Below are positions 1-64,000 of a stretch of 64,000 nucleotides of DNA, in pieces. Position 1 is the first letter of the stretch; every line of letters begins with the position of its first letter. A program made the translations under genes and the position numbers. The stretch lies in contig NC_091999.1 in the NCBI RefSeq assembly GCF_044704955.1, positions 25,792,001-25,856,000 on the forward strand, written 5' to 3'. The notes under the pieces are model-generated. The model did not search any database. It was given only the letters and a program-made list of their open reading frames with translations, and was not told the origin of the DNA. This DNA comes from Pristiophorus japonicus (Eukaryota).

Positions 1-3000
1 ATCTCCAAGGACAGCCTGGACTGGATGTATGCGCGGAAGAGAGGCAGGCAGTCTGGCTGAACGACCCCCACGACCGCCAGCTGCCTGGACCGGCTGATGG
101 CCCCCTTGGCCGTGCCCAGGAGCCGTCCTACGAGGAGGCCCTCGGACCTACCCGCTCCCCTCCGCACAGGGCGCCCGAAGATCAGGAGTGTGGGACTGAA
201 GTGCAGCCAGAATTTCAGGAGCAGCCCCTTTAAATAACAAAACAGGGACTGCAACCTCGTGCACTCAATAAAAACATGGAAGACGGACTCTTCTAGGCGG
301 CAGAAATTGCAAGCGGCCTGGGAGCCCGTGAACCGGCTTAAAAATTTATTGCACGGGATTGCTCCGTGCACCACCCTCCAGGCCAAGTCCCCGATAAATA
401 CTGGGAGGACGCCTGCGTAGAGTGCCCTCCATCGGTGACCCCCGCCTCCTCCGGACGGCAAGATGGTACGCCATGGCGTGTCCGGAAGGCAGGCGAGGTT
501 GGCAAAGTTGAGAGTGTGCAGGAGCAGCCCGTACAGGAAACCCCTCCGTGCGGAACTGAAAGGCACGGAGGGGATTTCCCCGGGGCGGCTCAAGTTGTGA
601 GGCGCCTGCTCCCGAGGGAGGTTCCGGGGTTTGGCGCCAAGGAGGAATTCCGTCCGGACGGGGGTCAGTTCGGAAGGGCTCTCCCCACGTGCTTGAGCCT
701 CCTCGATGCACCAAACGGAGTCAGGGCCCAGAGCTCTTTTTAGCGACTCGATGGCATCGGCCTCGTTGCGGACGTTGGCAGAATTTAGGCGCCGCGCCAG
801 CGGTCTGGTGCCATGCAGCCCGCTCCTCCACCATCGAGCAGGTCCCGGACCCTGGTCACCTCACCAGCCACAGCCTTCTCATCCGACCGCCACAAAAAAA
901 CTCGGTCGTGGAGATACGGATCGCGAGCAGCGGCTCCTGCAGGACGGCCGCCACTCCAGCTGGTGCAGAGCTGGGCTTGCTGGAGACTCTGTTCCAGACC
1001 CTGATGAGTTCCTTGTAAAAGACAGGCAGCTCCCGGAGGGCGGTCCTGACGCCCCCCACACTCACAAACAGGAGCTGCGTGTCGTAGTTGGGGCCGTGCT
1101 GATGGCGAAAGAAATACATTGCCAGAGCACGCGACCTAGGAGGAGGCTCGACGTGAAGATGGAAAGTCGCGAGCTGGGCGCTGACGCGCACCAACGACTG
1201 ACCGCCCTCCCCAAGCGGGAGACTCAAGACCGCGGCAGAGACCCAGTGCTTCCTGTTGTTCCAGAAGAAGTCCACCAGCTTCTTCTGTATCTTGGCGACA
1301 AACGTAGGGGGATGGGTCAAAGTGACCAGCCGGTACCATAACATGGCGGCCACCAGCTGGTTTATGACTAGCGCTCGACCGCTGTAGGACAGCACTCGGA
1401 GCAGTCCTGTCCAGCGGCCTAGGCGAGCGGCGACCTTGGCCTCCAGCTCCTGCCAGTTCGCCACCCACACTTCCTCGTCGGGGCTAAGGTAGACTCCCAG
1501 ATAGAGGAGATGGGTCGTGCTCCAGGCAAAAAGCCTGAGCTCCTCCGGCAGGGAGTCCACCCGCCACTGACCCACCAGGAGTCCGGAGCATTTCTCCCAA
1601 TTGATTCTGGCGGAGGATGCAGCTGAGTAAATCTCCTGGCACTCACGCATCCTCCGCAGGTCAGCGGGATCCTCTACCGCGAGGAGCACGTCATCGGCGT
1701 AATCCGAGAGGACGACCTCCACGCCCGGCCCTTGCAGAGCCAGTCCCGTCAAACTCATCCGCAGGAGGTGCAGGAAAGGCTCCATGCAGATGGCATATAA
1801 CTGGCTGGACATGGGGCATCCCTGGTGCACCCCTCTCCCAAAGCGAAGGGGCGCCGTCAAGGACCCGTTAACCTGAATCAGACATTCCGCGGCAGCGTAC
1901 AATAGTCAGATCTGGGCGACGAAATGCATCCCGAACCCGAAAGCGCGCAGAGTTCCGAGCAGATAGTCGTGATCCACCCTGTCGAACGCCTTCTCTTGGT
2001 CGAGGGATAGGAAGGAGACCGACAGACCAGCCTCCTGGGAATGATGGATGAGGTCCCGGACCAGATGGATGTTATCGTGGATTGTCCGGCCCGGGACCGT
2101 GTCGGACTGGTCGGGGTGGATCATGTGGTCCAGCACGGCACCAAGGCGAGCAGACATCACCCTGGCGAAGATTTTGTAGTCTGTGCTGAGGAGCGAGACC
2201 GGGCGTCAGTTCTTAAGGAGGCGGAGATCGCCCTTCTTAGGCAGCAGGACGATGACTGCCCTGCGCCAAGAGAGGTGCATCTCCCCGGTCACCAGACTTT
2301 CCCCCAGGACCCGCGCGTAGTCACCCCCCAGGACGTCCCAGAACGCCCTGTGGAACTCCACGGTCAGCCCGTCCAGCCCCGGGGCTTTTCCCCTCGAGAG
2401 CTGGTCGGCACCGGTCAGCTCCGCCAGGCTTAGCGGAGCTTCCAGATTTTCGGCGCCTTCCGGGATGACCTTTGGCAGGTCCTCCCACAAAACTCTATGC
2501 GCTTCCTCGCTGGACGGCTCCGGAGAGAACAGAGCCCCGTAATGTTCACGGGCCCTGTTGCTGACGCCCTCCGGATCCGAGACGAGAGAGCCGTCATCGG
2601 CCAGCAGCATCAAGAGCTGCTTACGGACACTCTGTCTTTTTTCCAGTGAGCAGAAGAAGGGGGAGCCGCAGTCCAGATCCCGCAGGAACCGGATCCGCGA
2701 CCTTACGAATTGGCCTCGGGACCCGACGAGCTGCAGGTGCTTCAGCGCGGCCTTCTTCGCTTTTTACACCGTCCGCAGGGCCGAGTCCCCGACGACTTGA
2801 CTGAGATGGGACCCTAGGTCGAGCACCTCTTTTTCTAGGCGCCCAACCCTGGCCGCCCGCCTCTTGGTCGACCCCCTCGCGTACTCTTGACAGAAGACAC
2901 GGACGTGAGCCTTGCCCACGTCCCACCATAGCCTCAAGGAGGGGAAGCCTCCCTGCTTCCTTCTCCAGTCGGCCCAGAAACGACGGAACGAGTCCTGGAA

Positions 3001-3772
3001 CCGCACGTCCTCCAGCAGCCGGGTGTTAAAATGCCAGTACGCGGACCCCGTTCTCGTGCGGAGCGAAGCGAGCTCCGCCCACACCAGGTGGTGGTCCGAA
3101 CACGGCACCGGCCGCATGGAGGCCGCCAGGACGCAGGAAACGTATGCCCGAGACACGTAAACGCGGTCGACTCTGGACCATCCTACTCCAGGCCTCACCC
3201 AAGTAAAGGCGCTGGAGTCGGGATGGAGATTTCGCCAGACGTCCACCAAGTCGAAGGACCCGACCAGGTCCCTCAACTTCCCCATCACCGTCATGCTCTG
3301 CGGGGCACTGGAGCGGTCCATCGCCTCGAGGGTGCAGTTAAAATTCCCCCCACAGGGCAATGCAGTCGCCGACGTCGACGGAGCCAAGAAGAGCGGACAC
3401 TTCTTCGAAGAAGCGCACTTGCTGTTGGCCGTGCTGAGGGGCGTACACGTTCACGAGATGGAGTGGCACGTCCCCCAGGCGAACCGTTACGTGCAGCAAG
3501 CGGCCTGGAAGGGGATCCTCGACCCCCAAGATCTCCGGCTGAAAATGCGGGGCCAACAAGATGGCCACCCCACTAGAAGTGATAGTGAGGTGCCTCATGC
3601 GGACCTCTCCTTGCCATTCCAGGAGCCAGGTGGCTTCATCTCCCGGAACGGTGTAGGTTTCTTGCAGGAAGCACACCGCATATTTCCCCTCCCACATGAG
3701 CGAAAAATTGTCAAATCTACGGCGTGCCTCTCTGCCGCCGTTGATGTTGAGGCTGGCTATGGTTATCTTCAT
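1..3772 (-). pseudogene. Tx1-like ORF2 (APE endonuclease, reverse transcriptase, Cys-rich C-terminus), multiply frameshifted
   Basis: Consecutive ORF pieces 3338..3790, 2764..3387, 2206..2613, 1906..2160 and 856..1902 carry FLQET, GNFN, SDH, APGLDGLTVEF, KAFDRV and YADD in order. ATG at 3772. Confidence 0.88.
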
Positions 3773-3802
3773 GGCAAAAGCATAGAGCAACCTCTACCTA
3801 AC

Positions 3803-5859
3803 CTATTGTGGGGGGGGAGTGGAGTCGTTTGTTGACCTCCACTCCTTCAGCAGCCCAGCGAGGAACCCGTTGAGCCGGCGCAGCTCAAGGCCTTGCGCTC
3901 TTGATAAGGGCCCGCCCGCGGCCATGGTTTTAGCTGCGGCGCGGACGGAAGCGACGAGCAACACTGGCTCAGACCATCTTTCCAGGGCCAGACGGGCTTG
4001 GTCGCGGCGACCCCGGCACTGGACCAAAAAGTCCCGGAGTTCCTTTACAGGAATGAGGAGGGTCTCAGCGGCGGCCGCGAGCAGATCCACCGCCTCACTG
4101 GCGATGGTCTCTAGATCTTCTCCTGCGTCCCCCACCCAGTCTCCGTCCCCCTCCGGGAGGTCGCCGCAAGCAGCCGGCCCGTCGACCGCACGAGGTACGG
4201 CAAACGGCCCGGCCGCTCCATCCGGCCCTGGCTCCGCCCCGATCCCACCCCCAGGATCGTCGGCAGAGGAGTCCCCACTGAGCTCTTTTAAAAGTGGTGC
4301 TGGGTCGGGAGGCGACAGCGGAAGGGGGTCCTCCCCCGCCCCAGGAGCCGGGGAACACGGAGAGACCTGGTTACGAAAATTCTCCAGGTCCACCAAGCCC
4401 CTCAGCTCCAAAGTAGGGGGCGAGGGTTGTTGTTCTTCCCCCTCCCGCCGCCACCCCCCGGCCCAGCGTGTGGATGTATATTACAGTTGTCTGCAGTGTC
4501 AGCTTCTGCCGAGTCGAGCAAATCCCGGGGCAAGTTGGGTATTTGCTGGGCGGGCTCAGGTTCGGCCTTTTCGTCCTCGCACGCCTCAGTCCCCGGGATG
4601 CTCGACCCGGCGGCTACGGATTCTTCCGCTGGCCCCACGCCCCCCACGACAGGCAGATCTTCCACGTCATCCCCGGGAGGCAGCGGCTGGGCAGCCTCGA
4701 CTGCCTCACCCTCCCCGGGGACAGATTCCTCTCGCCTACAGCGCAGCTTGGGGGCGCTGGTGGGGGACGCGGGACACGCGGCGGGCACCGCCTCCTCCGC
4801 AGAGGGATGTTGTTCTCCCTCCATCTCATTGGAGCGACGCCTCCTTTTTTTCCTGTGGGTGCGCGGAGGCAGGGAGACCCCCATGCCTGCCGAGGCCTCC
4901 CGCTCCACTCCCCCCTTTTTCTTGTCTTGCCCACGCCCGAACCCCTCTGTGATACTAGTCAAGGGCTCGGGCACCGGCTCAGGGCACCCCGCGCTCGCAG
5001 CTGACGGGGTTTGGCCGAGCGCGGCAAACAAGTTGTTTGGCGCACCGAGGGGATGTTTCGCCTTCTTCCGCGCCTTCTTTCCGGCCGTGAAAACAAAGGC
5101 CTCCGGCGATGCCCGCGCACCTACGGCTCCCGGCAAGCGGACGCTACTAGAGGGAGGGGTGGCGGCGGCGCCAGCCTTGGACGCCCTCGGTGGTTTGGCA
5201 GCCTTGTTGGCGGGGCAGTTCTTGCGAACATGCACCACCTCTCTGCAGGCATGGCACCGCACGCCATCCGACGTCCAGAAGTTGCGGTAGGCAGTCCCCT
5301 CGTGCACCACATTAACATTGCCCTCCGTCGTCTCCTCCCGCGCCTGCCGGACAAAGAGCTGGCGGCGGAAGGAGAGCACATGGCGCAGGCTGTTCTCCCT
5401 GAGGCCGAGCGGTATGGGGTTGATACCCGACCTTACCTCCCCCAGTTGTTGTAGGTGAGGGAGGAGGAGCTCAGCGGGTACAAAGGGCGGGACGTTTGAA
5501 ATGATGACCCTCTGCGCGGTGGCCTCGAGAGGGTCCACCGGCAGGAACGTCCCGCCCACCGTGAGACCCTTTTCAAGGGCCAGGGACACCGGTCGCTCCG
5601 ACCCCAGGAAGAACACAGCCTTCCCAGACATCTTGGAGGCTGCGACAATGGCCGAGGGGCCGACTACCCCAGCCATCGCCCGCGCGCACTCCTCAATGCT
5701 CATTTTGGGGTGAGTGTAGCCCTTGACCCCGTGTTTTTTAGTTATCAGTCCGAATGGTGGCAGGGCAGCAGGAGGCGTAGGAGGTGCCGTGGATGTGGAC
5801 GCCGCCTGCACATAATTCCTAGCTGGCCCTGCCACCGGCGTGGATGGTGTCGCCATCAC
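3803..5859 (-). pseudogene. Tx1-like ORF1 (gag-like, zinc knuckle), split by one frameshift near 4405
   Basis: ORFs 4402..5859 and 3803..4411; CHACREVVHVRKNC knuckle; N-terminal region ending in RVIISNVPPF. Confidence 0.8.
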
Positions 5860-6987
5860 GGGGTCCCTTTAAGGGCGACACCCACCCCAAAGTCACATGC
5901 CTTAATGGTCTTAACTGGCCTCGTTTAAGTATTTAACAGCGGCAGCTCTGAAAGAGGCACTGCTCTCCCCTAGTTTGCAATTGGGGAGGGGCCTTGCTCC
6001 CTCTGCTCAGTTGTCTTAATTGTTCTTGTCTTTTTTTTCCAATTGGGAGGAAAGGCTCTCAGAGAGAGAGGGGGGAGACAGAGAGAGAGACAGAGTGATG
6101 GGGTGTGGGAAAGAGGGAGGCTGCAAGGGCAGGTCTCCCCTCACAGTAATGGGTGGGTGCACTCCCCAGATGGCAAACAAAACAGTCTTTGGGGTGATCT
6201 TCGGGTGGGGGGAGAAGATGTCTTCACCTGGGGCAGCTGGAGCCACACAGGTACACACTCCCAACGATGTTAATTAGGGTGATTCAGTTTCTTCAGCCTG
6301 GTAGCTCCAGCTATCCCAGGCTGGGCAATTGGGTGAGGGGTGCTTCAGTGGTGTGTGGGCCTAGCTGTAGGCAAGACCCCCACACACACTTCCACACACA
6401 CACACACCCCCCCGCGATGTTCTGGCCCTCGATTGGTCTTCTTTCCTCCCCCCACCGATACAACAAAGTCTTTTTGGTGAATGCACCAAAACACACCCAC
6501 CTTTGGCTGAAGAAGTCTTTCCCTCCTTCCACACTGGTAAGTTGTTGTTCTTTTTTCCACCTCTTTCCAACTCTTTGTTGAAATAATGAAGGTGTTGCAG
6601 TCTTCGGCTCTCCTCCTCTCACTCTAGATGAATGGTAATGAAGCCCCTTCCTACCTCCTGTTCCTGGGCTGGTCTCAGGGCTAACTCCAGGCCTTCCAAA
6701 CAGAAGCTAAAGCAGGGAGTTCCTTCTCTCACAGCAGCCAGGCTCCAAGTGCATAGGCCACGCCTCCAAAGCTCCATCATTGGTCCTTGTGCATGAAACT
6801 CTTTTTGGGAGTAAACAAAAAACATTAAACCGTAACCCCCCCCCGATCTGGGGGAAACACCAAACATTTACAGGCCCTTTTATTTTTTGTGGTATTTTTT
6901 GGGGTTTTTTTTTGGGCAAAAAACATATTTTTTCTCCAAGTGCCCCCTATAAAAGGGGAGGGGGACACTAAAAGCACCGGCAATTAA

Positions 6988-7675
6988 TGTTTGTTTGCAG
7001 GTGCAACAGGTAATCAGCAAGGCGAATGGAATGTTGGCCTTCGTTGCCAGAGAGATGGAGTACAAAAGCAGGGAGGTCCTTCTGCAACTGTATAGGGTAT
7101 TGGTGAGGCCGCACCTGGAGTACTGCGTGCAGTTTTGGTAACCTTACTTAAGGAAGGATATACTAGCTTTGGAGGGGGTACAGAGACGATTTACGAGGCT
7201 GATTCAGGAGATGAGAGGGTTACCTTATGATGATAGATTGAGTAGACTGGGTCTTTACTCGTTGGAGTTCAGAAGGATGAGGGGTGATCGATAGAAACAT
7301 TTGAAACAATGAAAGGCATAGACAAGATAGAGCAGAGAGGTTGTTTCCACTGCTCGGGGAGACTAGAACTAGAGGGCACAGCCTCAGGGGAGCCAATTTA
7401 AAACCGAGTTGAGAAGGTATTTCTTCTCCCACAGAGTTGTGAATCTGTGGAATTATCTGCAAAGGGAAAGAATTGAGGATAGCTCATTGAATGTATTCAA
7501 TTCACAGAAAGATAGATTTTTAAACAATAAGTGAATTAAGGGTTATGGGGAGCGGGCGGGTAAGTGGAGCTGAGTCCACGGCCAGATCAGCCATGATCTT
7601 GTTGAATGGCGGAGCAGGCTCGAGAGGCTAGATGGCCTACTCCTGTTCCTAATTCTTATGTTCTTATGTTCTTAT
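6988..7675 (+). mobile_element. CR1 LINE 3' fragment inserted in the IgM secretory tailpiece
   Basis: Encodes LVRPHLEYCVQFW and RVVNLWN motifs; ends in a (GTTCTTAT)n tail that abuts Cmu4 sequence at 7676. Confidence 0.9.
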
Positions 7676-8035
7676 GAAGGTGTCCATCAGAACAAGGGAA
7701 ATGCTTTACCACTGGATTTATTGACGGTTCTGTTGGTGATTATCAATGGGATCGCTTCATGTCCCACCACACAGGTGTGAGAGGCGCCTCTGGCCCACTC
7801 CTCGGCTGCAATGGATAGCAGGCTGCACATGAAGAAGGAGCTGCCGCCGTTCTCCGCCATCACCTCGGTGTTCTTGTGGTTGCCGTAATCCACCAGTTTG
7901 TTATTGACGGTCTTTTTGACGAAGATTTTTCGGGGGGAGAACCTCTCACTAAGCAGGTGAGGCTGACCAACCTCTGAGCAGAGACTTCTGCTGAGGGCAG
8001 GAGGACAGACACGGCTGGTTCCCGCGGATCTTTCG
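7676..8035 (-). pseudogene. IGHM: IgM Cmu4 exon with truncated secretory tailpiece
   Basis: After a tacag acceptor it reads [31 protein letters not shown], frameshifts near 7940, then [58 protein letters not shown] tail remnant ISLVLMDT is cut by CR1. Closely resembles shark Cmu4. The internal G|GTAAAG donor for the TM form is present at 7710/7709. Confidence 0.92.
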
Positions 8036-8952
8036 CTGTAGAACAGTTACAACAAAGGCCAATGAACTGGATAGTTCCAGAGACAATGGGGGAATTTCAA
8101 CCCAATATAGCGGGCGGATTTTGGGCGTGGAGGTTGTTAAATTGGTAAAAATTTGAATCCCTACCTCAACTCGCCTATTTCCAGTTGTAATATTATATTT
8201 GAGTAATATATTTAAATGAGAATTGAATCCTCTATTTTAACCACCATTTGGTGTTTAACAGTCGCTGGTCCGGTTTGACACACTGTGTAAATCTCAGCAG
8301 TTACAGCAAGGTGGGGATTGCTGCTCCCAGGTGGTAATTGCCCTTAAACCTACCTCCTGGATCCAGGGTCCCTGCCTAACCCACCCCCCGCGATCCGCGA
8401 CCTCCTCACTCGGCTTCCAATCCTCCCGTTTTCACTGGTGGCCTGTGAGACCAACGCCCACAACTCGCCTTCCTCATTTAAATTCAGCCAATTTCCGGTG
8501 GTTAGATGTGAGAGAAATGGACACTGCATTGAATTTTAACACTTTTCCTTTTCCCCTCTGTTGCCTCTCTGGTTTTTCATCCCTTATCCCAGGGAACGTA
8601 TTCTTTCTCTCTGAAATCTTGAAGCATTGGACTGGAAAATGACAAAGAATTTAATGCACAGAACGAGGAGATTTGGCTAACTGGTCTATGCCGGTGTTTA
8701 TGATCCACACAAGCCTCCTGCGAGCCCACTTCATCTAAACCTAATAATATACCCTTCTATTTCTTTCTCGCTCATGGACTTATCCAGTTTCCCCTAAAAT
8801 ACACAATGTCAGGTCCCAGAGTGCTGCGTTGGTGGAATTACCAACCTGAATGATCAGAGTAGCCATTAAACACTTTATATCATCAATTGGCCCTTGCACA
8901 CGCATCGAAATTGTCGCAGTGTATCACTTATTGCAACAATCTCCCCGCTCAC

Positions 8953-9260
8953 CCTTTTCCTTGTGGATGGAATCTCTGAGAGGAGTCGGCATATCCTGAT
9001 GGCTCACCACGCAGTAGAACTTATCCCCACTCAGCCACTCTTGTGTCGAGATGTTTAAGTTGCTGATCACACTGTTGGGATCCTCTCCGTGTTGGACGGC
9101 AATCTCTGATTTCAAAGTCTCGTTTTTTCGGGTCCAGGTCACGGTGAGCCCATAAGGAGCGTCAGACACAACGCACGTTAAGGTCACCGTCGCCTCCAGT
9201 AAAACCTGTTCCAGTGACGGTGGGCGAAGAGTGATTTTTAATCGCTGCATGGGACATCCA
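8953..9260 (-). pseudogene. IGHM: IgM Cmu3 exon
   Basis: [25 protein letters not shown]...W...[28 protein letters not shown] with a ttcgcag acceptor and G|GTGAG donor. The phase-1 splice frame reads VDVPCSD then TAA, i.e. a 1-nt frameshift at the exon start. Confidence 0.93.
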
Positions 9261-9964
9261 CTGCGAAACAGGAATGAAAGTCAGGAAAAGCCGCATCTTC
9301 AGAATCAGGACACCAATAATTAGCCTTAACTCTTTCAAGGGGAATAACTCACTTTTGAGATATCAACCTCTCGCTATTGCTTGAACACCGTCGTTATGGA
9401 AGGACAATGAATTGGCAACGATTCCGGGAGGTCTGTAATATTTCCTGTGTATTTGAGCCAGAGCCACCTGTAATGGGCTGTGAAGCAAATACCTGGCGTA
9501 AAATGGGAATACATTGGGACGCAATTGTGATAGGCACTGAATAGCGCTCTTCCTGAAATCCCTTGCTCCTTTACGCCTGTCTATAGATTCTTGCACCCAA
9601 GTGCATCTCCACTGGTTATAATAGCTGAAGCCCGAATATCCCCAAGTTTAAGAGGTCTACACCAGCATTATACTGGTTCAAAACCAGTGTCAAATTAATT
9701 TCAGGATTTATGGGACAACAGGAAACAAAGTTAAGTTTCTAGTCTTTTGCTGCTATTTTTGTTGCGATGAAAATGTGCAGGAACCAGTCACATCCCCCGT
9801 CAGAGGAGAAGTGCAAGGTCCGGAGAATGGAGTTGCAAGGAATCTTTTGTGGTGGGGCATCATTTGTAATGATGTGAGGTAGTTTGTTAATATCTGTAAT
9901 TACTGAACATTTATCATGTCTGGTGAGAGAGATTCAGAAAGCACTATGACATCCGGGCATTAAT

Positions 9965-10480
9965 AGCAACATAGGAACAGGAGAAGGACATTCAGCCCAT
10001 CCATCCTGTCCCGCCATCCAGTTAGATCATGGCTGATCAACACTCAACACCATCTTCACGCCTTGGTTATGTAACCCATGATAACCTTGCCGAACAAAAA
10101 TCTATCAATTTCAGTTTTCAACTTTTCAATTGAAAGCAAGTTTCAGCAGCTTTTGGGGAGGGAAATCCAGACTTGCACTATTCTTCCTGTTAGAAAATCC
10201 TTTCTGACATCACCTCTGCACGGCCTAACTCTAATGTTAAGGTTCTGCTGCTTGTTCTGGACTCTCCCATCAAACTAAATAAATGTTTCTATATCTAGTC
10301 GATACAATTCCATTTATCAACTTAAACACGTCAATTGGACCATCTCTTAACGTTCTATTCTCACCACCTGATCATTTTACATTATTAGCCCCGGTATAAT
10401 TCGGGTAAACCTGCAGTTTAGCACCTCCACGTATATCCTTCCTCAGGTGCGGAGCCCAGAATTCGGCTCAGTACTCTGAA
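9965..10480 (-). mobile_element. Old CR1 3' fragment
   Basis: Begins with the reverse complement of the CR1 3' UTR (aacataggaacaggag...ttcagccc...gatcatggctgat). Confidence 0.65.
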
Positions 10481-10664
10481 TAGGGTAGATGCCCATTCTT
10501 GCAGTGGGTTCCTGGACAGTTAGCAGTGAAGGATTCCGGACTCCTATTGCCATTCCGTATATGATCAGCTAACTCAGGATATACCTGAGACTAATGACAC
10601 TTCACTCACTGCCTGACACCAGAGCAAGGGAAAGCTTCTTTTGCGAGGTTAATAAATCCTGAGC

Positions 10665-11098
10665 AATGAGGAATCCTGAACCAAAAGATCGTGGGTTGAA
10701 GTCCCACTCCAGATATTTGATCACAATATGTAAGCTGAGTCTCTCAGTGCAGTACTGGTGGCGTGGTGCATTTTCGGAGGTGCCGTATTTCGGATCATGT
10801 GTTAAACCAAGAATCCGTCTAGCCTCTCAGGTGGAGGTAAAAGTTCCCCTGGAATTATTTCAATGAAAAGCAGAGGAGTTCTCCCTGGTGGCCTGGGAAT
10901 ATTAATCCCTCAAGAAATAACACTAAAGAAAAAAAATGGTCGTTATCACACTGCTGTTTGTGGGAGCTAGTTGAGCACTAAATGACTGCCGCACTTTGTA
11001 CATTACAAATGTGACCACATTTCACAACTTAATTCAATGCCTGGCAAGCGCTTTGGTTCAGTCTGTGGTCGCTGAAGGCGCTGTATAAAGGCAAAATT
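10665..11098 (+). mobile_element. tRNA-derived SINE (SacSINE/DeuSINE-like)
   Basis: B-box-like gggttgaagtccc; central cattaca...gtgaccaca domain; 3' end aagcgctttgg...aaggcgctgtataaa. Confidence 0.55.
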
Positions 11099-11231
11099 TT
11101 ATCACAAGAATACACAAACTGCATGATTGGGAATTAGGAATATTCTTCTGCTTTCTACTAATTTCAATCAAAGTTCTGACTGAGATCAGCGCTCAGAATG
11201 GTCTGGAACCTCCCTGGATTGTGCCTCTTAC

Positions 11232-11550
11232 CCTGAGATCTGCTGAAGTTACGGCTTTGTGTGCCCCTTTCATGAGTGACCTGGCAGGTGTAGACCGAGC
11301 CGGTGAACCATTCCCTGTCGGGGAGTGTCAGACGACTGGCCGTCAAAACGTTTCCGTTCATCTAATAGGCGGGAGAGGTGATGAAGCCCTAATCCAGGAG
11401 TTGTCCACTCTTCAGCCAATTCACGGTCAGTGACTTTGGCCTTAATTCGATGATTGAACACATGGCGCTTGCATATCTGCTGCAGATGATTTGTTCAGTG
11501 GAGCTTAGCAAGATAAGAACAATTGGAGGAACGATGATCCGTTCAGGACG
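11232..11550 (-). pseudogene. IGHM: IgM Cmu2 exon (5' boundary approximate)
   Basis: PPIVLILLSSTEQI...[76 protein letters not shown]; stops at 11389-11391 and 11362-11364; G|GTAAG donor; no clear in-frame AG acceptor. Confidence 0.9.
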
Positions 11551-11704
11551 TTCACGAGAAGGCATTTTATTGACATTGCTTGCAAAATAAATGATTAAGA
11601 AAGGCAAAGTGTCCTTATATTTTAACAAGTTCTTTGCTGTCAGATCCACACTAACCTGGCATTTGCAGAGAGCAAAATTGTGCGCAGTATACTCAGTGTA
11701 ATAT

Positions 11705-11968
11705 GCAGACCAGAACTGTGCATAATATTGTAAGTGCGATATGGGGACCAGAACCATGCACAGTATTCTAAGTGTGATATGGAGAGCAGAGCTGTGCATA
11801 TTATTCTAAGTATGATATGGAGAACAGAACTTTACACAGTATTCTAAGTATGAGATGGAAACCAGAATTGTAAACAGGATCCTAAATGTGATAAGGAAAC
11901 TAGAACTGTGCACAGTATTCTAAGTATTATATGGAGACCAGAACTATGCACAGTACTCTAAGTATTGT
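11705..11968. repeat. 38-bp tandem repeat, about 7 copies
   Basis: Unit approximately CAGAACTGTGCACAGTATTCTAAGTGTGATATGGAGAC. Confidence 0.85.
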
Positions 11969-12043
11969 CTAACCAAGTTTCGATACAAATTGAACATAAC
12001 TTCTCACCTTATCACAGTTTGCCCTGTATCCCACATCATTAAC

Positions 12044-12342
12044 CTGACATTGTGATGTTCCACAGCGACCCACCACGTCGAACTTCGCAGCAGATTGTGC
12101 TGCTCCCCACCTCGGACTCGGTGATGGTTAACTGGCTGCTCAGGGTGTTGGTTCAATTCTTTTTGAGCAATGACGGGTAGGTCTTCAATCCAGTGGTGGT
12201 CGGCTCTTTATCTTCCTCCCAGAAAAGGCTGATGATGTCACGGGAGTCGCCCATCACCAAACAGCCCTACGTGATGGAGCCATCGGTGCTGGGTTGTTCA
12301 CAGGAGGAGAGCAGGGCGCAGAGGATGGGGGAGACGGTGTTA
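12044..12342 (-). pseudogene. IGHM: IgM Cmu1 exon
   Basis: TPSP, frameshift in a C5 run, then [92 protein letters not shown]. cccag acceptor and G|GT donor. Resembles shark Cmu1. Confidence 0.92.
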
Positions 12343-13079
12343 CTGGGAAGGAATGGCCCATTGAACAAGTTAGACTCTGTAATCCGTGCTTATAAAAGAA
12401 ATAAACAAATCGAAATTTGACTGCAGAATAAACTAATTCCACCATTTCTCCATCAAAGGCGACACGGGCATTTGAGCTTTGTCAGTTCTATCGTAAGCAC
12501 CTGTCAAGGCGCTGGTCAGGAACGCACCACTCTATCACCGAGCTCTATCACATTACACAACAAGAACCTTTACACAACTCGTCAATAAAGAAGCCTTCAT
12601 TGGATCATGCAATAGCAGAACAGAGACGTGTTCCTGTTATTTCGGCCTGCATTTATTTCTCAATGAGCACCATTTCTTGTCCTTTATTTAATTGCAGTTT
12701 GGGGAAATTTGCTCTGTGCACATTGCCTGTGGTGTATCCCTACAAAACAACAGTGACTGCACTTCAAAGGAGCAGCGGAATTCCTGCTTAGGACGTTAGC
12801 AAAATACCCTCCAAACTTGGCTACCACATAATTCAACAGGTAGCATTTCCATAGTCTAGTTTCTAAGATGCAAGTTGTAAATGAACCGTGATTGAGTCGA
12901 ATGTCTTCCTTATTTTCTCAGCATTTGAGTGAGAGCGATGTCCTTCAGCGCACTGTGATCTGAGCTCTATTCCATCCAATTATATGCATGTCTCTTGAGT
13001 AGCCTGCTTCCTGCCACTCAATTAATAATCCGAATAAAATACCATTCCAAAATCCGCTTAATTTGAAGTTTACTTCTTA

Positions 13080-14010
13080 AATGGCCCGTTTCAATTCCCA
13101 TTGTTGTTCTTGTTATATAACAATGACATGGACTTGGTTACAGGGAATACAATTTCGAAGTTCAAAAATGATACAAAACCTGGCAACGCAGCCAATAGTG
13201 AGCATGATAGCAGCAGACTCCATGAGGAGACAGATGGACCAGTGAAATAGGCTGGGACATGGCAATTGCAATTAAATGCGAATCATTGAGAAGCGATGCA
13301 CATTGGGTGGAAGTTGGAGAGGCAGTATTATCTAAATAGTATTGTTTTGAGGGGATGCACGAATAGAGAGATCTGGATGTACATATTCACAAATCTTTGA
13401 AGAGGGCAGGGCAAACTGGTAAGGCTGTTAGGAAAGCGTATGGGATACTTGACTTTGTAAATGGGGCATTGACTACAAAAACAAGGCGGTTATGCTAAGC
13501 TTACAGATCACGTGTTAGGCCTCAGCTGGACTATTGCGTACAATTTTGTCACCACAATGTAGGAAGGATGTCAAGCACTTGGGGAGCGTAGAGGGGAGAC
13601 TTTTACCTGGATGATGCCAGGGATGGGGTCTTCAGTTATGTGGAGAGATTGGAGAAGCTAGAATATTCTCCTTAGAGCAGAGGTTAAGAGGAGACCTAAG
13701 AGAGATATTCAACATTATGTCAGGTTTTGATATACCAAGTCGGGAGAAATTGTTCCGCTGGAAAGTAGGTGGGTAACCAAATGTCGCCGTTTTAAAATAA
13801 TTGTGAAAAGATCAGAAGGTGAAATTAAGGTGTTTTTTTCACACAGAGGGTTGGTAATTTCAGGAATGCACAAGGCAGTATCTCCAGTACGTCAGGAGGA
13901 CTCATTTGCACGTTTACAATGTAAACTCTGGGGAGTTGGACTAAATTGGACAGCCTTTCAGAGCCGGCACAGGCACGATGCCTGAATGGCCTCTTCCAAT
14001 GCTGTGAGAT
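13080..14010 (+). mobile_element. Decayed CR1 RT/3' fragment in the J-C intron
   Basis: Remnants of ISKF.DDTKL, RPQLDYCVQF and the gaatggcctc 3' UTR. Confidence 0.7.
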
Positions 14011-14744
14011 GCTATCAGTCTACACGAGTGAGTGGGAACAGTTCTTCTAGATTTCATGGAAGGAAACACTTCATATTTTGGACACCTATACCAGATCTAT
14101 TTTTATTGTTCGTTATAATAAAAGAGGATATTTAAAATAAAGGGATCTTATAAATCTGACGCAAATTAGTCAATCACATGCTGTTAGAAAGGCTTAAATT
14201 CATTGCGAATGATGACTTATTGCAGGTTGACTCTCTCTCTTTAAATGTTTCACAGAATTGCAGCTCAGTGACTGTGTGCCTTGTGTTGTGACCCAGGCCA
14301 ATAGCTGCATCTCGTCACAGTTTGTCCCTGCCTTTAACCTTCTCAGGAAGAATTGGACAACATAATTTTTCTAAACATGAGGTCCCCATGACGGTTATTT
14401 GAAATGGGAGTCTCGATATTCTCTATTTTAATTGTGGAAATAACTTGTAACCTCCCATCAGATCAGAACAGGCGCTGCTTTCTGGAGCGTTATTCACTTC
14501 CTGAACCTGTTTGTTCTGAAAGTGAGCTGAAGATCAGGCCAATCATGTTCATTAGTAATCTGATGCTCAAAATGTTCAAACATTAATAACTCATTAAAAA
14601 TTGGGCATTTTTTCAGAAAGAATATAAACATCAAAGAATGTGCGCTTTTTAATCTGGGCAATGGGACGAATTATTGTATATATCTGGCACGAGCAGTTTA
14701 TCTGCTATCTGTTCGTCGCAGATAACGATGCCTAGAACACTGCC

Positions 14745-15255
14745 TGACCAAGCACTCTCAGGTCAGATACAGCACGGATAAGAGAGCAAAGCTCCCGCTA
14801 TGCTGCCGTGTGGGTCAGGACAGGTATAGCAAGTGTTGCACACAGAGTAATATGTTATCTATACTATCTCGTCAAACATTCCCAGCTCAAGTACTGCAGA
14901 GATGTGCTACGAAATGTCTTCCCTTAAAATGCGTTATCAAATTGACCGATTAATTAAGCACAATTATGACGAGTACAATGAAAAGCTTCCAATACACTGT
15001 CCCATTAAAGCGCACCACCCCTCCAAAGCTCTGATTAAATAGAAGATCATTCTATATTGAAGGACCCAATTAAGTTCCACGTCCTTGTAAAGAAAAGGTT
15101 AAAGACTGATTAAAGCTATCTCTGCAATGTCCCATCAAGCATTGCCAGATAAGATAACGCACGGGTTAGTTGCAGAGTAAAGCTGTCATATCAAACACTG
15201 TCAGGGCAGGTACAACCGGGTTAGAAACTGATTAAAGCTCCTTCGACTGTCTCCC
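14745..15255. repeat. Degenerate tandem repeat of about 65 bp (cccatcaaacactcccagggcaggtacagcacggg...gagtaaagctc family)
   Basis: Recurrent aaagct / cccat / caggtaca motifs; same family as 28055-28402. Confidence 0.6.
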
Positions 15256-18200
15256 CGTGGTGTTTCAGAACTGCTCCTTCTGACTGTCACAATCTGGATT
15301 ACTGATCTCATCTCTACGGCGACTCCTCAACCTTAAAGTCAATCTTTCCCGTTTCTCACATATACCAGTTTCTTAAATAACTAAATTAAGTGACACTCCC
15401 CGCAATACAGGATCACAACCCAGAAGGTTTACAACCCGTCAGGAGGACTCCTGATTCTCACCCAGTGAGCAGGCGCACAGAAACAGAACAGACACAAACG
15501 GTGCAACAAGGGTGCTCTAGGCAGAGAGAGACCAGTTCAATCTGTTAATTTCAATGAAGCTGTTTGATTTCTAGTTTATTTCTTGTCAATTTCCAACCAC
15601 CTCAACGCTGCAGATTCTTTGAAATTAATCTGATATTAATTTGAGAGACTCTTCAACATCCAGCCATTTCCCCATCTCTGTCAACTATCTTGTAAACCGT
15701 GTAAAGATTAACTTCCCTGAAAGCAAGTATCTGCAAATAATTCATATTCCACGGGAATTTTCTGCCCGTCACACGGGTCTCGGTGACAGAGAAAGAATGT
15801 CACAATCCAGGAGACATATCCAGTGATACCTAATCACCCACTGATTTTATATGTTTTCGTCAGTAAATATAACCTGTAAAATCATCGTGGCAAAACAGGA
15901 AATTAATTCACTAAAATCTGCAGCGACACCTTGTCGAACTCAGCACAGCCGAGTTATCAATGCATTGTTTTCTAAATTAATTTATGAATGAATTAAACAT
16001 TATCTCCAACGCATGAAATTTTGCAATAATTGTAATACTGACCAGTATGCAACACAATTGTAAGGGCTCGCTTATGTTTTAATGAATTAGCACTGATGTT
16101 ACATTCTAATTTAATGTTCATGTTAGCTGAATATTGAAAATAATCTGAGTGCCAGTCTGGCCCTTCCGCCTCAGAAGCATACCTACCTGGAACTTTTGAA
16201 ATTAAATTAATGTGCTTGAATTTCAGCCATACAAATACAAGTAATTATTAATAATTCTAAAACCTTTTCTGCCTGATAACTTGTGATATATTATGGTTTA
16301 CTTAACTTACCATAACAATTAATCAATATTAAAATATTAAGCAGCATATTAATACATAACTACTCAGAAATATACCTTATTTTTACTTAAATGGAATCAA
16401 ACTTGAATAATTGACAATAATCACGCAGTTCAACTATTGTCCCGCTCTCGACCGACACCTTTTTAAAATCTGCATTTTTCTAATATAGCATAAACTGCGT
16501 CTATTCGCAGAGAACATTTCACATGATGGATTTGGGGGTGGACTAATTTAAATAGTTCTCTGTCCAGCCGGGGTCACAACTCCGATGGGCTGTAAACCGC
16601 TTGTTTACTAATGCTGGAATCTCGAGCTGAAATATTCTCCTCAATCTTAAACCCCAAAAATGGTTTTATTAATTAAAATCCATCCTTGCAGTTTGCAGTC
16701 AGTAGCAGAGCCTCCGCTACTTAATAACACAGACAATCTTTTAACGTTCATAGAAACATAGAAAATAGCTGCAGGAGTAGGCCATTCGGCCCTTCGCGCC
16801 TGCACCGCCATTCAATGAGTTCATGGCTGAACACTCCAGTTATTCACAAAATGCCCGTAAGTTAATGATTAAATATATTCTGCTACTTCTTGAAAATAGT
16901 TTCCAGAATGGTCAGTGTAAAACTAGAGGAGAACAATTCATTCAGACCATCTGGGGCACTGAAACTGAATGAGCAAATGGAGGAGAGACATTGTTCATCA
17001 ATTTAATATTAATACGAATTAAACATAGCTCTCAGATATGATTTGTGCTTTGTCTACCGTTCTATTCCGCATACAGCAGCGTTTTGGGAGATAGGATTTT
17101 GTTTGAAATTTAAAATGAGATGAACCTTTTGTAAGTAAATTAATCTGCTTGAATTTCAATGGATTATTTGCTGTCTCCAGCCATACGCAGTCGGAACCTG
17201 CCTTGAATTTCAATATAATTACATGAACAATTCTTTGACTGCCAGCGACGCCTGTCTCTCAGCTTTTGTTCTTGCAAAGTGTTCAAGATTAACTTAGTGA
17301 TAATTCTATCAAACAACACACAATATTGATTCAATAACAAATTTCTGCTACACAGTGAGAATGTCATACCCCGGCAGATAGATTAAATTGACAAAATGGA
17401 ATTTGCAACACGGCTTTAAGTTATAATTAATTGCACTCAGTCATTCATCTGTGTAAACAGGAGGTAGCAAGTAATTGAACTCCCGACTCAAACTGAACAC
17501 AGCGGTGGAATCAGTATGTTGTTAATGAAATAATTGCAGGCATAATTAATAACTGTATCCAGCCTCTAAAAGTTTCTGCTTCCCTTAATGGTGCCCAGTG
17601 TAGAGCAGGATTTTTGAAGGCGAATAATATTAAGTAAATGAACATTGGACTTATAGCATATTTGAATAACATTCAGAGATATTATTGCATTATAATCGGT
17701 TGGTTAATAGTAATTTAATCCAACTACAACCTGAATAAGTTAATTATGTAGATGGCAACTAGTTACATTTCACATATTAATATACCAGCATCGTCAACAT
17801 AGATTAATAGTTGAATATATAATTATCACTTCAATAATTGTGATGTTAAAATACCTTTCAATAATTTCTGATGTCTAAACCCGTCCTGTTCTTTGCCTAC
17901 CGACTGTTTTCAAACAGTTTCAAAATACATATCGTGTTTGGATTCGATCAGAAACCTGCTGCTGTCACCGATATTAAACATTGTAGAAACGCCAAACAGT
18001 TTCACAAATTCTAGGTATTCTGAGTAACACAGGCACAAACTCTCCTCAGCAGATCAACACTAAATCACATCGCTGAGGGGCGGAATCCCTCGACAGAACC
18101 TTTCATGGAGCAGATCCGTAATTCTATAAACCCTTTCAGCAGAATCAAATGTATCATTGCAAAAAATCTCATTACACAATCACCAAACCCGCCTAACACT

Positions 18201-18889
18201 GAAATAACGAAAGATTGAATTCAACAGAAATATAAAATACTGACAGAGAATTGTGATTGGACGGATCATGTTAAATACATTAATTTTGATATTATAGCGT
18301 ATTTCAATAATAATTGGTGATATTACTACGTTATAATAATGTTAATTTAAATGTGTTCCAGCTGGAAATATGTTAATTTTTCAGTTCTTAATTACAACTC
18401 ACGTATTGAATCTGATCATTCGGGAACATTCGGTCAGTAGATGACAATGTAATTTTCATGAAAAAACTTAAAAGACCTTAAGGTTATTTACTGACCTCTA
18501 AGCTCTCTGTTTTGTGCCTACAATGTTCTTTTAAACACATTCAAACACAATGTTTGCATTCGATCAGAAAAACTGCAGCAATCAGAGGTCACCAAGATTA
18601 AACATTGCAGAAACGTCAAACAGTGTAATAATCATAAGGTATTTAAAGTAACCTCGACACACAGTCTCATCAGCAAATAAATACCAAATCACATGAACAA
18701 CATTTTCTGTGGAGAAACAGTTGAATCCTATAATCACTTTGCAGCAGAATCACATTGATAATTGCAAAAAATCTCAAAACAAAATCCACCGGACCCAAGT
18801 TTCAGTGAACGAAATAATTATTAAAATAAACAGAAATATAAAATAAAGACACAAATACAAGTGTTACTGAATCAGTGAATGCTCCTTAT

Positions 18890-18939
18890 CTGCAGTCACC
18901 GTCACCATGGTTCCTTGTCCCCAGTAGCCAATTGCGTAA
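18890..18939 (-). pseudogene. IGHJ: IgH JH segment, probably germline-fused to D2 (D2J)
   Basis: Reads YAIGYWGQGTMVTVTA (WGxG motif); the splice donor is mutated (GCAG|ATAAGG instead of GTAAGG). Confidence 0.92.
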
Positions 18940-18967
18940 CAGAGTGAGACACGTTGTGTCAAATACT
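18940..18967 (+). other. 12-bp-spacer RSS 5' of the D2/JH segment (degenerate)
   Basis: Heptamer CAGAGTG (18940-18946), 12-nt spacer, nonamer TCAAATACT (18959-18967, 6/9 match to ACAAAAACC). No nonamer-like sequence at 22/23-nt spacing. Confidence 0.65.
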
Positions 18968-19285
18968 CCGGCGGACTGTTAACTGTAAAATACAGAGATT
19001 AAATTCCACCCAGCTCTAAAAACCCGATTCCGACTATCGTAAGAGTGAATCAGCGAGATATTTCATTTTGTACCGTTCATTATATTTAAAAAATGATTGG
19101 AATACTTCTGAAGCATCTGTGCATGTTCAACATGGCAATCAATAGTAATAAAGAAGAAAACAGTTATACATTTAAATATATATATATATATATAACTTAT
19201 TTCTAATTATTTTTATTTAAGCCTCAGTTCCTTCGACGCTCCTGGCGTGGTAATGGTCGCAGGTATGAGCAAACTCCCTGTCTGG

Positions 19286-19323
19286 GGTTTTTGTATGTAG
19301 AGCTCGCTCTGTATTGCACCGTG
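19286..19323 (-). other. 22-bp-spacer RSS 3' of the fused VH-D1
   Basis: CACGGTG + CAATACAGAGCGAGCTCTACAT (22 nt) + perfect nonamer ACAAAAACC. Confidence 0.95.
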
Positions 19324-19343
19324 ACCCACTCCCGTAGTCCTTC
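19324..19343 (-). other. D1-like sequence plus junctional nucleotides fused to VH
   Basis: About 20 extra nt (GAAGGACTACGGGAGTGGGT) lie between TGTGCAAG and the heptamer; the G-rich ACTAC...AGTGGGT core resembles shark IgM D1 as I recall it. Confidence 0.75.
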
Positions 19344-19643
19344 CTTGCACAGTAATAGATGGCGGTGTCTTCGCTCCTCATGTTCTTCATGTCCAACGTG
19401 AAGATGTTGTTTGAAGTGTCTTTGGACGCAGTAAATCGGCTCTCAATCCCTGGGACGTCATTGTTGCTCGCTGGAGTGTAGTAGTAAACCAGCCACTCCA
19501 GCTCCTGTGCGGGAACCTTGCGGACCCAGTTCATGCCATAGCCGCTAAGATCGAACCCGCTGGTTTACAGGTCAGTCTCAGGGAGCCTCAGGAAATCCTG
19601 GTCTTTGCCTCGGGCTGAGTCAACACCACATCCGACTGGACAC
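19344..19643 (-). pseudogene. IGHV: IgM-type VH exon
   Basis: [26 protein letters not shown], 1-nt deletion, [73 protein letters not shown]; TGA at 19588-19590; tttacag acceptor. Confidence 0.95.
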
Positions 19644-19771
19644 CTGTAAAAATAATCAAAATACCCCGAGGATCAATCCTCGAGAAATGATTCCTGACTC
19701 TGTAAAATTCCATAGAGAGACTATCACTGAGACAGTAACAATGAGAGAATTGGACAATAAAAACTACTCAC

Positions 19772-19817
19772 GGGAAAGTAAAGCCAGCAACAGAACGAAA
19801 GCAATCGCCGACCTCAT
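19772..19817 (-). pseudogene. IGHV: VH leader exon
   Basis: MRSAIAFVLLLALLS plus 1 nt, then a GTGAGT donor; 128-bp intron to the V exon. Confidence 0.93.
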
Positions 19818-19904
19818 CCTCCTGGCAATGTGTGGTGACTCTTTCCGGCAAGAACTCACTGAGCAAACCCACTCCCAGACTGTTGTACTGCGCTCCCAGT
19901 GGCC

Positions 19905-19992
19905 GGCAGCTAAATACCGGGAGATGGGGGCGAAGTTAAAGGCGCCACCCATTGATTCCCTGATAGAAGCGGTTTCTGGATCCACGTCACTC
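19905..19992 (-). promoter_or_regulatory. VH promoter: TATA-like TATTTA and CRE-type decamer AGTGACGTGG
   Basis: TATTTA about 95 bp and AGTGACGTGG about 170 bp upstream of the ATG; no ATGCAAAT octamer nearby. Confidence 0.55.
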
Positions 19993-21525
19993 TTTCCACA
20001 TCACCAACAGAATGGACTCACATCTGGACTGTAAATTAAATCCCTTTATTGCTCACTCTTTCACAGGGGATGTAAATCTTTGAGATTGAATTACATTATC
20101 AGGATCTAAAGACACGGCCAGTTTGTGCTTTTACATCTCCCGCTATCTATCCATGCAACTGTACCAGTAAAGTATCCCCTATAATCTGAATTGATATCAC
20201 TCTATGTACCCGAGTGCGGTAGATGGGTAATGTGATTCTATTTACAGTGTACTTGGCTGAAGCTACACTTTTGTTCTGGAGATGAGATCATACTCCTCAC
20301 ATTATACAATTGTCTCTCACTGCATTTCACTAACTGCCCCTGAGTCTGTGACTCTAAGACAGCCGTTTGTAAATTTAGCTGTAAAATAAGTCCGCTTGTC
20401 TGATGATTAAGGAGTGAGTTGACGAAGACACATAAGAAAGTGGGGCCCGCCCGCTTCAGACCAGCGTTTTATGAGAGAAGCTGGTGAATCAGAATCGATA
20501 ATGTGATCAGCAAACCTCGACATCCAAATCCTTGCAGCTAACTTTAATAGCGACCGAATGTGTAACAGACACGGGTAACAGGAACACGGTCTATCAGGAC
20601 ATACTGATATGTTACAGAATATCACAGGAATAAATGCTTCATCTCCAGCAGAAACAGATCACAATCTGGGCCTTTCACCACCCACTGGTAGCCGGGCTGT
20701 GAGAGGGCTTGTTCAGCGATCCAAATCAGTTCAAATTACACTGCACACTGCGCGGCTACTAATCACGAATAATGGAGACATTAGTTTAGACCAGGCGCGA
20801 AATTCTGTGAGAATATTAAAGAAGTGCAGCTGGCACTTCTCTGTGAGAATATTCAAGGCACTTCAACCTGTTTTAGTTACTTTGCGAATCCCACTCATCT
20901 CATTACAGTGTGGGGTGAGGACATTAAACCTCTCTCCAGCACTTCATGCTGTACTGAATAAATCGACTGAAAGATTTAGAATGGTCTTTATTTGGAAATA
21001 GTTTTCATTAGGTACCGTGTGGATCAATTCATTATTTTCCGATACTGTTTTGTAATATTGTGAGCATGCAATTTACGTAAAATCATTCTTGAGATGTTAT
21101 ACTATGTAAAATGTTTCTTATTTTAAAAGTTCGACTGAATAATGTAATATTTAAATAGTTAAATACCATCTTTCTCTCATTCTTGTTCACGCTAATCTGA
21201 CCCGCACAATATTTGGCAGTAACCCAACCGACTGCCGTCAGCGAGCCTCGAACACCAGTGTCATTTTCAGGAAGCATCTGGGGTTCTGTGCACTCCATCA
21301 AAGGTCACTTTTCGCTCTACTGACCGCATGCCTGGAAGCCAACTTCAAAACATTTACGTTGTGAAAAGACCTATTTATATACACATCTACCCAATAACAG
21401 AACTGGTGTTAAGTAAAATGTTTTCGTTGTGTAAATGTGTGTAACTATTCACATATTGCAGGAAAGGAAATATATCCAAAGTCTCAGACATCATGTCAGT
21501 AGCAGCAGTCAGCTGGAGTATCAGT

Positions 21526-21938
21526 NNNNNNNNNNNNNNNNNNNNNNNNNNNNNNNNNNNNNNNNNNNNNNNNNNNNNNNNNNNNNNNNNNNNNNNNNNN
21601 NNNNNNNNNNNNNNNNNNNNNNNNNNNNNNNNNNNNNNNNNNNNNNNNNNNNNNNNNNNNNNNNNNNNNNNNNNNNNNNNNNNNNNNNNNNNNNNNNNNN
21701 NNNNNNNNNNNNNNNNNNNNNNNNNNNNNNNNNNNNNNNNNNNNNNNNNNNNNNNNNNNNNNNNNNNNNNNNNNNNNNNNNNNNNNNNNNNNNNNNNNNN
21801 NNNNNNNNNNNNNNNNNNNNNNNNNNNNNNNNNNNNNNNNNNNNNNNNNNNNNNNNNNNNNNNNNNNNNNNNNNNNNNNNNNNNNNNNNNNNNNNNNNNN
21901 NNNNNNNNNNNNNNNNNNNNNNNNNNNNNNNNNNNNNN
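21526..21938. other. Assembly gap
   Basis: N run. Confidence 1.
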
Positions 21939-23400
21939 AAAGGTCAGTGCTGGGTCCACTATTGTTCACAACTTATATTAAAATTTAGATTTTGGAGTCA
22001 AACACACAATATCTAAATTTTACCAATGCACTTGGGGCGGGCGGGTCGGCGTGTAAATACTGTGGAACACTGCAACTAATTAAAAGAATACACGAACTGA
22101 CTAATTAATTTCAACACAGACAAGTATGAGTTATTACAGTTTGGTGAGAAAAATAAGGAGGTCACTTATCACGTTTAAAATAAGAATCTATGTGGGATGG
22201 AGGAACACAGGTCTCTGAGAATGCAAATACACACATCACTAAAGGTAGCGACGCAGGTTAATAATGCTATAAAGAGAAGAACACCTACACTCGGGTTTAT
22301 TTCTAGAGGGATAAAATTGAAACGTGCAATAGTTATGCTGAACATGGTTAGACCACAGTTGACGTACTTTGTATAATTGACCAATCCCCCGCCATTTCCC
22401 TGAAGCCCTGCATATGTTTCCATTAAGATATGTGGATAGTGCAGGGAAGGGGAGTTGAGGTAGAACAGCAGCCATGATCCCGTTGAATGACGGAACAGGC
22501 TCGCTGAATCATATGGCCTACTCCTGCTCCCAATTCTTATGTTCTTATGTTGTGATTTCCGAGGAAATATGGACATTAGATACTCAATCTCTCCTGATAG
22601 AACAGCCTCACGCCCCCGCCGCCGTCCCAGGAATCAGATCAGTCTGATGAACCTGAGATGCACTCCCTCCAAGGCAAGTGCATCCTTCCTTAGATAAGGA
22701 GAACAAAACTGTACACGATACACCAGGTGTAGTCTCAGCAGAGCCCTATATACGTGCATGAAGGCTTCTTTTTTCTAATACTCCAATCCCTTTGCAATAA
22801 AATGTTGCTTACCATTTGCTTTCCGAATTGCTCACTTTGGCTCCATGTTAGCTTTCTGTGATTCGTGTACAAGGCCATCCAGGTCTTTCTGAATAACAAT
22901 ATTACCCAGTTTCTCAGCATTCAAAACATTTTCTGCATCTCTATTTATCCTACCAAAGTGCGTAACTTCACACTTCTCCACATTATACTCAAACTGCCAT
23001 GTTCATGCCCACTCACTTAACCTGTCAATATCCCTTTGCAGCCTCCTTACTTCTTCCTCACTGTTTACTGTCCCATCTACCTTTGTATTGTAAAGTACGC
23101 TAATTTAAGTCATCTTTCTATACACGTGTAGAAGCTCTAACAATCTGTTTGTAGATTTTGATAGCTTATTTAATTTTATATTTTCTCCCATATTATCAGT
23201 TGCATGTGCATCTTTTGCAGAATTCCAAAATCTTCCCAATTTTCGGGCTTACTACTCTTTTTGTCAACATTCCATGGCTGTTAATTTAATCTAATACGAT
23301 CTTTAACTTCCCTTGTTAGCCACGGTTGCACCATTTTTCCTCTGAGGTTTTTATTCATTATGGAAGTTTATCTAATCTGACGGCTCTGTATGATGAGCTG
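21939..23400. mobile_element. Decayed CR1 fragments: plus-strand 3' end to about 22550, then minus-strand pieces
   Basis: GSVLGPLLFT-encoding sequence at 21939; ttcttatgttcttatg tail at about 22535-22550; reverse-strand RT remnants from 22590. Confidence 0.7.
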
Positions 23401-24169
23401 AAGGTGAATTTGCAATAATAATTTGGCTAATTCCGCCCTTTATACTTCCTGATCATCTGCACCTCTTGTGGTTTGTTCTAAAAAAAATCCTCTGGGTAAA
23501 CGTTCAAGCAAGTTATTGTTGTGGGTGTTGTGAATCATGTTTGAAGTAAGCTCTGGAGCTTGCAGTAGATGTCGTTTATCAGCAGGTGGCGACAATGATC
23601 ATATTGATACATGAGTCATGTGGAGACGGATGTTGCTGAGCATTTCAGTCACCGTCCATTTTGTCAAAACAAGTAAAACAATATAATTAATGCTTCTCAG
23701 TCAGTCAAATTTGAAGGGAGCATGTATCCTTAGAAATAATCTGAAGGGCAAATAAAGATTGAATTTTTTTCAATCCAAATTTTAAGAAGATTGTCGGGCT
23801 CTTGTCGAGGAAGCAGAGAAGATTGGTGCAAGGCATGAGGGAGTTCAGTTTTCTGGAGACGAGAGAGGATGGGTTTATTCTTATTATAGCAGGGAATGCT
23901 TAGGGGAGAATTAACAGATGTTTTCAAAATTGTGAAGGGGTTTCATTGAGTTGATAGTAAGGTGGGGATTCTATCGGCAGGTCTATCGGTAACCAGAACA
24001 CAAAGATTAAGATGAATGAAAAAATAAATCCAGACGGGAGATAAGGAGATATTTTATGCAGCGAGTTGCAATAACCTGGAATGTAGTGTCTGAAAGGGTG
24101 ATGGCAGCAAATTTAATTATAACTTTCAAATAGGGAAATCAATATATATTTGAAAAGGAAAGATGATCT

Positions 24170-26732
24170 GGTGTAATAAAAAGAGAGACAGTGTCGATGT
24201 TATATAAACAGTGACAATGCCTGGCGTATTATAAGAAGAGACAGGGTCTCGTGTGATATAAACTGAGACAGTGTATATTGGAATATAAACAGAGACAGAG
24301 TCTAGTGTAATACAAACAAAGATAGGGTCTAGTGTAATATAAACAAGGATAGTGTCAGAAAGAATATAAACAAAGATAGTGTCTGGTGCAATATAAACAG
24401 AGACACTGTCTAGTGTAATATAAACAGAGAGAGGGTCTAGTGTAATATAAACAGAGACAGATTCCAATGTAGTATAAACAGAGACAGTGTCTAGTATATT
24501 ATAAACAGAGACAGGGTCTAGTGTAATATAAACAGGGATAGTGTCTGGAAGAATATAAACAGAGACAGGGTCTTGTGTGATATTAACAGAGACAGGGTCC
24601 AGTGTAATATAAATAGAGACAGGGTCTAGAGTAAAATAAACAGAGACAGGGTCTAGTGTAGTATAAACAGAGACAGGGTCTAGTGTATTATAAACAGAGA
24701 CAGGGTCTAGGGAAATATAAACAAGGATAGTGTCAGAAAGAATATAAACAGAGGCAGTGTCTGGTGTAATATAAACAGAGACAGGGTCTAATGTAGTATA
24801 AACAGAGACAGTGTCTAGTATATTATAAACAGAGACAGGGTCTAGTGTATTATAAACAGAGACAGCGTTTAGTGTAATATAAACAGGGATAGTGTCTGGA
24901 AGAATATAAACAGAGACAGGGTCTTGTGTGATATGAACAGAGACCGGGTCCAGTGTAATATAAATAGAGACAGGGTCTGGAGTAAAATAAACAGAGACAG
25001 GGTCTATTGTATTATAAACAGAGACAAGGTCTATTGTAATATAAACAGGGATAGTGTCTGGAAGAATAAAAACAGAGACAGGGTCTAGTGTAATAAAAAC
25101 AGAGACAGCGTCTTGTGTAATACAAACAGAGACAGGGTCTAGTGCAATATAAACAGGGATAGTGTCAGAAAGAATTTAACAGAGGCAGTGTCTGGTGTAA
25201 TATAAACAGAGACATGGTCTAGTGTAATATAAAAAGAGACAGGGTCCAGTGTAATACAACCAGAGACAGGGTCTAGTATAACATAAACAGGGATAGTGTC
25301 AGAAAGAATATAAACAGAGGCAGTGTCTGGTGTAATATAAACAGAGACATGTCCTAGTGTAATATAAACAGAGACAGGGTCTAGTTTAATATAAACAGAG
25401 ACAGGGTTGAGTCCAATATAAACAGGGATAGTGTTAAGAAGAATATAGACAGAGACAGTGTCTAGTGTAATATATACAGAGGCAGGGTCTAGTGTATTAT
25501 AAACAGAGACAGGGTCTAGTGTAATATAAACAGGGATAGTGTCTGGAAGAATATAAACAAAGACAGGGTCTAGTGTAATATAAACAGAGACAGAGTCTAG
25601 TGTAATACAAACAGAGACAGGGTCTAGTGTAATATAAACAGGGATAGTGTCAGAAAGAATATAAACAGTGGCAGTGTCAGGTGTAATATAAACAGAGGCA
25701 TGGTCTAGTGTAACAAAAACAGAGACAGGGTCTAGCTTAATATAAACAGAGACAGGGTCGAGTCCAATATAAACAGGGATAGTGTTAAGAAGAATATAGA
25801 CACAGACAGTGTCTAGTGTAATATAAACAGAGACAGGGTCTAGTTTAATATAAACGGAGACAGGGTCTAGTGTAATATGAAGAGAGACAGAGTCTAGTGT
25901 AAAATAAACAGAGACAGGAGCTAGTTTAATATAAACAGAGACAGGGTCCAGTATAATAAGAACTGGAAGAGGGTCTAGTGTAATGTAAACAGAGGCAGGG
26001 TCTAGTGTAATATAAACAGAGACAGTGTCTAGTACAATATAAACAGAGACAGGGTCTAGTGTAATATAAACAGGGATAGTGTCTGGAACAATATAAACAG
26101 AGACAGGGTCTAGTGTAATATAAGCAGAGACAGGGCCTAGTTTAATATAAACAGAAACATGGTCCAGTGTAATATAAACAGAGACAGGGTCTAGTCGAAT
26201 ATAAACAGAGACAGGGTCTAGACTAATATAAACAGAGACAGTCTCTAGTGTAATATGAATTGGGAGTGGGTCTAATGTAATGTAAACAGAGGCAGGGTCT
26301 AGTGTAATATAAACAGAGACAGGGTCTAGTACAATATAAACAGAGACAGTGTCTAGTGTAATATAAACTGGGACAGGGTCTGGTGTAATATAAACAGAGA
26401 CAGGGTCCAGTGTAATAAAAACAGAGACAGAGTCTACAGTAATATAAACAGAGGCAGGATCTAGTGCAATATAAACTGGGACAGGGTCCAGTATAATATA
26501 AACACCGACAGGGTCCATTATAATATAAACAGAGACAGGGTCGAGACTAATATAAAAAGAGACAGTGTCTAATGTAATATAAACTGGGACAGAGTCTAGT
26601 GCAATATAAACAGACACAGGGTCTGGTACAATATAAACAGAGACAGGGACACGGGTAATATAAACAGAGACAGGGTCTCGTGTAATATTAACAGGGACAG
26701 GGTCTTAAGAGACCCAGGTTCTAGTGTAATAT
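24170..26732. repeat. 27-bp minisatellite, left arm (about 95 units)
   Basis: Unit AAACAGAGACAGGGTCTAGTGTAATAT; gives a 9-aa period (ITLDPVSVY) in the ORF track. Confidence 0.97.
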
Positions 26733-26904
26733 TAGATAGAAGTACAGATAGATGGATAGAAGTACGAATCGACGGACGGACGGACAGACGAATGGACCGA
26801 CCGACCGAACGACAGACAGATAGACAGTCAGACAGACATGAAGATTCGCATGGCTGGAATGTTACCATCAAATTATTCCAGGCATTCTATATGTTTAAAT
26901 TACT

Positions 26905-27815
26905 CTGGACCCTGTTTAATTATAACTACACTCGATCATCTCTCTTTTCGGATTGCACAAGGCCCTGTCTCAGTTATTACTGCACAAGTCTCGGGACCAA
27001 TTTTATTACTGTGGATACTGTCTCAGTTACACTGCACTAGACCGTGTCTCTGCTTATATTATGCTCGGCTCTGTATCAGTTATCACAGTACTGGACCCTC
27101 CGTTATAATACATTAGACCCATTCTCAGTTACTACTGAACTAGACGCTGTCTCTGTTTATATGACCGTACACCATGTTTCTGTCAATATTTCACTAGTTC
27201 CTGTCTCTCTTTATATTACACTCGATATGTCTCAGTTTATATTGCACTAGAAAATGTCAATGTTTCTACTACAATAGCTCATGTATTAGTTAGTATTAGA
27301 GCACGTTATCCTTTGTTATATTATGTTGGACCCTGTCACTATTTATATTATACTATCCCCTGTCTCTTTATAATAGATTGGTCCTGTCTCTGGTTATATT
27401 ACACTAGACCCTGTCTCTATTTATATTACACTCGACCCTGTCTCTATTTATATTACACTAGGCCCTGTCTCTGTTTATATTATACTAGACTCTGTATTTT
27501 TTACATTACACTAGACACTGTCTCTGTTTATATTACACTAGACACTGTCTCTGTTTATAGTACACTAGACCCTGCAATTTTTATATTACACTAGATATCG
27601 TCTCTGTTTGTATTACACTAGCCCCTTTATTTTCTATATTACACTAGACACTGTCTCTGTTTATATTACACTAGGCCCTGTCTCTGTTTATATTACACTA
27701 GACGCTGTGTCTTTATATTTTACACTGGTCCCTGTCATTGTAGATATTACACTATATCCTCTCTCTGTCTATGTTACACTGGGACGTGTCTCGGTTATTA
27801 CTGCACTAGACCCTG
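26905..27815. repeat. 27-bp minisatellite, right arm, inverted relative to the left arm
   Basis: Unit ATATTACACTAGACCCTGTCTCTGTTT, the reverse complement of the left arm unit; more degenerate near the centre. Confidence 0.92.
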
Positions 27816-28054
27816 GGGTATAGATGTGTCTATATAGGTCAAATCGAGCAATCCATTTGGCTGAGGGTCAGACGTCGCACCGATGAAGCTATGGCGACCA
27901 AATCACGTTGATGACGCTGCTTTGTTGTAAACAATGACGTCACCCATTGTTTACGTGTTGCTGACGTGATGATGTCAAAGAGGTAAACACGAAATGCAAT
28001 ATACAGGAAGTTGCACTGACAAAAACAATTTTCTGCGATAGTGATGTCACACTG

Positions 28055-28402
28055 TGCCATCAAACATTCCCAGGGCAGGGACAGCGCGGGTCTATGCAAA
28101 GAAAAGCTCCCTCGATGCTGTCCCATCAAACACTCCCAGCTCAGGTACAGCACGATTCGAAAAACAATAAAGCTCCCTCTACACCGTCACATCAAACGCT
28201 CCCAGGGCAGGTACAGCACGGGTAAGCTATAGTGTAAAGCCCCCTCTACACCGTCCCATCAAACTCTTCCAGAGCAGGTACATCACTGGTCTATGCAGAG
28301 AAAAGCTCCCTCGAAACCGTCCCATTAAACACTCGCAGGGCAGGTACCGCACGTAGTTAGATGCAGAGTAAAGTTCCCGCTACAGAGTCACATCAAACAC
28401 CC
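28055..28402. repeat. Tandem repeat of about 65 bp, 5-6 copies
   Basis: Unit approximately CCCATCAAACACTCCCAGGGCAGGTACAGCACGGG...AGAGTAAAGCTCCCTCTACACCGT. Confidence 0.85.
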
Positions 28403-29194
28403 AAGATCATTGAGTTCACACGACATATTTTATTATAAAGCTGCCTCTCCGCACACCCACCAATTTGGTTTGAGGCCTGGAAATAGACCTTAGAGAATAT
28501 TTTTGTTTGACATTGACTTCTTGTTGTGAAGTAAAAATAATGACGCATTCTTTAGAGGCAAGGCAAAAGGTGGGGATAGTAGAGAGAGGCAGAGAGGGAG
28601 GGGATACAGAGAATTGCCACGAATACATTTGAGCTGTCACTATATACATTGACTAGAAGCTTTCCCTATTCTGGCCGCGGAAAACATCGTTGATTTGTTC
28701 ACCAATAACTGAAAATAAATATCCCAAACATCAATTGTTGCTGGAATCCGTTGAGACATTAGCGTTTCTTTCTCTGTTTATTTCTATTCTGTCGTTCACT
28801 ATTCTAATCTGGGACTTCTATTTCTGCGTTTATTTACATAAACACCTTACAGGTTTCCATGAAGTGTTCATGGTAGCAAAAGCAGATCCACAAAGTCATT
28901 TACTGATTAGTTTTAACTCACAGCACGGGTTTATTTTATGAATATTGGTAGTTGGTACAAAGAAATGGAAATATCTCCAGCTGTGACATCGGTTTTTGGT
29001 TTGTTCAATTAGAAGAGATGTGATTTATATCAAAGGGAACATATTAAAATTAATAATTCAATTCTGAAAATTCTGCTACCAATGTCAATGGAACCTCGCT
29101 GAACAGATCAGTAATTCACTGGATGTCCATTTAGCGTAAGATTCCAGCCACTTAATCTAAACAAGTTAAAACAGCGAACAGAGGAGTCACCCAT

Positions 29195-29690
29195 TGCAAC
29201 GTGTATTTTAAATGTTGACGTTTAGAAATAACTTTCACGACTTTCACGTCCTCAGAATGTCCAAAAGTGCTTTATAATGAAGTACGTTTGAAGTGTAGTC
29301 ACTTTTGTAATGCAGGAAACGTGGAGTCAAATTGCACACAGAAAGCTCCCACAAACATAATGTGATAATAACCACAGAATCTGTTCTTTAGCGATGCTGG
29401 TTAATGGATAAGTATGTGTAATGGACTTCGGGGTGAACTCCCCTGCTATTTAAAATTGTGCCATTCAATCTCTTACATCCAACTGTGAATGAAGACCCAG
29501 CAGATGTAACGTCTCATCCGAAAGACTGCTCCACCGTCAATATAGCCCCTCCTCCCCTTCTCCTTCGGTACTGGTACCGGGAGTGCCAGCCGAGATTATG
29601 TGCTCAGTCTGTGGAGAGGGGTTGAGAACCCACAGCCTTCTCACTCAGAGGTGAGAGTGATCCCATTGTACCGGGGCTTTAGCACGTCAC
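29195..29690 (-). mobile_element. tRNA-derived SINE (same family as 10665-11098)
   Basis: Reverse complement of the same central domain (gtagtcacttttgtaatg, agctcccacaaaca) and head (gaacccacagccttctcactcagagg). Confidence 0.55.
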
Positions 29691-30041
29691 AGCTTAATTT
29701 TTTAGATGTTGTCATTTAGTTCAGAGTGTCCAAAGTTCATTGCCTGAGACGAGTCTTACACAATCGGTTTAATTCCCGGGGTTAATGCTCTTATCTTGCC
29801 TGGGATGATATTCTGGCACTGTTGTAAAATGGGATCAAATCTTATCGAATCCTCATCTGGATGTTCATGAGGTGCATCAGTAGAACAGCTGGAAACTGGG
29901 ACGGTGCTCCTTATATCCGAGAATGTTAAGGCAGATTTAATAGTGGCGATCAAAATTATGAGGAGTTTTAATCAAGTAAATAGTTAGAAAACTTTACCAC
30001 TGGTAAGACGGACAGTAACCGCAAGCCAGAGATTTAAAATG

Positions 30042-30165
30042 TATTACTGCACTAGACCCTGTCTCTGCTGAGATTACACTAGACCCTGTCCCTACTTACA
30101 TTGCACTAGACCCTGTCTCTGTTTACATTACACGAGACCCTGTCTCTATTTATATTACAGTCTCT
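30042..30165. repeat. Detached patch of the 27-bp minisatellite (4-5 units, right-arm orientation)
   Basis: attacactagaccctgtctct units. Confidence 0.9.
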
Positions 30166-31415
30166 TAAACAAAGGGGACTACAGTGGTATGATGGCAGAG
30201 TTGTCTAAAGTAGACAGGAAACGCAGACTAAACGGTGGCACAATTCAGGAACAGTGGAGGACGTTTGAGGAGCTCATAGTGCTCAACAAAAATATATTCC
30301 AGTGAAAAAGAAGGGCGGTTAGAGAAGGGATAACCAGCCGTGGATAACCAAGGAAATAAAGGAGAGTATCAAATTAAAAACCAATGCGTATAAGGTGGCC
30401 AATTTTAGTGGGAAACTAGAAGATTGGGAAAATTTTAATCGACAGCAAAGAATGATTAAGAGAACAATAAAGAAAGGAAAGATAGAGTACGAAAGTAAAT
30501 TTGCGCAACACATAAAAACAGATAGTAAAAGCTTTTACCGATATATAAAACGGAAAAGAATGACTAAAGTAAATGTTGGTCCCTCAGAAGATGAGAAGGG
30601 GGATTTAATACTGGGAAATGTGGAAATGGCTGAGACCCTAAACAATTATTTTGCTTCGGTCTTCACAATGGAAGACATAAAAACCATTGCAGAAATTGCT
30701 GGTCAAGGGAACGTGAGAAGGGAGGACCTTGAGATAATCACTATCACAACGGGGGTAGTGCTGGATAGGCTAATGGGACTCAAGGCAGACAACTCCACTG
30801 GACCTGATGAAATGCATCCCAGGGTATTAAAAGAGATGGCAGAGGTTATAGCAGATGCATTCGTTATAATCTACCAAAATTCTCTGGACTCTGGGGAGGT
30901 CCAGCGGATTGGAAAGCAGCTAATGTAACGCCTCTGTTTAACAAAGGGGGCAGACAAAAGGCAAGTAACTATAGGCCGGTTAGTTTAACATCTGTAGTGG
31001 GGAAAATGCTTGAAGCTCTCATTAAGGAAGGAATAGCGGGACATCTAGATAGGAATAGTGCAATAAAGCAGATGCAACATGGATTCATGAAGGGGAAATC
31101 AAGTTTAACTAATTTACTGGAATTCTTTGAGGATATAATGAGCATGGTGAATACCGATGAATGTGGTGTATTTAGATTTCCAAAAGGCATTCGATAAGGT
31201 GCCACACAAAAGGTTACTGCAGAAGATAAAGGTACGTGGAGTCAGAGGAAATGTATTAGCATGGATTGAGAATTGGCTGGCAAACAGAAAGCAGAGAGTC
31301 GGGGTAAATGGGTCCTTTTCGGGTTGGAAACCGGTGGTTAGTGGTGTGCCACAGGGATAGGTGCTGGGACCACAATTGTTTACAATATGCATAGATGACC
31401 TGGAAGAGGGGACAG
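30166..31415 (+). mobile_element. CR1 ORF2 internal fragment
   Basis: STGPDEMHPRVLKE, QHGFMKGKS, YLDFQKAFDKVPHKRL and SGVPQG motifs in ORFs 30395..30928, 30997..31197 and 31157..31360. Confidence 0.92.
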
Positions 31416-33790
31416 ATTCAATCAAGTTAGTCAGATATGACCTTCCCTGAACAAATCCGTGCGGACTGTTCCTGATTAATCCATGTCTTTCCAAATAAAG
31501 ATTTATCCTGTCATTCAGGATTTTTCCAAAAAAAATTCCCACCACTGAGGTTAGGCTGACTGGCCTTTAATAAATCGATCTATCCTTGTCTCCCTTTTTA
31601 AACAAAGGTTAAACATCAGAGGTCCTTCAGTCCTCTGGCACCACACCTGTAGCCAGTGTGGATTGGAAAATGATGGTCAGAGCCTCTGCTATTTCCTCTT
31701 TTGCTTCGCTTAACAGCCTGAAATACATTTCATCTGGGCCGGGGATTTATCCACTTTCAAAGCTGCTAAGTCCCTTAATACTTCTTCTCCAACTATGTTT
31801 ACCTCGTCCAATATTTCACACTCCTCCCTCATTGCAAAATCTGCATCGCCCCTCTCTTTTGTGAAAACAAATGCAGGGTATTTATTAAGAATTATATTCA
31901 CATCTTCTGCTTCCACACACAGATTTCCTTTGTGGTCTCTAATAGGCCCCATTCTTTCTCTAGTTATCCTCTTAATGTATTTATAATGTCTACCTCTCCT
32001 GAAACCTTCATGGGTCTGTGGATATGCACTCCTAGGTCTCTTTATTCATCTACACTTCTCAGTATCCTACGATTCATTGTGTATTCCCTTGCCTTGTTAG
32101 CCCACCCAAATGCAAGACCTCACACTTCCGCGGATTGAAGTCCACTTGCTACTATTCTGCCCACCTGATCAGTCCATTGACATCTTCCTGCAGTCTATAA
32201 CTTTCTTCTTCATTATCAAACACAAGGCCAATTTGTGTGTCATCTGCATACTTCCTAATCATACCCTATAGATTGAAGTCCAAATTATTGATAAAAAAGG
32301 GACCTAGTAGTGAGCCCTATGGATTCCCCACTGGAGACAGCCTTCCAGTCTCAAAAACACCCATCAACCATTAACCTTTGCTTCCTGACTCTGAGCCAAT
32401 TTTGGATCCAACTTGCCACTTTGCTTTGTATCCCAATTGCTTATAATTTTGTGACCAGTCTGCCTTGTGGGACTTTATCAAAATCGCTGCTAGAATTCAT
32501 ATACACATATTCAAATGCACTGCCCTCATTAATTTTTTTGAGGGGCTATACAGGAGAGTCAATCGGTAGACAGACCCGGCTTTCCCTTAACAAATCCATG
32601 CTGACTGTCCTTGATTAATCCGTGTCTTCCCAAATGAAGATTTATCCTATCCCTCAGCATGTTATCCAAACATTTTCCCACCAACGAGCTGAGGCTCTCC
32701 CCAGCTTGTAGAGGATCTAGGTCCCAGCTTTGTTCAGGTGCATCCCGACTGGCTTGTCCAGGTCCCACCGCCCCCAGAAACAGTCGCAATACCACAGGAA
32801 TTTAAAGTCATCCCTCCTGCATCGTCTCAAGCCTCATATTCACCTGCTCGATCCTCCTATTTCTGTACTCACTAGCACGTGGTACTGGGAGTAATCTGGA
32901 GATTACTACATTTGATATCCTGTTTTTTAGTCTCCTTTCCAGCTCCCTTAAAACTGCCTGAAGGACGTCATCCCTCTTTCGACCTTTGTCATTGCTGACA
33001 ATATAGACCACGACTTCTGCTATTCACCCCCCTCCCCCCCGTTCCCTCACAATGTCCTGCACCCTTTCAGTGACAAACCTTGACCCTGGAACCAGGGAGG
33101 CAATAACTATCCTGCAGTCACGTCTGCAGCCTCCAAACGTCCTTATTACTAGGGGGATCAAGGGGTATGGCGAGAAAGCAGGAATGGGGTACTGAAGTTG
33201 CATGTTCAGCCATGAACTCATTGAATGGCGGTGCAGGCTAGAAGGGCCAAATGGCCTAGTCCTGCACCTATTTTCTATGTTTCTATGTCTGTCTATTCCC
33301 CATGTATCAAATGACCTACCACTATTGCTCTTCCACTCTTCTTCCTTCCCTTCTGTACAGCCGAGCCCCCATGGTTCCATGGACTTGGCACTGGCTTCAC
33401 TCCCCAGAGCAACCATCATGCTCCTCATTAACCAGAACTGAAAAGCGGTTAATGAGTCAGGCGATTCCTGTCCTACATGCCAGTTCCTCCTTCTCTGTCT
33501 GACGATTTTCCATTCCCTCTATGCCTGCACAATTTTAAGCTGCTGGGTGACTACCTCCTGAAATACGTTATCCTCGAAGCTCTCAGCCCCGCGGATAGAC
33601 TTCATTGACGCTAGCAACTGCTCAAGCTCCGAAACCCGGTGCTCAAAATGCACCCCTATGATAAGGAATCTATATGGGTAGAGCTGCAGAACACCAAAGG
33701 GAAATACACGTTAGTGGGAGTTGTTTACCGACATCCAGACAGTAGTAGTGATGTTGGGGAGGGCATCAAACAGGCCATTAGGGAGCTGGC
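31416..33790 (-). mobile_element. Nest of older CR1 fragments (ORF2 and ORF1 esterase pieces) with a plus-strand CR1 3' end at about 33137-33288
   Basis: RINLYLERHGLIRNSPHGFVQG and VISRLLPVPRASEYRNRRIEQVN remnants; tttctatgtttctatg tail at about 33272-33288. Confidence 0.75.
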
Positions 33791-33834
33791 GACACTTCCC
33801 GCAACGTGGTCATCCAGATGCTCCCACATGGCTC

Positions 33835-34117
33835 GGTATGTGTATTCCATGGGACTGTGCTGCCTGACCAGGATGTACATTCCATGGGACTGTGCTGCCT
33901 GCCCAGAATGTACATTCCATGGGACTGAGCTGCCTGCCCAGGATGTGCATTCCATGGGACTGAGCTGCCTGCCCAGGATGTGCATTCCGTGGGATTGAGC
34001 TTCCCTGCCCAGGATGTACATTCCATGGGACTGAGCTGCCTGCCCAGGATGTGCATTCCATGGGACTGAGCTGCCTGCCCAGGATGTGCTTTCCAACCGA
34101 CAGTGCTGCCTGCCCAA
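33835..34117. repeat. 35-bp minisatellite, about 8 copies
   Basis: Unit TTCCATGGGACTGAGCTGCCTGCCCAGGATGTGCA. Confidence 0.95.
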
Positions 34118-34842
34118 GATATAAATTCTCTACAGACATTTCTAGTTTCTCTGGAACATTCTTTACTCTCTTGCTTATCCTAAGCTGTATAATTAGTCCA
34201 CTCCACTGCTCTGCCTCATAACCCTGCAAATCTTTGCAACTCAAATATTTATCTCTTTTGCACGTAAAGAGTGAATCTGCCTCCACCACCCTTACAGGCA
34301 GTGCGTTCCAGGCCATAACATTTCGCTACTGAATGTTTTTCGCTCTTGTGGCATCTGGTTCATTTGCCAATCATGTTAAATCGGTGTCCTCTGGCTACCG
34401 AGCCGTCTGACACTGAAAATGTTTTCCTTCATTAAGAGGGTTGGTGGGCTGGAGGAGGTTACAGAGATAGGGAGTGGCGAGGTGTTGGCTGGATTTGAAC
34501 AAGAGGAGGAGAATTTTAAAGGCTGAAGCTACCCCAGTGCAGAATGTGGTTCTCTATTAACAGGAAGGATTTTTGTTTCACAACTAAAGATGCATAATGA
34601 GGGGAAATCAATCTGTGTACCTTTAACTAACAGCGAAATGGAAAGAGAGAAATGAATGGCCTTTAAAAACCTGGTTATCGACCCCCGAAACTGTAAATTA
34701 TTTCTCATTATATAACCATAGAAATTTACAGCACGGAAGGAGGCCATTTAGGCCCATCGTGTTTGCGCAGACTGATAGAGAGCTATCCAGCCTAATCCCA
34801 CTTTCCAGCTGTGAGTCCGTAGCCTTGTAGCTTACAGAGGCG

Positions 34843-35152
34843 TGGGTTCGGTGCCATTGGGCAGCGCGGGCCAGACCACACAGTGATATGTGTGCACACT
34901 AGGTCCGTGCAACAGAGCACATCTAGGATAACCCTTGCCACTGGAATAAGACCTAGCTCTGTCAAGCCCGTGTGGCGGCTGGTGTGTAACGGCCACCACA
35001 CGTTAAAAAATCCATGCACAAGCATCTTCCACCCGTCAGGATGTAGTTTGGAACCTGGAATATTAGGTTCTTCATTGAAACATCTGTGAACTCATCCTTC
35101 TTTTTGGCGTGGAAGCAAGTCATCCTCGTTTCGACGCACTGCCAATGATGAT
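34843..35152 (+). mobile_element. RTE-tail SINE-like element
   Basis: Ends ggaagcaagtcatcctcg...actgccaatgatgat; the same end occurs reversed at 58850-58945 (atcatcataggcagtccc). Confidence 0.5.
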
Positions 35153-35154
35153 AC

Positions 35155-38100
35155 TTTGTATCGGGTGAGTATGCAATGTGTTGTGTGAGTACAGATTAAC
35201 ATTTGTCCGTATATGTTGTTTTGTGTGTACACTTTGTATTGTGTGAAGTCACGATATATTGTGTGAGTAGAACTTGTGTTGCATGAGTACAGCTTGTGTT
35301 GCGTGACTACATCTTGTATTGTGGGAGTACACCATGTATTTATAAGTAAAGCTTTTATTGTGTGAGCACACCTTGTATTGTGTGCGTACTGACTTTGTTG
35401 TATGAATACAGCTTATATAGTGTGAGTATTGATATTATGGTGTGAGTTCACATTTTATATCGTGTGAGTATAACTTTTATGGTGTGAGCACACGTTTTAT
35501 CGTGTAAGTACATCTTGTATTGTGAAAGTAAAGCTTTTGTTGTATGTGTACTCCTTGTATTGTATGAGCACCCCTTTTACTGTATGTGTACACCTTTTAT
35601 TATGTGAGTACACCTTGGGGTTGTGTGCGTAAACCTTGTAATGTGTATGTACACCTTGTATTGTGTGAGAATAGATTGTATTGCGTAATTTCAGCTTGTA
35701 TTGTATAAGTACACCATGTATTATGTGAGTAAAACTTGCTCTCTGATCGGGAGGAGCAGCAGTTGGAGGAGCTAGAGGGAGTGGGAGGATCGAGGTGGAT
35801 AAAAGTTCTGCGGTAGATCGTCAGGAAGAGCAGTCGTAGGAACAGCTGGTGCAGCGTCAAAAATCAAAAAGCAAAATAGAAGTAAAAAGAAATCGAAGGG
35901 TAATGTCACAGCCAAGCGGGTGAGTTTTTGGCTGGTTGATTGTTAAGCATTATTCTTTATCTTTTTCTTTTCTTATCAGTAGGAAACCTTTGGCATTGTT
36001 GCCAAATTATGTTAATCTAAAGGTTAAGTCATGGCAGGAGAGCCCTGAGCCGTGTTCTGCTCCTCCTGTGGTATGTGGGAAGTCAGGGACACTGGCTACT
36101 ATGTGTGCGTGAAGTGTGTCGAGCTACACCTCCTGCCAGGTCGCATTGAGGCACTGGAGCTGCGCATGGATTCACTCTGGAGCATCCGCGATGCTGAGGA
36201 TGTCTTGGATAGCATGTTTGGTGAGTTGGTCACACAGCAGGTAAAGGTGACACAGACAGATAGGGAATGGGTGACCATCAGGAAGAGCAGGGGAAGGAAG
36301 GTAGGGCAGATATACAGTTTTGGATACTGTTGAGGATGGTGGCTCATCAGGGAAATGGAGCAGCAGCCAAGTTCATGGCAGCAGGGGTAACTGTGCTGCG
36401 CAGGTGGACTGGAAAAAGAGTGGAAGGTATATAGTGAGAGGAGATTCTATTATAAGAGGAAGAGATAGGCGTTTCTGCGGCCGCAAACGAGACTCCAGAG
36501 TAGTATGTTGCCTCCCTGGTGCAAGGGTCAAGGGTGTCTTGGAGCGGGTGCAGGGCATTGTGGAGGGGGAGGGTGAACAGCCAACTATCGTGGTGCATAT
36601 AGGTAGCAACAATATAGGTAAAAAACTGGATGACATTCTACAAGCTGAATTTAGGGAGCTAAGAGTTAAATTTAAAAGTCGGGCCTCAAAGGTAGAATCT
36701 CAGGTTTGCAATCAGTGCCACGTGCTATTCAGAGTTGGAACAGCAGTATAGTTCAAATGAATACGTGGCTTGAGGACTGGGGCAAGGGGTAGGTATTCAA
36801 ATACCTGGGACATTGGAACCGGTTGTGTGGGAGATGGGACCAGTACAAACCGGATGGTCTGCACCTGGGCATGACCGGGACCGAGTTCCTAGGTGGTGTG
36901 TTTGCTAGTGCTGTTGGCGAGTGTTTAACCGAATATGGCAGGGGGATGGGGATCTATGTAGGGAGGCAGAGGGAAGTAAAAAGGCGGCAGAAGCAAAAGA
37001 TAGGAAGGAGAAAAGTAAGAGTGGAGGGCAGAGAAATCAAAAAGCGGCATATTAAAATATAATTCTAAAGGACAAAGAGTTTTAAAAAAACAAGCCTGAA
37101 GGCTTTGAGTCTCAATGCGAGGAGCATTCATAATAAGGTGGATGAATTAACAGCGCAGATAGCTTTTAACGGATATAATGTAATTGGGAATTTCGGAGAC
37201 ATGGCTCCAGGGTAACCAGGGCTGGGAACACAACATCCATTGGTATTCAATATTCAGGAAGGATAGACAGAAAGGAAAAGCAGGTGGGGTAGCGTTCCTG
37301 ATTAAAGAGGAGATTAACACAATAGTAAGGCAGGACATTACCTTGACTGATGTGGAATCTATATGGATACAGCTGCGAAACACCAAATGTCAGAAAATGT
37401 TTTCGGGAATTATGTACAGACCACCAAACAGTAGTAGTGAGCGTGGGGATGGGAAGAAACAAGAAATTAGGGATGCGTGCAATACAGGTACAGCAGTTAT
37501 CATTGATGACTTAAATCTACATATGGACTGGGTAACCAAACTGGTAGCAGTACTGTGGAGGAGGATTTCCTGGAGTGTATTTGGGATGGTTTTCTATACC
37601 AATATGTCGATGAATCAACTAAAGAGCAGTCCATCCTAGATTGGATCTTGTGTAATGAGGAAGGATTAATTAGCAATCTTGTCATGCGAGGGGAAGAGTG
37701 ACCATAATATGGTATAATTCTTCATTAAGAAGGATAATGTCACAGTTAATCCAGAGTCTAGGGTCCTGAACTTAAAGAAAGGTAATTTCGATGGTATGAG
37801 ACATGAATTGGCTAGGATAGAGTGGCGAATTATATTTAAAGGGTTGATGGTAGATAGGCAATGGCCGACATTTAAAGATCACATGGATGAACTACAACAA
37901 TTGTACATCCCTGTCTGGCATTAAAATAAAACGGGGACGGAGGCTCAGCCGTGGTTAACACGGGGAATTGTGGATATTGTTAAATCCAAGGAAGAGGCAT
38001 ATAAATTGGCCAGAAAAAGTAGCAAACCTGAGGACTGGAAGAAATTTAGAATTCAGTAGAGAAAGACAAAGGGTTTAATTTTGAGGGGTAGTGGGATACC

Positions 38101-40128
38101 GCAAGTTTCAGTGCTGGGACCCCAACTATTTACAATATATATTAATGATTTAGACGAAGGAATTGAATGTAATATCTCCAACTTTTCAGATAACACTAAG
38201 CTGGGTGGCAGTGTGAGCTGTGAGGAGGATACTAAGAGGCTGCAGGTTGAATTCGCCGGATAAGTGAGTGGAAAAATGCATGGCAGATTGAGTAAAATAT
38301 GGAGAAGTGTGAGCTTATCCACTTTGGTGGCAAACATAGGAAGGCAAATTATTATCTGAATGGTGAAATATTAGTAAAAGGGGAGGTGCAACGAAACCTG
38401 GGCATCATGGTACATCAGTCATTAAAATAGGCAGGCATGTACAGCAGACAGTAAAGAAAACAAATGGCATGTTGGCCTTCATAGCATGAGGATTTGAATA
38501 TGGGAGCAGGACGGTCTTGCTGCAGTTGTACAGGGCCTTGCTGAGACCACACCCTGAGTATTGTGTGCAGTTTTGTCTCCTAATCTGAGGAAGGACTTTC
38601 TTGCTTTTGCGGGTGTGAAGCGAAGGTTAACCGGACTGATTCCCGGGATGGCAGGACAGACATATGAAGAAAGGTTGGATCAATTGGCTTATATTCACTG
38701 GAATTTAGGAGAATGAGAGGGAATGTCATCGAAGTATATAAAATTCTGACGAGATTGGTCAGGTCGGATGCACGAACATTGTTCCCGATGTTGGGGAAGT
38801 CCAAAACCAGGTGTCACAGTCTAATGAAAAGGGTTAAGCCATATAGGACCGTGATGAGGAGAAGTTTTTACACCCAGAATATCGTGAACCTATGGAATTC
38901 TCTACCACAGAAAGCTTTTGAGTCCAGTTCGTTGGATATATTCAAAAGGGAGTTAGATTTGGCCATTACGGCTAAAGGGATCAGGGGGTATGGAGAGAAG
39001 GCAGTAATGGGGTACTGAAATTGCATTATCAGCCCTGATCATATTGAATGGTGGTGCAGTCTCGAAGTTCCGAATGGGCTGCTCCTGCACCTATTTTCTC
39101 TGGTTTCTATGTTTCTACACATTGTATTGTGTGTGCACACCTTGTATTTTGCGAGGACAATCAGAGTTGCATGAGTACATCTTGTATTGTGTACGTACAC
39201 GTTGTACTGTGTGAGTAAACCTTGGATTTCGTGAGTACATTTTGTATTTTGTGAGCACTTTGCACTTTGTGAGTACACCTCGCATTTTGTGCGTATGCCT
39301 TGTATCATGTGAGTAAACCTTGTATCGTGTGAATACATCTTGTATTGTGTGATTACACCTTGTATTGTGTGATTACACCTTGTATTGTGAATACACCTTG
39401 AATTGTGTGAATACATCTTGTATTGTGAATTGACCTTGTATTGCGTGATTACACCTTGTATTGTGTGATTACAACTTGTAATGTGATTACCCTTGTATTG
39501 TTAGTGTACAGCTTGTATTGTGTGATTACACTTTGCATTATGTGAATACACCTTGTATTGTGTGAGTACATCCCGTAATCTGCCAGTTCACGTTTTATTG
39601 TGTGAGAATAAATTGGAATATTTGAGTACACATTGTATTGTGTGAGTACACATTTTATTGAACGAGTACATCTTGTATTGTGCGAGTACATCTTGTATTG
39701 TATGAGTACACCTTGTATTGTGTGAGTACATCTTGTATTGTGTGAATATATATTGTATTGTGGCAGTACACTTTAAAGCAGGTGAGTACACATTGTATTG
39801 TATAAGTAGACATTGTATTGTGTTAGCACATCTTCTATTGTGCGAGTACATCTTGTATTGTGTGAATATATTATCTATTGTGTGAGTACAGCTTCTATTG
39901 TGTGAGTACATCATGTATTGTGTGAGAATCCATTGTAATGTGTGACTGCAACTTGCATTGTCAGTTTATGCATCTTGTGTTGTGTGAGTACACCATGTAT
40001 TTTGTGAGGATACATTGTATTGTGTGATTTCACCTTGTATTGTGTGAGTAGTGCTTATATTGTGTGTGTACACCTTGTATTGTCTACCGACACGTTATTT
40101 TGTATTAGTACACCTTGTATTGTGTGAC
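35155..40128. repeat. 20-bp tandem array (TGTGAGTACACCTTGTATTG)n split by a CR1 insertion
   Basis: Units at 35155-35738 and 39118-40128. Confidence 0.9.
35742..39117 (+). mobile_element. CR1 LINE retaining both ends (5' UTR, ORF1, endonuclease, RT C-terminus, 3' tail), internally deleted and decayed
   Basis: ORF1 ATG at 36031 (MAGEP..VFCSSCGMWEV; GDSIIRG and VVHIGSNNIG SGNH esterase motifs); GISETWL and YRPPNS endonuclease motifs; abrupt jump to GIPQVSVLGP at about 38090; tail tttctatgtttcta. Confidence 0.92.
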
Positions 40129-40639
40129 TTCAATAGAAATACAAATTGGGATGCTGGAGTTTTGCCAGCGCACAGAGGACGGGATCGGTGGAGTGTCAGC
40201 TATCAAAATAAAAACATTGACAGTGGGTTGGGACGGAGCACCATGCTACTTTCACAGATGTCCGGTCTGTAAACTCTCAGCAGACCCGCCACGCTGCAGC
40301 AGGCAAGGCAATTTAGGTCATTGTGACCTTGTTAAGTGTTTATTAAAAAGAATGTTGAGCTGAACTTCCCATTTTGCCAGGTTTTCAATGAGATTCACAC
40401 GGCTCGGGAAGCAGGACTTCGGGCGATCTGTTACCATGAATTCATTTCTTTACCTGTTAGCTACAAATATGTTGTAATACTCCCATCTCACAGCTGTTTG
40501 TATTTCAAGATTAAAACGTCTTGCTTACTGGGTTTGGGAGGCACATTGAACTTTGTGGACGTTGCACGTCCTTGGAACAATCTCTCATTGGAAGTTTCAC
40601 ATTCGGAACAATCTCTCACCATTGATAGATCACTTCTGT

Positions 40640-41760
40640 CCTCTCAAGGTCACTTGCCATCGATTACATTAGCCTTTGGCAATTTAAGCTTTCTCACCTT
40701 GCTCCTCTGAATCCCATCACGATTAGCGCCAGCACCATAATCACAATTAACACTAGCAGCACCAACAACAACATCCTTCTCCGCAATCAACTGATGCTGC
40801 ACAGGAGAGAGGGCATCAGAACTCGGCCATATTGCTGACCAGGACGGGAGGGATGGCCTGACCATGATTTACTTCAGCAGACTCTGTACATCCTGCCTGT
40901 CACATAATGCGCCATTTTGACACCACTCCAAAAGAACATCATACAGCGTCGTTACAGTGCCAAAGCCACAGCTTTCGCACTCGTTGCCATTGCGGGGGGT
41001 ACCGTTATGTTTCAACATTCACACAGCTCATAGCATCACATCTGAAGATGCGCATAAATCTGTCCAAGAACACAAAGTGATGAAATTAAAGGTGTCAATG
41101 TTTGACAGCACATTAACAGAAACCTTGAATGATCATTGGCTAAACCACACATGCCTACCCTTGTGTGTTGTTAGTTGGTATAATTGCAACAGGATGAGGG
41201 TGAGTATGGGGCGTGGCTAGCGAGATGGAGAAGTTATAATGTAGATAGAGAGGGATAGGTGGATGTGCAAGGAAAGTTGATGTGCGTAAGAATGTGCAGG
41301 AAGTGATGGGGCTGTGGTGAGTGGCACAGCAGGATAAGGTTGAGAATGGCTTTGCAATAAAGTGTGTGATCCACTTAGATCATGGAAAGATTTTCACCAC
41401 TGCAGTCTGGTCCTGCTGACGATATCACTGCCTTTGATTCCACTGCAATATGCAACCGTGTTGATTTGGTTTCCTGGGGAGGTCGCCCCTGCCCATAGTC
41501 AGTAACGAAAACGTCTCTCTGTGCTGCATTGGAGAGCCAGGGTGAAGCCGTGCATCTTTCTGCAGTGCGTGTCACTGTTTGTAGCTATTCAATGCTGTGG
41601 AACACTCAGAGCACAACTATTAAATTCAATTTCGAAAAGGACCCTTTCAGGAAACCGTCTGATGACGCGTCGCCAAATGACGTCATCAGGCCCCCTTCTT
41701 TCAAACCGCCCGAGCAATGCTCTGGGCGGGCTTAACAAGCTTAATCAATGGATAATCTAA
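40640..41760 (-). mobile_element. Probable relic of a PIF/Harbinger DNA transposon (Myb/SANT ORF fragment)
   Basis: 41375-41560 translates as RDVFVTDYGQGRPPQETKSTRLHIAVE..., ending near a degenerate FHDL, reminiscent of Harbinger Myb-like proteins. Heavily decayed. Confidence 0.4.
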
Positions 41761-44700
41761 TCGACATAACTGGCTGGAGCCAGCAGCGATATCGGAACCT
41801 GCACGGAGCCACTGAGGTAGGCGAAATTGCGGCCATAAAACGAGCTGCAGGTTCATTATCAGCCGCTTTACACTACCTCTTGAAGTGAAGATGTGCCTGC
41901 TTGAAATGATTATGGGTGAAATTGGTCTTTCATGGTTGAGGTAATCACTAAACAGTTTTACAATTCTCCCGGTTATCTGCCCATTGACATCGAAGGAGAA
42001 GAAATTACGATTGAGCATATAACAGGTGGCCTATTCGCTACAGCCCGTCACTAATTTCACCCCAGTGTTCCTTCTGATTTTTATATTCCCGTGTTGCTAA
42101 GGACGGAGGCAATTTACAATATCCAGGTGTATATATCGCCCGGTATACGCAGTGCCTGACATTCAGTGTCTAACACCTGAGATGATATCTTCGGCCCTGA
42201 CTTTCAATATTGAGGTAGGATTGCAATTTGCAGCTATTACCTAAAACTGGCATCGCTGATCACTTGTCCTTATGGAAGCTGGTCGATTTTCATTTCCAGC
42301 TCCAACACCAAGCTGCTCAGTTGGGATCGACCTTTTGTGTTCCACGTTCTACATATCTCAATCAATGCAAGCAGTCTGTTTCTCGCTCCCTTGTCCTATC
42401 TTTTCATAATTTGAAACATTTCTATCACATCATCCCATAATTAGGGTTCTAATCAATAAAAAAAACAATTTTGGAAGATTTATTGATATTTGTATACCAT
42501 CATGCCAATCAGCATCGCGTGATTTTCTCTCTCTATTGCCTCACTATCCTTCCTATACTGCAATACTTTATACCGTATTCTTAACTAAATCTCGTTAACC
42601 ATGCTTTCCGTATACTAACTCCAACCATCAGTTTCATCCATCATGCCCTGTGCTTGCTGACCTACACGAGTTCCTGGTCGAACAACGCTTTGATTTGAAC
42701 GTTCTCACCGTTGGCCAAATCGTTCCATTGCACCACACCTCCAGACTTTGTAACCTCCTTCAGCCCTACCATCTTTGATCATGAATGTATTCCTTCAATT
42801 ATGGCCTATCCCCCATCCCCAATGTTCTTCATTCCACCATTGGTGGCCATGCCTTCAGCTCCCTAGTCGTTAAGCTTTGGAATTCTCTCTCGAACCGTGC
42901 TATCTCTCTCTCGTCATGAAAGACGCTCCTTAAACCTATCTCTCTGATCAAGCATTTGGTTATCGTTCCGTATATTTGGCTCAGCATGATACTCCTGTGA
43001 AGCGTCTTGGGACGCTTTACTACGTTAAATTCGCTATATAAATGCAATTTCTTGTATTATATAGTTTCATTATTATCTCTTGGCTTTTATTTTCTATTCC
43101 ACTAGAGATAAAATCTCGGGGTTTATCCCCATTTAATTAGTTGCTTCTATTATTGGGGATTGCAATCTTCAATATTTTCGTTGTCGTACAGTGTGCATGA
43201 AAAGACAACATTGAAAAGTTGCACATGAGTAACAGATGGGTCCCCGGTTGTAAGGAACATTCGACATGTAAGGGTTGATGTGTAGGTCATTGGTGAGGAA
43301 TTTATCATTTCTGGTGAAGGGCCTGTAACCGAAGCCAGGTTCTTTCTGTCTTCTTTATAGATGCTAATTGAGTTGTTGTGCATTTCCATCTCAGTGGTTT
43401 ATTTTCAGAGCTGCAACATTTGCAGTTTCATTTCAGAGGGTTTTGGTTCATTTTTGTTACCCACTTTTGATTGTTATTTCTCATAATGCGCTAATTTTGG
43501 CCTTTAAATCGGATCTTTCGTCGGCTTCTAGTGGGTTTCCTAGCAGAAATGATTGCGTTGCTGATAATGAAAGACTGAATATAAACTGAATACAGACTAC
43601 ATTTTGTAAACCAATGTAGATATCAGACGAGAACGATCACATGTATCGGATAGAATTTTTAAAAAGTGAGGCTGTTAAATCAATTATTCAATCAATGATT
43701 ACATTTATCGAGTAAGTTAACTTAAGTGATTATGTTTAATTTATACAATAATTATTAATTGAGAGAGTCAGTATCACTATCAAATAAGGTGAATAGTTTA
43801 TTTACTGGATAGAACGTTGTTCAGGTATGGCTGCTTAGTGTTAATGGGTAATTTCACGATGCACGATTCTGAGACACTCCTGATGGCCAGAAGTGGATGA
43901 GCAAGGAAGATGGCATGGAAGACATGCTGCTTGCGCGTTCAGCATAAAACCGGGCTAGATAACCGAGGAGTGATGGGTTTGAGAGGAAAATCGTTAAGGC
44001 TGAGTAGACAGAATTAGAATTTAACATGGATCAAAGGACCAGTGTTTAAGACATAATGAACGTTGAGGGAGTCAGAGGGGTCGACATTCATCGGGGAAGC
44101 TGGAACAGGTCTTGAAACGGTCATTAGGGTGAGCGTTGGGCACAGGGCCAAGTCGTAGGCCAGTAGAACAAAACAAGTTTTGGCTAAGATTTATTTAAAA
44201 AGTGTACATTAGTAGCCACGCGTAATTAAATAAACTATAAATAAGTTTGATGTTTTTGTCTTGTAAATATTATATTTAGTTGCAAAGAGAAGCTATAATA
44301 TTTTAGTGATAGATGAACATTTGATATAAAACAATAAGCTGCATGAAATTTCCATTTAAATATGTTCGCATCTAATTGAGTGTGACACAAAACTCTGAGA
44401 AAAAATTGAGATAGAAAGAGTGATGAACAGGAAATTCACGTGACATGTAGCGTCCGGATATTGGGAGATCTCAACCCAGAAGCAGCATCGGGACACCCGT
44501 TTGGTGACCCGAATTGCCGGCCTGGCGTAAATGAGGCCGTTGCTTCAAAATCACAGGGACAGCACTGATCTTCGACTTCAACTCGACCTTCCCGTACTAT
44601 CACCATATCTCTTGATACCTCCAATATGCAAAAATCTAGCGATTGCAATCTTGAATAATAATATGCTAAACATATTTTTGCTTGCTCTTGGTGACTAAAG

Positions 44701-45372
44701 GAAAGTGACTTTCCATTTTTACATGTTGGCAAATGTTTGTGCGAATTTATTTCATTACATTAATAGAAACTGCTAACTATTTACTGACACAATTCCGGCA
44801 TAAAGGGCGTTATAGCGCTTTAGTTTGATGTTACACAGCTGCTCACTTTACACTATAAAAAATCGCCAAATCTTCAACCAACTATTTTCCTCAAATTCAG
44901 TAACGGTTTCTATTTAACTAGGAATAATAATACTGAATCAGTGTTGTAGGACTGGGGTGAATTCCTACTTTTGCTGCCAGGCAAAAAATGTGTCGCAGGC
45001 AATCCCAGCCCCTTTTGCACACCAATCTATTTTCATCGACTTTGCCCATTATAATGATCGCTGTTTGTGTTAAACATTGAAGTAAATCGAAATGAAACGC
45101 AGCCAATGCTACACTCTTGATAAAGTATAAGGATCCATCATCTCTTGAACAGAGCATTCGCGCACACATTCCCCCTCCCATTTCTCTATCTGCACATATA
45201 TATCGAAAATCTATAACCACACATATTCTCGAACTTTTTTACTTTATTAATATTGACAGAACATGCAAGTATGTCATACTTCTACACTTACTATTAGGAT
45301 ACCCACCGGTTTATAAGAACTATGGATCAACCCAGGATAATTCTCAGCACGGAGTGCAAAAGGATAACTGAT

Positions 45373-47155
45373 GGGGCCAAATTGCCCATTTTTAGAGGCC
45401 CGTTAGTGCCTCCAGGGGTGCCAACGGGGCAAAAGACAATTTTCGCAAGGGGTGGGGGACACTCCTGGCTCCTGCTAAATTGCACGGGAATTTGGAGAAC
45501 GCTTCCCGCAAGGCTGGCGCGCGCTGCAGCCAGAAGTTAAAGGTAATGTCGCCAGAGCCCGGCAACATCATCTTCCTCGTTTTGACAACTCTAGGGTTAG
45601 CACTACATGTCCCCCTCTGGCATGGTCAAAGGGTACTGCACAAAATAAAGTTCACTTGGTTGTGACATGTAAAGAGGATTGGCTAACCAGCAGAGAACAG
45701 AGTGTCGGGATGAATGGTTCATTCTCTGGTTGGCAACCAGTAACTAGTGGGGTGCCGCAGGGATCAGGCTGGGACCCCAACTATTTACAATCTATATTAA
45801 TGACTTGAAAGAAAGGACTGAGTATTACGTAGCCACGTTTGCTGACGATAAAAAGATGAGAGGAAAACAAATGTGTGAGTGGGATACAAAAAATCTGCAA
45901 AAGAACATTGAAATGCGAAGTGAGTGGGCAAAAAATTTGGCAGATGGAGTAAAATGTTCGAAAGTGTGAGACAGTTTGGCATAAAAAAATCAAAGAGCAA
46001 GTCATTATTTGAATGGCAAAAGATTGCAAAGTGCCGCAGTACAGCGGGACCTGGGCGTAATTGAACATGAAATACAAAAGGATAGTACGCAGGTACAGCA
46101 AGTGATCAGTAAGGCCAATGGTATCTTGGGCTTTATTGCAAAGGGGATGGAGTATAAAGACAGGGAAGGCTTGCTACAGCTATAAAATGTTTTGGTGAGG
46201 CCTCCCCTGGAACACTGTGTGCAGATTTGGTTTCCATATATACGCAAGGGTATCATTGCTTTGCAGGCAGTTCAGAGAAGTTTCACTAGGTTGCTTCCGA
46301 GAATTCTGGAGTTGATTTATGAGGAAAGGCTGAGAAGGTTGGCCCTATATTCTATGGAGTTCAAAAGAAGGAGAGGTGATCTTATCGAAACGTATAAGAT
46401 TATGATCGTGTTTGACAAAATGCATGGAGAGAGACTGTTTCCACTGATGGGGGAGACTAGAACTAGGGGGTATGATCTTAGAATAAGGGGCCGCCCATTT
46501 AAAACAAAGATGAGGAGGAATTTATTCTCTCAGAGGGTTGTAAATCTATGGACATCGCTGCCTCAGAGAGCTGTGGAAGCTGGGATACTGAATAATTTTA
46601 AGTCAGAAATAGACAGTTTCTTAAACGATAAGGGGATAAGGGGTTATGGGGAGCGGGTGGGGATGTGGAGTTGAGTCCATCATCAGATGAGCCATGAACT
46701 TATTGAATGACAATGCAGGCTCGAGGGGCCGTTTCACCTACTTCTGTTCCTCTTTTTTATGTTCTTATGTTCTTATGGTCCTAGCCACCATCGTGGAGCC
46801 CGTTATTCTCTTTTGGATGCCAGGCTGCAGGACCGGTACCACGCAGTCCTGGTGGTTTAGTGGAGACCACCAGAGGCGTGAAAAGTGCACAGAGGCCCTC
46901 CCCTTTAGGCGAAGGGTAGGGGCATTAAACCGCATCAGCGTTATGTGGAGCATCTGTGTAGCGCTGCACTACTCACCCTGTTAGCGCAGCTGGTACCGCC
47001 ACTAAAATAAGTGGAACGCGCGAGTTTGCACTCCACTTCATTTGAGCGGCAATAAGCCAAATTCTGCAACCGGGGCGGGACTTCCATACTGGGCGCAGGA
47101 TTTCCCAACCCCAGCTGGTTACCACCCCAATCAGGGTGCAGGGCAATTTCGCTCC
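45373..47155. mobile_element. Non-autonomous TIR element interrupted by a CR1
   Basis: GGGGCCAAATTGCCC (45373-45387) and GGGCAATTTCGCTCC (47141-47155) form a 13/15 inverted repeat; GC-rich interior on both sides of the CR1. Confidence 0.55.
45670..46776 (+). mobile_element. CR1 3' fragment
   Basis: ORF 46192..46674 (VRPPLEHCVQIW, RRRGDLIETYK, SQRVVNLW); gttcttat tail. Confidence 0.92.
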
Positions 47156-47820
47156 GTGAGCTTTCGCCGATTTATACACCTAGATGTGAGATCAGTCGCT
47201 CTGAACCTATCAATTCTGAGATTATTCTCATGTCGTGTTTCTGTTGTCATGTGCCACATCACCTGTAAATGGAAATGTGGCACCATAGACACTCCAGTCT
47301 CGCTGGGGTTATAGTTGTGTTTATGTAGAATATATAGAGATTGTTTGGTTATAAAGATCAGAAGTAAACCGAATCGAGAACAGTTTGGAGGCGTGTTAGC
47401 TCCACACAAGCGAGAAATCTTACACATACCCTTTGATGCTCCTTAAATTGCATTAACATGAATCCTCCTGCTTACTGAGTATGCTCTTGTAGTATCCCAA
47501 TGGTCTCATCTAAACCGTGGTCGGCTCTATCAAATAATACATTCTCATAATACCAACTTATTAATACTGACGATTGTATTTTAAGTTACTTTCCTGTTAC
47601 ATTATACTGTATCCTACAGTTGACAACTAATTATCGGGAAAAATGTCGAGATACAGGTGACACTGGAAACGCACTAATAGTTTTTGGGGTATCTTTTGTA
47701 AACGGTGTTCTGCTGTGGTTGGATGAAGTCTCAAAATGTCACAGAATAACTGTCACACTTATGTGTTTGCTGAATCTTTGACTGGTAGCTTCCCAATGTT
47801 AACTTTCTTCTTAGTCTCAG

Positions 47821-48728
47821 TTAATTTAGTGGCAATTGTGATCCTGTCCCAAGGAAGGTGCGGTCTCTCCAGATGTACCACTCGGTACCTTGTGTCCATG
47901 GCGGTGACGGATCTTCTGGTCATTATCACAGCTGTGATATTCAATCGGATTTGTGGCATTTATTTTCCAGGTAGTTTTTTGTCCCTGACCCCGGCGTGTA
48001 CTCTATGTCCTGTGGTAATTTATGCAGCCACGGAGAGTTCGGTCTGGTTAACGGTCGCTTTCACCTTTGATCGATTTGTAGCCATTTGTTGCCAGAAGCT
48101 GAAAACAAATTATTGCACCGAGAAAACAGCGGCTGTGGTTATAGGAACGGTCTGTTTACTGAGCTGTTTAAAAAGCGTTCCTTGGTACTTTATATACGAA
48201 CCGCTCTATATAATCAACAAGGTCCCGTAGTTTTGAAATATTAAATCAACCTTCTACACTTCACTCGTGTGGATAGCGTATGATTGGTTTGCTCGTCTTT
48301 TCAATACAGGCCTCCCATTCTTCCTGATCTTGCTGCTGAATGCTCTGACCGTCAGACACATTGTAGCAGCCAACAGAGCCCGCAGGAGGCTCCGGACCCA
48401 CATCAATGGAAAGAACGAGAGTGACCCAGAGATGGAAAGCCGGAGAAAGTCCATCATTTTACTCTTCACCGTCTCGGGCAGTTTAATCCTGTTATGGATG
48501 ACGTATGTTGTAGATTTCTTGTACGTGAAAATTACAAACGGATCTTATTTCGCAGGTTCCAATTTCAATGAACCCAATTTAATTCGCCAGGAAAGTAGAA
48601 ACATGCTCCAGCTCCTAAGTTGCTGCACCAACACGTGTATTTATGCAGTGAACCAGAAAAAATTTAGGGAGAAGTTAAAGCATGCGGCAAAATATTTTTG
48701 CAATCGAATTGTAAATTTAGTAAACTAG
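47821..48728 (+). pseudogene. Rhodopsin-family GPCR, GPR139/GPR142-like, main coding exon
   Basis: tctcag acceptor, then NLVAIVILSQGRCGLS, LVSMAVTDLL (TM2), TVAFTFDRFVAIC (TM3), LPFFLILLLN (TM5), RRKSIILLF (TM6) and CCTNTCIY (TM7). In-frame stops TAG (48228-48230) and TGA (48234-48236). First exon not confidently located; possible relic at about 47643-47695. Confidence 0.88.
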
Positions 48729-48917
48729 AAAAGCTTTAAGAGTCGGCTTCAATTACTACTCGGATTATATCTTGGTGTCTTTCTTTTCTTCGGCCTGACA
48801 TTCTGTCATGACATTGGTCTTTGTCGGCCTTGTAAAATGTGCAGCCGATTCGCTATTGCCAGCTTTGCACTACCGCTCCCTTCAAGACTGTCCCCTTCGT
48901 CCGTGACGATTTTCCCC

Positions 48918-49345
48918 TTAAGAACATAAGAACGTAAGAAATATGTGCAGGTGTAGGTCATGTGGCCCTTCCAGCCTCATTTGCTGGTCAATAAGGTCAT
49001 GGCTGAACTTGTACATCATCTCCACTTCCCATTCCCATATTCGTTTTGAGCCCAAAAATCTATTGACCTCTGTCTCGAATATACAACGACTGAGCCTCCG
49101 CAGCCCCCGGGAAGATAAAAATTGCAAATATTCACCATCCTCTGAGTAAGTAATCCCTCCTCATCTCAGTCCTAAATGGCCGACCCGTTATGCTGGGTCT
49201 ATCACCCCTAGTCCTAGAATTTCCAGCGAGGGTAATCATCCTCTTATCATCGACGCTGCCAAGCCCTGTTAAAATTGTCCCCGTTTCAATGGGATCACCT
49301 AATTCCTCTAAACTCCAGAGAATATAGGCCCACTCTACTCAAGCT
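48918..49345 (-). mobile_element. Old CR1 3' fragment
   Basis: Starts taagaacataagaac (reverse tail) followed by reverse 3' UTR/RT end. Confidence 0.75.
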
Positions 49346-49735
49346 TTAATCTCTCGGTCTGACACGAGGCCACTTCCTTCTCCATTTTAACCCTGTGGAA
49401 ATCAAAGGATAATGCAAAATGATCTGGCAAATCGTCAGGTCAGTAAAGTTCACAAAGGAACACGAACAAATGTGTAATAAATTCCTTTGTATATTTTCTT
49501 AACATGGACTTTAAACCTATTAAAGTGTGCGCTCCTGGGCAAAAAATACCAAAGTTAAGTTCTCAAGAAGAAACTTCATCATTGGAAGGTCTGCCCTCCT
49601 ATTACTGTTCCAAATTGGCACAATGTTTTCCTGACGCTGCACATTAGGTTTTGATACAGTCACAGCCACGGTCTCGACCATGTGGTACATCGAAATGTCT
49701 GTCAGCAAACACAGTCGCAACTGCAATCTTTACAT

Positions 49736-51322
49736 TCCCCAGGGCCTGATGGACTGCATCCCAGAGTACTTAAGGAGGTGGCCTTGGAAATAGTGGATGC
49801 GTTGACAGTCATTTACCAACATTCCATTTAATCTGGATCAGTTCCTATGGAGTGGAGGGTAGCCAATGTAACCCCACTTTTTAAAAAAGGAGGAAGAGAG
49901 AAAACAGGGAATTATAGACCGGTCAGCCTGATATCGGAAGTGGGTAAAATGATGGATCAATTATTAAGGATATCATAGCAGTGCATTTGGAAAGAGGTGA
50001 CATGATCGGTCCAAGTCAGCATGGATTTGTGAAAGGGAAATCATGCTTGACAAATCTTCTGAAATTTTTTGAGGATGTTTCCAGTAGAGTGGATAAGGGA
50101 AAACCAGTTGATGTGGTATATTTGGACTTTCAGAAGGCGTTCGACAAGGTCCCACACAAGAGATTGATGTGCAAAGTTAGAGCACATGGGATTGGGGGTA
50201 ATGTACTGACATGGATTGAGAACTGGTTGTCAGACAGGAAGCAAAGAGTAGGAGTAAATGGGTACTTTTCAGAATGGCAGGCAGTGACTAGTGGGGTACC
50301 GCAAGGTTCTTTGCTGGGGCCCCAGCTGTTTACACTGTACATTAATGATTTAGATGAGGGGATTAAATGTAGTATCTCCAAATTTGCGGATAACACTAAG
50401 TTGGGTGGCAGTGTGAGCTGCGAGGAGGATGCTGTGAGGCTGAAGAGCGACTTGGATAGGTTAGGTGAGTCGGCAAATGCATGGCAGATGAAGTATAATG
50501 TGGATAAATGTGAGGTTATCCACTTTGGTGGTAAAAACAGAGAGACAGACTATTATCTGAATGGTGACAGATTAGGAAAAGGGCAGGTGCAAAGAGACCA
50601 GGGTGTCATGGTACATCAGTCATTGAAGGTTGGCATGCAGGTGCAGCAGGCGGTTAAGAATGCAAATGGCATCTTGGCCTTCATAGCAAGGGGATTTGAT
50701 TACAGGGGCAGGGAGGTGTTGCTACAGTTGTACAGGGCATTGGTGAGGCCACACCTGGAGTATTGTGTACAGTTTTGGTCTCCTAACCTGAGGAAGGACA
50801 TTCTTGCTATTGAGGGAGTGCAGCGAAGGTTCACCAGACTGATTCCCGGGATGGCGGGACTTTCATATCAAGAAAGACTGGATCAACTGGGCTTGTATTC
50901 ACTGGAGTTCAGAAGAGTGAGAGGGGACCTCATAGAAACATTTAAAGTTCTGACGGGGTTAGATAGGTTAGATGCAGGAAGAATGTTCCCAATGTTGGGG
51001 AAGTCCAGAACCAAAGGTCACAGTCTAAGGATAAGGGGTAAGCCATTTAGGACCGAGATGCAGAGGAACTTCTTCACCCAGAGAGTGGTGAACCTTTGGA
51101 ATTCTCTACCACAGAAAGTTGTTGAGGCCAATTCACTAAATATATTCAAAAAGGAGTAAGATGAGGTCCTTACTACTAGGGGGATCAAGGGGTATGGCGA
51201 GAAAGCAGGAATGGGGTCCTGAAGTTGAATGTTCAGCCATGAACTCATTGAATGGCGGTGCAGGTTGGAGGGCCGAATGGCCTTCTCCTGCACCTATTTT
51301 CTATGTTTCTATGTTTCTATGT
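49736..51322 (+). mobile_element. Young 5'-truncated CR1 with an open RT frame (49981-51159)
   Basis: 392-aa ORF with QHGFVKGKSCLTNL, YLDFQKAFDKVPH, GVPQGS, FADNTKL and LVRPHLEYCVQFW; (TTTCTATG)3 tail. Confidence 0.95.
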
Positions 51323-52685
51323 TTAACAATGGCCTAGAAATCCCAGTCGAAGTCTTCCCGAAGGCGATGGACTAAAAAATGTTAAAAGTTGCACAACTAC
51401 CTGCAATTGCTGCGACTACCATCAATTCAGGCCTAAGGCCTCCACGCTGTGCAGCAGAGGCGTGCACGTCTCAACGTCCATAAGCTTGAGCTGGAATCAC
51501 ATGGCCCTGGGCAGCCAATCAAGGTACAATATTTTCTCATTTAAAAAACGGGAACTCCATAAGTTGGATTTCCGGTTATTTTGATTGAGAAACACACCCG
51601 CCAAACATCAAAACAAAAAGAAAAAAAAGAAAAAATACACTACATTTTTTATATTTATTTAAATTTAAGCTATTTTTGTCCAATAAAAAAATCTTTCCAA
51701 TTTAAAAAAAAGTTTTTTTTATTTCCGGTTTAAAATAAACTTACCTCAGTGGGCAGGGTTTTAACAAAAAATGTATTTTAAATTTTATTTTGCTATGAGT
51801 TTCATGATTTAAAACTCTTATGCCTATAAAAGAAGGCTTTGCGCCTGCTTTTATCAGCTTCAAGTTTTCAGGACATTTGCAATCTTGCCCATGCGAATGT
51901 GCTGGCTGCTGAGATGTGGAGGATCTGTCAAGTTGGAGCTTGACAGATGGGAAAAGCCGGCTTTCAACCATGCACATTGTGCACAGAGCACATTGTACCA
52001 AGTGAACAGTAATAAATGACGCTGTCAGACACCTGGCAATATTGAATGTTTAAAGGAACCGTTCCTGTGGCATTGTCTAATGTAACTACAGCAGACACTT
52101 CCCAAAGGCAGTTACATTATTTCTAGATCGAGCTTTGCAGTATTTATTGCGGATTTGCCTCTGGCTGCTGAATGCATGAGAAAAAATGAAGAGTGAGGAG
52201 GTGATGTCGGATAATTACACTTCAAAGTGAAACTTTGCCCGTCACCCAAGGTGTTACTCGGTGGGTCCTGAAACACGGACACTATTTCCTCACTGGACTA
52301 GATAAGGAGCATTAGCAAGTAAAAGGCATCATGTTATCAGATTAAACAACACTCAAGCAATGGAGGCTGGACCCACACGTGCAATTTCATAAATGCCAGT
52401 AACACATACACACAGCTCAATGCATTGCGCAAAGCCCACCCTCAGTGTAAACAGGAGAGCAACTGGAAACAAATACCTGAATGGCACCTCGGGAACAGAT
52501 CTCTGCAAACCATAAGTGGAAAACAAAGCTTCTAGCACATACTGACAGGTGCTGATGGGTTTTATAACATTGTCAACCTTTCATTGTCCATTCAAAAAAA
52601 CAGGACGAATCAGCGTCAGAAGACAGGATTGAAATCATGATACTGAGTTTGGAGTGAAGATCTTTATCAAGAAACACAATCATGA

Positions 52686-52686
52686 A

Positions 52687-52719
<33 letters not shown>

Positions 52720-52950
52720 TTACATTGCTCTCTGTCTCTCATTATCTCTGTATCAGTCTCTCTATCTATGTACCTTTCTCTTTCTCTCTATCTCTCTCTC
52801 TTTCCATCTCTCTATCTTTCTCTGTATCTCTGTATCAGTCTATCTATCTATGTATCTCTCTCGCTCTCTCTTTCTTTATCTCTTTTCCTCGCTCCCTGTA
52901 CCGCTTGCTCAATCGCTGTATCTCTCAACCTCTTTGTATCATTGTCTCTG
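52686..52950. repeat. (TC)n-rich low-complexity tract
   Basis: Direct reading. Confidence 0.9.
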
Positions 52951-53874
52951 TTGGTGTAGAAGGAAAACTTCTCTTACTCAAGGTGGACTCCCTCATGTAA
53001 GGAATCGACACCCACCCGCCCGTATAGCGACCACAGAATCACTCAGACGAAACTTCGTTTCAACTGGTTTGTATTCAAGCATGCAGGGGAAGTTTTCATG
53101 GATGGACCTTCCCAGAACAGAGGTTTTGCAAATACACTTCTACAATTTTAGAGGTGTGCGCCCCTCTTAAAAAAAACATCGATTGGCATACTGCTATCAA
53201 CGAACTTACATTGATGTGTCGACCCTTGTCAGACTGGCTCTGAGTAGTGCTTCCCCACCTCTCCATCTTGCATCACATGTCACCCTTCTGGAATGTGTTA
53301 TTCTGTGGTGTCAAATTTGCCTCAATTCCTCATGAAGTGTGAATTGAAATTGCTTCCCAGGATTTGCTATCTTGTTCCCAAATACATACTTTCTTATCCT
53401 GTGCCCAAGAGAATTCTAGTGAAAATGTTCGAGTTCCCTTAAGAATCTCATGAGATTGAGATGCTGTCCAATCTTGTTTCAAACTGTTAATTCTCCACTG
53501 ACTTTGATGGATGTGTTATTCTGTACTGAATGTATGTTTCCCTCAGTCTTTATTAAGGTTAACACAACGAATGGTTCATCACGCTTTACTGTGAAGCATA
53601 ATTTGCTGTTTCCGTGACTGAAAACCCATAAAAAGCGAGAGTATAAGCGTGCTGTACATACATAAGTGAGTTTTTCATACAACCGGTCAATTTAATATAT
53701 ATTATAATCCCTACCGTAAGACAGAGGAACTCCTGATTCCTCAGAACCTCCTAATACTGATAAGGCCTACAATCTAGACCATGTGTTAGATCAATTCACT
53801 ACCTTCAGTAGCCACTTTAATGACCATCTGTCCGTCTGTCCACTCCCACTTTAGTGATGGTATTTTATCCCCTT

Positions 53875-56800
53875 AAAGTCTCTCTTTATCTCTCTCGATT
53901 TCTTTACCTCTGTATAATTTGTATCTATCTATATATATATATATGTCTATACATATCTGTATTTCTGACAGTCTGACTTTCTCTCTATCTCTCCCTTTAA
54001 CTCTCGCTCTCCCTTTCTCTTTCTCTCTGTTTCTCTGAATCACTCTGTATCTCTTTATCCCTGTGTCTGTCTTATGCNNNNNNNNNNNNNNNNNNNNNNN
54101 NNNNNNNNNNNNNNNNNNNNNNNNNNNNNNNNNNNNNNNNNNNNNNNNNNNNNNNNNNNNNNNNNNNNNNNNNNNNNNNNNNNNNNNNNNNNNNNNNNNN
54201 NNNNNNNNNNNNNNNNNNNNNNNNNNNNNNNNNNATCTCTCTATCTATATACCTCTTTGTATCTCTGTCTCTCCCCATAGCGGTCTCTCTATCTCTCTAT
54301 CTCGCTCAGTATCTCATAAGCCCTGCTTTACCCTGTGCCTGATTTTCTCAATGTCTCTCTATCAGTTTAACCCCTGTTTTCTCCCTATTTCTGAATTATC
54401 AGTGTCTATCTATCTGATCACGCCCTGTTTTTTTCACTCCTGACTTTCTCACTGTCTCTCTGTCTCTCTGTCTGATTACCCCTTGTCTCATTCGCTCTCT
54501 CTGACTGTCTCAGTGTCTGTCGATCTGATTACCTCCTGTTTCACTCCCTCTGTCTGATTATCTCAGTGTCTCTCTATCTGCTTACCCTACGTTGCTCTCT
54601 TTCTGACTGTCCCAGTATTTATTTATCTGATTAACCCCTCTCTCTTTCCCCGTCTATGTGTTTCAATGTCTATCCATCTNNNNNNNNNNNNNNNNNNNNN
54701 NNNNNNNNNNNNNNNNNNNNNNNNNNNNNNNNNNNNNNNNNNNNNNNNNNNNNNNNNNNNNNNNNNNNNNNNNNNNNNNNNNNNNNNNNNNNNNNNNNNN
54801 NNNNNNNNNNNNNNNNNATCTGTGATCTCTCTGTTTCAGACTACATCAGTGTATATCGATCAGATTACCCGTATTTCTCTCTCACTGTCTGTTGCCTCAT
54901 TGTCTTCCTATCTGACGAATTCCTGTTATCTCTCTGTCTGACAGCCTCTGTCTCTCTTTCTGTCTGATTACCCCCTATTTCTCTCTCTGTCTGTCTGTCA
55001 AAATGTATCTCTATCTGAATAATACCTGCTTCTCCCTCTCTGTCTGACTGTCTCACTGTCTCCATCTGATTACCCCTGTTTCTCTATCTTCCTGAGTGTA
55101 TCGAAATTTCTTTATCTGATTACCCCTGTTCTCTCTATCTCTCTGCCTGATTGTCTCAATGTATCTCTATTCGATTAACGTCTGCTTCTGTCTCGTAGTA
55201 ACTGATTGTCTGAGTCTCACTCTATCTAATTTACCCCTGTTTCTCTCTCTGTAATTCGGTCTCAGTATCTCTCTATATGATTAACGTTGTTTGTCTTTCG
55301 GTCTTTCTGTCTCAGAGTCTCCATATCTGATCAGTGCCTGATTTTATCTCCCTGACTGTGCCGTTTCATTCCATCTGATTAATCTGTTTTTCTCTTTGTG
55401 TCTGACACTATCAGTGTCCCTATCTAAATACTCCATCCTTCTCTCTCTGTGTGTCTGTTACCTCAGTACCTCACTTTCTCATTATCCCCTGTTTCTCTCT
55501 CTGTCTGTCTGTCAAAATATCATTCTATCTGAATATTACCTGCTTCACCCTCTCTGTCTGACTGTCTCACTGCCTCTATCTGATTACCTCCTGTTTCTCT
55601 ATCCTCCTGACTGTAGCGAAATGTATTTGTCTGATTTCCCCTGTTCTCCCTCTCTCTGTCTGATTATCTCAATATCTCTATTCGATTAACCCCTGGTTCT
55701 GTCTCGTAGTATCTGATTCTCTCAGTGTCACTATCTAATTTACCGCTGTTCGTCTGTCTACCTGTCTCTCTCAGTATATCTATGTATGATTAACACTGTT
55801 TGTCTTCCGGTCTTTTTGTCTCAGAGTCTCACAATCTGATCACTCCCTGATTTTATCTCTGTCTGTCGCAGTTTCACTCCATTTGATTCATCTGTTTTTC
55901 TCTCTGTGTCTGACAGTCTCAGCGTCTTTTCTGAATACTCCCTCCTTCTCTCTCTCTGTGTCTGTTACCACAGTACCTATCTTTCTGATTGACCATTTTT
56001 CTCTCTCTCTCTGTCAAAATATCTCTCTATCTGAATATTACCTGCTTCTCCCTCTCGGCCTGACTCACTGTCTCACTATCTGATTAACCCCTGTTTCTCT
56101 CTCTATGTGTCTGACTGTCTCGGTGTTTCTCTATACAATTAACGCCTCCTTCTGTCATTAATGTCATACGAGAAGAGACAAGATCAACTGGGCCTTTATT
56201 CACTGGACTTTAGGAGGATGGGAGGGGATCTCATAGAAACGTATAAGATTTTGACGGGACTGTACAGCTAAGATGCAGGAAGAATGTTCCCAATGTTGGG
56301 GAAGACCAGAACCAGGGGACGTAGTCTTAGGATAACGGGTAAGCCATTTAGGAGAAACTTCTTCACTCAGAGAGTTATTAAACGATGGAATTCCCTGCCG
56401 CAGAGAGTTGTTGATGCCAGTTCATTGGATATATTCAACAGGGAGTTCGATATGGCCCTTCCGGCTAAGGGGATCAAGGGGTATGGATAGAAAGCAGGAA
56501 AAGGATACTGAGGGAATGATCAGTCATAATCGTATTGAATGGCGGTGCAGGCTCGAAGGGCCGAATGGCCTAATCTTGCAACTATTTTCTATATTTCTAT
56601 GATTGGCTGTAAACCTATCTAATTTACTACTGTGTCTCTCTGTGTCTGTCTGTCTCAGTATTTCTCTATTTGATTATCCCTGTTTATCATTCGGTCTCAC
56701 AGTGTCAGAGTCTCTCTAACTGATTACTCCGTGCTTCACGCTGTTTGACTGTCTCAGTTACAATCCATCTGATTAACCCGTTTTTCTCTCTCTGTCTGTA

Positions 56801-57670
56801 TCTCAGAGTCTCTCTCTATGTCTGCCATTCCCAGTGTATANNNNNNNNNNNNNNNNNNNNNNNNNNNNNNNNNNNNNNNNNNNNNNNNNNNNNNNNNNNN
56901 NNNNNNNNNNNNNNNNNNNNNNNNNNNNNNNNNNNNNNNNNNNNNNNNNNNNNNNNNNNNNNNNNNNNNNNNNNNNNNNNNNNNNNNNNNNNNNNNNNNN
57001 NNNNNNNNNNNNNNNNNNNNNNNNNNNNNNNNNNNNNNNNNNNNNNNNNNNNNNNTCTACCTGAATACATCCTGCGTCTCTCTCGCTCTCTGTCCGACTG
57101 TGTCTCAGTGAGATTCTATATGATTGCCCCTTGTTTCTATATCTGTATGACTGTCGCAGTATATCTCTATCTCATTACTCCCTGCTTCTCACTCTCTGTC
57201 TGGCTATTTCAGTGTCTCCCTATCTGATTAATATTTGCGAATGGCTCTCTGAATCTAACTGCCTCAGCGTGTCTCTATCTGATTACTCCTCCCTCTCTCT
57301 ATCTCTGTCTGATTGTCACATTGTTGCCCTCTCTGATTAGTCCCTGTTCTCTGTGTGTCTGACTATGTCAATGTCTCTCGCTCTATGATTACACCCTGTT
57401 ACTGTCTGTGCCTGACTGTTTCAGTTTCTCTCTGTATGATCACCCACTGTTTCAGTCTCACTGTCAGATTACCTCAATGTCTTATTATCTGACTACGCCT
57501 GATCTTCTCCCTGTCTGACTGTCTCCGTGTCTCTCTATCTGATCACTCCTGTTTTTCTCCCTGTCTGACTCTCAGTGTCTCTCTATCTAAATACCTATCG
57601 TTTTCCCTCTACTTCTGAATGTCGCAGTATTTCTCTATCTGATTTCCCATTGCTTCTCTCTCTCTCCGTA
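53875..57670. repeat. Degenerate TC-rich satellite (tctgattacccctgtttctctctctgtctgactgtctcagtgtctctcta-like units) with three gaps and a CR1 insertion
   Basis: Recurrent tctgatta / ctgtctcag motifs; N gaps at 54078-54234, 54680-54817 and 56841-57055. Confidence 0.85.
56163..56601 (+). mobile_element. CR1 3' fragment
   Basis: MFPMLGKTRTRGRSLRI...FTQRV..WNSLPQ; ttttctatatttctatg tail. Confidence 0.9.
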
Positions 57671-57689
57671 TGCCTCCTCTAATTCGTTA

Positions 57690-58675
57690 GGTAGTATCAA
57701 ATTACAAATGTCAGTATCCAAGTACTCAATAATGTGCTCCTGAGTCTGCTTTGTAGCTCCACTGTGGCCTGATGGGGTTGCATTAATATTTCTCCTATAT
57801 TGATGGAGGCTGCATCTATCATGACCAGTTCTGAGGCAGTTAAATGGTCGCGCACTCTTTGTGATGAAGTTCAGATTCTACAGGATGTACTGTGGGGTTT
57901 ACTATAAGGAATCCATTTCAGTTCTACCAGGCATTTGGCCATCGGTCGTTAAGGCTGAGGGGAGATCGTTGAGGGGCTTTGGTAGTGCCCCAAAATGGCC
58001 TTCTACATTTAAGACGGGTTGGTAGCAGATTGTTCAATTCTGCCTGGATCAGCATATTTTTGTATCAGCATGTATTTTCTGGAGAATAATTATTTGCGAC
58101 GTGTGTGTGGTAGTGCAATGTTTGTAAGCACGGGGAGCCAAGGTGTTGGTGTCGATAAAAGCGTACCGGTGATTATTCTCATAGTAGAATTCAGCTGGAC
58201 ATCAACGGATTTAACAACCGAAATTGATATCCAAGCCGGAAAGCGGAACTCCACTGCAGAGTAAACCAGTGCGAGTGCTGTAGTACGGGGGGAGGGGGAG
58301 GGCTTGAGGGTCTGATCCTCATGTGGTTCCGGCGAGTTTCTCGATCATGTTCATTCTACTCTTCAGTTTCTTGCCAAGGCACTGGAGATGTTGTCTATAT
58401 GACAGCGTGTGATCCAGCCTGAATCCTAAATAGGAGGGTTTTTTTTGGCATCGTTTATTGCTATTCCACATAAGGAGCCTTTCAAAGCTTGGTATGCTTG
58501 ATGGGTGTGAAGGTGGAATGCCGAGGTGACAATCTTTTCCGGGTTTGGCCGGAGATGCCATCGGCAGAAGTAGGTTTCCATCGTCTTGTAGGAGTTAGTT
58601 TTTCAATGTCCTGTATCTGCTCTTCTGGGTGCCAGGGTAAACAGGGGAGCTTCGGATTCGAAGCACGGAGTTACA
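57690..58675 (-). mobile_element. Vingi/Ingi-like non-LTR retrotransposon 3' fragment
   Basis: YLGFRLDHTLSYRQHL...KLKSRMNMIEKLAGTT, then RTTALALVYSAVEF and QLNSTMRIITGTLLSTPTPWLPVLTNIA. Confidence 0.7.
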
Positions 58676-59719
58676 CAAGAACATAAGAAATAGCAACAGG
58701 AGGAGGCCACCTGGCCCCACAAGCCTACTCCACAATATATAAGATCATGGTTGATTTGATCATGGACTCAGTTCCCTGCCTGCTCCCCCTGACCCTTTTA
58801 TTTCCTTATCGATCAAAAATCTGTCAAATTCTGTGTTAAATGTGTTCATAATCATCATCATCATAGGCAGTCCCTTGGAATCGAGAAAGACTTGCTTCCA
58901 CTCCGGAAGTGAGTTCTTTGGTGGCTGAACAGTCCATACGAGAGCCTGTGTAGCTGTCCAGTCCGCTAGCTTTTAGTGATTGCTGTACTCGGACAACGAA
59001 ATTTTTAGGGCTCAAAATGTTCTTTGTTCCTGGGAGGTGAATGACTACAGCGAGGTTTTACTAGCCAATCCCCAGGCGCCTTGAGTGTATTAGCAGAGAA
59101 GCAGGTTAAGTGAGGAACAGATTCCCTACAATGAAAGATATTATTCAACCAATTGTGGTTTTTAACAACCATCCGTCAGCTTTCATCCTACTTTCCTTTT
59201 GGCAACTCACATATTTTCAGCTGTATTTTACATCAGTTTCACGGCTTGGGGAGCTTCGAACTTACGAACTGCGAGTTACTGGTCTAGTACTCTTACTGCT
59301 GGGCTGGTTGTTCCACTGTAAGGTTGATATCTGTAGAGCAAGATGGCCCATTATAGAAATCATATTAAAGTTGGAAGCTTTAACTACTGATATGGACAAA
59401 GACGAACCTAGCAATTGTAACTGCATTTATGATTGGAGACTTGAGATTTCGATTGAAGCTAATAAGTTTACGCGATCTAATCGAGTTTTTGTTGTAAAGT
59501 AGCTTTACTGGAGAGAAGATGAAAAGACTGATTCCTCTGCTTGTGGGAATCGGTAAAGAAAGATCATAAAATTCAAAATATTAACAAGAGAGTGACAGAA
59601 GCTCAGAAAAATATATGCATGGACGCGAGCGTGGGAGTTGTTGGAGCATGGGACATTTTGCCACAAATAGTGTTTGAGGCAGAGAACATTACGCCTTAAA
59701 AAAGTTGCAGCGGTATTTT

Positions 59720-60150
59720 CGTTATGTTACTCAATTTGTAATCCAGAGGCCTGGGCGAAGCAGTTTATTGCACGAATTAAAATGGTACCTGCGTAGTTTG
59801 GGAATTTAAATTCCGATTTTTAAAAAATAAATGAGACGCTGGTATCAGAAAAAGTGACCATAAAGTGATCGGCTTTGGCAAAAACCCCAACGGGTACACT
59901 AATGTCACGTCAGGGAAAGAAATCAGCCGTCCTTACCCCAAAAGTGACTCCAGTCCCATACTCAACGTAATTTAGCTCTTTGAAATGGCCCTGCATGCCC
60001 CCCAGTTGTATCAAACGCTTGAAAGGAGCAGAACTGCAGTGGTTCGAAAAGCAGATGGCTCACCAGCAATTTCTCAAGGGGAAACCAAGGGATGGGCAAT
60101 AAATGCTGACATGCCAGTGAAATCCATATCCCTATAATTAATAACGAAAG
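59720..60150 (+). mobile_element. Degenerate SINE (HE1-like)
   Basis: gtaatccagaggcct head; tcaccagcaatttctcaaggg...gatgggcaataaatgctg 3' end. Confidence 0.45.
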
Positions 60151-61373
60151 GAAAGGTTTAAGATGCAGTTGCATTAATTTCAGACTGTTGAAACCGACAA
60201 CCCTCCACGACCTGTCTGCTCCTTCAATTCTGGCCACTTGTGCAATCCCAATTTAATCGCTCCAAAATTAGCCGCCGTGTCTTCACCTGCCTCGGCCCTA
60301 AACTTTGGAATTCCACCCCTAAATATCTGCCCTAATATCTCCGTATGTAGCTAGGTGGCAAATGTTATAAGAACACAAGAAATAGAAGCAGGATTAGGCC
60401 ACCTGGCTCCTTGAGCCTGTTGCGTCATTCAACAAGATCATGGCTGATCGGATCATGGACTCAGCTCCACTTCCCTGCGCTCTCCCCATGACCATTTATT
60501 CCCTTATCGCTCAAAAATCTGTCCATGTTGCCTCGTTAACAGGGTCAATTTGTAAAGCGAGAGCAGTGAAGGAAACAATTAATGTTGTTCTGGCAGCTGT
60601 GCGGGAGCTTCCCATTAAAGGAGCTGTTTGCTGACCATTACCACTAAGCATAGCCGATAAAAGGGGGATGTAGACGGGAAGCGAGCCATGAAGGATTTGA
60701 ACACAATGATGTGGTAAATTAAAAGAACTCCTTTAACCTCAATAAAATGGAGAGTCACTGGCAGGTTTGAGCAGAATGCGATGGCACGAACACCAAGAGG
60801 TAAATCATAATACAAAAGCAAAATACTGCGGATGATAGAATCTGACATAAAAAATAAAATGCTGGAAATCTCAGAGGGCCAGGCAGCATCTGTGGAGAGA
60901 GAAACAGAGTTGACCTTTCAGGTAGATGAACCTTCATCAGAACTGGCGATTGTTCCGAATGAAAAGATTCTTATGGAGCACTGAAAGGGGGAGGGGAAGA
61001 AAGAATAAAAGAGAAAATAGGTAAATCATATTGCGTCTGAAGAATTTTCAGCATCAGTCCTAAGCTGACCTTTCATAGTTTGAACTTGCGTCCTCAGGTT
61101 CTACTTCCGCGGTTTCATTTAAAGTAATAATCAGAGTTAACTTTTTTATGCACTTCGCGATCTTGAAAACCTGTTGGAGTAATTGCAGTCTGGAATTCGG
61201 GTGATGGTTGGAACAGCGCTAGTGTCCAATTATTTCATCATTCAGCTGCGAAACTAATCATTACAACGCCGTTACTGAGCAGTGAAACACGTTGCAGACG
61301 CCGCAGCATGAATTAACACTTTTGTCTGCATCTGATGATAATTTCAAAGAAAGGAGGAAGGGATCATTGGGTG

Positions 61374-61374
61374 A

Positions 61375-61423
<49 letters not shown>

Positions 61424-61424
61424 G
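61374..61424. repeat. (GA)n microsatellite
   Basis: About 20 GA units. Confidence 0.95.
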
Positions 61425-61581
61425 AAAGACTGTGTATTTAGATATCTGCCGGTCTATCTAGTTAGTTATCTACCCAGCTATATATTATCGAGCGTTTTCG
61501 TTTTATTGTTTGATTTCTATTGTAACATCCCAATGCCGGGTCTCAGAGCTGATTCAGTGAGAGGTAATTAAATTCCATTGC

Positions 61582-61620
61582 TTGTTTTGTACGGACTGAC
61601 TGCGCCCGTGTAGCAGTGTG
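61582..61620 (-). other. 23-bp-spacer RSS of the TCR V segment
   Basis: CACACTG + CTACACGGGCGCAGTCAGTCCGT (23 nt) + ACAAAACAA. Confidence 0.88.
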
Positions 61621-61927
61621 GGGGTCAGCGCAGAGTGATGCACGGCAGATTCAGAGACAAGAGCCCCGGATATATTTAAAGGAACTGTTTACTAGTCTTG
61701 GTCCAAAGCAGCAGAAAACCGTCCTGGGAAATCAGGAGAATGATCCCTATTACCCTTGCCGTATCTGTTCAGTAAATATCTCGGAGCTTCCCCGGGATAC
61801 TGGACATACCAGAAGAGAATTGGGGCAGTGTACGCTGCTGAGTAATTACCGTTCAGTTTTAAGGTCTGACCCTCCTGAATCATTACTTCAGACGGATGCT
61901 GGGACACTGAATCTTCGCCACTCCTTC
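61621..61927 (-). pseudogene. T-cell receptor alpha/delta-type V exon
   Basis: EDSVSQHPSEVMIQEGQTLKLNGNYSAAYTAPILFWYVQYPGEAPRYLLNRYGKGNRDHSPDFPGRFSAALDQD**TVPLNISGALVSESAVHHSALTP. Both canonical Cys lost; tandem TAG TAA; no frameshift; ttccag acceptor. Confidence 0.87.
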
Positions 61928-62012
61928 CTGGAACAAAATACAGAATGTGTTAAAAGTCTGATAGTAAATATAACCCATGGAACACAAACTGACCCTTTAA
62001 ACATAGACTCAC

Positions 62013-62058
62013 CGGGCAGCATGGCAATTATTATCAGTAGTGAAGATGGGGAACACAT
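62013..62058 (-). pseudogene. TCR V leader exon
   Basis: MCSPSSLLIIIAMLP plus 1 nt, then a GTGAGT donor; 85-bp intron. Confidence 0.87.
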
Positions 62059-63164
62059 GGTGTCTAGTTTAGATTTCGATGTACAATAATTGAATGTTTT
62101 AAATATGTTGCCGTTTTTGGTCTGATAATAAAGAGCAAACCCAAATCAGCGGCAGTCATCATTTATTTCAAAACTGAGGTGCGTTTCTCAGGGCTTGGAT
62201 TGGATGATCTCTCAAATCCAACGCCAGCTGTGGACGAATCACTGTCAGTTGAGGACCAATTACTGATGGCTCCCTCAAAACTCTTTCCTTCCCAGTCAGT
62301 GCCTGTGTGTCTTTCTATCTGTCTCACACTCCTGCAACGTGTCTCTGTCAATCGGACTGCGTTTCTGGCTTTGTATACCTTTGGTCGACCTCAATGTCTC
62401 TATCAATAGATATATAGATCTCGCCATAATTAAGGTGAAAAAGTAAATAATTCCAAATTAATTTCAAGCCCTAGTATTAATGAATATCGTCCAATTCATC
62501 AGCATCATTAATAGTTACAGTCTTAAAGCCACTAGGACACGATAATAGTTAAACCGGGATACGATACCAGTAAAGAGCTGATTTCAATCAGTCACTACTT
62601 GTGGTATTAGCATCCCAGAAGCTCTGAATTTTCCCGCCCCCGAGGCCGACTTAGAGATTAGATCACTTTTGAAAGACTCAAATGTCAGATCTGCATCACC
62701 CAGGACTTTTACTTTCACAAATTGAGCCTGTTAGCAATCAGAGAGATCTGCAGGGTTGTGTATTACTGGAGTGGAAATGTCTGAATTTGATGGTACAATA
62801 AAATGCTAGAGATATTTCACGTTTCCCAACACTGACAGCAATGACTTTAACTGAAGAATACCTCTCGGATCAGGTTGTACTTTCACATTTATTTCCTCAA
62901 CAAACTCTGTAGGATTCAATCGCTGGCATTTTTCCAGAGCCCACATTTGCTGACCTGTGACCTGTTTATGCATGAGGCCCGAGGGATTCTTATTCACTGT
63001 GGGTCATCGCACATAGTAATACACGGCACTGTTTCTGATCTTAATGCCTTTCATGGATAAGTGAAAAGTTCTTTGTGTCCGGTTGAGATTCCTGCTGAAG
63101 TGTTCAAATGCCTTAACTATCGGCTCCGATCAGATACTGGGGTGCTTGGTGGGGATACTGCAGA

Positions 63165-63610
63165 GCTGCAGTTGGTGAGAGGGGAGCGACCTATCAAAAG
63201 CCCAGCGGGAGATCGAGAGCCAGCGGCTGTTGCTGAGAGGGGAGCGACCTATCAAAGGCCCAGCGGGAGATCGAGAGCCAGCGGCAGTTGCTGAGAGGGG
63301 AGCGACCTATAAAAGGCCCAGCGGGAGATCGAGAGCCAACAGCAGTTGGTGAGAGGGGAGCGACCTATAAAAGGCCCAGCGGGAGAGCGAGAGCCAGCGG
63401 CAGTTGGTGAGAGCGGAGCGACCAATAAAAGGCCCAGCGGGAGAGCGAGAGCCAGCGGCAGTTGGTGAGAGGGGAGTGGCCTATAAAAGGCCCAGCGGGA
63501 GAGCGATAGCCAGCGGCAGTTGGTGAGAGCGGAGCGACCAATAAAAGGCCCAGCGGGAGAGCGAGAGCCAGCGGCAGTTGGTGAGAGGGGAGCGACCTAT
63601 AAAGGCGACC
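63165..63610 (+). repeat. 58-bp tandem monomers (about 8) in a CR1 5' UTR
   Basis: Unit GGGAGCGACCTATAAAAGGCCCAGCGGGAGAGCGAGAGCCAGCGGCAGTTGGTGAGAG; AGCGAC recurs every 58 nt (63185, 63243, 63301, 63359). Confidence 0.95.
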
Positions 63611-64000
63611 GCTGCAGCTACAGCGGGAGAGAAAGCAAAATAGAAGTAGAAAGGAATCAAAAAGTGACGTCACAGCCAATGGGGTAAGTGATTGGCTAGT
63701 GATTGGTGAGTAGCTTTTCTTTTCTTTTTTGTATCAGTAAGTGGACTTTAGCATTGTTATTACCAATTTAAGGGTATCTAAGGTTAAGACATGGCAGGAG
63801 AGCTCGGTCACGTGATATGCTCCTCCTGTACCATGTGGGAACTAGGGGACACTTTCGGTGTCCCTGGGCGCTACGTGTGCGGGAAGTGTATCCGCTTCGA
63901 GCTCTTGACGGTCCGCGTTGTGGAATTGGAGCTGAGGGTGGATTCACTCTGGAGCATCCACGATGCTGAGAATGACGTGAGTATCACGTGTAGTGAGTTG
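63165..64000 (+). mobile_element. 5' end of a CR1 LINE; ORF1 starts at 63791 and is open to the window end
   Basis: MAGELGHVICSSCTMWELGDTFGVPGRYVCGKCIRFELLTVRVVELELRVDSLWSIHDAE, homologous to ORF1 at 36031; shares the 5' UTR core (aaagcaaaatagaagta...gtcacagcc) with 35870-35915. Confidence 0.92.

What the first reader, a model, noticed from the sequence alone, without database searches (positions are those of the whole stretch)
7676..62058. IgM heavy-chain cluster co-oriented with, and about 42 kb downstream of, a TCR alpha/delta V segment
Seen: a TCR-type leader-V-23RSS (61582-62058) and an IgM VD-DJ-Cmu1-4 cluster, both on the minus strand. Established: sharks rearrange IgH V segments to TCR delta D/J/C, and IgH-type V genes or pseudo-clusters have been reported at the shark TCR alpha/delta locus. 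Inference: this is a B/T hybrid neighbourhood with 12/23-compatible signals both ways. VH-D1-22RSS could join a downstream TCR delta 12-RSS D or J. Upstream TCR V-23RSS segments could join the 12-RSS D2J by deletion, giving TCR-V/Cmu chimeras, a route that only exists because germline joining exposed a 12-RSS in front of JH. Both copies here are dead, so this would be a fossil of such a system; four N gaps lie between them.
Basis: partly seen in the sequence, partly recalled or inferred. Interest (0 to 1): 0.75.

Follow-up and report, generated by a model that had tools for sequence, protein, structure and literature searches.

The report
Dead TCR V hitchhiking with IgM
A broken shark T-cell-receptor V gene, likely copied long ago from the main T-cell-receptor array, and a broken, half pre-joined IgM antibody gene sit 42 kb apart in a block repeated at least 13 times in this genome, so the pair is most likely a duplication passenger in the already described shark antibody/T-cell-receptor region rather than the fossil of a hybrid receptor.

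Summary
In detail: a TCR alpha/delta V pseudogene with 23-RSS and an IgM V-D1(22)...(12)J-Cmu1-4 pseudocluster lie co-oriented 41.8 kb apart, and a gap-free 99.5-99.8% paralogue is collinear across all four N stretches. TCR-delta-type D/J/C and TRAJ arrays are on the same contig, but 16 Mb away. The hybrid-fossil reading is weak. The V belongs to a 12-kb-plus block collinear with the TRAV array, sitting just 3' of a different, V-less Cmu in 15 of 15 copies. All 15 V copies share two stops and loss of the second cysteine; all 26 IgM copies have a frameshifted V. Both were likely dead before amplification. Here the JH heptamer and splice donor are also broken. The route is not unique to germline joining, since canonical clusters offer 12-RSS D segments. 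TCR V exons between shark IgH clusters and VD1-D2J clusters are both in print. The scan found the same things on other DNA of this genome. Open point: 29 of 29 JH found on this contig carry a 12-RSS, and intact sister clusters exist.

The parts
62013..62058 (-). TCR alpha/delta V leader exon
   Evidence: ATG and GT donor read directly
61621..61927 (-). TCR alpha/delta V exon, pseudogene (TAG TAA in FR3, both cysteines lost)
   Evidence: 63% aa to intact paralogue L016; best single-domain PDB hits TCR alpha V; tree; lesions
61582..61620 (-). 23-RSS, heptamer CACACTG, degenerate nonamer
   Evidence: RSS scan; 15 copies at 92-100% and a 68% homologue in the TRAV array in the same tandem position
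52003..52279 (-). third, heavily decayed TCR V remnant, no RSS found
   Evidence: tblastn E 3e-5, sequence
19772..19817 (-). IgM VH leader exon
19324..19643 (-). VH (stop and frameshift) germline-joined to D1 (19340-19324)
   Evidence: split paralogues show the same D1 free between 12- and 22-RSS; lesions
19286..19323 (-). 22-RSS of D1, near consensus
18968..19285 (-). D1-D2 intersegment
   Evidence: 79-80% identity to the D1-D2 interval of canonical cluster L120, not to its D2-J interval
18940..18967 (-). 12-RSS derived from the 5' signal of D2; heptamer broken (CAGAGTG read from J)
18890..18939 (-). JH (with at most 2-4 nt of D2), splice donor GT->AT
12044..12388 (-). Cmu1 exon with stops
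11232..11578 (-). Cmu2 exon with stops (5' edge approximate)
8953..9260 (-). Cmu3 exon, open
7676..8035 (-). Cmu4 exon with frameshift and a truncated secretory tail

Best explanation
[quoted passage not shown] Shown: the V lies in a block of at least 12 kb collinear with the main TRAV array 14 Mb away; the block starts just 3' of the TM exon of another, V-less Cmu remnant; the IgM has V joined to D1, and JH carries the 12-RSS of D2. Inferred: an old duplication moved the TRAV block into the IgH zone, where it decayed; separately, germline joining (likely RAG) removed D2 in the ancestor of this IgM family and later joined V to D1; then the Cmu remnant, TRAV block and dead VD1-J cluster were amplified as one unit. 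The co-orientation and 12/23 match are a by-product and likely do nothing in this copy.
For: 15 copies of the V at 92-100% (40 of 88 candidates scored). 13 of 15 have a window-type IgM cluster 32-58 kb downstream in the same orientation, and V and IgM distances correlate over those 13 units (rho 0.55, Mantel p 0.007). 15 of 15 have the upstream Cmu-TM segment 9-22 kb before them. 13 of 26 window-type IgM copies have no such V within 100 kb. 15 of 15 V copies share TAG TAA and the second Cys->Ser, 14 of 15 Cys23->Gly; 26 of 26 IgM copies have a frameshifted V. Window 61.5-73.3 kb (with the upstream flank) is collinear at 65-75% with C23:11.429-11.441 Mb. TRD-type D is 16.07 Mb away. The JH heptamer is broken in 9 of the 13 paired copies. 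PMC12227049 section 6 already reports TCR alpha/delta-type V exons between IgH clusters.
Against: Shared lesions date the death before amplification but do not exclude an older working ancestor of the pair. 4 of the 13 paired IgM copies keep an intact JH heptamer. Two other displaced TRAV copies (L185, L186) have open frames, both cysteines and a perfect nonamer. The donor block is only 65-75% identical, so it is the closest among the four regions fetched, not a proven source. Copy lists are lower bounds (40 candidates scored per search).
Confidence: 0.8

Rival explanations
1. The pair is the fossil of a once-working hybrid unit in which TCR V segments joined by deletion to the 12-RSS JH and were spliced to Cmu.
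For: Geometry is 12/23-legal and deletional; 13 of 15 V copies keep the partner; two further V remnants face the same way.
Against: Lesions are shared by all copies; the V is tied more tightly to the upstream Cmu (15 of 15); a VH with its own 22-RSS sits 390 nt from the JH signal; no germline TRAV-JH join was found by exact pattern although germline joins are common in this family (weak because exact); canonical clusters would allow the same chimera through D2.
Confidence: 0.07
2. The IgM family, not this copy, serves as a V donor to TCR delta: intact V-23 or VD1-22 sister clusters join in cis over megabases to TRD D/J, and the dead copy is only a relic of that family.
For: Ig V to TCR delta D-J-C chimeras are reported in sharks (passages of PMC5931798, PMC6795676, PMC12227049). 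TRD-type D(12/23) and two J(12) are on the same contig. 9 VD1-J and 9 split V-D1-J clusters have open V frames. This is compatible with the best explanation.
Against: It does not need or explain the orphon TCR V; the window's own VH is dead; no transcript was examined.
Confidence: 0.1
3. The adjacency is an assembly artefact at one of the N stretches.
For: Four N stretches lie between the two genes; the region is rich in near-identical duplicates.
Against: A paralogue with no N aligns at 99.5-99.8% on one diagonal (shifts of 3-64 nt) across all four; 9 further copies keep a 42-46 kb spacing.
Confidence: 0.03

Closest known systems
Elasmobranch antigen-receptor complex (AgRC), Flajnik et al. 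2025, PMC12227049 (outline, passages and section 6 read)
   Same: IgM miniclusters on the TCR alpha/delta chromosome, with TCR alpha/delta-type V exons lying between IgH clusters
   Different: Different species as far as can be told; here the source block, shared lesions and co-amplification with the IgM cluster are resolved
Germline partly joined IgM clusters VD1-D2J / VD-DJ of horned shark and little skate (passages of PMC2193153 and PMC5192425)
   Same: V joined to D1, D1-D2 interval kept, D2 5' 12-RSS in front of JH
   Different: Almost no D2 coding sequence remains (0 extra nt in sister types L047 and L064, 2 here), so a hybrid joint or a heptamer-to-heptamer deletion fits as well as a D2-J coding joint
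Shark IgHV-TCR delta trans-rearrangements and TAILV (second-hand from PMC12227049, PMC5931798, PMC6795676; primary papers not held, details recalled)
   Same: Linked IgH V and TCR delta D/J with compatible signals
   Different: Those use intact IgH V with TCR D-J-C; the window holds dead genes 16 Mb from TRD, and the reverse chimera (TCR V-JH-Cmu) is not described in what I read
Orphon V pseudogenes of Ig/TCR loci (recalled)
   Same: V with RSS displaced from its D-J-C by duplication and decayed
   Different: Stays on the same chromosome, among IgH clusters

Membership tests
TCR alpha/delta V segment | Split leader, V exon, 23-RSS | tested here: met
TCR alpha/delta V segment | Groups with V genes of the array upstream of TRD/TRAJ, not with VH | tested here: met
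   76-81% nt to V genes at C23:10.0-11.7 Mb; FastTree clade support 0.94 with L016-L020, VH apart at 1.0, 37 sequences
TCR alpha/delta V segment | Not a light-chain V | tested here: inconclusive
   No shark light-chain V in the tree; best single-domain PDB hits are TCR alpha and the DNA is collinear with the TRAV array
TCR alpha/delta V segment | Functional: open frame and both cysteines | tested here: not met
Shark IgM minicluster | V-D-J followed by four Cmu exons | tested here: met
Shark IgM minicluster | Secretory tail and TM exons; open frames | tested here: not met
   Tail truncated, no TM hit within about 37 kb downstream, stops in V, Cmu1, Cmu2
Germline-joined VD1-D2J cluster | V-D1 coding joint relative to split paralogues | tested here: met
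Germline-joined VD1-D2J cluster | Remaining interval is D1-D2 and the signal before JH is that of D2 | tested here: met
Germline-joined VD1-D2J cluster | D2 coding nucleotides kept at the D2-J joint | tested here: inconclusive
   Only 2 nt beyond the 14-nt native J head; canonical D2 starts GTAC
Germline-joined VD1-D2J cluster | Join is inherited, not somatic | tested here: met
   Same junction in 25 of 26 copies up to point changes, one base shorter in L046
Ig/TCR hybrid rearranging unit | 12/23-compatible, co-oriented signals | tested here: met
Ig/TCR hybrid rearranging unit | Cleavable RSS on both partners | tested here: not met
   JH heptamer CAGAGTG; need for CAC is recalled knowledge
Ig/TCR hybrid rearranging unit | TCR D-J-C close by | tested here: not met
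   Same contig and strand but 16.07 Mb away
Ig/TCR hybrid rearranging unit | Chimeric transcripts | not testable with these tools
   No RNA holder listed

The most novel reading that the evidence does not exclude
The IgM family that fills this TCR alpha/delta chromosome has been converted in the germline to the TCR delta signal layout (V23-12D22-12J; 29 of 29 JH found on C23 have a 12-RSS, while two-D clusters were found only on other contigs). With intact sister clusters and open-frame displaced TRAV genes on the same contig, B/T chimeras could form both ways, including TRAV-JH-Cmu and TRD D-to-JH joins; the second is illegal with a canonical 23-RSS JH.
Probability: 0.12. Interest if true: 0.6.

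Novelty: new member of a known kind. Interest (0 to 1): 0.2.

Why it matters
As it stands it is a worked example of how TCR V exons end up between shark IgH clusters: by an old block copy followed by recent co-amplification of dead DNA. It warns against reading co-orientation and 12/23 compatibility as function. If TCR V-JH-Cmu transcripts were found from intact sister copies, it would be the mirror image of the known IgHV-TCR delta chains and would bear on how separate B and T receptor loci were in early jawed vertebrates.

Tried and rejected
Mis-join at an N stretch: rejected. Native JH with 23-RSS in the window family: rejected, best nonamer match is at spacer 12. Exact-pattern searches of the own genome for germline TRAV-JH and VH-TCR J joins found 0; weak because exact, and the V-end motifs cover only some families. 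The first pattern for canonical 23-RSS JH found 0 because the nonamer differs; some searches found such clusters. No RNA holder listed. A protein search with an intact TRAV paralogue gave 3 uninformative names. TRAC was not located in C23:9.54-9.58 Mb; the TRD C exon is named from position and layout, its PDB hits being only weak Ig C matches. No VH was found in 50 kb upstream or 30 kb downstream of the window. No JH or VH lies within about 40 kb downstream of the open-frame orphan TRAVs L185 and L186. Deiss 2019, Criscitiello 2010 and Ott 2021 are not held, so TAILV details are recalled. Searches for a reverse chimera or this duplication in print gave nothing relevant; the library lacks most subscription papers. 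PMC2193156 and PMC2435157 passages added only background. No supplements were read; table S1 of PMC12227049 may list comparable V exons.
Full report
Observation. The window is G000:C23:25,792,001-25,856,000. On the minus strand there is a leader (ATG 62058), a V exon (61927-61621) and a 23-spacer signal ending at 61582. The V is 63% identical in protein to an intact paralogue, its best single-domain PDB matches are TCR alpha V, and in a 37-sequence FastTree tree it falls with V genes of the array at C23:10.0-11.7 Mb (support 0.94), apart from VH (no light-chain V included). It carries TAG TAA in FR3 and has lost both cysteines. 41,765 nt downstream is an IgM cluster: leader, VH with a stop and a frameshift, D1 with a 22-RSS, a 12-RSS, JH and Cmu1-4. 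Cmu3 matches shark mu chains at 61-74% (10 hits among 79 candidates). The JH heptamer reads CAGAGTG, the J donor is AT, the secretory tail is cut, and no TM exon was found in about 37 kb downstream. Two more TCR V remnants lie at about 63.0 and 52.1 kb.

Contiguity. A paralogue at C23:29.65-29.71 Mb has no N and aligns at 99.5-99.8% on one diagonal across all four N stretches. The adjacency is real.

The IgM joins. Of 66 loci given to, 62 were parsed: 26 window-type VD1-J copies (all with frameshifted V), 9 VD1-J copies of a second junction with open V, 9 split V-D1-J clusters with open V, and 18 V-D1J clusters; 4 were not parsed. The split clusters show D1 free between a 12- and a 22-RSS, which proves the V-D1 join. 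Canonical V23-12D1(22)-12D2(12)-23J clusters exist on other contigs: L120 and 9 of 11 loci fetched for the purpose. The window's interval between its two signals matches the canonical D1-D2 interval (79-80% over 108 and 150 nt) and not the D2-J interval, so the 12-RSS is that of D2. Little D2 is left: native J heads are 14 nt, two sister types have exactly 14 nt after the heptamer, and the window type has 16. A trimmed D2-J coding joint, a hybrid joint (discussed for sharks in PMC2193153) or a deletion between identical heptamers all fit; I could not separate them. Of the 41 JH matches, 30 were fetched: 29 of 29 on C23 have a 12-RSS and the one on C27 a 23-RSS. The 12-RSS JH is thus a family trait, not special to this copy.

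Where the TCR locus is. 14 of 14 matches to a TCR J pattern lie at C23:9.58-9.73 Mb, minus strand. A D with 12/23 signals is at 9,737,184-203, two J at 9,729,118 and 9,727,658, and a C exon near 9,722,500; the name TRD is inferred from layout. The window's VD1 signal is 16.07 Mb from that D. A VH-like pseudogene with a 23-RSS lies 9 kb upstream of the D, which is the nearer parallel to TAILV (recalled).

Where the V came from. Window 61.5-73.3 kb (using the upstream flank) is collinear at 65-75% with C23:11.429-11.441 Mb, including the tandem V pair (four candidate regions compared). The block begins just 3' of the TM exon of a V-less Cmu remnant upstream of the window. There are 15 copies of the V at 92-100%. 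15 of 15 follow a copy of that Cmu-TM segment; 13 of 15 precede a window-type IgM cluster at 32-58 kb, and 13 of 26 such clusters have no V copy within 100 kb. Divergences of V and IgM flanks correlate across the 13 units (rho 0.55, Mantel p 0.007), as expected for one duplicated block. All 15 V copies share both stops and the second Cys->Ser. The simplest reading is that both genes were dead before amplification (inferred).

The hybrid idea. The geometry is 12/23-legal, but in this copy and 9 of the 13 paired copies the JH heptamer has lost CAC, which should block RAG cleavage (recalled). Canonical clusters also expose 12-RSS on D1 and D2, so germline joining does not create the TCR V-to-Cmu route; it only shortens it. 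Exact patterns for germline TRAV-JH or VH-TCR J joins found none (weak). Against my reading: 4 paired copies keep the heptamer, 18 sister clusters with a 12-RSS JH have open V frames, and two displaced TRAV genes have open frames (L185, L186), though both lie 3' of dead Cmu exons with no JH in about 40 kb downstream. Shared lesions do not exclude a much older working ancestor. No transcripts were examined.

Known context. [quoted passage not shown] VD1-D2J and VD-DJ germline clusters are named in passages of PMC2193153 and PMC5192425. Ig V-TCR delta chimeras are stated in passages of PMC5931798 and PMC6795676; the primary papers were not held. Searches showed no report of TCR V-JH-Cmu chains in sharks, within a library that lacks most subscription journals. 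Earlier notes of this scan on other DNA of this genome reach the same readings; they are not independent evidence.

Verdict. Real, ordinary for the shark antigen-receptor region: a passenger TCR V pseudogene co-amplified with a pre-joined IgM pseudogene (confidence 0.8). Interest 0.2. The open question is whether the intact 12-RSS-JH family makes chimeras with TCR segments (probability 0.12, interest 0.6 if so).

Noticed in passing
G000:C23:9,746,507-9,746,776 (L134), minus: VH-like pseudogene (57% aa to the IgM VH family) with a 23-RSS, 9 kb upstream of the TRD-type D; resembles TAILV as recalled
   Followed up: no
window 62963-63163 and 52003-52279, minus: Two further TCR V remnants; the first is cut off by a tandem repeat array at about 63170-63600
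   Followed up: partly
G000:C23:25,868,100-25,878,600 (L162, L163), minus: V-less IgM constant remnant (Cmu2-4, secretory tail, TM), about 60% aa to the window's Cmu3, directly 5' of the TRAV block
   Followed up: partly
L185 (C23:37.27 Mb) and L186 (C23:19.62 Mb): Displaced TRAV genes with open leader and V frames, both cysteines, heptamer CACATTA and perfect nonamer, each 3' of dead Cmu exons
   Followed up: partly
C23 IgM loci L021-L086 versus C27, C90, C1478 and others (L120, L173-L183): Two VH families: the one on the TCR contig lacks a free D2 in all 62 parsed loci; the other has canonical two-D clusters plus D1D2- and DJ-joined forms
   Followed up: partly
L047 and L064 types: D2-derived 12-RSS abuts a full-length 14-nt J head with no D2 base, the pattern expected of a germline hybrid joint or heptamer-to-heptamer deletion
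   Followed up: partly
G000:C645:1,012,200-1,037,200 (L180, L188): An IgH V-DJ cluster of the other VH family and a frameshifted TRAV lie 24 kb apart on an unplaced contig
   Followed up: no
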